From Lepidodermella squamata (Eukaryota > Animalia > Gastrotricha): DNA of 64,000 bases. Below the pieces are notes generated by a model, which searched no databases, was not told where the DNA came from, and saw nothing but the letters and a program-made list of their open reading frames with translations. Every line of letters starts with the position of its first letter. Within the stretch, counting starts at the first letter, position 1. The translations under genes and the position numbers were made by a program. Of this stretch, positions 1 to 64,000 are shown piece after piece. The DNA lies in the NCBI GenBank assembly GCA_047495785.1, contig JBLDXI010000040.1, forward strand, positions 124,001-188,000, in the 5' to 3' direction.

Positions 1-3000
1 CCCTACTCGTTTCAAACAATTGCCGAGTTCACCGAAGTTAAGCCTTTGCTAGGCAGCGAGAAACTCCTCAGAGACGCACATCTATGCAGACGGGATACGT
101 GCTACCCCTACGACTTCGTAATTAAAAAAGCTAATCTGAGCAAGCTGCAGGCGAAATTCAAGGAAGACTTTGGTACTATTACCCGACTTCTTCGCGAAAA
201 AGTAAGGAATCTATCCATTCTTGCAATCAGTGAGAACATTGGAAATGGTATTCAGAAATCCAATGTTGCTGATAACCACTTGGATGTCATAACGAATTTT
301 TATCTTGTTTTCAGGATTTGAAAATGGTAAAAATTAACCACCCAAACATTGTCCGAGTATTTGGCACGTTCGAAGGTTTGCATGTAATACTGTCATGTCA
401 AACTTATCTCAAAGATTTTGTTCCAAAAGAGGAATACCTAGGCAGTGACGTTGCGTGTTATAAACACTCCATGCAATATTTGGTGATGGAGTTTTGCGGC
501 GGCGGAAGTTTCGAAACTCTGATCAAAGCTGGGGGTGGGCCGATTCGCGAAGTTAGGCTTCGAAGTTGGTCTCGCCAGCTCGTCTCGGCTTTGCATTATC
601 TACACAATCAAGGCATAGTCCATGGCAACATCAGGCCGAGCAATATCCTACTGTCGAAGAATCAAGGCACCGTGAAATTGGCTGACTTGGGAATAATCGA
701 AAACTTTGACACGTAAAGCCATCATAATTACGATTTTACATGTACAGGTATTCCTACATACGCATGGTAAAATTTTGCCATTGGGAAATTTGATTTCTCC
801 ATGGTTACAATGAATTTCTCTATGACAACCAAAATTTTTCTATGACATGAAACTGTCCCAAATTTGGGCAGCATTTTGCTCAGAATTAGCCTCAAAACCC
901 CCCATGAAACGCAGTTTCTCGATAATTTTAGGAAAGTCACTAAAACAGCGAAAACCTCAATTTTACTTAAAAGCAATTTCACGTGCAAAAACAAAAGACA
1001 AAATGAGGCGAACAACGATGTCGTCGAAATCTCTTGCTGGTAGCCGTCGCGATGCCGATCCGGTTCTCCCTCCGAATTCGCGGTTTTGAACAGCAACGGA
1101 AATTCAGCCACCGGCCATAGCAACGCTAAAGCCGACGACGACTGGTATCTCGGCGAGTCTTCGATCTTCGGCAAAATTGACCCAAATCCATGATTAGTTT
1201 CCGCCGCAACCTGGATACCATTTTGCAGCGAGCGGATGGCTTCTTTTATTGTCAGTCATCCAAACGCCGCGATGTTGACGCATTGATTTCTGTGCGAACC
1301 CAGCTGGCAGGTGACCGATTTGAGTGGCTTCTTCGAAGCAAAGATTTGTTCGTTTCCAGACTCGATCGAACCAAGGCGACGGATAATCTTGGGGCTTGAT
1401 ATCGGCTGTTCCATGAGTCTTGACCACTGATGATTCGGCCAGCCGGAGAGCATGAAGCTTTCGACGACGAATGACGGTTGACCAAAAACCAAGTTGCAAA
1501 CAAGAAAAAAATCGCCGAATGAAAAGTGTTTTTCGCTTTCAAACGAAGAATTGGTTTCGTGAAATTTTAAGTTGGATGTTTTATTTTCTCGAAATTATTA
1601 TCCTGAAATCACCCCTATGTACCAATTGCACCCTTTTGGAAATGGTTTGGCTGCGCCAAACTCGCTCGGGGTTTCAGATCGGGGGGAAATTTCATTTCTC
1701 TATGGCTAGCTATAGAATAATCCTTTATTCCTACATGCGCATGGTACAGTTTTGCCATTGGGAAATTGAATTTATCTATGGCTTGAAACTGCACCAAAGT
1801 TGGGCAGCATTTTGCTCGAAATTGACCTCGAAACCACCCAGAAAAAGCATTTTCTCGAAAATCTTAGGAAAGTCTCAATTTTATTTCAAAGCAATTTCAC
1901 GTGCAAAAATGGAATTGTGACAAAAAGAGGCGTAAACGAGGTTGTCGAAATCTCTTGCGGCAGCCGTCGCAATGATGCAAATCCGTTTTCCCCTACGGAT
2001 TCGCGGTTTCAAGCAGCAACAGAAATTCAGTTAGAGGCGACAATGACTGATTTCTCGGCGAGTCTTCGATATCGGCCGGCAAAATTGACCCAATCCACGA
2101 TTGATTTCCGCTACCACCAGGGTACCGGCTTCTATCGTTGTGTCCTCCTAACGTCGCGATGTTGACGCGTTCATTTCTGCGTGAAACCGGCTGGCAGGCG
2201 ATCGATTTGAATGGCTTCTTTGAGACAGCGATTTGTTCGTTTCGAGACATGATCGAGCCAAGGCAACTGATTGGCAACTCTTTGGGCTTAATATGGGCGC
2301 TCTGTTCCGTGAGTCTGAAGCTTCGGCCAGCCGGAGAACATGAAGATTTCGACGACGAATGATGGGTGACCAAAAATCAAGTTGCAAACAAGAAAAAAAT
2401 CGCCGAATGAAAAGTCTTTCTTTTTCAAACGAAGAATCGTTTTCGTGAAATTTTAAGTTGGTTGTTTTATTCTCTCGAAATGATTGTCCTGAAATCACCC
2501 CTATGTACCCATTGCATCCTTTTAGGGAGCCTAGAGGTGTCGTGCGCATGTAGGATTAGCCATATTCTATATAGCTAGCCATAAAGATATGAAATGTCCC
2601 CCTGATCTGAAACCCTGAGCGAGTTTGGCGGTTTCAGACCAGGGGGAAATTGCATTTCTCTATGGCAAGCATATAATAATCATCCTTTATTTCAGCCGTA
2701 ATTTTTCAGAAAATCGAAAACAATATCTCTGTTGCAAGGAATGCGCGCATATTTGCCTCCTGAAGTATGGATCGGTGCGCCTTTGTCACGGGCTAGTGAT
2801 GTCTGGTCGCTTGGTGTTACGCTATACGAGCTCGCAAACTACAAAAGACCGGTTTGACTATGAGTTGACGATGAAATTTGAGCCTAATTTATGTCATATA
2901 GTTCCAACCAATGCAAACTATCGAGACGTAATTCAGATTAGCTACTTCACATATTCCCACAGGCAGTGTGCGAAGAAGGGGTACAGGTGGGCGCCCCAAC

Positions 3001-4790
3001 CCGAGGGAGGAATCTTTTTTCATCCGATCAATGTCTTTTTTTATCCGACCAATGTCTCATTCTATCCGACAACCAAAAATGTGACTAAAACCTGCCGACT
3101 TGCTTTTTCACATTTTCAAAATAATTACAGTAAAAAAGTGACTACTCGGATCGCCATAAATCTTTCACCATAAAATTCTGCCAGTTCAGGGACCAAAATA
3201 GGTTTCATGAAAGGGATATGGAAAAATCGAATTCGGGAAAATCGAGGAAATCGATATTTTCAAGTCCGATGATTTTAGTCACATTTTTGACTGTCGGATG
3301 AAATGAGACATTGGTTGGATAAACAAAGACATTGGTCGGATGAAAAAAGTCACACCCACCTCGAGAGGCTCAGGCGTGGCAACCTTAAAACACTATGGGG
3401 ACCCTTTTGTTAGATAAATTCGAGGCTGAAATTATCCAAGCGTACCCTTCATCCCCTCGTTGATTCTACTCCATCCTCCGCTAACAGAATTCAATCTGAA
3501 ACTACTGAATCTCGCTTCGTTTAGACACGAAGCTCAAAGGTTCGACGTGTCTCGTGGTTATTCAAAATGTATCAGCGAATTTGTAATGGCCATGCTCACG
3601 AGAAACGCTGAGGTTCGACCGATCACTGATCAGCTCGTGAAAGATACCTTTCTACTGAACGCGCCAGAGGATAATGAGGTGGGATTTTTAGCCAGAGATC
3701 AGCGTGAGTGTGGTTTTCTCCTCTATTTTTCAGGCGGACTTGTCCACAACAATAACGCCACCGCCAGATGCAGAGGCTGTTCAGGTATTAAATTAGGAAA
3801 CGTCGATAAGTTTATTGTGATTCTGTTTATCAGGAGTTATTTAAATGCGTGCGGAACAGCGAGAAGTTTAAATTAATGAAGCTACTGGAGTATAAGAAGC
3901 TCGGTCTTACCGCCAACTGCAGAGACGAAGATGGGTCTCCTTTGCTGTGTATTGCTGCTGACTTAGGATACAACGACATTGTGGAGATCCTTCTCAGGCA
4001 ATTCAACGCCAATGTCGAGGCTACCGATAAAGATGGCGTTACAGCTTTGCACATCGCCGCCGGTAATGGCCACGTCGAAGTGGTAAAGACACTGGCTGGC
4101 AAGTTTAACGCCAATGTCGACGTCGAGGCGAACAACAATGAAATTAGCTTTACACCATTGCACGGCGCCGCTGTTAAGGGTCATGTCGAGGTGGTGAAGA
4201 CACTGGCTGGCCAGTTCAACGCCAATGTCGAGGCTATCGAAAATAAATGGGGCTTTACACCATTGCACTTCGCCGCCGGTAATGGCCACGTCGAGGTGGT
4301 GAAGACACTGGCTGGCCAGTTCAACGCCAATGTCGAGGCTACCATTCCAGATGGCTGTGAATTAAGTGGAGTTACAGCTTTGCACATCGCTGCCGCTAGT
4401 GGCCATGTCGAGTTGGTGAAGACACTGGCTGGCCTGTTCAACGCCAATGTCGAGGCTACCGTTTCAGATGGCTGTGAATTAAGTGGAATTACAACTTTGC
4501 AAGCCGCCGCCGCTAGTGGCCAAGTCGAGTTGGTGAAGACACTGGCTGGCCAGTTAGACGCCAATGTCGAGACAGCCGATAGTGATGGCCGTACACCATT
4601 AATGAGAGCAGCAAATCGCGGCAGACACGCAGTAGTGGATACGCTGATCAATGAATTTCGAGCAAATGTCAACGCGGTCAGCAATGATGGAAAAACTGTT
4701 CTGCATTACGCTATGGAATGCGATACCGATGTTTCAGCTGAGGACAAGGAGAAAACAATTGATATATTGATAAAAGCTAACGCTAGATAA
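1..4790 (+). CDS. Kinase-like domain + 8 ankyrin repeats, copy A (spliced, ~3 codons missing at the 5' window edge)
   Basis: Exons give YDFVIKK, HPNIVRVFG, LVMEFCGGGS, HGNIRPSNILL, VKLADLG, then (from 2710) YLPPE..SDVWSLGVTLYEL and MLTRNAEVRP. A linker exon 3733-3784 precedes the intronless ankyrin exon 3834-4790. Splicing between ~2930 and 3490 is not fully resolved. Confidence 0.8.
745..2680. mobile_element. Tandem copies of a non-autonomous TIR element expanding a kinase intron
   Basis: ~750-1640 is repeated at ~1726-2520. An ~88 bp inverted pair lies at 1654-1741 / 2543-2630 (CGCCAAACTCGCTC...). The paralogous intron in copy C (~20876-20927) is only ~52 nt. Confidence 0.65.
3003..3362. 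mobile_element. MITE (GAG...CTC termini, ~85 bp imperfect TIRs)
   Basis: TTTTTCATCCGATCAATGTC...TGTGACTAAAA is mirrored by TTTTAGTCACA...GACATTGGTCGGATGAAAAAA. It is absent from paralog C (~21220). No TSD seen. Confidence 0.65.
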
Positions 4791-5178
4791 CTATGCAATG
4801 AGAATTTAGAATTTTGTGTGTCGAGATTTTCGAAATTTTCAGAATTATTTTCAGTACTTTGGCACTTTTCTCAGAATTAAAGAGGTTATTTGCGTATACG
4901 GGGCGTTACTACTTTGGATGCCTCCACTTCGAATCTCTCGTTACATGGAGCCAGGGCCGGATCATGACACCAAAATTGGACCCCGGGCCCTTAGGCAAAT
5001 CCTATCTCCGGGTCCCCCTCCTATCTTCCCCACTCAACGGCCTTTCACCCTTGGTCTTCAATATTTTTCAATAACATAAGCCAGGTCTTTTTAAGGTTTC
5101 CTTTGCTGTTTACTTAATTGTTTTTGGTTTTTAGACTATAAAAATTAGACTATTTCGAATATTTAATGTCATCTGATT

Positions 5179-5291
5179 TGTCCTATACCTCTGCACTCTG
5201 TCCTACAATTATATGTTTCTCTTTCATTCAACTTGCTAAGCTGCCCTCTTCTGGGCGATATGGCTTCTAAATAAATAAATAAATAAATAAA
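5179..5291 (+). mobile_element. 3' end of a LINE/SINE with (TAAA)n tail
   Basis: Similar to the reverse complement of 9094-9200 and ends in TAAATAAATAAATAAATAAA. Confidence 0.6.
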
Positions 5292-5638
5292 AACTTGCGA
5301 ACTTTCCGGCGGCTAACATAACATGCCCCGTATCCCTGATTCTTGACAGAAAAAATTCGCGACCTTTATCTTCTGAAAGAGTCAATCTTTCTCTTCTTTC
5401 TCTGCGAGCGAAGCGAGCTTTAGCTAACGGTATTTTGTCATAATTTTGGCTGAAAATAGTCTATAATTGATTCGAAATTGCGTGTGGATGATTTCGTGTT
5501 GCGACTCCCGCGGCCCCTCAATTTTCAAAATTTTAACACACCATATTCCTAAACTAACCTCGAATTCACTTTCAAGAATGACTGTTACAGGACCAATATA
5601 TTAAATTCCTAGTAATTAACCTTGAATAACCTTGAATA

Positions 5639-5673
5639 ACCTTGAAGGGCTCCATGATGGAGCCCTTCAAGGT
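5639..5673. repeat. Perfect 17-bp palindrome preceded by 10-bp repeats
   Basis: ACCTTGAAGGGCTCCAT-G-ATGGAGCCCTTCAAGGT, following repeats of AACCTTGAAT. Confidence 0.8.
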
Positions 5674-5886
5674 ACATTTTATTCAACTGCAGAGCTGTGT
5701 CCTTCAAAGGAGAAAGGGGATTGGCCAATACAAAGTCCAAGCAACATGCCCGACGTCCTAAATAGTTCATTCTAGTCTTTCTAGTTCATTCACCAATATC
5801 CGTGAAAAGAACTCCGGGAACTTTCTCGAATCTTTACAAAAGTTGCTATGCAATCATATCAAGGGGGTAATCGGGTCTGGACTCGA

Positions 5887-5950
5887 AATATCGATTCCAA
5901 GTATCGATTTTGCGTATCAGTGATTTTTCCGATATCAGCCGTCTTGGAAC
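5887..5950. repeat. Dispersed repeat (other copies ~56200-56263 and ~62428-62482, opposite orientation)
   Basis: Shared ATATCGATTCCAAGTATCGATTT..TCAGTGATTTTTCCGATATCAGC core. Confidence 0.6.
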
Positions 5951-6300
5951 CCAACATCGATAATTTGTCAACGTAGCTTAGAGCATCATGTAGCTAAAAT
6001 AAAAAAATCCTAGGATCAGGGAGGACATCAGTATCGATCGAAAACCGAAAACGGGAATTTTTTCCGTAGTTCTACCGTAGAAATCGCCGTAGTATTTCCG
6101 TAGTTTTTCCGTAGTGCTAATTTCTACCGTAGAAGCAGCAAATACGGTCAAAAATATCAGGAAAAAATAAAAAATGCAGTGAGCGGGCGCAGTGAATCGA
6201 ACCACCAATACTGATTTAGTTATTAAATCAACCATGCCCGCCAATCAATTATGCCACCCACTACTTCACAAAATAGAATGCGATAAACGGGCTGATCTCG

Positions 6301-6630
6301 GCCAATTTTCAATACCAGGGAGTCTTTCTTTCGTGTTCTAACCATGACAGTCGAATTTAACGCCCTCGGGTCTATAATCCCTTCAGATTTCAAGCCCGCG
6401 GGGGCCACTGTTAGGCGGTTATAACGCGTCAAAAACGCCAATTTGGCTCAACGGCTTGAAAAGTACTGCATTTTCAGGGGTGCTTTGCGGCCAATTCTCA
6501 ATGCCAGGGAGTCTTTCTTTCGTGTTCTAACCATGACAGTCGAATTTAACGCCCTCGGGTCTATAATCCCTTCAGATTTCAAGCCCGCGGGGGCCACTGT
6601 TAGGCGGTTATGACGCGTCAAAAACGCCAA
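6301..6630. repeat. ~141-bp direct duplication (6301-6441 / 6490-6630) flanked by CCGTAG micro-arrays
   Basis: Near-identical copies offset by 189 bp. CCGTAG arrays lie at ~6060-6130 and ~6790-6845. Confidence 0.8.
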
Positions 6631-7225
6631 AACAGCGCTCCCCGACTGTGAGATTTTACCTCAAACTGCCCCTACCACTTCAGTGAAGTTTCGACGTTGA
6701 TCTCCGGCGAGACATTGACGTCTTTAATTGAAAATAGTTTGATAACTTTATTTTCAAGGTATCTCGTACATATTTCGTTTACAATTTTTTTACCGTAGTC
6801 ATACCGTAATACTTGCCGTAGTTTTTCCGCATTTTTACCGTAGTATCGCAAACAATCAGAAATATTTAGTGCCAGGATGCTTAAATTTAGAGCTGAATCC
6901 CCATTATTAGTTGTGGAAATATTTGAACCAATTAGAAATGATGAGCACACGTCGATATTATTTTATTTTCCGAAAATTCACTTGGTGTCATAATAGCGCA
7001 CAAAAAACAAGGTCGCGACATGAGAAAAATGGCTAATTTTTTTGAAAAATCGCACATAACGCAATATCAACAACAACAATGACAAAAAGTTTTCCGAACA
7101 TTTCGAAACTGCTCCAATTCGCAAATCTGAGCAGTAAAAAACACAGAGAAGAAAATATTAAATATTTTCCCCGAAAAGAAATAAATCGCATTTTTCAACA
7201 AATTATAATTTTTCGACAAATAATT

Positions 7226-7811
7226 AAACAACTAAAAAAGGAATGATTATCTTCGTTAGGAGTGAACGAATTCTAATATAAATAAACAGTAATTTTAATT
7301 AAATTAAAAAAATCAGGCAAATGATTTTTAATTTAATAAAATTCAAGGACGACCGCGCAAGTTTTTCCGCGCGCGCGCGCCATTTTCAGTTTGTTGGGTT
7401 TCGGTCTCGAGCAACGCGTGAGGCGTGAGTTAGAAACGAAAGACCCGCATGTAAGCAGTCAGCTATTTACTTATCTAGAAACGAGTCATTTGCGTGGGAG
7501 TGTTTCACTCTCACAGTATCAATCTATTGAAATAGCATCCTGACTGCGAGATTTTGTCTTTGCCAAGTTGCAAGATCTAATCGTGTTTTTGTGACTAGAA
7601 AGAAGACAGAAAGAAGACTGTCTTCTTTCTACTAAGGGCGATGACTTATTTCCATGTGGGTTGTGGCTTAATTGTGGACTCTATAATGTCTGCATGTCAT
7701 TAATTTGGGATAAATAAAATGAAAAACCTCTTGAAGATTGAGTAATTTTTATTTAATTTTCGAAATGGTGTTAATGATACGAGCGCGCAGAGCGCGCCCG
7801 TCTTTTCTAGT
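7226..7811 (+). mobile_element. Helitron/Helentron-type non-autonomous insertion
   Basis: Absent from paralogous copies (~15925, ~47050). It has a 3' GCGCGC-AGA-GCGCGC hairpin followed by TTTTCTAG-T, and short inverted ACTAAAAAAG/CTTTTCTAGT. No TSD. Confidence 0.6.
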
Positions 7812-7846
7812 TATTGTAATAAATTTACTAATTATTATTATTTTCA

Positions 7847-8413
7847 TCACCGGCGGTAACTGACAACGGCACTTCGACTGCTGTGTATCGATTCTTCGTA
7901 ACTGGGCGGAGCTTCCTCGCCGATAATCGGGAACGGCTGAACCGGCGCTGAAGCGACCATCATTAAAGTATTCGCCGACGACGTTGACCCAAATCGCAGC
8001 TGATGACTCACATTATGAGTTGACACACTGTTATGCCGTCGGTTATTATTATTATTGCTATGTCGATGAGGCCGGCTTGGTGGTACCACGCTGGTACCAA
8101 GTGACGGTGTCGAACTGGAGGCACTTTGTCCCATTAAATTACCCGGTAGTAGCACGACCGGTTTAGGCGATAATTGGATCGAATTCGCGAATTCAACCGC
8201 CTCAAGCATTGAACTGTTGTAATTAGGCGGCGCGACCTCGACCAGGCTGATTTCGCGGTTATTATGTAAAATTCGGGTTCGATTGCTGATGTGACGATGC
8301 CGCCGCACCTTTTTGCGCCGTTTGCAGATCAGTCACAGTAGAATGCCGACAATGGCCCATGCGAGTAGGGCGAATAGGGCGATGAGTAGGATGAGTAGGG
8401 TCTGCATGTCCAT
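7847..8413 (-). pseudogene. Single-pass PPxY adaptor, copy 1 (nonsense mutation)
   Basis: Paralog of 47088-47657, with TGC>TGA at 8333-8335 at the end of the TM segment. Confidence 0.75.
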
Positions 8414-9093
8414 AATTAGGAGAAAGGTGGCTGGCTGGGGCGGTTGCGATGCCGCGATGACTTGCTGCCAAGCTTCGTCACTCACACCAATTTTCGGGGA
8501 TTATTTATTTCGGAAATAAAATCAATTATAAAGGCCGTAGTTATCAAATCGGGTGATAACAATTCTGATTTGAACAATTTCCGAAGGAATGAAATGAAAC
8601 ATATTTGTCAGGTTATACTACTTGAACCTTTCATGCATTAGTGATTCCTCAGTCGGAAAGGCCATTCCTAATATGGTTTTATGCTTTATGACACATTATT
8701 GTCCATACTTCAGCCTTTTTTCAGCCGCCTGGCTATAGCGGCTGTCTGCTGAATGAAAGGTTAAGGCATTTCAACCTGGCAAGCCTTTTGGTGGCTGCTC
8801 ATATCAACTTATTGGCTTGATTAAATTGATAATCAGGGTTGTGACCGAAGGAAAAGTGTACATTTGCAAGTTTTGTTACGCATCAATGAACAACCCGATA
8901 AGAGCCAAATTTTACTCGGCGTTTTAGCCATACCTAAGAGCTAACTGTGGTAGAAATTGGCCCGCCAGCATCACCCATTAAAATATGTTTACAAGACTCT
9001 CATTTTGGACGCGGTGCGAGGTGCGAGATTCCGAGCGGTACGTCGGGTGCTGAGCGGTGCCTTTTGAAGGCATATTGATTATCTGACAGGGCG

Positions 9094-9520
9094 TTTATTT
9101 ATTTATTTCAAAGCTATGACGCCCAAGAGAGAGCAGCTTGACAATAGTGAATCGAAAATGAAACAGATAATTGCAGGACAGGTTACAGAGGTATAGGACA
9201 TTGGCAAATGATGACATAAAAAATGTTATCAAGTGCATACAGCAAGAGTGAGCGATTGAACAATGATGAGAATTAAGTAAAATAACAAAATCATAATAAC
9301 ATCACAACAAAACAGCATCGCAGCATTATAAAAATATATAGTGTATCGAATTTATCATAGGCCTAAACCAGTGGAATTTCTTTCGTAAAAATAAGCATAA
9401 ACATTTGAGCGGCACGCTTCAGCTGACTCAGCATTTTGAGCTTCGGCAGGCAGTTTATTCTAGAGATCGGGACCGCGATAGCTTATTCCGTTCGCGTGGT
9501 GATAGCGTGGTGATCTTCCA
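9094..9520 (-). mobile_element. 5'-truncated CR1/L2-like LINE 3' end
   Basis: The minus strand reads ISYRGPDL*NKLPAEAQNAES, like the LINE ORF2 terminal SYRGPxLWNxLP motif. It is followed by a 3'UTR and (TAAA)n. Confidence 0.55.
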
Positions 9521-9933
9521 GGATTGCAGTGAGTTTGCTGGCAATTATTGACGCAAGAATATTGCTGTCTATCGGCAGTAGTGATACCTGTCGTTTTGCA
9601 TCGCTAATTTGCATATTCAGCAAAAATTATTTTCAGACAGTAAAAAGGCCCTAACTTGTTGCTCCTACCGTTAAAGCGGGCAGCCGGCCGCCGTCAAAGA
9701 TGCCCGCTGAAGCCAGAGGCGCCGGCACCGGCACCGGCCCAAATCAGACGGCCGAATCAGGCAGCATTATCCAATCCGTGCCGTCACTTTCGGCCACATA
9801 TTTTCCAAACGGCGCCGTTTGGCTGATCAGACGAGTACCGTCGGTTGGGGCGGTTGGGACGAGTATCCAGACGGCGAAAAAAATTACCCCCTGTTTTTTT
9901 GGATTTTTCCACATTTCAGAAGGTCCTGATTCC

Positions 9934-10904
9934 CAGTGGCGTAACCAGCTGGTTGTTTTGGTTGTTCAAACAACTACCAAAATGAAAACTCAAAAACCCC
10001 TCTTTGGCCTATTTTCTCCAGAAAATGCATAAAATTGCTTACAAAATGGAGGAACTGTTTGCAACATTGCACAACATTTTCTCGCTGCGCTCGAAATCCC
10101 GATAGTGTCCATATTTCGTATTGAAAACAGGCACTCTTCGACCTTGGATTGTCCCGGGGAAGATCAATTTTCAACCTTGAGATCAGGGGCGTAACTAGAC
10201 GGGGCCCGGGGACCCACCACCATCCGGAAAAATTGCCAAAAAATGAAATGTTGTGTACTTCGTACATCTCGAAATCGCTGTCTTTCAAGCTAGGGGGTGT
10301 AATACCCACGAAAGGTGTAAAATTTGATGTCAAATATGATTTTTCGTTGAATTTTGAAGCATTTTCAGGCTAATGCTGAGGCGAAAATGAAATGAAAAAC
10401 GTTAGCTAAAGCTCGCTTCGCTCGCGAGTGACTAGCGAGCCCGAGTGGCCGATTCCTCATTGAATCTTCAGCTTTATTGGAAGTAGGGTCTCTGAAATTT
10501 GTGAAACGCGGATGGCTTGGAATACTACCGCGGAAGTTTAAAAACCGCAGGAAAAAATCATAACATTTCAAAGAAATGTATAGACAAGCCTGCCATTTTT
10601 ACACTATTTTCAGCTCGAATTGTTAAGATATTACCGTTAGCTAAAGCTCGCTTCGCTCGCATATTCAGTAATATAGTTTTTTAATTGAGCTGGCAGGTTG
10701 ACTACTAGAAAAATCCATAGTTTTAAGAGTTTTTGGAGTATTTCTGAGAGACAAATCTTCAAAATCTTCTCGCTTCGCTCCAGTTTTGGTTCAAATTACA
10801 ATTCCCAGCCCCCCCCCCCCCCTTCCCCCAACCGTGAAAGGCTGGTTACGCCCCTGCCTGAGATCCATAACAACTACCAAAAAACATTCCTGGTTACGCC
10901 CCTG
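9934..10904. mobile_element. hAT-like MITE (outer), 8-bp TSD CTGATTCC
   Basis: TIR CAGTGGCGTAACCAG / CTGGTTACGCCCCTG. CTGATTCC lies at 9926-9933 and 10905-10912. Confidence 0.8.
10184..10856. mobile_element. hAT-like MITE nested in the previous one, TSD C(T/C)TGAGAT
   Basis: TIR CAGGGGCGTAAC / GTTACGCCCCTG, flanks CTTGAGAT and CCTGAGAT. Contains GCTCGCTTCGCTCGC motifs. Confidence 0.75.
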
Positions 10905-11309
10905 CTGATTCCAATTCGCTATTTTCTCAAACTTTACTAGCGTTTTACAAAGCGAGGAGTGAGCATTTTATTTCAAAAATTTGTAAATATTTTTCTTTCG
11001 ATTTCAACTTTCAAAAATTGAATTAAAAAATTAGGAAATAACGCGACCTTTTTTGGCGGGAAGTTGATCTTTCTTTCCAAAACCAGGCGCTCCACAGGCT
11101 TTGGAAAGATTTTCCGCGTTAGCGCCCGAAGACGATATTTCTTCGCTCAATAAAAGCATTTTTTCGATGCTAAAATTGAGGTATTTACGAAAATAATTAA
11201 TTTGTCGGAGTTAGGAAACTGACGAATGGCACAAGGTGGGGATGGACTGGTGTGGGGCTATTAAGGATACATAAATATTCAATTCAATTATTACTGATAT
11301 GTTGTGTTC

Positions 11310-11382
11310 GAGTGGTCGAGTGGCTTTGGTTGTGCTTTTAGAAAGCATAGAAAACTACGAAAGGAGGGTTCGAGCCCACGCC
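11310..11382 (+). mobile_element. Possible tRNA-derived SINE head
   Basis: A-box-like GTGGTCGAGTGG and B-box-like GGTTCGAGCCC. No full cloverleaf. Confidence 0.3.
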
Positions 11383-12335
11383 GAAATTTTTTCCCAAAAA
11401 TTTGATAATTATTTTTATGCACAACGATTTCTGCACAATAAAGGACGGATTTTCAGTTGAATTATTTTTCAATTATAGCCGTAATTATTTAATTGGCATG
11501 TCGTATGGCATCGGTATATTAGTATTTCGTAACCTTACCAGCATATTCAAAGAATTAGTTAGCTATTGAAGTTAAAGTCCTCTTTAAGCAGCGAGGAACT
11601 TTTGCACAACGCTTTTAATTAGCATATTCATAGGATAGACCGAATAGCCCCTCAATTTCGCTTTTTGATGCGGCTATTCGGACGCAATTAATTAGACAAA
11701 AGTATGAGTCGGATCGGGGCGTTTTCAATTTTTATGGGTGCCCTAGCGTCTGTAGATTCAGGAAGAATTGGGCGCAGGTCCAGCAAAATTATCTTCGGGT
11801 CCGAGTAATTCAACGCAGAATAGTGGTTAAACTGAGTTAAACTTACACCTGAAAGGTGAACCCGTATCTTCCTAACCAGTAACTCTCAGGTCATGAAATT
11901 GAGCAATGTTGGACTAATATTTTGTATTTTGGATCTACGTGCGATCTACTGAGCTCTCGGTCTACTGATTTTCGTCTGGGGCACCCGTTATTTCGGCCCT
12001 GCCTCATGTTATCGGTAATTACAGTAGCGCGATCTTTCCAAAACTCTTATCTCCTCTTGAAAATTGCAGCTCCAGGATGTGAACCGGGAACTGCAATGAT
12101 TTCGCGATAACGTCATGTAATAACGAGGTTTGGTGAAAAATGCGCCGGAGAAGAATGTGAATTATTGACGATCATCAAACATGAAAATACTTCATCAAAA
12201 TTTTCATCAAAAATCCACTCTAAAATCCACTTCTTCCATGTGTTTTCCATGGCGGAATCAGGTAACAATGTATTGATTTCTTTAATTAGTCCCCAATCCT
12301 GTTGGCAAACATTGAGATTGTCGATTATTGATGAT

Positions 12336-13802
12336 GCACATTTACGGATCCGCGGTGGTTTCCTCCGGTCACTAAAAAGCCGTGAAATGCTAGTTTTCTC
12401 TAACAATTATTTGCTCGCACGCTATTGGTCGATTCAAAAATAAACGCGGGAGTCGCATTAATGCCGCTGCGAAACAAAACAGCCGTCGACTTCACAGATT
12501 CATGGTTAATAATGCAGGACGGCGCAAATACAGGGCCTCATTTTCAGTTGCAGTTAAAATTGTGTTTTTCCTGAGAATAATTGGAACAAATTTCTAAAAA
12601 AATCCGAAATCCAGTGAAATCAATAATTGAAAAAATGAGCAAAGGCTGTGATTTTTTCACCAAAATGTCAACATCTTGCCTTCAACTTCTAGCTGCAAAA
12701 TAAGAATTAGGTAATTGGCAAAAATCACCCAAATCGATCGCCGAAAAAATCAACGAAAATTGTCAAATTGTCAGCGCGGTAAAACTGGACGCAAAATTCA
12801 GCTGAACTCGATAATGAAATTCAAAAGGCTGTTTGTTATTACCACCTTAATCCAGAATACAGCTTTTTACAAGTGGACTGCGAATTTGGAATAATATCAA
12901 TAAATCTCTGATAAAACCGAGATTAAGTTTTTCGTTATTCGAGGTTGAGGTTGTCATTAAAAGTCATTACCGTATGGCAGTTTACGTTCATTCGCGCTGC
13001 TTTCTTGGCTATAGTTTTTTTTCCTGCAGTAGTAATATCACATAGCAATAAAACTTGCTCACGCTATTTTCTGCAACACACAACCATTTCCACACAATAA
13101 TTAATTAGGTCACTACAACACGAATTTATGAATGGCTTGCAGCCATTAGCTCAGTGTACATTGCGATCATTCGAGAAAAATGAACGATAAAATTTAGCCT
13201 TGGAAATGAAAAAATAAGGGTAGCCCTTTCCGCCATTCAATTGCAAATTAAAACTAAAGTGGAGACTAACGATTTAAAGCAGTAAATGAATATTAGGTAA
13301 TTATTTTTAATTTTGCAAAAAGCCCAGGCGTGCATTTTTTTTTCGTGCACAGTGCCTAGTGTGCACGACTGTTACCAGGCCATCGTGCACACGCACTAGG
13401 TCATTCACACATGCTTTAAAAGTTCATTTTTGGCATCAAGTGGTTTAAATTGCTTGCAAATCGAAGCCTTACTTTATTTTCTCCAATAATTTATTGCTAA
13501 TTTTTCGAAATTCTCTCAATATTTATTTATTTCCTTGTGGAGTAATTTTCTCATAAGTCATTTTTTTACAGTTTGTGTGAATGTGGCTCTTAATATTTGC
13601 GTCGGTCTTGACTCTTAACTATAAGCTGCAAGCCACAAATCTGTAAAGTCGACGGCTGTTTTGTTTCACAGTGGCATTAGTGCGGTTCGCGCGTTTATTT
13701 TTGGATTGACCAATAGCGTGCGAGCAAATAATTGTTATGGAAAACTAGCCTTTCACGACTTTTTAGTGGCCGGAGGAAACCACCGCGGATCCGTAAATGT
13801 GC
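12336..13802. mobile_element. Non-autonomous Mutator-like element (MULE), ~165-bp TIRs, 9-bp TSD ATTGATGAT
   Basis: GCACATTTACGGATCCGCGGTGG... is mirrored at 13638-13802. ATTGATGAT lies at 12327-12335 and 13803-13811. Confidence 0.85.
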
Positions 13803-14185
13803 ATTGATGATCATCCAACAGGAAAACGGACTATTTAATCATTAATAAAAACACGAAAAAAAAATCCGTTATTCTCCGACGTATTCCCAGTCAAAAAGGT
13901 TTTAAACTTTATTCAGCCCTAAAAATTGAGGAAGTGATTAATTCCCATTTTGCAGCCCTTCTTTTCTATTTCGTAAGATGAATGAGAAATCCCGCTAGAC
14001 GCTAGATGTCTCAGTCTGGCAAGCGATACATTTCTTCTAGAACCCTCCATTATTTGAACACCGTATCAGTGTCGTAGCTTCTTATCATCGTATGGCAAGA
14101 AACATTGTTGCAGATATTTTCTACCTACTTGTAGAACCAGCTTTATTGCACTTCTTCATTTTGAGAAAAACATTTTAGTTTGGAG

Positions 14186-15054
14186 ATGGCATCACCCTAC
14201 TCATTGCGGTCAATAGCCAGGAGGGCCAGGCAAAGCCCTAAGGGTTTGTTACTTCACGAGAAACTCCTCAGAGACGCTTATGTATGCAGACGCAATGGGT
14301 GTTATCCTTACAACCTCGTCATTATTGTGATTATGTTCATCAGGAATTATTTGAATGCGTGCGGAACAACGATAAGCTGAAATTGATGACGTTACTGGAG
14401 GATAAAAAGCTCGGTCTTAGCTCCAACTGCAGAGACAAAAATGGGTGTCCTTTGCTGTGTACTGCTGCTCGCTCAGGTTACAACGACATTGTGGAGATCC
14501 TTCTCAAGCAATTCGACGCCAATGTCGAGACTAAAGATAAATATGGCAATAGACCTTTGCACGTTGCAGCAATGGGAGGTCACGTCGAGGTTGTGAAGAC
14601 ACTGGCCGGCCAGTTCAGCGCCAATGTCGAGGTTACCGATGAAAAGGGCCGGACACCTTTGCACAAGGCCGCTTGGAGTGGTCACGTCGAGGTGGTAAGG
14701 ACCCTGGCTGGCGAGTTTAACGCCAACGTCGAGGCTAAAGATAAGGATGACGATACACCTCTGCACGATGCAGCCACGGAAGGTCACGTCGAGGTGTTGA
14801 AGGCACTGGCTGGCGAGTTCAACGCCAATGTCGAGGCTGCCAATAAAAAAGGCCACACACCGTTAATCGTCGCAGCGAATCACGGCAGAAACGCATTAGT
14901 CGATACGCTGATCCACGAATTTCGAGTTGATGTCAACGCGGCCTGCAATAAAGGACGAACTGCTCTGCATCACGCTAATAACTGCTATTGGTTTGTTACA
15001 GCCGAGAACAAGCAGAAAACAATTGACATCCTGATGAAAGCGAACGCTAGATAA
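14186..15054 (+). CDS. Kinase-deleted, ankyrin-only copy B (6 repeats)
   Basis: Exon-1 homolog (MASPYS...LLRDAY) abuts the ankyrin exon. A putative intron 14282-14343 keeps the frame. An alternative ATG lies at 14284. Confidence 0.7.
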
Positions 15055-15964
15055 TGAATTGGGATTGCTTATTAAATTTTCAAAATGTTCAGAATTTTTT
15101 CAGTTTTTTATAGTCATTTTGGCGTATTTCTCAGAATGAATGTGAATGAATGTGCCCGCGGCTTCGAAGCTCTTGTCACATGGAGCCTTCCATAGCCCGG
15201 ACTGTGAGAATCGCGGCTGTGAATATGAAACAAAATTTTAGTTTAATGCTCTGTCCTTCAAAGTAAATAGGAGAAAGGCCAATACCAAGTGCAAGAACCG
15301 CGGCCGCTTTCTATTAAAGGTTGTATTCAATTGTTTGTTAATTTCTTATAGATATTCAGGTTGGCCTTTTCTCGGGCTTTCGAACGGTAACCCGATCAGG
15401 TCGTCTCCTTCTTGCTACCTCCGAGATATCCTAATATGCGTAAGTCGTCCCTATTCTGGCATGTCAAAGTGACCCCCTACTGGAAAATTCAACCTTCCTC
15501 GACGCAATCAGCCCTAACTTGCAATTATTTGGTTTTTGAATGAACCTAAATTAAGGAAGATGAAAGTCGGTCTTTTAGCTAAGAAATCCTGTCAATTAGG
15601 GCATACTGCTGTGGGTATCCAGGACTACGTAGAACATTATTAGCATCGGAAATGATGAGCACACGTCAATATTATTTTATTTTCCAAAAATTCGCTTGGT
15701 GTCATAATAGCGCACAAAAAAACGAGGTCACGGCATGAGAAAAATGGCTGATTTTTTTGAAAAATCGCATATTACGCAAAATCAACAACAACAAAGTCTT
15801 CCACCATATCGAAAACTGCTCCAATTCGCAGATCTGAGCAATAAAAACACAGAGAAGAAAAATTACATTTTTCGCCGAAAAGAAATAAATCGCATTTTTC
15901 AACAAATAATAATAATTCGAGAAATAATTATAGTAATAAATTTACTAATTAATTTTTTTGTGCA

Positions 15965-18270
15965 TCACCGGCAGTAACTGACAACGGCACTTCGACTGCT
16001 GCGTATCGATTCCTCGTAACTAGGCGGAGCTTCCTCGCCGATCATCGGGAACGGCTGAACCGGCGCTGAAGCGACCATCATCAACGTATTCGCCGACGAA
16101 GTTGACCCAAATCGCAGCTGATGACTCACATTATGAGTTGACACACTGTTATGCCGTCGGTTATTATTATTGCTATGTCGATGAGGCCGATGGCTTGGTG
16201 GTACAGTGCTCCCTCGATAAAAGCACTGGGTCGGGAGCCAGACCCGGTCTTTAAACAAGGGAAAGCTATAACGAGGGCTGTAATTGAATGCAGAAGCTAA
16301 AAATAGACCGTTTCTACGCCTTAGGACAGTTGCCATGCCAACGCGCAGAAAGAGACGGACACGGATTACGTGTCATTACAATTTTCGCTCGCTGAAGGCT
16401 GTGAAACAGTAACACTATGAATTGTAAGTTCGTCGCCAAGTTTTTATTCTTATTTGCCAGGGCGGCTTTGATTTGACTGGTTGGCCTTGTTTTTATACTC
16501 CGATTTCAAGTCCTGCCTGGGGTTGACGAACTCAGAATAAAAAAAACCTGGAATCTCATTATTTCAATTTACTTAAAAAATGCCAAGCTCGTCCGATTTC
16601 GCAAACAAATTTCATTTGAAATAGCAGCATAAAAATTCAATCACCTTGGTCAAGATTGACCAGAATACTGAATAAATCACCAACAAATTCAGCCAAACAT
16701 TCTCAAGTGTTCAATCCAGAACTCGCCTAAAACTCGTAGAGTTATTTAAAAAATAATATCATGAAATTTGAAACAATTAGGATGAATAATGTATTTTCGA
16801 CAATTTTTTCGCGGTTAACCTGACTTTTTCTTTTTTAAATTCATCGAATGAATGGCATTGAGCAATCACGGACCGATTTCAAGGCATAAGACGTGGTTCC
16901 GTCAAGAGGGAAGAGGGAACAAGAGGGTGTTTAGATTGAATGGAATAAATTTGTATCTTCTCAGGCGTGATCTCGTTTTCATTCGACTGGCCTGTTAAGA
17001 TCAGAGCAAGGTAACAAAATCGGGCAGAAGCTCCCGCCGCCCCTCCTCGGGATGTTGCGATTTTCAAAGTCAAAATTGAATGATTAAAAGTTGTGAAAAA
17101 ACCCGTAAAATGAAATCGTAGAGTAGTGGCAGCCATTTTCATGTTAGGTCAGGCCTATCAACTATCGAAAATCGGCTAATAATTCCAATAACTCAGGACA
17201 ACTGGAACGAATGAAATCGGTCTAATTTTATGAGAATGAATCCATGTATCGAAATTAAAATAAATCTTAAAACAAGGACATGATTCTTCATGATTACGCA
17301 ACACGGCTGGGAACAAAATTAGGATGTTTCAGTTTCCTCAAAAACACGATTTATATCCCAATTTGATCATGCTAATAATGCTGGTAAATGTCAAGAGATT
17401 TTCTGGCCGGGAAAAAGCTAAAAAATGAAAAATCATGCAATTCAGATGGGTCTTTAAGTTGATCAGCAATTGACGTGAGGAAAAATCTGCAAATCAAGGA
17501 GATAGAAGATTGAAGGGCATTTTTATAGTTATTGAAATGAATTGCTGACTATGTCTGATAAACTGGCGTAATTTCTGATGAAAAAGTTCAACAAAAAAAC
17601 AAGACGACTTGAGTGGGAGCTAATCCACACACTCTGTTGCATAATCAAAGCCATTTCAAAGCCACAAGAACAGCTTAATGCACTGATGATCTTTCAACTC
17701 GTTTGAACTAAACTTGAAATAACTGGATCTCTCAAAACCACGACAACGCGCCGCTAGGTTTCTAGGAACGCTTTATTATTTTATATTTTCACGCTTAATT
17801 ATTTAAATCTATCAAATAATTATTTTTTCTTTCATTAAAAATTTACAACTAATTTATTTAGCAGGGTCCAAAATTGCGGTCTACAAACGAGGGAGTTCTT
17901 TTAAGGAGGGTGCCACTAACGAGGGAGCACTGTACCACGCTGGTACCAAGTGATGGCGTCGAACTAGAGGCACTTTGTCCCATTAAATTACCCGGCAGTA
18001 GCACGACCGGTTTCGGTGATAATTGAATCGAATTCGCGAATTCAACCGCCTCAAGCATTGAACTGCTGTAATTAGGCGGCGCGACCTCGACCAGGCTGAT
18101 TTCGCGGTTATTATTATGTAAAATTCGCGTTCGATTGCTGATGTGGCGATGCCGCCGCACCTTTTTGCGCCGTTTGCAGATCAGGCACAGTAGAATACCG
18201 ACAATGGCCCATGCGCGTAGGATGGACATGCAGGCCCTACTCATCCTACTCATTGCCCTATTCGCCCATA
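15965..18270 (-). pseudogene. Single-pass PPxY adaptor, copy 2 (transposon insertion + micro-inversion)
   Basis: Split by the element at 16204-17932. The 46-bp segment carrying the start and N-terminal half of the TM (18222-18267) is inverted relative to copies 1 and 3. Confidence 0.8.
16204..17932. mobile_element. Non-autonomous Tc1/mariner/pogo-type element, TA TSD
   Basis: TA|CAGTGCTCCCTCG ... CGAGGGAGCACTG|TA. The empty site GGTGGTACCACG is in the paralogs. No transposase ORF seen. Confidence 0.85.
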
Positions 18271-20171
18271 ATTATGAGAAAGGTGGCTGGCTGGGGCGGT
18301 TGCGATGCCGTGATGATTTGCTGCCAAGCTTCGTCACTCGCACCAATTTTCGGGGATTTTTTTTTCGGAAATAAAACCAATTATTGAGGCCGTAGTTATC
18401 AAATCGGGTGATAACAATTCTGATTTGAAAAATTTCCGAAGGAATGAAATGAAACACATTTGTCAGGTTATACTACCTGAACCTTTCATTCATTAGTGAT
18501 TCCTCAGTCGGAAAGGCTATTCCTAATATGGTTTTATGTTTTATGACACATTATAGTCCATACTTCAACCTTTTTTCAGCCGCCTGGCTATAGCGGCTGA
18601 CTGCTGCATGAAAGGTTAAGGCAGTTAAACCTGGCAAGCCTTTTAGTGGCTGCTCATATCAACTTATTGGCTTGATTAAAGTGATAATCAGGGCTGTGAT
18701 CGAGGGGAAATTGTAAAATTGCAAGTTTTGTTACGCATCACTTTCGAGCCAGTTACAGCGACAAGCGACAACATCCATTGTTTTCGAGTGACGTCGCCAG
18801 CTGTTACGCAACGCTTTTGTTAGACGCGCGACAGATCGCCCAGTCTGTGAACACCCTGGCGCCAGCGACACTGATGCGACACACGCGACTCACGCGACAC
18901 CGTCGAGGCTGTGAACACCCTAGCGATAATCGCGCGCGACATTCTTATTGTCGGGTCGCCACCCTGTCGTGTCGCCCTGTCGCCGAGTCTGTGAACCCAC
19001 CTTGAGGTTTCCATTCATTCGAGGATGGGGCATGGGACCATCCACCAGGTCTGAAAATCGCTCCTTTGCAGCAGACGTTCTACTTGTGAATTTCAGAAAA
19101 TCATGATAAATTCGCCAAACCCCTTTTCACCTGTTAAGTCGATGATATTTTAGGAGCTTTATTGCGTGCAAATCGAGATTACCTCGTTTATCCGTTTTTG
19201 GAATTGTTGAAGGTTTGATTTTTCCAGATTAATATTAAGGGTTCATAATTACGGGAAATATACAGAAAGAGCACCCTTGGTTTTTTTCAAAAAATAAACG
19301 GAAAGTACGGAAAAATTGGTTACAGGCAATTCCAAAGTGAATCTTTAATCTTAAATTCTTAAGTTTTGAGTTTTAATATGGAATGAGACCGAATTAGGCG
19401 TCATTTCGGAAAGCGAAAGGATTTATTGAAAAGCCATGGATGGTGGTGGGTAGTCGTAGAAAGCCGTGGAAACCGATGGAAACCGCACGAATTCAATCGG
19501 AAGTCGTGCAATTATAAGCGCGAGCGGTTGCGCAACAAAATCGCGACCGAAAGCCGTGGAACGCGCGAGTGGGTGCGTGGTGAGCGCGTGGGTTCAGCAG
19601 GGTAATTATCGAATTTTCAGACTAAGGTTTGATTTCTTCGGGTTTTCTTGCCTGACCTCTCGAGATCTGGCAGCAAATAGAGCGCCATTATTATCGATAA
19701 CAATGTTCTTTTCTGGAATAGGCGGATTTTAGAAACTAATTTGCGCCATCGGATCAGCCCTGGTCGGCTCGGACACATGAGATCTCTGAAATAACCCGCA
19801 AATATACCTCCGAGGCTTCCAGGCGCGGTCTTTTCCAGAATAACACGCTCTGTTCCCAAAATAAGCTCTTTCATTTTGGCTGTGTCCACTCCTCAGAATT
19901 ACCGGAGAGGAGGCGGTGAAAGGTTTATTTTTAAGCCGTGGAAATTACGGAAGATAACTGACAAGTTCTTATACTATCAGCCCTTGTTTTCCATTTTGCA
20001 AGACGAATAACGAAAATCCGTCACCATATCAGTGGCACAAGTTGGAAAGAAGCATTCGCCCGCGCTAGCTCCTTATCATCGCAACTAACGGCAAGAACCA
20101 TTGCTGCTGATATTGTCTACTTACTAACACTTACTTAGAACTTACATAGAAATTTATTTAACTGCTTGGAG

Positions 20172-22949
20172 ATGGCATCGCCCTACTCGTTCCGATCAAT
20201 AGCCGAGTTCACGGACTTCAAGAGTTTGTTATTGACCGAGAAACACCTCAGAAACGCATATTTATGCAGACGCAATGAGTGTTACCCTTACCAGTTCGTC
20301 ATTAAACAAGCTAATCTGACCAAGCTGCAGAGGGAATACGACCAAAACTTTGAAACAATTAGCCGACTTCTTCGCGAAAAGGTAAAATTTTCCATTAATT
20401 CCATAAATTTTAGTAGTAATTGAGAAATGGAATCAAGAAATCCAATTTTGTTGAGACTACAGATGTCGTAGCAAATTTTAATCATGTTTTCAGGAATTGA
20501 CAATGCTAACAATTGGCCACCCAAACATTGTCCGAGTATTTGGCTCGTTCAAAGGTTCGCATGTATGCCCTCACGTAAAAATCAATCTCTAAACTGTAAT
20601 TCAGAAGAATATTCGGGTATTGACGTTGCCTCTTCTGACCACTTGGTGATGGAGTATTGCGGGGGCGGAAGTTTCGAAACTCTGATCAAAACTAAGGGCG
20701 AACCGATTCGCGAATTTATGCTTCGAAGTTGGTCTCGCCAGCTCGTTTCAGCTTTGGATTATCTACACAAGCAAGACATTGTCCATGGCAACATTAAGCC
20801 AAGCAACATCCTACTATCGACGAATCAAGGCACCGTGAAATTGGCTGAGTTGGGAATAATCGAAACCTTTGACACGTAAAGCCATCATATTTTATAATTT
20901 AAATATATTTTAGCCATAATTTTTCAGAAAATCAAAAACGATATCTCTATTGCAAGAAATGCGCGGCTACTCGCCTCCTGAAGTATGGAACGGTGCGCCT
21001 TGGTCACAAGCCAGTGACGTCTGGTCGCTGGGTGTTACGCTGTACGAACTCACGAACGGCAAAAAACCGGTTTGACAATGAGTTAACGTTGAAATCAAGC
21101 CTAATTTATTTTATTTAGTTCGAACCAATGGACACAATCGAGACGTAAGTCGATTAATTGCTTCTATTCATTTATTTTCATATTTTCTCATGTGCGGAGA
21201 AGGGAGTAGGGGTACAGGGGTCGAGAGGTTCAGGCGTGGCAACCTTAAAAACCACAGGGGGACCCTTTCGTCAGGTAAATTCGAGGCTGAAATAATCCAC
21301 AATACCCTTCACCTCGGATATCCGATTTTATCCAATGCTCACAGGATTCAATCTGAAACTACTCAATTTCGCTTTGTTTAGACATGAAGCTCGAAAGTTC
21401 GACGAGTCTCGCGGTTATTCAACATGTGTCAGCGAATTTGTAATGGCCATGCTCACGAGAAACCCTAAGGTTCGACCGAGCATTGATAAGTACATGAAAA
21501 TGTCCTTTCTACTGAACGCACCGGTGAGAGAGAATAATATGGAGGTGAGATTTTTAGCCATATCCTTGCCATATCAGAATGTATATTACCATGTGGCTTC
21601 TTCCTCTGTTCTTCAGGCGGACTTGTCCACGCCCGCAACACCACAACCAGATGCAGAGGCTGTTCAGGTATTGAATTAGGCATCGTCGATGGCTTGATTA
21701 TGATTATATTTATCAGGCGTTATTTGACTGCGTGCGGAACAACGACAAGTTTAAATTAACGAAGCTACTGGAGGATCAGCAGCTCGGTCTTAGCTCCAAC
21801 TGCAGAGACACAAAAGGTTGTCCTTTGCTGTGTATTGCTGCTCGCTCAGGCTACAACGACATTGTCGAGATCCTTCTCACGCAATTCCAAGCAAATATCG
21901 AGGCTACCAATAAAAATGATGGTCGTACACCTCTGCACGACGCAGCTTGGAATGGCCACGTCGAGGTGGTGAATACGCTGGCTGGCCAGTTTGGCGCCAA
22001 TGTCGAGGCTACCAATGAATATGACGATACACCTTTGTACGATGCCGCTTCTCGTGGCCACGTCAATGTGGTGATGACACTGGCTGGCCAGTTCAACGCC
22101 AATGTCGAGGCTACAAGTAGAGGTGGATATACACCTTTGCACATCGCAGCCTATTATGGCTACGCCGAGGTGGTGAGGATACTGGCTGGCCAGTTCAACG
22201 CCAATGTCGAGGCTACCACATTTCATGGCAATACACCTTTGCACGAGGCCGCTTCTCATGGCCACGTCGAGGTGGTGAAGATACTGGCTGGAGATTTTTT
22301 CGCCAATGTCGAGGCTACCGATAGAACTGGCAATACACCTTTGCACGAGGCCGCTTCTCATGGCCACGTCGAAGTGGTGAAGACACTGGCTGACCAGTTT
22401 AACGCCAATATCGAGGCTGAAGGTACAGATGGCCATACACCTTTGCACATCGCAGCATGTAATGGCCACGCCGAGGTGGTGAAGACACTGGCAGGCCAGT
22501 TTAACGCCAAGATCGAGGCTATCAATAGATATGGCAATACGCCTTTGCACGAGGCCGCTTCTCATGGCCACTTCAATGTGGTGATGACACTGTGTGTTAA
22601 GTTTCGCGTCAATGTTAATGTCGAGGCTAAAGATGAATATCAGGGCAATACACCTTTGCACGACGCAGCTTTGAATGGCCACGTCGATGTGGTCGAGGCA
22701 CTGGCTGGCCAGTTCAGAGCCAATGTCGAGGCTACCGATAAAGATGACTGGACACCAATAATGGTCGCAGCTTATCATGGCAAACACGCAGTAGTCGATG
22801 CGCTGGTCAATAAATATCGTGCAAACGTCAATAAGGCCTGCAATGAAGGACGAACTGCTCTGTATTACGCTAAAAACTGCTTTCAGCGTGTTAAAGCCAA
22901 TGACAAGCGGAAAACAATTGACATCCTGATAAATGCGAACGCAATATAA
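20172..22949 (+). CDS. Kinase-like domain + 11 ankyrin repeats, copy C (spliced)
   Basis: Exon 1 is 20172-20381. Further motifs are HPNIVRVFG, HGNIKPSNILL, VKLAELG, YSPPE, SDVWSLG and MLTRNPKVRPS. The ankyrin exon is 21717-22949. Confidence 0.8.
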
Positions 22950-24204
22950 CTGTGTACTGGGATCGGGAATTTATTATTGTAATTGCCGCGATTGTATATT
23001 AAATTTTCGAAATAATCATAATTTGTGTCAGTTCTTAATCATTAATTGGCGTTTATTGGTCATATTTTGCTGCTAGCTAGGCGCGGTAATGGAGATTGAT
23101 TTTATGTGACTTTTACGAGTGATATCCGGCTTCGAAATTTTTCGAACCATCAAACCGGGCAGGCATCGAAATATTTAAACACCTGACAGTATAAATCGAT
23201 TAACTTGTAAGGTCAAGGCGACGGATAGGAATAACAAATTATGTATAGATAGAGCCCTAGAGGAGGCCAGTTTTTCCGAGAAACTAGCCGTATCGTGGGC
23301 TCTATTGTACATAGTACTCGGGAGGAAGCTGTTACCCTCTTCGTTTTACGTGGGTAAATACCCCCTAAAAATGCATAAAATCACATACGTAGAGCGAAAA
23401 TAGAAAATTCATCTATAAAGCTCAACATTCGCATTCCGGTTATTCTGAACCGCTTTGCGCGTCGCTAAAAGCACAATTTTTCGTAGTTTCTTAGCCGATA
23501 TCTGTGTCTGAAGCATAAAAAATTAGCGAATGTTTGAAAATCAATCGCTTTACCTCATCTGAAAGCTTTCAATTATTTTGATGATTTTCAAAAATGCACT
23601 TTCACTGCAACTCTGGAACAGAAATTAAGATGACTAGAGGACTTTCCTCGTGTTTACCAGCTATTGACCCTAAACAAGCATTATCAATTTGGGGGTTTCA
23701 ACCTTGGTTTCAACGGATGCAGCACAGTTTTCCAATAGTTTTTCTCGCTCCGCTCGAAACAATTCAAGTTCGCTACACTCGGCTCATCTCGCTTTCTCGA
23801 TCAGAAACCTTGCCCCGCCGTGAAACACGAGCAAAGCGAGCATCACGGGGCAATTTCAGTCGCTGAAATGCATTGCTCGCTTCGCTCGTGTCTATTAAAA
23901 AAATCCAAAGTACTATGTTTACTATGTAGCATCCTCTGGAGTACTATGAAACCCGCGTAAACCATGCGTAAACAGACATGAGACGTACTATAGGACACCG
24001 CGGCTTCGAAGCTCTTGTTTCATGGAACATTTCATGGCCCGGAATGTGAGTATCGCGGTTGTGAATACGAAAGAAATTTTAGGCTTTATCAATTAGGATT
24101 GAAATCCTGCCAATAATGGCTCTATGAGAGCATCCAGGGTTGCGTAGAATATTAGGTTTGGAAATGATGAGCACGCATCAATGTTATTTTATTCTCCGAA
24201 ATGT

Positions 24205-24455
24205 CGTTTGTGTTCTGCAGTAATGTAGCTTAACCATGCTATACGCACATTGGAAAATAAATTTTCTTAATTTGTCGAATTTAGCCTCGAAACTGGTATC
24301 AAAATGACCGTCTTGATGCGAGGATAAAGAATATGTAAAATTTGTGGCATTTCGAGCGTCCAGTGCCACGTTAAAGCTGTTTGAGCGGTTTTTCGTCCGC
24401 GTACTGTTATTATTATTAGTGTGTGTGCAAATGCATATGCATATATGATGGCCGC
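24205..24455 (+). repeat. Left TIR of giant element
   Basis: CGTTTGTGTTCTGCAGTAATGTAGCTTAACCATGCTATACGCACAT... Confidence 0.9.
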
Positions 24456-25195
24456 ATGTAGCATCTTTTCCCGCCGTTGTTCTTTTTTCTTATTAATGCT
24501 TTGATATCTTTTAGGCTTGGGGTTAAGGTTCGGTATCTCAAAGGGTATCTCAAAAATATTTATGTCTTAGTTTTTTCTGAAATCCGCCCATAAATAACTT
24601 CTGCTGATAAAAATAAATGTTTCGTAATCTCAACAACCGTTTGACAAGTGCAACCGATGTGCAATAAAAACGACATTACTTTTATACACCTCGCCTTCTC
24701 CCATCAATCAATTCATAACTAAAAGTTATTGCCATGTACTAGCCCTCGGAGAGTTTGTTGTGAAGCGAACCTAGCTGTTGCAGCAACGCCGAATGAACTC
24801 AACACATCATTTTAATGCGCAGCTATGAGCCGAGGGAGAATCAAAGTCGCAAAATTGCATCGTTTTCAGAAAGGTGTCAATAGCAAGATTTTTGCATAAA
24901 ATAAAATTATCATTCAGCGATAATAAAACAAAACTCAGGGTTTAAAACGATTCTTTTCTTACAAATAATTATTTATTACAATAATAATAATATGCAAATG
25001 CAAAAGAGACACTTTCGGACTAGAAATTTCGCGTAAAAAGAGACACTACAAAATTACAAAAAGATAGTGGATAAATAGGTTTTTTTTACGAAAATGAAGA
25101 TTGATTGATTGATTGTTGATGTCATCGCTCATTTCGATAGGTTTTTTGCTAGCTGTTTGCAACCACTGGCTATTAATCCAGCCGCAATCAACATT

Positions 25196-25791
25196 TTAGT
25201 CAGTTGCCATATAGCCAGACCCTTGATGTTGGAATAAAAACAATCACAATTTGAAAATCAAACACGTTAACTTTAACTTACTTGAGCGGCATCGGAGTAG
25301 CCAGATGCAAATCGCTAAGATGACAAGAGCAAATAGAACCCAAAGAATGACCGAATAAGCGTCGGTAATATTATTATCCTGGTGGGACAGAGAAAAATGG
25401 TTAAACTTCGTGATTAAACTCAGGTACATTCAGAACAAACCGGTAAAATCTGTGAGCAATCTTTCGAAATGTTCAGCACGCTGTTCGTTAGATAGGACAC
25501 TGACAGGGTCTGTGCGTTTGTTGGCGGGGTCTTTGTTTTGTCTGTTGCTGTTGTGGAAGTTGTTGATGTTGTTGTTGTTATTGTTGTCGATTCAATGAGA
25601 CTGCGACATACTCTGCAACTGCCAGACTTGGCGCACCATATGATATTGGCATCTGTAAAATCATTGCTGTAAGATTTTTTTAGCAAAAACTGGCAAAAAA
25701 ACTTGCCAGTGGGCTCAAGACAAGGCGGTGATCCCGATATCGTCTCCAACATAAAAACCGCCAAAATCCAACTATTAGTAAGATTAATCAT
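25196..25791 (-). CDS. Cargo: small type I membrane protein (signal peptide, Cys domain, Thr-rich stalk, TM)
   Basis: Exons 25791-25441, 25378-25282 and 25221-25196 splice in phase. TM is VILWVLFALVILAICIWLL. Confidence 0.65.
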
Positions 25792-26060
25792 CGTTAAACT
25801 TTACTATTCAATAGAAAATTATTTGTATCATACTAAATTCAGCAGTAAACAGGCAACAGAGAAACTCAGCAAACGTTAGCAGCTGAAATCCTACGTAAAT
25901 TATGAGAACGGTCAAAGCAATGATGCTCATTTGAACAGTAAAAACTGGCAACTGACTGTCTGTTACCCAAATCACGAAGTCAGCCCTAAACCACTAGCGG
26001 GGCTTTGATGGAAGTTGTTTGATTGATGTCAAGTTTGTGCGAAATTTGCTGAAAACTCCA

Positions 26061-26384
26061 CTTGTCACAAGTAGAAAACAATCGGGCCAGTTTGTTACGA
26101 GTAGAAAACAGATGTGCCTATTTGTTACGAGTAGAAAACAAATATTGGAGTCGCAGTTTAACACTTGACAGGATGCTCCAAGAAGCCCCGTTTACGATGA
26201 CTTGGTCTCGACAGTAAGAGAGCCTCCCGGGCCTTCGTGATGACAACTTTTCAAAGGATTCAAGATTGCGCGCGAGTGGACACTAATGGTTTAAAGTATA
26301 AGTATTTGTTACGAGTAGAAAACAAATAGGTCAACTTGTTACGAGTAGAAAACAGATGCATCAACTTGTTATCAGTCCTAAACA
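26061..26384. repeat. Two clusters of a 20-bp motif TTTGTTACGAGTAGAAAACA at 30-bp period
   Basis: Copies at 26061, 26091, 26121, 26305, 26335 and a degenerate one at 26365. Confidence 0.85.
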
Positions 26385-27286
26385 TACGGATGAACTTGGA
26401 TGCATTGATGGGTTAGTCATTTTTTGGTCATTTTACAGGATCTAGAGGTTAAAGACAAACCTCTCCGAGTAAGTTAAGCGATGGAAATGGAAAATTTAGT
26501 TATAGTTGTAACTACCACAAGTTACTAGTTGCTACAAGTAGTGAAGAACAAGCCGAAGTCTCACAACAGATCTTGCAAATTAAATCAAAATAAAAGCTTT
26601 AAAACGATTTCGAGGCAAATCTTCGGCGAAAATGAAAATGAAATTTCCCACGCATGAATGCAATGAGAGAGACTTCTTTATTATTTTGTTTCGTTCGACG
26701 ACGTCAACTGAGACTTTTTTGTTGAAATGTATGTATGTATGTATATTAGCGTTGGATTCGCACTAAGGCGGTCTTCCATCCAACGGACGCAGATGGGCGC
26801 GTCGAGGTAAGGTGGCGAGTTACCTCTTCTTTGTGTAGACGAAATCGTCCACGTATTCTGCTTTCAGCAGTACTTTCAGGAGTTAGCGAAACTCCTAAAA
26901 CTTGAAAATAACCCGCCAAAAGACGTTCTTGGTTTTCAAATGAAATAAAATAAACAAGAATTTTTTAATTACGTTATATTATAATGCTAAAATTAATTGA
27001 ATAATGAAAAAAGCACAGCCTAGCACGCCGACGGCCAGCACGACCGAGCACGCCGATCGCCGAGCAAAAAAAAACGTGCTAGCAAGCTTGCCTTCTTTCA
27101 CTTTCATCAACTTGATCTTGCGAAGCATACTTGCGTGGAAAAGTCTTTGTAGTCTGAAATCTGAATAATCTGAAATTTTCTATTGGTTAAAATAAGTTAT
27201 TTTTCCAACAATATGGCTTTTATTGCATAGGTTTTTCATTTGATTTTTGTACTTTTGTACTTTTGTACTTTTGTACTTTTGTTGTA

Positions 27287-30200
27287 ATGGCTGAATTTTT
27301 CCGTGGTGTTTTGCCGCCGGCCGTTGGATCGCGTGCTCTCGCCAACGATGGCGTGGTCAACGACGGTGTGGCCATCAGCGGCCATCAGCGGCAATCAGAC
27401 GATTTGGCCATCAGCGGTGTGGTCATCAGCAGGGAACAGCACAACTCCAACAGCACAACGCTTGTAGGTTTCATTTACATTTTTTTATTTTTGTTACCAT
27501 TTCGAATGCTCTTGATCATGCATTAAACAACTTTTGATACTGTTTCCTTCAATTGAGCCTTTTCCATGTAACCGGTGTGAAGTCAACCGTGACGAACCGC
27601 CGCTCAGTTCGCCGAGGTTCTACGCATCACCGGCAACATAGCGCGGTTCCACTCGACTTACGTCTCTACGGTTCACCGACGTGTAAGCGCGATTCCTGTA
27701 GCCGACACAGTAGCTGATGTTGCGCATGACCGATCTTCATCATCCGGAACCAACACGGCCTCGAAAAACAACCCATTCTGATAGTATATAAACCCTGTTA
27801 ATAATGTTGTCAGACACTTGATAGACACACAAGTTAGGTAGTTGGTTATAGTACAATAAAACCTGTCAGTTGTTGGAGTCCGCCGTCTCTTGCCTGGACC
27901 ATTCGAACCCGTTACAATTTGGTGTCAGAAGTGGCTCTAGCCGAGAGCGGCGGACCCCATGACCAAGCAGGAACCTGTCGACCCGGAGGAGTGTAGGACT
28001 GCAGATAAAACCGCGAAAGCTCGACGACAAAGGGCCAAATGGCAAGTACATCCGAAAGATGTAGCCACAGCGAACGACAAGGTGCCGACGACATTGACAA
28101 TCTGCAAGGCAACGAGAATCAGCGGATACTGGCAAGTGTCGAATTATTGATCGGACTGGGACGGATCTGACGGATCGTGCTGGGCGAAACAGTCAAGGCA
28201 GCCTGGCAAGGATAGGATCGAAGACCGAACAGTCGTGGTCAGACCTTTTGCGAACAACGTCGCTAAAGAGACGGATGGAATGGTGCAAGGCCTACAATGT
28301 ACAACTGGGTACTGTAGCGTTGAATGTCCACACTTAGTGATTAGTACGCGTAGAGCGTAGACGTATTGTGAGTTATGGAAATACTGGCTAACCCTAGCAC
28401 TGGTACCGGGTGCATGCGGCTGTTTTGTTTTGGAGGAAACACATGATGGTTTCAGACCGGTAACCGACTTCAACCCTAACCCCAGCCTTAAGACGGTACG
28501 GAGGAGAGGATGAGCTTCATTACACGGATGCAACTTCTGGTTGTCACCGATAATATTGAACGGAGACGAGGGCGTGTTGTCCAGCAGCAGTTGTCGTATG
28601 TATGGTTGAGGAATGAAGTTTATTATGGAGTATGCCCTTCTGGAAAGGAAGGAGGAAGAGACTGTCGCAATATAGTGAAGCTAACGACCGGACGGTACCG
28701 TAGGCACGCGCCGCATTTACGTCGGGAATCAAAAGTTCGGCCGAACCTTCTTCACCTGGAGCCTGACGTACAGAATGCGGGCGACATGACTGACAATTGA
28801 GAGCGATGTGATACTATGATTGTACAATCCTGGAGACGCATAGTCTGGAGATTTCCCAGGTGACGACCTGGAAGGGAGCGGTAGTTCGCAAGGATTTTTG
28901 ACTGGTTGATATGGTAAGAAAACCCCCGAAAGGCGGCTCGCTCCGTTTGTTGGCTGCTGGATGATGGATGGCGCCAATTATAATGTTGTTTGAACACCCC
29001 TCGAAGTCGCCAATTGCAGTCTTCTTGGACTGGTTGAACCGCGTTGATCATGACGCCGCTGAACCTTGCTGGGCGATTGTAGCCGTGAAAGATGCTGCGA
29101 TGTAGCATGAATGGAATCGGAGTATCACTAAAGTCGCAACGTCGATTAAGGAAGTGACGAACCCTGTAACCAGAAGCCGAGGTGATGATGATAATGGAAG
29201 CGGCGAGTGGCGAGTTATGAGCCCTTTGACTTAGTTTACCTTCTCTATGACACATATTTCTGGAGAGAACTACACGATCGACTCTGACGCCATGTGTTCG
29301 AGGAATAGCCCTGGTGTGTCGAACTGGCCGAGTGCCGAGTGCACGTTCTCGTCATTAGTGATAGTTACTCTTCTGATTCAGTCTTGTGTTGTGCGTTATA
29401 AACCTTCTAAGCTTGTGTCTGCGCCTATCTTTTATTACCTTGGAGAAAAGAGGGATGGGAATATCATGTCAGGACGGGGTGGAGTGACCATTAACAACTA
29501 CCGTAGCAAATTAACAAGTCGAATAATAACAATTGTGCCGAGCCGTAGTAGACTTTATGCACGCCGATTATTACTAACATTATGAACTTTGTTGCTGGTA
29601 GTATAGTTGCATAGTAATAGTGTTGTAGTAGTGTTGTTTAGAGCTATACTGTTACGATTCCTGTAAATTAAACAGATACGCCTGCTCTAATATGTGATGA
29701 AGTGAAGCAACTCACGGCCAAGATGCAACTCAAATCTTCCGACGGATACTACGCCGCATGTAAACAGAGCTGTGTCCTTCAAAGGAAAAAGCTGCACAAC
29801 GTTTCCGGCCACGCCGTAGATTCGACGATGACGACTCATCGGCAACCACCGTTACAGTGGCAGTTGCAGTATCTTTTACTACGGGGCGGACATTGACTTC
29901 AACCTCGGCGTCGACCAGTGTAGCAGCCTCGACGGTTTCCGCGGCCATTGCGCGGGCACCTACGTCAGGAACTGTTTCGGACACCGGCTGCGGCATGCGG
30001 GTAGTTTGAGGATGCATCGATTCCGGTGGATCACTCCTCAGCCACCGTACATACGACGCGGTTATCGCAAGATCGCGGGCATGTCCGCTATGACGGAACA
30101 GAAATGATTCATAGGTGCGAAGTGCTGCTGCCACTAGCTCCTCGACGCCAGCACGGGTCGTTAGGTCGTAAGTTTGGCCAGAGATGTCACTAGATGCTGG

Positions 30201-32489
30201 GCTGATGGCACCCGAGCGTTGTTCATCGACGTTGGACATACTGGGCGTAGTTGTATTGCTTGAAGTTATGGATCTGCCTCCGACATGGTCATTTTATATG
30301 GTAGTCAGCGAACGATACGTGGTCACGATTCAATGACTCTGTGGATAACTGTTTTCATTGACACCCGTAGTCATAGGTTAAACGGGGAGGAATTGTAACC
30401 GGTGTGAAGTCAACCGTGACGAACCGCCGCTCAGTTCGCCGAGGTTCTACGCATCACCGGCAACATAGCGCGGTTCCACTCGACTTACGTCTCTACGGTT
30501 CACCGACGTGTAAGCGCGATTCCTGTAGCCGACACAGTAGCTGATGTTGCGCATGACCGATCTTCATCATCCGGAACCAACACGGCCTCGAAAAACAACC
30601 CATTCTGATAGTATATAAACCCTGTTAATAATGTTGTCAGACACTTGATAGACACACAAGTTAGGTAGTTGGTTATAGTACAATAAAACCTGTCAGTTGT
30701 TGGAGTCCGCCGTCTCTTGCCTGGACCATTCGAACCCGTTACATCCATTCATCTGTTACATAATACTGTAAAGCCATGAATTTCTTGTTTAGCGAATTTA
30801 ATTTCTGCGTGACCGATTTTTACACCCATTTGCAAAAAGTCCTCGTAGGACATATGATTTTACATTATTTGTATTGTATTTATTTGGAGTTTATTTGTAT
30901 TTTCAGGAGCATCAGTATTTCTACATAGCGATAATCGCCGTCACCAGCGTAACCGGCGCTATCGTAATTTGCTGCTGTTGCCTGTACATATTTACAAAAA
31001 CCAGAGCTCTACGTGCTCGAATCGTCGGTAAGCTGTAATTAATTTGCTTATTTTTTTTTATTCATGCTTTCTACTTCAGGCTGCCTCCGAGAGCGCGCCT
31101 TTGTTAGCGTTGACATTGGTTTGTTTGTTTTAGTTGCTAGATTCTTGTAATATTTTTTTCAACTCTAGAAACGATTCGCGGCGCGGTTTCGCCGTTGCTT
31201 GATAGTGTAGCAACGCCGTTTCGGCGTGCGTTCGCTCACCTGAAAGACTTAAAAGATGCTGGGCAATCTGTTGCTGGTGCCGGCTCACCGGATGAAAACA
31301 TTGGTAAAAGCTGAAACCCGAAATCGTAATTATCATGATTATTCGTTTTTGCAGAATCTTGCGAATTTAAGGAGCCTGATCATCCTCAAGTGCCAGGTTT
31401 TGATTTGATTATCACACATTTCATTTGGCTAACATTGTTTTACCTAGGATCTTCTGAGATTGGGCCAACTCCTCGTGTCCCCGTGAAGCATGCTCGGGTC
31501 TGCGATGCCGATGCGAATGCCGCTGAACTCCGCGCCGCTAATGCCATGCGGCTCTTTCACATGGCGGAAGAACAGCGTGCCCGCCAAGAGGCGGCTACGC
31601 ATGAAGCTGTACATTACGCTCGCGCGGCAGAGGCCCGTGCGGAGGTTGCCAATGCGCGAGCTGCGGCTGCCGAAGCACGGGTCGCTGCTGCAGAGGCGCA
31701 AGTTGCCGAGGCGATGGGCCTTCTACATGCCATCGAAAATGCGATTACCGCTGAGCAGCAGCGGCTGGCTCAGTTACATGCTCAGTTACATCCGCCCAAT
31801 TTCCATCTAACGCCTGGTTAGTTAACAATATTTTACACCCTGTTTTTATAATTTATATATTTTTACAGGAGAGGAGGTTTCGGTCGATACAAATTTGTTC
31901 TCTACCCCAACGGCTCGCTCGCTCACTGGAAACAACGGTATCAACGATTTGTTATACTTGTTAATTTTGTTTTAAAGTCTGAATTGGTTTTATAGACCCT
32001 ACTAATGCTGCGCTGCCACCATCTTCATCTTCATCATCTTCAACGTCATCTTTACCGGAATGGCGACCCGACTCGTCAGGTTCAGAGTCTGATCATGCTC
32101 CGGCTGCTTCGACTGCTTCGACTGCTCCGACTGGTTCGACTGCTCCGGCTGGTTCGACTGCTCCGGCTGGTTCGACTGCTCCGGCTGGTTCGACTGCTCC
32201 GGCTGGTTCGACTGCTCCGGCTGGTTCGACTGCTCCAGCTGGTTCGACTGCTCCGGCTGGTTCGACTGCTCCGGCTGGTTCGACTGCTCCGGCTGGTTCG
32301 ACTGCTCCGACCGACCAGAAAAACATGCAGGACGCTACAGCCGTTCGTTGCTACTGCAAAACCGGCTGTTTAGCCCAGTGCGGCTGCCGCAAAAATAACC
32401 GGCGTTGTAGCCCGGCGTGCTTCTGCGTAAGGTGGTTTAACTGTCAAAACACTGTGACAGTTAAACCACCTTGCGCAGAGGGCAATTAG
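27287..32489 (+). CDS. Cargo: 7-exon, ~436 aa protein with TM + Cys cluster, Ala/Glu coiled coil, (APAGST)n and C-terminal CXC-like Cys domain
   Basis: Exons 27287-27463, 30907-31027, 31080-31118, 31355-31396, 31448-31816, 31869-31937 and 31996-32489 are all GT-AG and phase-consistent. It ends with [34 protein letters not shown]. Confidence 0.7.
27567..30743 (+). mobile_element. Non-autonomous LTR retrotransposon (Gypsy-like), identical 350-bp LTRs, TSD TCCA
   Basis: LTRs 27567-27916 and 30394-30743 (TGT...ACA). PBS TGGTGTCAGAAGTGG is tRNA-Leu-type and the PPT is AAACGGGGAGGAA. No recognisable gag/pol. Confidence 0.92.
29730..30239 (-). CDS. Antisense 169-aa ORF inside the LTR element
   Basis: ATG-initiated and the longest ORF in the element. 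TATAAAA lies ~55 bp upstream on the minus strand. Basic C-terminus. Confidence 0.35.
   Translation of the reverse strand: MSNVDEQRSGAISPASSDISGQTYDLTTRAGVEELVAAALRTYESFLFRHSGHARDLAITASYVRWLRSDPPESMHPQTTRMPQPVSETVPDVGARAMAAETVEAATLVDAEVEVNVRPVVKDTATATVTVVADESSSSNLRRGRKRCAAFSFEGHSSVYMRRSIRRKI
32097..32310 (+). repeat. 18-bp coding minisatellite (GCTCCGGCTGGTTCGACT, ~10-11 units)
   Basis: Directly visible. It reads APAGST in the spliced frame. Confidence 0.9.
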
Positions 32490-32819
32490 ATTGGTTTGAT
32501 CTTTGCTCTCAGATCGCGTGCTCTTCAGTCATAGAACCATTAGATTTGTCAATTAAATTGCTGCGACATTCATAAAGTTGAGCATGCTGCTCAGTTTCAA
32601 ATATTGATTTGCTCCTCGATCTTATTTTTGATTGTAGATTTTCGATTTTTTTGAACGATCATCTTCTTCTTTCGTGCCAGCCTTATTTCTTATTTTTCGA
32701 TGGTTTTAACTCTTGATCATTTGTTACTCGCGCCTGAAAAACTATTGTTTTTAACCGGTTTCGACTCTTACATACCGTGATGCGGATAAATAAATACTAC
32801 AAAATATAACTGCTCAAAT

Positions 32820-32965
32820 GAGACGTGGCAAGCGATTTCGGCCCTATCTCTATCTTCGCAGTCATTTGAAAATTGGGTGTTGCGCAATAATGATTATGCG
32901 TCAGCTGTTGCTTTTTCAAATGCCTGTGAAGATAGAGATAGGGCCGAAATCGCTTGCCACGTCTC
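32820..32965. mobile_element. 146-bp foldback MITE, GAG...CTC, 4-bp TSD AAAT (Sola-like)
   Basis: 38-bp perfect arms extending to ~53 bp, with AAAT on both flanks. Confidence 0.8.
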
Positions 32966-33857
32966 AAATGAATAATATCATAATATGTCGCCTAGTTGTT
33001 TCGCAACGATTATAACTCTTACGCCTGTTATACAACTTTTTCATCTTCTTCCTTCGTCTTCGTGACTGCCTTTTCCTTCGTGCCTTTTTCGTCGTGCCTG
33101 CCTTTTTCGTCGTGCCTGCCCTAATTTGATATTTTTTCATCTTTTTGACTCTTGCTCGTATTTTTGTTACTGCTTCGAATCAAAACTCTTGCTGTTACGA
33201 GTTACGAGTTAGTTGTTGTTAGAGTACTCTTACTACTCCTGTTATTGCTTGACACTGTTTTGGCTCATACCTTACATCAAATTGCTCAAATTGAATATTT
33301 AGTCAAATATTTGGAATATGAATAATATTTAGTCAATAAATAGTACGATTTGGTAATTTGATAATTGATCTTTTCATTGTTTTTCATTCGAGAATCGGGG
33401 ACTTTGCTGCCACAGGATGTACCATATATGCCGCAATAACATGCCATATATGCGCGGGGAAGTCGAATTTTCCTCATGAAAATGACCCGCGCGATTGTTC
33501 AAGTCAAGTTCTTAACATGAGCTGTCGATCGGTTCACTAAAGTGTGCCATCTTTCAAATATTGGCACTGATCGTTCTATTCATTTTGGCAATGCGAACAT
33601 CAAATTCAAATCGAAAAATAAGTTCTCCCACGGAGCCGTCTGAGTCATCCCATCATTATCGAACAAGAAAATGAACCTTTCTAGCTGCAAACAGTGAATT
33701 TATTCATAACTTTCTCCTCAACACTTCATCAACACTATAATTTCAACATAACATAACTATATAATTTCAACACTGTAATTATTGTTCTAAAATAATATAA
33801 TAATGAATGCTCTGGAACAGCGCATAAATCTAACGTTTAGGTAGAGCAAAAAAATAA

Positions 33858-34663
33858 TCAAGTTTTCGGGTTACAATAACAGCAAAACCACTTCAGCTTT
33901 ACGATTGACTGAAATTGCGAGAACTCGCGATTGGTCAGCAATGAACAAGTTTTGTGAAAATACATATGGCAACAAGAGCACTCAATAGACAATTGTTCTT
34001 TTCGCGAATTAGGGTGGCTAAGATCTGAGAGACAGGCTCCGCAAGGCCATTGATATTTCAACTTTTTTGAGATAGATACAGGAAAATGCCGACATGACCG
34101 TTTGGTGAAATTTTGAAGAACGTTTGATGACGCTGGACGGCGCCTATTGAAGGAGCCTAGGTCTCGATGTAGCAGCTGCCTTATGAAATCCTGAATCCGA
34201 TCAAGGCTTGGAGTCGTTAAGAACGGGTTGTTTTCATTCATGGCTGACAACTCTTCGTGTATTTTCGAAGCTGTTTTTAGCCTGAAGTTTTCTTCTATAA
34301 ACGCCTTACTGCCAACTGACATTCGAGAGATTTGGTATGGTAATGGATGAGTTGGATGGCTATTAGCAGAGCGTTGGAATATCATTTCTCCGTTATCATA
34401 AATCGTCAATAAGGCCGTAGATCGACACTTCTCACTCGTTGTTTCGGCTAAGAACCTCCCATACCCCCTACAGCGAAAATAAAAAGAACGTCTTCCAGAA
34501 CCTGAAAAAGACTTATTATAATTAATCGAATATATCACATGTCCTGATTCTCACCAAGTTTTCTGGAATAGGTGAATTGAAGTTCTGGATAATTATCTTG
34601 TATATACTTCTTAGCAGCTAGAATTGAAGCACCAGCAGCAAATTTTACTTGGATTACATGCAT
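33858..34663 (-). CDS. Cargo: WRKY/FLYWCH-like Zn-finger region + C-terminal PHD finger
   Basis: Exon 1 (34663-34555) and exon 2 (34501-33858) are in phase. Motifs are FYFRC...KC....HPTH and the PHD pattern CGAC...IECSCCHMYFHKTC...WFCCYC. Confidence 0.7.
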
Positions 34664-34754
34664 TTCGATTCAAGTAGTATTAATCATCCCTAGAAACTAA
34701 GAAGATGTGACAGGCGCAAAGAAGCCGTGCGCAAAAAGCATTAGCAAAAAAATC

Positions 34755-35401
34755 GCCGTTTCAGATTCCAGACGCTATGAAATGCTTCCCAAGCAATTGC
34801 TTCCAAAGCAACTGCTTCCCAATCACTGCTCTAGAAGCAAAGTGCTTCCCAAGCAGGTAAATAAACATGGCGTAACAATCACTGCTTCAGAAGCAGTTGC
34901 TTCCAAAGCAAATGCTTCCCAAGCAGAGTTTCGCGATTTTTCACCGATGAGCCACAAAAGTAACAAGTAATGGGAAATCGCAAGTAAAGCCGAAAATTGG
35001 ATTGTTAAATTCCGAGCTAATGCTTCTCGGTCAAACTCATCTTTCGCCCTGGGTACTAGCCGCCCTCCATTCAGATGTGAAATAAAACAAATTTTTCATT
35101 AGCTTTTTATGTTACCATTGAATTCCTTGATCGATCGGTTGATTGATCATGCAACGGATCCTTGCTCTGAGGGGCCTACAACCCGCGGTAACAGGGCTAA
35201 ATAGTGAATTTCCTAAAAATTCAGCTTGCTTGAAAAGTAGTGCTTCCCAATCAATTGCTTGGGAATCAGTTGCTGGGGAAGCAGTTGATTGGGAAGCAAT
35301 TACTTGGGAAGCAGTGCTCTGTAAGCGTGCTGCTTGGGAAGCAGTTGCTTTGGAAGCAATTGCTTGGGAAGCATTTCATAGCGTCTGGAATTTGAAACGG
35401 C
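34755..35401. mobile_element. MITE with 15-bp subterminal tandem repeats (foldback/MULE-like), 8-bp TSD AAAAAATC
   Basis: GCCGTTTCAGATTCCAGACGCTATGAAATGCTTCCC / mirror, with AAGCAATTGCTTCCC-type arrays on both arms. Confidence 0.8.
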
Positions 35402-35672
35402 AAAAAATCAGCAAAAAGATCAGGAAAGTTGGAGGGCGCCACAACAGCCTATAATCAGTGGCTTTTCCACTCACTCAGCGAAGCCTACAAACGCCGTCGT
35501 AGCAAGAAAGCTACCAGAAGACTTATTTGGAGAATGATTTACAAAAGTAGAGAATATTTACATGAGGTAATTCCACGGAGCCAAAAATAGAGTATTATTT
35601 AACGCCGGAACTATAAGACACTACTATACTTCCAGAACTATAAGAAAATAAAGTGTATTATCATCGGCTTGA

Positions 35673-35897
35673 CTAGCGACGAGGGTGCATCGGGGTCTCA
35701 GGATCCCTGCTGCACGTCCACATGGTTTTAGCCGGGTGGACCAGTCGTTTGCCTGGCACATTCACCCATCGCAATCGCAGGAGAACTTCATCAGGACTGA
35801 CGTCGAGAACGGCACGAACGGCTTCGTTTTGCGCGTGTTGAAGACGATCCAGCTGGGTCTTGCAACCTTGATCGATGACGGCGTCGCAGTAGTTGAA
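35673..35897 (-). mobile_element. CR1/L2-like LINE ORF2 fragment
   Basis: FNYCDAV...LDRLQHAQNEAVRAVL...LLRLRW..KRLVH resembles the post-RT region of CR1/L2-clade ORF2. Confidence 0.55.
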
Positions 35898-36119
35898 CTT
35901 CGACCCATCAATTCATTTTTAGAAGCTTTTTAATCTTGAAGTTTATAATTTCTCTTTCAAAATGAATATCAAAATCTTTCAAGTTATGAATGTAAAATTA
36001 CATTTTACCAGATTTTTATTCTCTAATAAGGGCCTTGACAGAACAAAAGCTTCCTTTGTCAATCATCCACTTTTGGCGCGCTTCGTCTTGCGTTCATTTT
36101 TTCGACTCCTTGTTGCAAA

Positions 36120-37794
36120 ATGAATGCTACGACATATTATCTGATATTAATTATCGCCATCTATGCTCATGTCGATGGAAAAATTGAAAAACGCACGGTG
36201 AAACTATCTCCTGTTTTGGAGAACCCTCTTGCTGATGCGCCAGATATCGACTGGGAAAATGTGACGGATGGGTTTTTTACCGGGCCAGTAAATACCGAGT
36301 GTGAGACAGTAGCTTACATTTGGGGTAAGTATTTGGATTCATTTTCGAACATTGATCGCTAAAAAACATGTTTTTCTCTAAAGAGGGGCATTACTATCTT
36401 GGAAAACTTATGGCTGTAAAAACGGGCAAAGATAAACGAGACTGTGGAGATAAGGTGAGCCCTTTAACCTGACTTAAACATCATTGGGTTCGTTTTCATG
36501 ACTCAGATCATCAAAGATATGAAGGAGGTTGTCAAAAAAACATTTCCTCTCACTGCAGATGATTTGGTGAGCAAATTATTTTAGTGAACATGAGTTAACT
36601 CAAGTGAATTTTATTGTTAGAAATCCTACACTTTCCGGATTCTTGTATGTATCAATCCCTCTTATGAAACTGCCTGCAAAGAGGGAGCTGATATTTTGGC
36701 TTGTATGAAGGTTATTTAATTGCTTAATCTTTCAATTTGATGAATTTCTATTAAAAGGCCTTTGACGAGAAGAATACTGGAAACTTACTCCCTGGATTGG
36801 TATGTAATAAGCATTTTTCCAGAGCAGTTTGCTCATTTGATTTATTCTCAGATATCCATAGCTTACTTTATCGACTTCGCTGAGGACACAAGCTGCATGC
36901 TGCGTAGCTATTCGAAGGTGTGGCTTACTCAAACGCTATGGGATCTCAGTGTTTCCGTTCCGGTGAGAGAAATGTTCACAAACTGGATACCAAGTTTAGT
37001 CAGGGCCATTTCTCTGGCTTATACCCCTATTCAATCCACGCTTGAATATTTTGCGAAAAAATCCACCCTGGTCCGGGAAGTTTTAGCTCAGGTACGTTTC
37101 TGGCAAACGATGATCATAATTTTGACTTTAATTGTCTTAGATTTCAATTTTTATCATCAGAAGTCCGAATTTTTCAGCCTATCAGTGCTATTTCTACATC
37201 GTGGTAGCTTTGTATCTATTATACCAATATTACTACTCGGGATCAGATTCTATGCGAAACAGGCTACTAATGCAACTAATGCTACTGGCGGTCTGCGGTG
37301 CCTTGGAATTAGTTGTAACAAGCTATGCAACCGAGATAAAGATTTATGACACGGTCATAGTAACCCAATTTGTCGCTCTATCGCTGCGTTATTTATATGT
37401 GAGCGAGCTATATCTTAACCGACCTCTGATGTGGTATTTATCTCTCATTTACATCTTATCTTTTTTGGCTGTTGCGCGCATGATTGAGAAATACATGAAT
37501 AGAGAAGATGGTGGTGGTGGTGGTGTGACAAACGATTCAGACCGTGAGGTTATTGCTACTAATAAAATTGAGCCCATAGTTAATTTGAAAACTACTGAAA
37601 CAAGTAGCAGACTAGCCTCCGATCCATCTTCGTCTGTCTTGCGATCTGGAAGAAGAATCGTCCATAGCGAAAGCAGTCGTGTCATTGCCGAAGAAAAACG
37701 TGACGTGGGCAACAATGAATCGTCATCTAAGAGCGAAGAAAGTCGTTCAAGTATTATTCAGCCTTTGATCAATCGCTTTCGGCCATTTCGATAG
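36120..37794 (+). CDS. Cargo: 7-exon polytopic membrane protein of unknown function
   Basis: Signal peptide MNATTYYLILIIAIYAHVDG and six short phase-consistent GT-AG introns. ~4 hydrophobic segments lie in the last exon (from 37141), followed by a Ser/charged tail. Confidence 0.7.
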
Positions 37795-38167
37795 TATAGA
37801 TCTTGCTACTTTAACCAGCAACAAGGAACTCTTTAGCAAGGAACTCTAGCATGTTGTAGGTAACCTAAGGAAATCTCCGCCTCTGGCTTTTTATTGATAA
37901 TTGATATTGATATTTGATATTGCAAAATATTGCGTTTTATTAGTAGTCCTTTAACTCTTGTGCGCGAATCTAGCCAATTAATTATTATTTTGTGGTTATC
38001 ATCTTCATTTTTCCTTTTTGCACGCCTTCTAAGAATGTAAATTCACTGTCAATTATAATAAAATACAAGTGTGATCTATTATTTGATAATTATAGCTACC
38101 CACAACTAAGAAATAAATGTTTACTTTTCTAAATTTCTCTCACATTTTAGTCAGTTTTATTTATCGT

Positions 38168-39672
38168 ATGGCATACCGCAAATTTCACGCAGAGTTTAAT
38201 GTTCTAACGATAATTTGGAGCTCAGCAATTCTATCTGAGGCATTCTGTTTAACAACCAACAACTGCGAAAATTTCGAAGAAATTAGTGTTCCGCCGTGGG
38301 CCCTCGTTGAGGATGGGGCATACCAGATTTCCTTTTCAGACTATTCGCCGCCGATCCCTTCTCAAGTGTGCTTAACTAAGTCGGAATTATGGCAACTTAA
38401 TTATTTATTTTGGATAAACAAGGTAAGGTTTTGGTTTGCCTTTTGGATATTTAATGAAAAACTTTATGCCAGTACCGAATAATACCAGCATCAATACAAG
38501 ATGTGGCTAAATTGGAGATTTATACTGGCAACGATTGCTCTGAAAAGCTCGCTGCTAGATGCTGTGCAGTAACTGCAAACCGTCGTTCGCCCGGCATTCT
38601 TCAGATTATGTCACTATTTCTACCAAGCTTATTTGATGCATCAGACGAGGACGATAAAGATGCCTTCGAGACGGCGCTTGTGTCGGCCTTTGATTACTAC
38701 AGCATTGCTATATGCCCCTTGAATTCGACTGTCGATCTGCAATTGGCTGAAAGTTATTTTGATTTTAATAATTTCATTGTCACGCTAACAGGTGTTCTAA
38801 TGGTTGTAGCATCGAAATGGCTAACTGAAACGAATCTAGCTTATTATAGTTTTTGTTCGATGAGCGGAAGTTTAGCGGGGATAGCTGCTGCGTTTTATTT
38901 TATATCACAATTGTACAATACTAAAAGGCCTGTTGCCTATGTGTTGCTGTCATTTATCGCTGGATCATATGCCTCTTTTGAATACCTAAATTATACGATT
39001 GATAATGCACATAATATTTTATACGCCTTAATATTTTTGTGTTCTTGCTCTGCGTTTGTTATTTCTTGGATAAACGGTCCTTTGGTCTCGAGTAGGCCGA
39101 AAATGGCGATAAACGTTGTTTTGATCATAACGGGCTTTTTTTTAATATATTACGGAACCTCATTCAAGCCACAACATACAGCGTTATTTTTCGTGCCAAG
39201 TTTTACCTTTTTAGTTTATTCCAGCTTAAAGAATACAATTTATATGAGCCTAGCCCTAATAACTGGAAAAAAATCCGTGGAGACTGGCCCTGGAGTTGCC
39301 GTAGTTGGGAATGGTCTTGACGATGCGATAGTTGGCGCTAGCCCCAAATCTAAAGCCCCTACAGCTGTAGAGACTGAACAAGTTCCCAGCGTGGTAGCTG
39401 TAGGTCTTGCAGGAGAAGGCAGAATAGATACGCCGCCTACCAGACTCATTGCTTTTCCTTATATTTCTGAAGCAGAATTTGAGTATCAAAGTATACAATA
39501 TACCGCTGAACAGCTAACTGCCTTGCGCAATTTTGCTACCGCTAATATGGCAACCGTAGTTGCTAGGATAACCCATCTTCGTCAATTTATGGCATTTCTA
39601 ACCGGAGTTAATTTATATGTAGTTAGACAGGAAGCCCAGCCGTCCGCCCAGGCAAATGATGTTGTGCAATGA
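38168..39672 (+). CDS. Cargo: divergent NEMP (TMEM194)-like nuclear envelope integral membrane protein
   Basis: Exons 38168-38422 and 38473-39672. NEMP-like motifs are GVLMVVASKWLTETNLAYYS..GSLAG, NGPL..SR..INVVL..TG..LIYYG, ISEAEFEYQSIQYTAEQLTALRNF and RITHLRQFMAFLTG. Confidence 0.75.
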
Positions 39673-40204
39673 CGAACATTATTATAATCTCACATGAATA
39701 TGATTTATAATGCCATTATGATGAAGGTCCCGCAATATTTTTTGCATGCAATCTTTGGACTTCCTCAATGTTCTTGCGTTACCTATAAAACCGAAAACAA
39801 CTACAGTGCAAGTCGTCTAAATCGGACTCGGGTCGCGCTCGGGTCGCTCGGGTCGCTCGGGTTGCGAATTCCAGACTCCCAAAATCCGTCAGGTTTATAC
39901 CACCAGACCGGTTGAGAATGAAGTCCACACTTTTGGACTCAAAAACTTCCGGTTTAGACAACTTTCACTGTATATTATAAATATTATACCGATCTCATCT
40001 CACAATAAAATTATATTGTATAAGCTAGAAAGTATTTTTTATAAAAGTTTTCTTATATTTCTTATTGCTTCTTTGTTTATTTCTCCGTTTTCCGTACATT
40101 AACCAACAATTAAACCGTTAAACAACTCCGTTAAAAAGTGTGATGTGCATTTCAGCTATTTAAATTTATTCTAACTTTAGTCGATTAATTTTTTGAGAAT
40201 ATTT

Positions 40205-40543
40205 ATGGCCACAACGACTTGTCGGGAGGCAACGATTGAGGAGATTGAACGTTGCCGTTTATTCAATCTCGATTGTTCGGGTCTATGCCCCGCCTTTAAC
40301 CCGACAACGTCGCCAGCCAACAATGTGCCGCCTGGCCTTTCAACCCCGATGTTGATTGGTCTAATATGCGGGGGGGTAGTGCTTTTGTTAGCAGTCGTGG
40401 CCGCGACAGGGGCTGTAATCGTCATTTGTCGGCGCAGGCGTCGTTATGCCCCTATCGATCAACATCATCAATCTACAATTCAATTGTGCTTGTTCGCGTC
40501 GAACGAACAAGGCGCTGCCGATGAGAATGCTGTAACAGCCTGA
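40205..40543 (+). CDS. Cargo: small single-pass protein family member 1
   Basis: C..E.ERCRL..DC..C N-terminus, P/T stalk, TM, RRRRRY and LCLFASNE tail. Confidence 0.7.
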   Translation: MATTTCREATIEEIERCRLFNLDCSGLCPAFNPTTSPANNVPPGLSTPMLIGLICGGVVLLLAVVAATGAVIVICRRRRRYAPIDQHHQSTIQLCLFASNEQGAADENAVTA

Positions 40544-40760
40544 TCAAAACATCGACTTTGTTTTTACCTAGTTTTTTATGGCCTTGCCTGTTACTTGCCT
40601 GTAACTTAACAATAATTTTTCGAAGAATTGATTGTTCCTTAATTCGTGCAAAAAATGATATATATTATTGAAATATTATTATAAATATTATTAAACCATA
40701 AATAATTGAATTATTTTCGTTTTTTTAGATATTACATTCAATCTCGTATTACATTCTCAA

Positions 40761-40971
40761 ATGCCTTGCGTGTCATTTAGTTTTGACGACCTGGTAAAAT
40801 GCCGCCTTGAATTGTGAGACAACTGTGATAATTTCTGCAATGGGGCGACTCCCATCACAGAGCCTGGTGTTTCCACCACGTCCGGCGCAGTAACCTCGCC
40901 TAGCCTGACTTCTAGCCTGGTTTCTACCACAACACCCACCACACCCGCTGCCGATACGCCGAAAACTGACG
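40761..40971 (+). pseudogene. Cargo: family member 2, pseudogene of 42932-43282
   Basis: MPCVSFSFDDLVKCRLEL* has an early TGA. Similarity continues to DTPKTD, then stops and the TM is lost. Confidence 0.7.
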
Positions 40972-41141
40972 AAAAATCTATTGGTCGTTTTTGTCGTTTC
41001 AACTTCCACTGCTACTTCCCCTGCAATTGTAAACTTTGGTTACCTGAGTCAACAGAGATGAAATCTCTCTCTCTCTCTCGTTTTTATCGAAATCATGAGC
41101 ATGAAATCACGAAGTTCATGTTCAAGTCATGTTCAACTCCT

Positions 41142-41380
41142 GGGAGTTCCTGTTCTACTAGTCAAATTGAAAATCGCACAGAGCGTAAAATGCGAGCTTG
41201 GGTGCAATCACCGCGCTTCATCGAATCAAGAAGGGAGTTCCTGTTCTAGTCAAATTGATAGTCACAGAGAGCGTAAAATGCGAGCTTGGGTTCAATCACC
41301 ACGCTTCATCGAATCAAGAAGAGAGTTCCTGTTCAAGTCTGACTGATAGTCACACATGCCGTAAAAGGCGAGCTTGGTTT
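41142..41380. repeat. ~88-91 bp tandem repeat, ~2.7 copies
   Basis: GAGTTCCTGTTC...GCGTAAAATGCGAGCTTGGG...CATCGAATCAAGAA units start at ~41142, 41233 and 41321. Confidence 0.8.
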
Positions 41381-42298
41381 TTGTATCAGTATTAGTCTGA
41401 TTTAGTCTTCCTCATTGTGTTGGAAAAGAAAAAAAATTAGTCGGTATAATCGAATTCAGAAACTCAGATGTACTCGATGTGTTAGATAAACGGAATTTCC
41501 ATGGCCAATCGGAGACATTTCCGCAATCCGATATACTACAGGATTTGTGCCCAATTTTCAGATTTCTTCACCGGGGCCAGTGATGCGCGAAAACATTAGC
41601 GGCTGATGTGGAGAAAACGTCTTTTCTTTGCGCTTATAAAGCCCCGCTTGAATTCCTCAACTGCTTCGACAACTGTCGCGTTTCATGACAACTGTCATGT
41701 GGAGAACCAGGCCAGACTATTCCAAGTCCTGACTTCGGCCGGACTTCGGAATTTTTAGTAGTCCAGTCAGTAGCTTCGTCCAAAACGCGTCTGCATATTA
41801 CGCGTCAGCTTCGTCCTTTTCGTCCGGCTACGAGAAGTTCAGTAGTTCAGCTTGCCAGGAGTTTGCCAAGGTTTCGATTCTCTAAACGAAAAATCGATTC
41901 CATGTGACAAGCATCACAGGTCTGGATATGCTTTTGTATGCAATTTTGATGGTAGAATTGTTTCCGCATTTTTGAAAATGGAATAAGTTCGCGCAGTTGA
42001 TTTATAACATGCGAGAACAACGGCCGTGAATACACATACACTTCTCAAAGATTGAAATAGCGGACGGAACCCAGCTCAATTTGGAGCTTAAGAATTTATA
42101 GAAAAATAGCTTCTATAGAAAAATGTAAGGGCCGAAAAGTGTGCACTTGGAGAATGCGAGGGACTAGAAAATCGAATGGACTGAGTGATCGTGATTTACG
42201 AAAAATTGAAATTGCTTGCATATTTAAATTTATCGAATCGAATCAAATTTGTGTTAAATAATTGCATTCATTAAATTTTAGTGTTTAATTTTTCTAAA

Positions 42299-42628
42299 AT
42301 GACCTGCATTCCACCGTCCGCTGAAGCCTACGAGAGGTGTCGATTGTTGCATGTCGACTGCAACATTTGTCCGCCATCAACAACCACCTCGGTTACAACC
42401 ACTTCCTCAAACCCCTTGCCGCCTTCTCCAGCTGAGACGGGATTGTCAAAGCTGGAAATTGGTCTTCTTTCAGCGGGGATCGTCACAGCAGTGATTGTTA
42501 TCATTATATCCATTGTTGCTATTATCTTTATTCGCCGTCGAAGGCGTTATTCTCGACTCGAAAGCCTTCCGCTTTGCTTGTTCGCCTCTAACGAAGAGGC
42601 CGATGGAAATGCCGAAATTACGGCATAA
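42299..42628 (+). CDS. Cargo: small single-pass protein family member 3
   Basis: ERCRLLHVDCNIC, T-rich stalk, TM, RRRRRY and LCLFASNE. Paralog of 40205. Confidence 0.72.
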   Translation: MTCIPPSAEAYERCRLLHVDCNICPPSTTTSVTTTSSNPLPPSPAETGLSKLEIGLLSAGIVTAVIVIIISIVAIIFIRRRRRYSRLESLPLCLFASNEEADGNAEITA

Positions 42629-42931
42629 TATTCTTAGTTTATTACTTTGTACTTGCCATATTATCAAGTCATATTACTTGACATAATATCTTGCCATATT
42701 TCTTTGTCTTGCCATTATATTATGTTGTATCTTGCCATATAATATAGTATTGCAATAATATTATAATCTTGCCATATTACTTGCCATCTGGCAAATATGG
42801 CAAATACTTGCCATATTATTTGCCGCCGTATATAATGTGTATAATGTTAATTTTATTATTTCATTCGGTATTAAATGATCTATCGATAAACTTTCTGCCT
42901 GTTTCCTTTTAGAAATTAAAAAATTATTATT

Positions 42932-43282
42932 ATGGCCGATTGTGTCCCGTTTAGCGAGGATGCTGTAATAAAATGCCGCCTTGAATTGAGTGCCAGCAGT
43001 TGTGTATTCTGCGACACGACTTCTACGACTGGCACCTCCATTACTTCTTCTACCACGCACGCTAGCGATACGCCGAAAACTGACGTTTTGATTACAGTTT
43101 CAGTTGTCCTATCGGTGATCGCGATAGTTGGTGTCGCTATTCTGGGATTCAAGTTCCAGAAGGTGATACGCTGGCTTCAAACTGTAATTAGCCGAAGTCG
43201 GCGAGGTTTGGAACGGCTGCATATATACCGAGTTGACGGGCGTATAATTGACACGATCGAGCTGCCTGAAGATAGCTTGTAG
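42932..43282 (+). CDS. Cargo: small single-pass protein family member 4
   Basis: CVPFSEDAVIKCRLEL..SCVFC, T-rich stalk and TM VLITVSVVLSVIAIVGVAILG. Confidence 0.72.
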   Translation: MADCVPFSEDAVIKCRLELSASSCVFCDTTSTTGTSITSSTTHASDTPKTDVLITVSVVLSVIAIVGVAILGFKFQKVIRWLQTVISRSRRGLERLHIYRVDGRIIDTIELPEDSL

Positions 43283-43411
43283 AATTTTTTTTAATTATTC
43301 TGCTCATATCTGCATAATATTTCTTGATCATTCGATTCATTCAATGATACATCTTGGTTATTTCAAATATACTAGCAAAATCATTAAAATATTAGCGAGT
43401 TACTGATTATT

Positions 43412-46094
43412 ATGAGCCTTCCATCAACATCGGCTGCGACTAATGTCGCCGATATGGAAATTCCAGTGTTCCCCAATGATAAATTGAAGAAACCGATTCG
43501 GCGAGTAAAATCGGCTTGGGTCGATGAGGAAAAGCGGATGAGAAATTCTGGAGAATCGTACGTGAGAAGGGAAATTGTTGCCAAAGATCGTGATACTGGC
43601 GTGCTGCGAAAGAAGCGAAAGTTATCTGTCGTTCGGAAACGCGAGGGCAAGCGGCTGTTGAACTGCTGCAAAGAAAAGCGATGTTGGGAAAAATACACGG
43701 ACGTGAAAATAGCAGAACTGAGTCAACAGTTTAGGTCGACTGGGTCCATCTTTGACCAACGTCAGTTTGTTGGGAGATTTGTCTCAAAGGATTTTGTCAA
43801 GTTTCGAAGTAGAATTACCTACACACTACCCGCAATTTATGCTACGGAGAAATTTCGAGGGAAAGCGGCAAAAATTCAGCGGATTACTGTTTGTCGCAGG
43901 TTTTTCGAGTCTGCCTTGGATGTTACGAATCGCTTTGTGTCTTACACTTTGGAGAACAAGCTTAGTCCCGACCAGTTGACTGTTTATCCGGACTTTCGGC
44001 GTGCGAAGAAAGAAGGGGGCAGAAATACCTTGAACGAGTTGACGAGAAATTCTGTTATCAATTTTGTGAAGCCTCGTTTAAAAGCGTAAATTTTGATAAT
44101 CTCTGGTGTAAAATGCGTCAATAAGTCGATTGTGTTTTCTGACATTGCAGCAAATTAAGCCATTACCGAAGAAAGTATTCTAAGCGCTTTTATGTGTCTA
44201 CGAACATCACTATCGGAAGCCTTTACCGAGATTGGGTTTCTTATATTGAATCTGAACCTCTGCTTGGCATCCGGCGATGCAGCTATGTCTCTTTCCGTCA
44301 ACTTTTCCGCACGCATTTCAGGTATATTTTACGTAACTAATATCTCTTTGTTGTGTACTCAGCTTGATATTATTATTATTATAAAGGTCAGTCTCATTCC
44401 AAGAACCACGAAATGACAGATGCAAAGTGAGCACAAGGCAAAAATAGATATTATTAGCGAGCTGTCAACTGTCATTTAAATTACAGGTATGCGCTCGTTG
44501 GAATTTCATGACAGAGGCGCAGAAAAATCAGAACCGTGCCAAGCACCAACAGCACTTGGATGAGAAGGACGCTAGCCGCGCTTTTCGGCGTTTGCGTCGC
44601 GAAAGAGCCGAAATGTCGCGACAAGCAGATTTTGCTGGGCGGAAAAGCGCCATCATTGAGGTGAAAACGGCCGAAATGCGATTTATGAAAAGATAGCCTT
44701 GTTGCCGCTTTGTTCAAGGTTGACGCACAATCCAAATTACGCACACCCTGCTGCGCTTTTCCCTACAAGCGAAAGCTCATAACGACCAATTTTACGATTT
44801 TCGACCTCACTGAACGGACAACTTTTAATTATTTGTTTGAAGAGTTTAACGGTACCTTGAAAAAAAATATTATATTATTCATGCAGAATCACCCCTCATC
44901 CGCTTTTTCCGTTTCAGGGTCCTTGGGCGCGGCCGAAATTGGATCGATTCTCAACCACTACGTCTTGAATCATCTCGACAACGATATTGAAGAACTGACT
45001 ATCGTCTCAGATTCGACAGTTGGAGCTGGGAAAAATCGGTAATGAATTTAAGTGAACACTATTTTTTTTCTAAATCAATATACTCGCTGCGTTTTTTTCA
45101 TTTTTCATAGCTTCATCCCTAACGCAATTTACCACTTGTTGAGAGAGGTCAATAGCCGGCGTGTTAGGGCTGGCCAAGCTCGGCTGAAATTTATTGATTG
45201 GATGTTTCTAGTTCCTGGTAAGTGGCGTTGAATTTTTTCAAATTTTGAGGCTCAGACGCTTTTTTCTGTTTCAGGTCGCACGCAGGTGAATTTGATCAAA
45301 TTTATGGGTGAAACACGTTTTTTTAACTGTTTTCTATAGATGAATATAGATAATTCGCATTTTTTAATTGAGAGATCGCGCCGAAGATATGGTTCAGTTA
45401 CCGATCCATTTGAATGGCGGCAAATTATTAAAAGTGCTCGGCGACAAGGAACCGAGAAGGAAAAGTTCCGCGTCGTTGAATTTACTTGGGAGGACTTCAA
45501 AGACTTTCGCAGGAAGCCAAATTATTGGACGACTTTGCAAAACAGCAGCAAATTTCGCGTAACCGAGTACCAATTTTATCGATTCAAGATAAACATAGGA
45601 CAGCATGAACTTTGGGCCCGCAAAAGCTATGTCAATATTGCGACTGATGGCAACAACCCGGGCGCTCTCACCCCAGAACAGCGATTATTGATTGATTCCG
45701 ATGAAGACGAGAAGATTCGCTTCGATGTGCATCTTACACCTAAGAAAAATGAAGGTCCCTTTGCTTATAACAATGGTGAGTTTAGCTTTAGTCTTATCGT
45801 AAGGTAATTTATAATTATGGTGTTATCACAGCCCAACCGGAACCCGCATACACTGGACCACGAAACCTTACGTTCGATAAAAAGATGGATTTGCTGTCGT
45901 GGATTGCTGATGGTGTCACTCCACCTAGAATGCTCGAGTACATCAAGGCGTTGCCATGTGACATTTCTTCAGCCGAAAAGCGGCAGGCTTATGAAAATCG
46001 ACTAGCCTTGATTCAAGAAAAATATAAAGATAACGAATGGACCGCTGATGATGAAGATATGGCAGACGAAGAGCCGCTTGTTGACAGGCTCTAA
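43412..46094 (+). CDS. Sola1-type DDD transposase, 10 exons, ~709 aa
   Basis: Exons 43412-44085, 44151-44321, 44387-44426, 44487-44660, 44719-44851, 44918-45038, 45111-45217, 45275-45285, 45340-45775 and 45832-46094. Motifs are SHYRR, F.EPRNDRCKVC..H, VDAQ..RTP..YKRKL..NFTI, AEIGSIL, SDSTVGAGKN, FLVPGRTQMNIDNSH..IE and KKMDL. Confidence 0.88.
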
Positions 46095-46551
46095 ACGCTT
46101 ATTTTAACCACATTGTTTATAATATTATATGATTTTTTCGTGGTGGGAACCCTCTTCTTTTATCTATTATTTTATCTTAGCTCCTTTGTGCCACAAAAAA
46201 CAACTGTCATCTTGTTAGCGATTGCTTCTTTTATTTATTCGTGACGATCATCATAACAAAGAATTAATAAATCGAGTGTTTTGAGCTAAAAAATACCACT
46301 TTTTGCCGCTCCGAAATACCTCTTAATTGAACAGCTCGAAAAGAAGCGAAGCAAAAAAGAAATGGAGTAACTTCAGCAATGGTGATCGGCCTTTTGAGTA
46401 ATTGAAACATCATGAACATTGCTTTTGGTCATAGGAGACGTCCTGGTTTGCAAGAAACAAAATTACTTTGGAAGGTAAAAACAGAAGAATTACGTGAAAG
46501 CAAAAATCTCAATAAATAAACAATGAGCGCGAAATTGGCGCTTGCGAAAGA

Positions 46552-46801
46552 GGCCATTATTTGTATATGCGCATACTACATACTACTAATAATGATAGGA
46601 GTACTTCGGCTAAAAACTCGTTTCAACTCTTTTAACTTTGCATTGAACTGTCAAAATGCCACAAGTTATACATATTCTCGCTCATCTCATCAAGGCGGTC
46701 ATTTTGATACTGGTTTCGAGGCAAAATTCGTCAAATTAAGAAAATTTATTTCTTTATGTGCGTATAGCATGGTTAAGCTACATTACTGCAGAACACAAAC
46801 G
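46552..46801 (-). repeat. Right TIR of giant element
   Basis: ...ATGTGCGTATAGCATGGTTAAGCTACATTACTGCAGAACACAAACG|ATGT. Confidence 0.9.
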
Positions 46802-47087
46802 ATGTATCTTGGTGTCATAATAGCGCACAAAAAAACGAGGTCACGGCATGAGATGAAAAATGGCTGATTTTTTCGAAAAATCGCACAATACGCAAAATCA
46901 ACAACAACAACGACAAAAAGTCTTTGGAACATTCGAAACTGCTCCAATTCGCAGATCTGAGCAATAAAAAACACAGAGAAGAAAAAATTAAATTTTTTCC
47001 CCGAAAAGAAATAAATCGCATTTTTTCAACAGATAATAATTCGAGAAATAATTATAGTAATAAATTTACTAATTAATTTTTTGTGCA

Positions 47088-47657
47088 TCACCGGCGGTAA
47101 CTGACAACGGCACTTCGACTGCTGCGCATCGATTCCTCGTAACTAGGCGGAGCTTCCTCGCCGATCATCGGGAACGGCTGAACCGGCGCTGAAGCGACCA
47201 TCATCAACGTATTCGCCGACGAAGTTGACCCAAATCGCAGCTGATGACTCACATTATGAGTTGACACACTGTTATGCCGTCGGTTATTATTATTGCTATG
47301 TCGATGAGGCCGATGGCTTGGTGGTACCACGCTGGTACCGAGTGATGGCGTCGAACTAGAGGCACTTTGTCCCATTGAATTACCCGGCAGCAGCACGACC
47401 GGTTTCGGTGATAATTGAATCGAATTCGCGAATTCAACCGCCTCAAGCATTGAACTGTTGTAATTAGGCGGCGCGACCTCGACCAGGCTGATTTCGCGGT
47501 TATTATTATGTAAAATTCGGGTTCGATTGCTGATGTGACGATGCCGCCGCACCTTTTTGCGCCGTTTGCAGATCAGGCACAGTAGAATACCGACAATGGC
47601 CCATGCGAGTAGGGCGAATAGAGCGATGAGTAGGATGAGTAGGGTCTGCATGTCCAT
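47088..47657 (-). CDS. Single-pass membrane protein with PPxY motifs (copy 3, intact)
   Basis: N-terminal TM, CLICKRRKK, APPNY and APPSYEE. This is the architecture of WW-domain/NEDD4-binding adaptors. Confidence 0.7.
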   Translation of the reverse strand: MDMQTLLILLIALFALLAWAIVGILLCLICKRRKKVRRHRHISNRTRILHNNNREISLVEVAPPNYNSSMLEAVEFANSIQLSPKPVVLLPGNSMGQSASSSTPSLGTSVVPPSHRPHRHSNNNNRRHNSVSTHNVSHQLRFGSTSSANTLMMVASAPVQPFPMIGEEAPPSYEESMRSSRSAVVSYRR

Positions 47658-48180
47658 AATTAGGAGAAAGGTGGATGGCTGGGGCGGTTGCGATGCCGCA
47701 ATGACTTGCTGCCAAGCTTCGTCACTCGCACCAATTTTCGGGGATTGTTTATTTCGGAAATAAAATCAATTATCGCCGCAATTATCGAAATTATCGTGCG
47801 ATAACAAATTCCGAATTTATAATAATTTCTAAAAAAAATAAAATAAAATAAAAATTGGGGAAAATATTTCAGCACTTCGGAAAAAATATTTAGAATTTTT
47901 TTAAATTTTGAAATTTTTTCAGGAAATTTTACCCGCTCTTCTGAGCATTCTAGCAGTATTTTTACAGTGATCTCATAAATGTAACCAAATCATAGAATCT
48001 ACGTGGAAATGGGATCAGAATTTGCCAGAAAAATCAAAGCTCTGAAAATTTGCAATAGGAATTAGAAATCCGGAAAAAATCGAGTTAACCTGGAAAAATA
48101 CCGATAATAACCGAACCCGGAATTTCTTGGTTTTCGTAGGAGGGTGCCCCATAGATGCCCCATTATGCTGGTATGATTTA

Positions 48181-48296
48181 CAGGGCGTTCGCGTAATAAT
48201 ACTCTCCTAAAAATAGCTTTGCTACTTTTTGCATTCATTTTAGCTTTTTTGTAGCTATTTTTAGCTCAGCCAGAGTATGAATACGCGAACGCCCTG
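48181..48296. mobile_element. Tc1/mariner-type MITE, TA TSD
   Basis: TA|CAGGGCGTTCGCGTA...TACGCGAACGCCCTG|TA. Confidence 0.8.
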
Positions 48297-50902
48297 TATT
48301 AGGAAAAATCGATAAATAATTGCAAAAAATTTGCCAAGTCAGGTAATGGTTGCGCATGGAGAAAGACTTGTTGTCGGAAGAATCACTGAATTTCACAATC
48401 GATGCTTGAAATCTTTGTTAGCTATAGCTGTTCTAGATACGGCTATAGATATAATTGATAATAGATAGGTAAAATTGATATAATTGATCGATATGGACTC
48501 TTTACAGGATGAAGGCTAACTCGCAAACTGACCGCTGATAGCGCCAAATACGCGGCCCCATGATAAGAAAAATCCTATTTAATGGAAAACTAGTCTAACG
48601 AACAGTCAAATTTTAGAGAAATTACATAATTGAGTCCCATGGATAGAGGCAGAACCCTAAGGTGTTCACTTAGGTGCCAAACTGTAGTGAGACTCGGGAT
48701 TAGGAATTGAAAATGATAATTTCAAAATATTAGAATTTTTGTTAAAACCTGAGGGAATTTTATCAAAATGCGGAGTAATTTTTGAAAAATCGAGGAAAAA
48801 TAGCAAAAATTTTAGAAAATATTTGAAATTCAAAAGCTGTGAATTAGGAACTGTGGTAATGAAATCAGTGTCGTTAAAGGATGAAATTTCTGTAATCCTT
48901 ATTTGATGGGAATTTTGTTGGGCTGACAAGTGGAGCCCTAAGCCGATCAAATGTTGGCTGAACAGCTGTTATCGCTTCCGCTCCTGATGTTAACTCGGTA
49001 AATAAATTTAACACAATCCGCACAGGTGTTGCGGGCGTACTAAGTCAACAACATTTTGATCCTCGGAAAATTGAGATTTCAAAATGGAAATAAATCAACT
49101 TGAAATGATTTCCAAACTTATGCCAACAAAAGGCGATGGAAAAAATAAGAAAAATCTAAAATTTTGAAAAATAATTTGAAATTGAAATTTTGGTATTTTA
49201 GACTATTATGACCTTTGAAAAATCACTGCTGCTGTCGTTTTGTATAGACCTTATAGTGTTGACACGACCTTATTTGATCGTCAAAATATGCATTTATTTC
49301 TGGTTATTTTTATTATATTTACGATTTTTATTTACAGGTACTTGAACCACGGCACGTCACTTGATGTCCCAAATCAATCGGCAATCGCGGTGCATTTCAT
49401 TGCGAAACTGACCTATTTTGGTATTTGCTCCGAAATTATCACGCGCTTCCTGTTATTATTATATGTCGCCGAATTTCATGTCGATTTTATTAGTCACCCT
49501 TAAAAATTTCGCCTCCCACGAATCATTGCCGGTTTATGTCAATGCGTGGGTCCAGAGAGTGAGCAATAATAATTATTCAATTAATAATGCACCGGTACCA
49601 GGTGAGTAGGCACTTTTGTTTATTCGGAAGCTATGATGGCCAAGGTACTTTCCTATGTGCCTTGAATAATTAAGGCAAATATTGCCGTTATATATAGAGA
49701 ATCATTCATAAAAATGAATATTTTTTAATAATGTTGCGCTGGTACCTGGTAATAATATTTTGATGACAATGCACTGCTTAACAACGGTACCAATCAGCAG
49801 TTGGGAAAATTTACATTTACGAGTACCAATATTTATTTAGAATCAAGGTTTATTAAGTTGGAATAAGACTGCACTAATTTTTATATCAGGAAATTTATGA
49901 ACAATATTTTGCATATTTTTTCTAAATTCTCCCTGTTTTAAGGATTTAAAAAAAATTTTAAATGATTTTTATATTTTTTCGATAATGATCAGAACTTCTA
50001 AATTATGTTTAGGAATTTTTACCAATTTTATTCCGTGAGAAAATCAGGAATCCAGGGCGCATTTTTAGCTTTATTTTCTTCGCTTTTCTCTTTTTTTCGA
50101 ATATTTTTTTTCATTTATAAACAGCACGAAAAACCACCTTCGTATAGCCACAGCGCCACGACAAGTCATTGTATAAACACATGAGCTTATTATTATTATT
50201 ATGACTAACATTTTTTGCCCTTCATCAAATAAAAATTTTTGCGAAATTTTTATCTCGCAATTTGCCCTACATAGTTCAATGAATCACCGCACACGGCGAA
50301 TTTCGTCTTAAGGTAACTGGTTCATTATAAATTTATGGCATAAACCCTGCAATAGCGTTGAATCACAACACATATAAACCTGTCGTCCGCTTTTAGAACT
50401 AACGGAAATCGTTACATTACCACTCAAATCAAATAAAAACCTCGATTTTTCGGAATTTTTTTCACGTGTTTAGCCATTAGTATATTCCGATAGAGCAACG
50501 TGAGCTGATTCGAATGATATATGTCTCTAATTACGTGAAAATTTGACCGTAAACTCCATTTTTCACTTGTCAAGTGTGTGTGCGCGCGTTTTATAATGCG
50601 GCTGAGTCATGATAAAAACCACGCGTGGTTTTACACACACACTCTCGTCTTATTACATCATCCATTTTTTGCGCCTAACCTACGCCTCCATGTCGATAAA
50701 CAAACAATAGGCGCTGGTCCTAAGCAACAATATACCAGTCAGGTAATAATACGTTGAGTAACGCAGCAGCTAGACGTGGCGCGACATTGTTCGATTATTA
50801 CAAGCCACGCTTAATAACACGAGAAAATTTATCTCACACACATGCGCGTAATCATAATAATAATTCAATCACGATTTTTATCATAGAAATATTTTTGAAA
50901 AA

Positions 50903-51423
50903 ATGAACGATTTAACGATGAAATGTTACTGCTCGGCGATTTCTATTGCCGTTTTAATTGCGACATTGCTACCGGCACCCAGCCAGGCCGCGTTCAGCAG
51001 CGATCCGTCCAGCTCTGAAACACAACTATTCGCCTCGATTTTTAAGGCGCTGAAAAGCCGGAAACAAAGCGCGACTGGGCCGAAACCTTCGACTGACCTC
51101 AAAACAGGTAAAATTTTCTGAAATTTCTGAAAAATTCAAATTAATCAATTTTTATTTTAGCTGAGCAATTGATTTCGACGATGATTGAAAATAAGGAGTA
51201 CGACAGTTTGACACTGTTGTTGCAATTTATCAAGCAAAAAGAGCGGCAAGCCGCGGCTTCAAAGTGTTTAAAAACGTTCAAATCGAAATCCGTGTGCAAC
51301 AACTCGGCCATGTTCTACATTTGGCAGCAAATGGAGGCGAGGCGGCTGCTCAATAAAAACAATGGCGGCGGCGGCAGTATTAGTAGTAGTAACGATTCTG
51401 CGATAGATAACAGTGAACGTTGA
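50903..51423 (+). CDS. Secreted C-x9-C family protein S1
   Basis: Exons 50903-51107 and 51161-51423. Signal peptide and KCLKTFKSKSVCNNSAMFYIW. Confidence 0.75.
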
Positions 51424-52565
51424 TGTAATAATCTCGTTTAATTATAGTGTCAAATAATTTCGTTGTGTTTTAGCTTTTTTGTAATACTCAGCTTTCCAAT
51501 CTCTTTGAACATAATAAAATGAAGAATTTTTCTATTGAAATGAAAAAAAATTGGATTCCACGTTTTTGAGGTCATTGTAAAACTAGTGTTCCAGCGCTGA
51601 ATTTTCCCGATTTTTTCGATTAAGGAGGATTTTTTTCAATTTTTTTTTATTATGCATTTTTGGCCAAGGTTCAAGTGAGTAATAGCCACGAAGCAAAGAA
51701 AAAAAATGAGTCGCCATTTTGACACGTGAAGCACTCGTGCGTAACGGCGGTGTGTCCTAGAAAAAAAAACCTCAATTTATTAATAATATAGGCGTGTCTC
51801 GTTTGCGCGTTGCCGCGTCATTGTTTGGCACACAAGGCGCGACGAGTTGTTTTTCTTGGGAACTATAGTGCGCGAGATAAAGTGCGCGGAGGAATTTTTA
51901 TTACCTGTGCACGACTATTGAGATAGCCGCATTAAAGACTTCGCAAAAAATCATGCTACCTTAAAAAAAATATAGTCAAAATATTCAAAATATTTTCAAT
52001 TTAATAAAATTTCGAAATTGCAAATTTTAAAATTTTTGAAAAAATCATGAATCCAAAATCTAAAATTTCCATGTGGAAGCCAAATTTTTCTATTTTTTTT
52101 AAATTAAAATAAAAAAATATTCGCACGATATTTTTGCTTAAGGGCAAATTCGAAAAATATGAAGGTGTGCGGTATCTTATGTAATCTTATGTAATCAATG
52201 GAAAGGTATTTTAGTAAGAAAACAACACTACCGTTCCGGTCGATTGACGTCAGCGTGGTGCTAAACGTGTCATAGAGACTGTTAACATTTGCCCCGCGTC
52301 CCGGGTCTTATCTCACCGATACCTTTTTTGTATACCTAATTAACGGCGCGGTAATAAAAAAACATAATAAACCGAAAAAAATTAGCTAATATAATAATAT
52401 TGCACTTATTATCTTGAACGGTAAAAAGCATTAATCATATCTGTTTTTCAAACAACGTGGGGGGTTAATCGCGCCCTATATAAATGCCGGTTATGTATCC
52501 GCCCAGAATTATTCGACATCACTTTCAAAGCAATTTCATTTCTTGGCAATTGTATTGCGTAAAAT

Positions 52566-53183
52566 ATGACGAATTTCGCTAAAAATAGCAGCTTAAAGTT
52601 AAGCAATTTCGCTAAATGGACCTATGTACTGGTCATATTCGGATTTATCGCAATTTCAGACTTCTCAGAGGCAAGATTACACCGGAGAACGAATAAGCAA
52701 CACATTTCCCCTGAAGGTAAATTTTTCCAAAAAATTTCAAAATTATTTTCATAATTTTTCAATTTTTAGCCAGCGCATTGTTGAGTAAATTAGAGGAAGG
52801 TAGCAGAATTTCCGTGACCTCAAAAAAACTCCACGCCATCTCAGATACCCTAGAAAATAGTGAGTAATTTTTAAATAAAATTTCAATATTTTTCAAATTT
52901 TTTTCAATTTTTTTTAGTGCGAGAGAATTTGAAATTATTGGTTAAAACGTGTACTCTGAATGCGATTGTACGGCAAGTTGAGTTGATTCAGCTGGCTGAA
53001 GAGGCCGAATTTGTTGCCGAGTGCTTGCAACGGTTTAAATTCTATTCGATATGCACGCAATCGACGGCGTACTTTATCTGGGAACAGGATGCTGTTAGTC
53101 AAATGTGGCGCGATAAAATGCAGGCGAATCGCGACAACATTATGCGGCAACTTCAACCGCTAGATTTTTGTGAGGATAAATAA
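52566..53183 (+). CDS. Secreted C-x9-C family protein S2
   Basis: Exons 52566-52716, 52770-52859 and 52918-53183. TATATAAA at ~52477. ECLQRFKFYSICTQSTAYFIW. Confidence 0.78.
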
Positions 53184-55160
53184 TAGTTGTCAAATCATTT
53201 TTAGGAAAATAATTATTTGTAAAATAATGATGATTCCCGGTGAATTGTCCGAAATGAGGCCAAAAGCTTGTTGGGCTATTTCGCCGCTTTATGTTGTTTA
53301 CACGATTTGATGTTGCGAATCTTGCCTGGAAAAATAAATCTGCGAAATTTTCGAACGCGTGTCCCATTATAAGTAACACGCGGCTGAGGAAAATACGAGA
53401 ACAATTGATAAGAAATTCTGAGCAGCGATGTGACAAGAAAAATCCCAATGCAAATATAGTTACGCATGAAGATTGCTAAAACGTGGAAAAAGTACATTAG
53501 GGTAAAATACCGAAAATTACCGAACAAGTTACAATCGGGATTTTTCGGGATTTCTCCGGTAAATTTTTTTATTTTTTCGGTTAAATTGAGGATAAAAGAT
53601 GGGGTATTCTCTCGATAGGCTTAAATTAGTAAAATAAAATTTAATTTCCCACAAAAAGTTGCGAAAGTGAACAATTTGTGCGCTATTTCTGGGACACGCT
53701 GTACTGGTACCCTGGTACCATTAGGTAGGCATGTAATTTTTTTTTACTGCGTGTCTCTTCTGTTTCTTTCTGTTAGGGAATTTGACTATTTTTTCAAATT
53801 TATTGATGGAGAATTTTTCGTCCTTTATCAACGAGTTTGCCGAAAAATAAAAAAATCTTTCGTTGAAAAACCGAAAAACCCCATGGTAACTGGTTCGGGA
53901 ATTTTCGGTATTTTACCCGGTACGACCGAATTTCTCCGGAATTTTGAACTTCACTGACAAGCGACATACTCAACTACAATTCTAATGGCAATTAGAATTT
54001 TTCTAAGATTTTTCTGGCAATTTTTCTGACTTTTTCTGACACAACGCCTCTAATTAGAGTTTCTGACCATTTTTCTTTTACGTTGCTTTTATGGGAAACA
54101 CTCTATGGGCCGCCTATACTATATTTATCGGAAAAATCACTCGAAAATCGATACCAGAAATTGATATTATCGAATCTGCAGATTCAATCCCAACTCGGAA
54201 ACTTTTCAGCGCAAAATTCGGGAAAATTTTGTTGAGTCCTAATATTTTAGCGATGTAACCCTAAAATGTACCCTCGAAACTCGAAACCTATTTTCTTAAT
54301 CAATAGAGAACTGGGAGGGCTGATCAGCGACATTTTACTCTCAAGATGGACAAAGCCGGATCATTGGGTGTACTGATTTTTCTTCTCGCGTGTCGTAGAA
54401 AATGATCAGATTTTTTCCGATAAAACTGATCACATTTTCTCGGTTGAACATGTTGTCATGTTGATTTATTAGACGTCTGTGCTCTCGCATCAAAAGTAAT
54501 TGTCTTCATATTATTCGAATCCTGAGGCACAAAAATGTCGCCTCTCATCCGCAGGCGGGTAAAAGTCGCGTGATCAATTATCACACCGGAATTTAAAATT
54601 AGGCTAATTATTTGACGCGATATAATGATGATTGAAGGAGTTAATTTTCTTAGAAAAATTAGCTTATTATTATGGACTTTTTAAAATCGTAAACAACATC
54701 ACGCGCGCTCTTAGACGTCTGGTGCGGGTAAATTATCCTAATTATAGGTTCACGCAAGACATAATCGGCTGGAAAAATTAAAAAAAAATTCATTTAATTT
54801 TTCAATTTTAAATTTTGAATTATTTTTAAATTAAAAAAAACCAGGAAAATTTTTGCAGTGGGATAAAAAATTTCCAATAAATAAAATTAAGACAAATTAA
54901 ATTCTTGGAAATTGCATGACACTAAAAATTACCTGTCTGTCTCAGTTTGCCTTCACAATAATGAAAAAAAAGCCAGTCGAGGGCATCCGAGAGTATAATT
55001 AGCCCGTATTCTTTACAAGAACACATGTCTAATCTGTCTGAAGTTAATTTACCCGAGTCACCTTTACTTGTCAAGCAATGTCGGAACTTTTGATTAAGCT
55101 AATTTGGGTTCGTTATTATAAATACTAGGTTGGAACAGCCAATTTTCCCATGCTGAAAAA

Positions 55161-55585
55161 ATGATTTGCAACGCCGCAATGTTTTTTCTTTCACTTTGCT
55201 TCATCGGCTTTATATCAGCTTCGGAAAATTCTGGCGAAACATCGAGAATTATCAATTTGATAAATGATAACACCAAAGGTAAATTTCAATTTATTTGAAG
55301 TTCAATTAATTTTCATTAATTTTTATTTCAATTTCAGTTGCGAAAAAAGTCGAATCTGCGAAAATTCCTTGCATTCCTTACGACGTGTATTTCCGAACTT
55401 TGTTCAAGCATACACAGCATGAATTTATGTCCGATTGCATGGCTCAATTTCGATCGAAATCGATCTGTTTGAGGCGAGCGACTTTCTACCTGTGGACGCG
55501 GCAGGAGACGGAAAATTTGTGGAATAGAACCCTCGAACGAGTGGTTGTTCAATTTTCAAAAAATCCACGGCTTAGGCATTGCTGA
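55161..55585 (+). CDS. Secreted C-x9-C family protein S3
   Basis: Exons 55161-55278 and 55338-55585. TATAAATA at ~55117. DCMAQFRSKSICLRRATFYLW. Confidence 0.8.
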
Positions 55586-55875
55586 ACAGTAATGTACTTG
55601 ACAAACATGTGCTCAAAATTGCTGTTATTTTTATTTTTGGAAAAAATCGGATTTTAAATTAAAGAAATAACGCGTGTTGATTTTTTTGAGATCTTGAATG
55701 GTTCTGGGAAAATTGCAGCTAAAACCGCAGCTTTCACCATTATAGGAAGATAAGGTGTGACATCACGTGACAAAACTGAGGCATAACATTTTCTCAAACT
55801 GATAAAAGCTGATAAAAATGCATACCTATTTATTTATTTTTATAGAGATATTATTTTTTTATCGGCCATGGACTG

Positions 55876-55983
55876 CAGGGTGGCCCCAGAAAGTGCGCAT
55901 CAATAATTTTATGAGGAATTTCAAGAAATTGACGCGCACTCCAATAAATGAACTTGGCACTTGCGGCCTTTTTGGCCACCCTG
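55876..55983. mobile_element. Short Tc1/mariner-type MITE
   Basis: CAGGGTGGCC...GGCCACCCTG|TA, with left flank TG. Confidence 0.55.
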
Positions 55984-57694
55984 TAATGAAATACGCGCTG
56001 CCAGCTATTTTCTAAGGGCATTTGCACCACTGAAATGAGGTTCCAACTCTAAATAAAAGCGTCCCAGTACCAAGTTTTTCACATTCTTTGACATTTCGGC
56101 GTTTCTTTTTTTGATCGATACTGATGCCATCTCTGAACCTAGGATTTTCTATTTTAGCTACATGATGCCCTAAGCTACGTATAAAAATTATCAATTTTGA
56201 GTTCCAAGACGGCTGATATCGGGAAAATCACTGATTTGTAAAATCGATACTTGGAATCGATATCGGCTCTATATGATTTAGTATAACTCGTAAACTGACC
56301 GCTTATAGCGCGAATTACGCGTAATATGAAGGTCTATCGGTTAGGCACGATAAACAAAAATTTGGGACTCTAGTGAAGGCTAGAAATTAAAAAAAAACCT
56401 TGTAAAAGGAATTTTAGTGCTGGAACTCTAAATTTGGGTGGCGAACCCTTCTTCAATTTTTTGAACAAATGTCTGTTTCTTTTTCTTGCGAGAAACTTTG
56501 GTTTAGGGAGTTGAGAAAGATGAGAACCCATTTTCATCCAATTTAAGAATTATTTCGCGATTTGCCAGCTGAAAATTCGCCGACTTTTCACTTTCATAGG
56601 TTTCATTTTATTCTCATTAATTTTCAGTTTTCTAGTCTAAATTGTAAAAAGTGTATAGAAATTTCAAAATTTAATGTTCAAGATAGCTTGTCGTTCTTTG
56701 AACGAAATAAATGTCTTATCTTCTCCTTTTCAACAGGTTCAAAAACAGCTGCTATCCTATCGAATAACAAACTATTACGTAGATAGTACTTGCATCTATT
56801 TTCAATATGCGTGATTTTTATATGAACACCTTATTATAAGAAAGCTCAGGTGTTGAATTAGTTCACTGAATTGTCCTCAACAACAACAACAGCCAGACAG
56901 CCTCATTTCATGCTATTAATGCGATGAGTAATGGCGTAGTCCAACTTGCACTTGAATAGGCTAAACTTCCGAGGTTTTGCGGGGCAATGAACGTGCTTCA
57001 TTGAAATTGATCAAATTAGAAAAACAGACGAAAATTACCTGACCAGATAACATCAATTGCGATAATTGAAGCTAATTTAACGGACTGCAATAAAAGTGAT
57101 GCGTAGCTAATCGCAATTCGAAATAACGTGAATTTCCAATTTTTTTAATCAACATTTAATTGGATTTATCATGGAATTCAAGACAAATTTTGGGAGGGTG
57201 TTTTTTTGAGCTGACCAATTAATTCATAATTTAATCAAGACCTAAAATTGCAACGAGATAGCACATTTAGGACAAGAAAGGAAATTTAATTTTTCGGAAA
57301 TTTTTGGAAAGATTAAAAAACCGTATAATACCGTAAAATACTGGATAAAATAATGTGTTCGAGGTTTCAAAATCAGTCTCAATTTAAAAAATCGTGATAT
57401 TCAAGGAAAAAGTGAGTAAGAGAATTCCCGAAATGTTTGCAAATTTTGGTGATTTTTGTAAATTTACCTGATTTTTAGCGATCGAAATTTCAGTTTATAT
57501 TGACTCAAGTCCAAAAATAATTTCGATATAAATTCGGCGCATCTTGCTTTTCGAAAAAAATGGAAAAATTCATGTTTTCCCATCAGCATAAATCAAGCAG
57601 AATCGTCCACAATTTTCAAACAGAATTATTTTATTTACTCATTTTATCAAAATTCTTAAATATTTGTTTTAGCTCGAAATGCTGGTACTAATAA

Positions 57695-58955
57695 TTAAAT
57701 TGTTTTTGTTCTCATCGAATCTTCTTCAAAAGTCTTTAGTAGAGGCGACCAGCTGGGTTCGCTGTAAATCGAAGATGGCACAATACTCGACCGTTTAGAA
57801 TCATTCAAGGCGAATGTAATGTCCTCAGGAGACATCGGATCTTTATCCATGAGGATTGCGATAGCTTGCAGGTGCAGTAAATGGTGAAGATTCCCGTCAT
57901 TTAACGGCTTTTGGAAATTATTCATCCTCAATCGAATGACAATTGCGATGGCGATGATAACGAGTGGAATTGGAATAGCGAGGTACCAAATTTTGAATCC
58001 TCCATTATCGGCATAGGCATCATCATCCGCATAATCGTCCTGAAAAATAATAAAAAATTTTTTTTTAAATTCAAAATTTTAGGAAAATGGTGAAATGTTG
58101 AAAAAAACTAAAAAAACAACGACATAAAATTTTAAATTTAAATTAAAAAAATAAGGATGGCATTAAAATTGAGGAAAATTATAGATTTATAAAAAATTCG
58201 AAATAAATTAAAAATAATCGAGATAAATTTTATAAAATATTCTATAGCATTTTTTTTATGAAAAACAAGGAATTGCGAGTGATAAATCGTTGATGACCCA
58301 AATTTTACGCCTTTTTATTGCTTACCTCAGCAATAATGTGCGTACCAGCGTTAACCTTTTGCATCGCACTTTCCAGCGGAATTGGGTCACTCATCGCCAC
58401 ACAGGAAAATTGCACTAATTTCAGCCGTTTCGAAAAATCAAACGTCACTGCCGACTTGAAATTTTCATCGCCATACTTCAAATTTACAACTAACTCATCA
58501 GGAGCGTTGGTTGAAGTCGATAATTGCAATAAATTTTGCAATAAAATCTGATACAAATTCTTCGAATCCCCGATGCTTGAGCCCGAATCATTTGTGGATA
58601 GAAAATCCGTCAAATCGCAGCTGGAATTGCTACCTTGAGCTGGGTAGCAAGCCAACTTGAAAATGTCTCCAATTTCACCGTCATTTTCCGACAGTTGACC
58701 AGTTATAAATTCTCGCTTGCCATAATTATTTGATTGAAATTCGATTAACGTTGACGAATTTGTCAGCTCAGCATGCAAAACGAACTGACCAGATTTAGAT
58801 TCGCAATTATTGCCACTGCTGGTTGAATGTATGGAAGCTGATAGATGAATCCAGGCCTGATCAGGCGAAGCTTTAGCACTAATACAAAGGCTTAGAAACA
58901 AAATTGAGGTTTTAGTGATTAATTGAAGCATGTTAAACTGTTCTCTAAGTTTCAT
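57695..58955 (-). CDS. Type I membrane protein, ~324 aa, unknown function
   Basis: Exons 58955-58326 and 58039-57695. Signal peptide, Cys-containing ectodomain and TM IWYLAIPIPLVIIAIAIVI. Confidence 0.72.
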
Positions 58956-60872
58956 TTATTGTGAATACACCTTTTACTGCTTGCCACGACCAAGTATAGT
59001 GATAACCCTGAAAAAACGGCATATCAAACAAAACTACACGTAATTTTTAATTAGATAATTTGTTTAGAATGGATTTTGCACCTCAATTTTTTTTTGCTAC
59101 TCAATCTTATTTTTTTTTACATTTTTTAAAACAATTTTTTTAAATGACGATGCTGTGTTTCCAGGTATTTTTATACGTTATTGCCGGAGCGCAGTTATAT
59201 AAGTTTTAAATTTCAAGAGAGTATCGAGTGTATTTTCTTCTTTATTATATCATTTGCGTGCATTAGCTTCATTTTTGCCTGGTTAATTGCTGATATGTAT
59301 AATTTACGATGAGCTGCCAATTTGACGGTTGTAACGTCAAGCGCGGTCGACACGAATGTTAAAAACTCTAAAACAAACACCCACCGAGCGAAATTGAACT
59401 TGAAGCCTTCATCAACTGAAATAATGCAACAACTGTTTTCCTCACAGCACAATGAAAATTGTTAATTTTCCGCAAAATTGCGAAATAGATCGGCGAACTC
59501 CACAAGATTCTGTCAGGTAAAAAGTCCGCCTTAAAGAAATGTGGATGACAAATCCCGTAGATATCTATGATATACAGATTATCTATAATAATCTGATATC
59601 TATGAAAAATCCATAGAGAAGTGAGGATCCGGAGAGGAAACATAATGCTTTTTTATACACTAGCTCATGTCAACAATTTTTGAGGTGGAATTTTTTTTAA
59701 TTTTATTGTTGTTGATTTTAGCACTGTTTAGCAATCCTACTAGTTTCCATGCGTTCAAGGTTGCCTTCTCTTGGAATCTTCTTCCTAATCGAATCTGATC
59801 CCAATGGCAACCGGCAACCTTGAACGCTTTTGGCTCCGAAGTTGATTGTACCTTTTCAAGGTTAAACGTCTAAAATATGGGATTTTCGCGTAGAATTCTA
59901 AGTTATAATCAGTTATAATTATTGGTTAAAGGCAAGGGTCCTATAAAATCGGACTTTGTAAAAACCTGAAACTCCACTTAACCCTAACCCCAACTCGTCA
60001 TCGTCGGTTTGCTAAAAAGCATCTTTTCAATTTAAATATTAATTAGTTAATTAATTATATTTTTTCAATTATTCTAAAAGTCCAAGCAAAACTAGCTGAT
60101 TTTCAGTTTTTTTTCTTCGTACTTTCAGGCGTGAATCTTGAAACTCCAAACTTTCTTGCTAATGAGCACTCAAAATGACTCGTTAATGGTCCAAAGATCG
60201 GCAAGCATATTTTCAATTGTTTACGTCGCGTAATCATTGTCCAAGCGAAGCTTAACAGTTCTATTGATACCAGTAACATTAAATTTGAATAAATAGTGCT
60301 GCTGGAAGAAACCATATCATTCTTTTGACAATTCTCACCTGTCCAGAGGCTGCTGATAATGAAGCTGCTCGAACATTTCGAAAAAATTTGATGCACCTTT
60401 CGATCACAACCCCCCAAGTGACTTAATTGATTACCATTCTCGTGATTTTTTGAATTTTTCCAAAATTTTTCTGGCCATGAGATGTGACTTTGTTTCTCAT
60501 TTTACAGTTTCTGAACCCTTTCCCGTGTTATTATTTCTTGGCTTGCGTTACTCATGGGACACGATTTAAAGTAAACCTGCAATGTGACATTCACCACTTG
60601 TTTTTACTTCTCATTCAAAAAATCTGTTTTTTTCACCTTCGAAATTCATGGTCTCGTCAATAATCACTCATTATTGCGGCCATTTCTATATAACAGCCCT
60701 CTCTAACCTATATTTTTACGCAAATAAATTTGTTTTGTCCTAATGTTGTTCATTGCTCAATGAGACGGAAAATTAATATTATATAAATTGAATTAATCGC
60801 ACAATCAACCCATTTATAGCCGCAAATATCTCGCTGAAAATTAATCGAAATAAGCAAGGAATTATATTTACG

Positions 60873-61187
60873 TTGTTGTTATTCGGCTGTGTTACATTCT
60901 TGATTTTGACCTATAATTTTCCCCTAATTTCGGACACCAATTCCAGCGACAAATCGGACTGCATTTCTCACGTAGCCCTGGCCGGACTTATAACGGACTT
61001 GGCTCGTAAGCGATTCGAACTCGAGTGCCTAAACCGCTTTCAATCGCAATATACGTGTCAATTTCGCAAAACCACCCGCGGCTACGTGTGGCTGCGAGAC
61101 GAAGCCGAATTTCTATGGAAAGCCACACTGAGCGACGCCGTCGAAGAGTACACGCGAAAACTGGACCATCGCCCGTGCCCAGTTTGA
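60873..61187 (+). CDS. Secreted C-x9-C family protein S4 (start codon unresolved)
   Basis: Hydrophobic leader and ECLNRFQSQYTC....GYVWLRDEAEFLW. No in-frame ATG found just upstream. Confidence 0.65.
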   Translation: MLLFGCVTFLILTYNFPLISDTNSSDKSDCISHVALAGLITDLARKRFELECLNRFQSQYTCQFRKTTRGYVWLRDEAEFLWKATLSDAVEEYTRKLDHRPCPV

Positions 61188-61767
61188 TAATTTGCATAAT
61201 AAAATATACGCAGCAACGGCGATTTCGGCCAATCCCTATAGGCACTCCTTTTATTTGATATATCGTAATTGAATCGGCGATTTTTCTACAATAAAACACG
61301 CCCAGCTGTGACTCACGCGAGTGTCTACGCGGAAATTAAATATTAACAATAAAAAAAAATCGTATTTTTACACACATCACCCCCGCGACTATTGGGTGTT
61401 ACTATAAAATGATAATAATATCGGTGCGTGAAAAATTTATCATTTCAGTATAGATAAGCAAACAACGGGTGACTCCGTGGGGTGTTATTGTGTCTACTAT
61501 AGTAGTTAATTTCGCCGCCGCTCGAAAATAATCCACCTGAAAATGAAATCATGCGCGCGCGCAATAACAAATAAAAATAACCAGCACGCAGTGTTTTTCA
61601 ACGTTCAAGTGGCGGGTTCAGACGATTTTTCGACCAATTCTAGTGACGTATACCAATCGAATCGTCTGACTTTGCTCATTCGATTGATACATGTCCTAAA
61701 ATACATTTTTTTCGGTACATTTTTTCATGTTTTTTACCAATTTTTTTTAGTGTGTATTGTTTTAACA

Positions 61768-63208
61768 ATGGTAATCAGCGGGCTGGTCATCATTTGCTTG
61801 ATTGGTATGGGCGGTCATCATGTGTTGGCCGGCAACAATGGTGGCGATTTCGCGTCCATATCGTCGCTTCACCAGTTCATCGACGGCGGCACTAACAGCC
61901 TGAAGGGTAGGCGCTCGTTGATATTCCGCGACCCTTTACCTGCTCACGCAATGATGCTCAATAGAAATTCGCCTGGTATATACCATTTATTCACTGTAAA
62001 TTATCTGGAAATTTTGATTTTTTTTTCCTTTATTTTAATTTATTTTTCCAATTTTTGTTTACATTTTTACGAAATTTTTAAAAAATTCAGTGCAGATTAT
62101 TCATTCAGTGTGGGTTGAATCCTTTGCCAGGTGAATTTTAGATTAACAAACTGACACAAATTTGTGGGGGTATTAATTATTCAACTCCACCCCCGACTTA
62201 GTGCGTGACCTATTCGGAAAGCAAAATCAATGGAAAATTCCGATCGAAGAGATCGTATGAATTGAAATTTGCACCACCTTGAGGTTCCAGTGCAGAAATA
62301 AATTTCTATGATTTGGACTTGAAATTTTCTTAATTGATACTGATTGCCCCATGACCCTGGGAATTTCAATTTTCGCTACCTGGAATCATCAGCTAGGTAG
62401 AAAAATATTCAGTATTACCCTCCAAGTTTGCTGATATCGGAAAAATCACTGATTTACAAAATCGATAACTGAAATCGATATCAGCTCTCCAAGCTGAAAT
62501 ATAACTCTTAAATTGACTACTAATATCGAAAAATGTGTGTAATAGTGGGATTTATTGGTAGGTCATGAATTGAAAATTTGAAAAAAATATTAAGGAGGAA
62601 TATTGAGAAGCCATACTTTAGCTTTAAATTTAGTATTGAAAATTTAATGAATTTTGAATTAATATGGCAGATCCTATCGAAAATTATAGGAAAAATGAAG
62701 CGACAGAGTGAAGTTGGAACCTCAACTTTAGTTCTGTAAATTTATTAAGGTTTCAAAAATTTCAATTATTTATTGAAATTTCAAAAATTTCAATTTTTTA
62801 GTTAATATTTCGAAATTTTTAATTTTCTGTATTTTTGCAATTTTACCTCGATTTTAAGTTGTCGCATTTTTTCTTCTGACAGGTGCTGAAAATTCAGTCG
62901 AGGACACTAATGAGGACGACGCTGTGCCGGCCACGCGTTCGCCTCGAACCTTGGATTCGTCGCCTCATCACCGCGAACCGCGGTGCGTTTCGCCTAAATT
63001 ATACCTGCAAATAGTAGTCGCCAAAGCGCGGAAAGAATTTATGACCGAGTGTTTGGCTCAATTTAAATCGCCGCACATTTGCCACCGAACGACAACGTTT
63101 TACCTGTGGACTCGCAATGAGACGATCAATTTGTGGAAGCGCATCCTAAAACGCGTCATCGAAACTTATCCGAAGCAAATCGGCATAAAAATGTGCACTA
63201 GAAGATGA
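61768..63208 (+). CDS. Secreted C-x9-C family protein S5
   Basis: Exons 61768-61975 and 62883-63208. Signal peptide, KGRR site and ECLAQFKSPHICHRTTTFYLW. Confidence 0.75.
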
Positions 63209-63546
63209 ATCAGTTATATCAATTTAGAAAATATATAAAATTTGTAAAAAAATAATTGAATATATTTGTTTTTTTTGCTTGGACAACAATTCTGAATAAA
63301 TCTTGGATAAAACTTTTTTATTGCGTATAATTATGTCATATTTAAATATTATATATAGGTCACGAGCACCGTTCAAGAAAAAAAATATATATAATTTTAT
63401 CGGGATGATTTTTTTACGTTAATCAAAGAAGCGCCATATTCAGACCGAATTCACGAATATTGATATTGATTGATGCACAAATAATATAATTCGCATAAAT
63501 GAAGAGAAGGTTTGAATCGACTGTTGAATCGAAATGGTAAGGACAA

Positions 63547-63658
63547 TTAGGACGTTTTCTCTTGGTAATACTTGACCAGGACTTGCCACGCCTCCGGAAC
63601 CATAAAACCATCTGGCGGCTCGGTGTTGGATCGCGCAAGGGCTCGCATCTTTGTCCCA
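63547..63658 (-). CDS. PAPSS: Last coding exon of PAPS synthase (ATP sulfurylase C-terminus)
   Basis: After a TTTTCAG acceptor it reads [36 protein letters not shown], matching the animal PAPSS terminus SGTxMRxLAR...PPDGFM.PxAW.VL..YY. This frame is not in the ORF track. Confidence 0.85.
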
Positions 63659-64000
63659 CTGAAAATTAAAATTTTATGAAAAATTGTTTGAAAAATTAAA
63701 AAAAAATGTAAAAAATTTCCTAATTAAATTCGCCAAGCTACTGTAATGGCAAGAAGCGATTGTCCCAAAAATAAAAAGCTGCCGAAAGGGTATCGCGGGA
63801 AATCTGATGCTGAAAGCTGAAAAATTCCGATTTTACCGATTTTTACCGAATTTCCCTTTTTTTATTCCCTTCAATTTTTTGCGTTTACCTCAATCTCCAC
63901 GCGCGATGTGGACGTCTTTCAAGGCACATTACGTCAAAAATTGGCCTCCAGGCCGCTGGCCTGTTCGAGTACACATATTTGAAATAACGCTATCCTCAAA

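Follow-up and report, generated by a model that had tools for sequence, protein, structure and literature searches.

Natural cut-and-paste transposons of eukaryotes are thought to be small, the host sequence that they capture is usually fragmentary, and their efficiency has been reported to be lower once the cargo exceeds a few kb (PMC6431247). The closest described group for the element presented here is Sola1 which, as described by Bao et al. 2009 (cited by PMC3845634 and PMC4455052), is characterised by a 4-bp TSD of the AWWT/AWDT type, by TIRs and by a single transposase with three aspartates, all of which are features shared by the present element; the lack of a Pfam transposase domain, shared as well, is reported for Sola in PMC5751038. 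The differences lie in size, 22.6 kb here versus 2.3-2.8 kb for autonomous copies of insects (PMC3845634) and a mean of 5.4 kb for curated bivalve Sola1 (PMC10294476), and in the presence of about nine additional genes. The initial annotation had taken known Sola elements to be only a few kb long, and this agrees both with the bivalve mean and with the inverted-repeat-bounded elements of three relatives (4.2-4.5 kb); the single copy examined here is about five times as large as its known relatives.

It had also been stated that no example of this kind has been described. The statement stands for Sola, since no report of a giant cargo-bearing member was found in the literature searched, but not for the general phenomenon, which is known from CACTA elements, Pack-MULEs and Teratorn. 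The En/Spm (CACTA) elements of the red alga Chondrus crispus measure 16-20 kb and contain 4-5 ORFs (PMC6431247). Like the present element, they are cut-and-paste transposons of several-fold the usual size with extra complete ORFs inside their TIRs, whereas they belong to a different superfamily of the DDE type, generate a 3-bp duplication and are multi-copy; here one copy was seen, and the extra genes are more numerous. Pack-MULEs and other Pack-type elements (PMC6431247) also hold host-derived coding sequence inside cut-and-paste TIRs, but they are non-autonomous, mostly 1-2 kb long and loaded with gene fragments, in contrast to the transposase gene and the full-length open genes of the element described here. 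Teratorn of teleosts, which combines a piggyBac-like element with a herpesvirus (PMC5822658, PMC6431247), is similar in having a DDD-type engine and TIRs that surround many foreign genes in one very large block; its TIRs, however, enclose the genome of a virus, about 180 kb long, while no viral gene was detected in the scanned ORFs of our element.

Large mobile units with accessory genes are represented as well by the cargo-carrying Mavericks/Polintons of nematodes (bioRxiv 10.1101/2022.07.12.499685) and by the Starships of fungi (PMC12134995). The polymerase, rve, capsid, ATPase and tyrosine recombinase of these systems were not found among the scanned ORFs, and both the TSD length and the ends are different. 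Bacterial composite transposons (PMC6431247), finally, resemble the present element in that a single transposase recognises the ends on either side of the passengers, although they are built of two complete insertion sequences and not, as here, of one transposase gene and two arms.

Boundaries of the insertion and its empty sites

The element occupies positions 24205-46801 (22,597 bp) of the window, by which we mean the whole 64-kb stretch of DNA that was analysed. Its termini and the sites used to delimit it are as follows.

6970-6985, + strand: paralogous empty site in array unit 1, matches to the left and right flanks of the element contiguous
15684-15699, + strand: paralogous empty site in array unit 2, matches to the left and right flanks of the element contiguous
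24201-24204, no strand: left TSD copy, ATGT; a single 4-bp AATT is present at the same position of the empty paralogous sites
24205-24453, + strand: left TIR, perfect over 46 nt, 92/100 over the first 100 nt, decaying over about 250 nt
46552-46801, - strand: right TIR, inverted-repeat match to the left arm
46802-46805, no strand: right TSD copy, ATGT, identical to the left copy

The two TIRs of about 250 nt, the left one starting at 24205 and the right one ending at 46801, are identical in their outermost 46 nt, and the similarity decays inward to 84% over 190 nt and 80.6% over 252 nt. Alignment of both arms therefore bears out the ~250-bp repeats with perfect 46-bp tips that had been proposed for this locus. 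The terminal 31-mer has only two sites in the 64 kb, which correspond to both TIR tips (0 expected, 100 shuffles). Inner terminal repeats and a second transposase were also sought across the window and none were found, leaving two arms and one transposase locus.

The host flanks are part of a tandem array of three units, the element being located in unit 3. In units 1 and 2 the counterparts of the two flanks adjoin each other: the left-flank alignment runs as far as 24201, corresponding to 15689 in unit 2 and 6975 in unit 1, and the right-flank alignment starts at 46808, corresponding to 15695 and 6981, respectively. The length of the empty site equals that of the filled site minus one ATGT copy in both paralogues. 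Since both paralogous sites are uninterrupted and agree in length after the removal of one ATGT, everything between 24205 and 46801 is an insertion, a single one with a true 4-bp duplication. Both the exact 4-bp TSD and the single TIR-bounded unit of the initial annotation are thereby confirmed. Four of the six positions at or adjoining the target site differ from both paralogues. The element would have entered an intergenic spacer of unit 3, where two host genes point towards each other, at a time after the duplication of the array.

Comparison of the window with itself showed no sequence shared between the interior of the element and the array units. In addition, no paralogues of the cargo genes were found in the flanks within the window; hence the cargo was not copied from adjoining DNA. 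No Rfam RNA families were detected in the window.

Transposase gene and superfamily assignment

Near the right end of the element lies the gene which is the candidate for its mobilisation.

43412-46094, + strand: transposase gene, 10 exons, nine GT-AG introns of 54-72 nt, unbroken product of 709 aa

The protein family was reached through the 117-aa catalytic exon, which gave one weak match (E 9e-4) against representative proteins and was followed by a second search. Relatives align over all nine exon junctions of the splice model (best E 9e-32), with P0029 covering residues 155-413, P0008 residues 268-503 and P0012 residues 392-663 of the 709 aa. The DDD triad is located at residues 355, 429 and 481, and aspartate occupies these columns in 15/15, 17/18 and 16/16 relatives, respectively; we infer that D355, D429 and D481 play the catalytic role. 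Within the family the protein is a distant member of about 25-33% identity, which retains the dominant residue in 21 of the 39 strongly conserved columns.

The relatives themselves carry "hypothetical" names and, as to Pfam, DUF7869 only. An RNase H-like fold was seen in one of them, the Foldseek matches to integrase cores being at the level of the fold only (TM 0.3-0.5). The search for an IS-type relative in NCBIfam, that for relatives of exon 1 in the metagenome scan and that for mentions of DUF7869 in the literature were all negative. The single intact-looking transposase reported earlier near the right end is thus recovered as an open model of 10 exons with a DDD triad, and the element can be described as autonomous-looking.

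Most probably the element belongs to the Sola1 group, as is suggested by the length of the TSD, the AWDT-type target and the DDD triad. The target AWDT/AWWT is given as a Sola1 hallmark in PMC3845634, which cites Bao et al. 2009. ATGT fits AWDT, and AATT of the paralogous empty sites fits AWWT, a single insertion being weak evidence on target preference. At its tip the TIR is unlike the insect Sola1 TIR given in PMC3845634 save for a short common stretch; the relatives in L001, L005 and L006 have different termini, too, and no clean duplications were readable at the ends of their elements, these ends being too decayed or too ambiguous. Pfam is without a Sola transposase domain (PMC5751038).

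Several other classes were considered and rejected. A target of TTAA, as used by piggyBac and Kolobok, is at variance with a duplication of ATGT and an empty site of AATT. Ginger and other integrase-type DNA transposons also generate 4-bp duplications, and they possess a retroviral-type integrase core (Pfam rve) and a DDE triad. No Pfam rve was found in the pieces of the window or in the relatives, in which the third acidic residue is D (16/16). Assignment to the Maverick/Polinton class is contradicted by the absence of PolB and packaging ATPase, along with rve and capsid, from the scanned ORFs and by a duplication of 4 bp instead of 6 bp, and assignment to the Starships, which are fungal and have a tyrosine-recombinase "captain" gene at one end, by the lack of a recombinase domain in the same ORFs, the mobilising gene being a putative RNase H-like DDD transposase. 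A Pack-type element would not be expected to have an open 709-aa transposase of its own and a full-length 501-aa gene among its cargo, while a composite transposon does not fit one transposase locus with two TIR arms only.

Cargo genes and nested mobile elements

The region between the TIR arms contains, besides the transposase gene, the following genes, ORFs and repeats.

25247-25791, - strand: small membrane-protein gene; signal-like N-terminus, Cys motif, Thr-rich stalk, one TM, probably two exons; ORFs only
26062-26384, + strand: five copies of a 19-nt motif, 30-nt spacing; no mirror counterpart at the right end
27567-30743, + strand: non-autonomous LTR element, 3177 bp; 350-bp LTRs 100% identical, TG..CA ends, TCCA duplication, PBS-like and purine-rich tracts
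31339-32486, + strand: low-complexity ORFs, uncertain as genes; Ala-rich coiled-coil-like, then an 18-nt tandem repeat coding for a Ser/Thr/Pro/Ala-rich tract
32814-32971, no strand: palindromic MITE-like element, 158 bp; 59-nt arms, 93% complementary
33858-34538, - strand: PHD-type ORF, 226 aa; C4HC3 Cys/His pattern at the C-terminus, Cys/His-rich N-terminal part
34755-35401, no strand: MITE-like element, 647 bp; 99-nt inverted arms, 8-bp duplication AAAAAATC, hAT-like by TSD length
36120-37794, + strand: multi-pass membrane-protein gene; signal-like start, open stretches of 201 and 217 codons
38117-39672, + strand: NEMP-like gene (nuclear envelope integral membrane protein family), 501 aa; exons 38117-38422 and 38473-39672, 50-nt GT-AG intron
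40193-40543, 40767-41246, 42281-42628 and 42932-43282, + strand: four tandem paralogous small single-pass membrane-protein genes; Cys motif, Thr/Ser-rich stalk, TM, basic stop-transfer

About nine ORFs/genes other than the transposase gene were claimed for this region and about nine are indeed present, several of them long and open and one recognisable as a NEMP homologue. The latter matches Pfam NEMP with an E value of 1.5e-13, above the gathering score, and includes an open stretch of 404 codons (chance expectation 1e-6). Further open stretches of 230, 217 and 201 codons occur in the cargo, where at most 0.06 stretches of at least 200 codons are expected. The small membrane-protein genes number five in the whole element (the one at 25247-25791 and the four at 40193-43282), and the four in tandem are paralogous, with 38% identity (E 5e-9). 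In the case of the PHD-type ORF, about 0.013 open stretches of at least this length are expected by chance; it has no Pfam match and no homologue in the protein searches. No Pfam match was obtained for the multi-pass membrane-protein gene either, and the idea that it is a paralogue of the NEMP-like gene was found to be unsupported, the likeness of its TM region to this neighbour being weak (E 0.054).

A generic best-spliced-ORF dynamic program was run over the element and dropped, since shuffled sequence reached scores of 621-891, level with most of the models. Because shuffled spliced ORFs score as high, the calling of cargo genes was confined to long unspliced open stretches, Pfam and paralogy. 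Judged from its sequence by these same features, namely the NEMP match, the long open stretches and the paralogous small membrane-protein genes, the cargo is not junk. The searches made returned no cargo homologues outside the NEMP-like gene. The word-index searches of proteins with the NEMP-like and PHD-type ORFs gave no match, the collections evidently being without the source genome or close relatives, and an exact look-up of ten ORFs of the window in the protein collection found 0.

All seven genes between 36120 and 46094 share one orientation and are separated by spacers of 129-1034 nt, the last cargo gene ending 129 nt upstream of the transposase start. Such tight, co-oriented packing looks more like that of a packed element than like random host DNA.

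At least 3.8 kb of the interior consists of nested transposable elements. No gag/pol Pfam domains were found in the ORFs of the LTR element. Subtraction of this element and of the larger MITE (22,597 - 3177 - 647) leaves 18,773 bp, in agreement with the ~18.8 kb calculated initially. Nested transposition on this scale shows that the element grows in place.

Origin of the cargo and its meaning

On balance, we favour the view that the insertion is a 22,597-bp autonomous-looking cut-and-paste transposon, probably of the Sola1 group, and that most of its cargo was already situated between the ends at the time of integration. The transposase would bind the inverted ends of about 250 bp, and integration would proceed through a 4-bp staggered cut at a site of the A-W-D-T type, giving rise to the duplication of ATGT. 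About 15 kb of non-transposase genes, which lie in the interval from the left end to the transposase gene, would have ridden along passively; three smaller mobile elements are also nested there. Because a single copy is known, no other having been found in the collections searched, joint movement of the cargo and the ends is suggested by parsimony. The same collections yielded no near relatives and no matching proteins, and the 24-nt TIR tip was absent from the metagenome scan. Several points count against the favoured view, namely the single copy, the growth in place by nested elements, the reported drop of transposition efficiency for cargo exceeding about 6 kb (PMC6431247), the distance of the transposase from the rest of its family and the differences at the target site.

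The gene-bearing DNA might instead have arrived after the ends. An ordinary element of about 4 kb, made up of the two ends and the transposase gene, would then have been inserted, and some 15 kb would have entered it later, to the left of the transposase gene, by means of another mobile element or break repair. That the LTR element, with its identical LTRs and its own TCCA, and the MITE, with its own 8-bp duplication, did enter later is in line with such growth, as is the fact that the inverted-repeat-bounded elements of the three relatives contain pieces of transposase only; the left 12 kb is, moreover, heterogeneous, with both strands used, low-complexity ORFs and repeats. Nevertheless, no pair of inverted or direct repeats brackets the cargo block as would be the case for a nested element, the right-hand 10 kb forms a tight co-oriented array with a 129-nt spacer to the transposase gene, and an insertion of 15 kb of non-TE DNA into so small a target, a few hundred bp long, would be improbable a priori. 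We regard this course of events as unlikely, though not negligible. We regard as decidedly improbable a one-off composite mobilisation, in which host genes at a donor locus lay by chance between an autonomous copy and an isolated left end from its own family, and the transposase carried them here in a single use of the outermost ends, so that the element would be an accident and not a cargo-bearing lineage. Such an origin would account for the presence of a single transposase, for a similarity between the arms that stops after just ~250 nt, with nothing in common between the neighbouring left interior and the right end, and for cargo genes that are spliced in the style of the host, with the same short introns; however, the window holds no remnants of inner ends from two elements, and the close packing of co-oriented genes beside the transposase gene fits long residence in the element better than a random stretch of host DNA.

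It is very hard to credit that two independent small elements flank a static host locus or that the assembly is chimeric. A repeated array is a setting in which assemblies can err, but otherwise only the unusual size speaks for an explanation of this sort. Both paralogous units are continuous from flank to flank exactly at the TIR tips, at one 4-bp site, the two TSD copies are identical, nothing in the interior matches the array units, and neither arm has a partner TIR of its own within the window, contrary to the two-element structure named at the outset as one finding that would refute a single unit.

A more far-reaching version of the favoured view, in which most of the cargo came in together with the ends, can be put forward tentatively, although we consider it doubtful: a lineage of the Sola1 type may stably hold a module of NEMP-like, multi-pass, small membrane and PHD-finger genes, co-directional with the transposase gene, and propagate as a unit of about 19 kb.

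The element is cleanly bounded, as verified by the empty sites, and has an open transposase gene and several complete spliced passengers; as such it would widen the range of size and cargo of a little-studied superfamily. It would also provide a concrete case for studying how whole genes, mostly of membrane and nuclear-envelope proteins, may be duplicated and relocated, or possibly carried across genomes, by a simple DDD engine. Should copies with the same gene order exist, the element would be a eukaryotic counterpart of the passenger-carrying transposons of bacteria, and if there are no such copies, it would still be a well-documented example of how gene-carrying vehicles start. If the reading as a lineage is true, the Sola group would have its first giant with cargo, which would also rank among the largest cut-and-paste elements of natural origin in eukaryotes that carry passenger genes in full.

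Terminal repeats and empty sites in the host array

The element, 22,597 bp in length, is bounded by terminal repeats in inverted orientation, whose left and right tips, read at both ends, lie at 24205 and 46801. The tips are identical over 46 nt and match at 92 of the terminal 100 positions, with the likeness gone by ~250 nt. The arms extend over 190 nt at 84% according to a repeat finder and over 252 nt at 80.6% identity according to BLASTN, in agreement with the ~250-bp repeats with a perfect 46-bp tip described in the initial annotation. The terminal 31-mer occurs only twice in the window, at the two element ends, with no occurrence expected from shuffles. The sequence ATGT abuts both tips on the outer side (24201-24204 and 46802-46805).

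The element lies in host DNA made up of three diverged, tandemly arrayed units; they share 72-94% identity, and indels of 0.6-1.7 kb set them apart. On its + strand, each unit contains a protein-kinase plus ankyrin-repeat gene, recognised by Pfam Pkinase and Ank hits, and on its - strand a gene for a small membrane protein that carries PPSY motifs.

Array units and empty sites (the latter from the flank alignment)
1-8581: unit 1, kinase-ankyrin gene and PPSY gene
6970-6985: empty site of unit 1
~10000-18436: unit 2, same gene pair
15684-15699: empty site of unit 2
~20066-24204 plus 46802-47829: unit 3, same gene pair, carrying the element

In the BLASTN alignment, the left flank is matched as far as 24201, the match ending at 15689 in unit 2 and at 6975 in unit 1. 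The match of the right flank starts at 46808, with its counterparts starting at 15695 (unit 2) and 6981 (unit 1). Both flanks are therefore contiguous in each paralogue, which rules out a static host locus between two unrelated elements. A single 4-bp AATT in units 1 and 2 is aligned with ATGT-[22.6 kb]-ATGT in unit 3, and the 16-nt stretch at the site is of equal length in all three units after one duplication copy is dropped. Hence, the exact 4-bp duplication noted initially is a real integration product and no chance match with odds of 1 in 256. From the ends, the duplication and the empty sites it follows that both tips were inserted together, in one event that postdates the duplication of the array.

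At the site and just right of it (24196-24204 / 46802-46812), 4 of 6 positions differ from both empty paralogues, a much higher rate than in the adjacent flank, which has diverged by 6-12%; the cause may be chance or a footprint left here by an earlier insertion. The PPSY gene of unit 2 (17861-18271, - strand) has a shorter open frame than those of units 1 and 3, and this paralogue is perhaps decaying. The right flank (48000-64000) has a G+C content of 34-35% and few long ORFs, the left flank and the element being at 40-45%.

Transposase and family assignment

Six-frame reading revealed transposase-like pieces in three + strand frames. A script listing frame-preserving GT-AG links between open pieces with homology support yielded a single coherent 10-exon chain (43412-46094, + strand). 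In all nine of its introns (54-72 nt), the donor context is ordinary and the acceptor context pyrimidine-rich. The spliced product comprises 709 aa with no internal stops. Relatives were reached via one weak exhaustive-search match, which seeded a word-index search returning 44 proteins, mostly metagenomic, plus 'hypothetical proteins' of Lottia gigantea and Popillia japonica; in many, Pfam DUF7869 is the sole domain. Fragments of these relatives align uninterrupted over every junction of the spliced model (P0029 to residues 155-413, P0008 to 268-503 with an E value of 9e-32, P0012 to 392-663), versus only about 1e-13 for the same relatives against unspliced DNA. All nine introns are thus supported, and the transposase reported as intact-looking near the right end indeed has an open 10-exon model.

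When the model is aligned with 18 relatives, D occurs in 15/15, 17/18 and 16/16 sequences at the positions of D355, D429 and D481, respectively. Of 39 strongly conserved columns, the window protein has the dominant residue in 21, and it is therefore a distant family member. The AlphaFold model of the relative P0008 (mean pLDDT 69) has a beta-beta-beta-alpha-beta-alpha-beta core, its top PDB matches being retroviral integrase cores and a reverse transcriptase RNase H domain (E ~3e-4, TM 0.3-0.5). This predicted structure indicates an RNase H-like fold and nothing beyond, in mild agreement with PMC3985635, where Sola stands next to RNase H1-type domains.

The families piggyBac and Kolobok are excluded because the 4-bp duplication is not TTAA. 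Ginger is argued against by the third acidic residue, D and not E, and by the absence of an rve domain from the scanned window pieces and relatives; Maverick and Starship were rejected, as the scanned ORFs hold no polymerase, capsid or recombinase domains. Sola1 is defined by grouping with curated Sola1 transposases. The element is likely to be a Sola1, an assignment based on the DDD triad, the 4-bp duplication and the AWDT/AWWT-type site, a target hallmark of Sola1 (PMC3845634).

Inverted-repeat-bounded elements at three loci of relatives measure ~4.46 kb (L001, Lottia), 4.19 kb (L005) and 4.54 kb (L006) and hold transposase pieces only. Autonomous insect Sola1 elements are 2.3-2.8 kb long (PMC3845634), and curated bivalve ones average 5.4 kb (PMC10294476). 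By these sizes, the window element is four to five times the norm. L005 (8784-12970) and L001 (7861-12319) have in common a short sub-terminal motif in several copies inside their ends; these look like transposase-binding repeats, and the motif was not seen at the ends of the window element. On L003, a metagenome contig of 5.6 kb, a hAT-type transposase gene (1809-4430; 873 aa, DUF4371 and Dimer_Tnp_hAT) and a DUF7869 transposase fragment are 1.1 kb apart, a transposon-rich neighbourhood of a eukaryote.

Genes and insertions between the ends

Features inside the element
25247-25791, - strand: small single-pass membrane-protein gene
27567-30743: LTR element, 350-bp LTRs 100% identical, TG..CA ends, TCCA on both sides
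31339-32486: low-complexity ORFs of doubtful gene status
33858-34538, - strand: PHD-type ORF, C4HC3 pattern at the C-terminal end, read from sequence
34755-35401: inverted-repeat element, 647 bp, 8-bp duplication
36120-37794: multi-pass membrane-protein gene, no family match
40193-43282: four small single-pass membrane-protein genes in tandem

At the stop-codon frequency of the element (0.051), 0.06 open stretches of at least 200 codons are expected; transposase aside, stretches of 404, 230, 217 and 201 codons were observed, plus some within the LTR element. The longest, joined to an upstream exon via a 50-nt GT-AG intron, encodes a 501-aa protein matching Pfam NEMP (E 1.5e-13). No match to the PHD-type ORF was found in Pfam or the protein databases searched. 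The five small membrane proteins each combine a Cys motif with a Thr/Ser-rich stalk and a basic stop-transfer sequence, and two are 38% identical to each other (E 5e-9). The flanks contain no paralogues of the cargo genes. Between 36120 and 46094, seven genes share the orientation of the transposase with spacers of 129-1034 nt, the final one, right before the transposase start, being 129 nt.

The identical LTRs point to a very recent insertion of the LTR element. Gag/pol domains could not be detected in it; its primer-binding-like and purine-rich tracts imply one strand, and its longest open stretches are on the other. This and the 647-bp element, both noted initially as nested, were confirmed; without them, 18,773 bp remain, as estimated initially (~18.8 kb). 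Three repeats were also observed: a 19-nt motif at 26062-26384, 1.9 kb inside the left end (five copies in two groups, 30-nt spacing; none expected by chance, no counterpart near the right end); a near-perfect 18-nt repeat at 32104-32309 (11 copies) coding for a low-complexity tract; and an 88-nt tandem repeat at 41142-41377 (2.6 copies), directly after the second small membrane-protein gene.

Probable movement of the loaded element

On balance, the loaded element seems to have moved as one unit, in which case ~15 kb of genes would already have lain between the ends at integration. This is suggested by the compact gene packing and by the lack of repeats bracketing the gene block, the mark of later nested arrival, none of which were found. 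The same observations speak against growth in place after insertion, which is unlikely. Against joint movement stand the at least three later insertions that the element has taken in, the single copy known and the large cargo, reported to depress transposition (PMC6431247). A one-off composite mobilisation is an improbable account. An artefact, or the independent small elements at the two ends considered in the initial annotation, is highly improbable: no inner terminal repeat and no second transposase fragment were found, which argues against two elements, as do the flanks contiguous in both empty paralogues.

No description of a giant or cargo-bearing Sola element was found in the literature searched, and Sola is absent from a review of giant transposons in eukaryotes. 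In general terms, the phenomenon has precedents in 16-20-kb CACTA families with 4-5 ORFs, Pack-MULEs, Teratorn, Mavericks with cargo and Starships (PMC6431247, PMC5822658, bioRxiv 10.1101/2022.07.12.499685, PMC12134995). The earlier statement that no described example is known thus holds for Sola within that literature, but not for large cargo-carrying elements generally. The element itself is well delimited and of interest to transposon specialists; it is a candidate for a propagating cargo vehicle.
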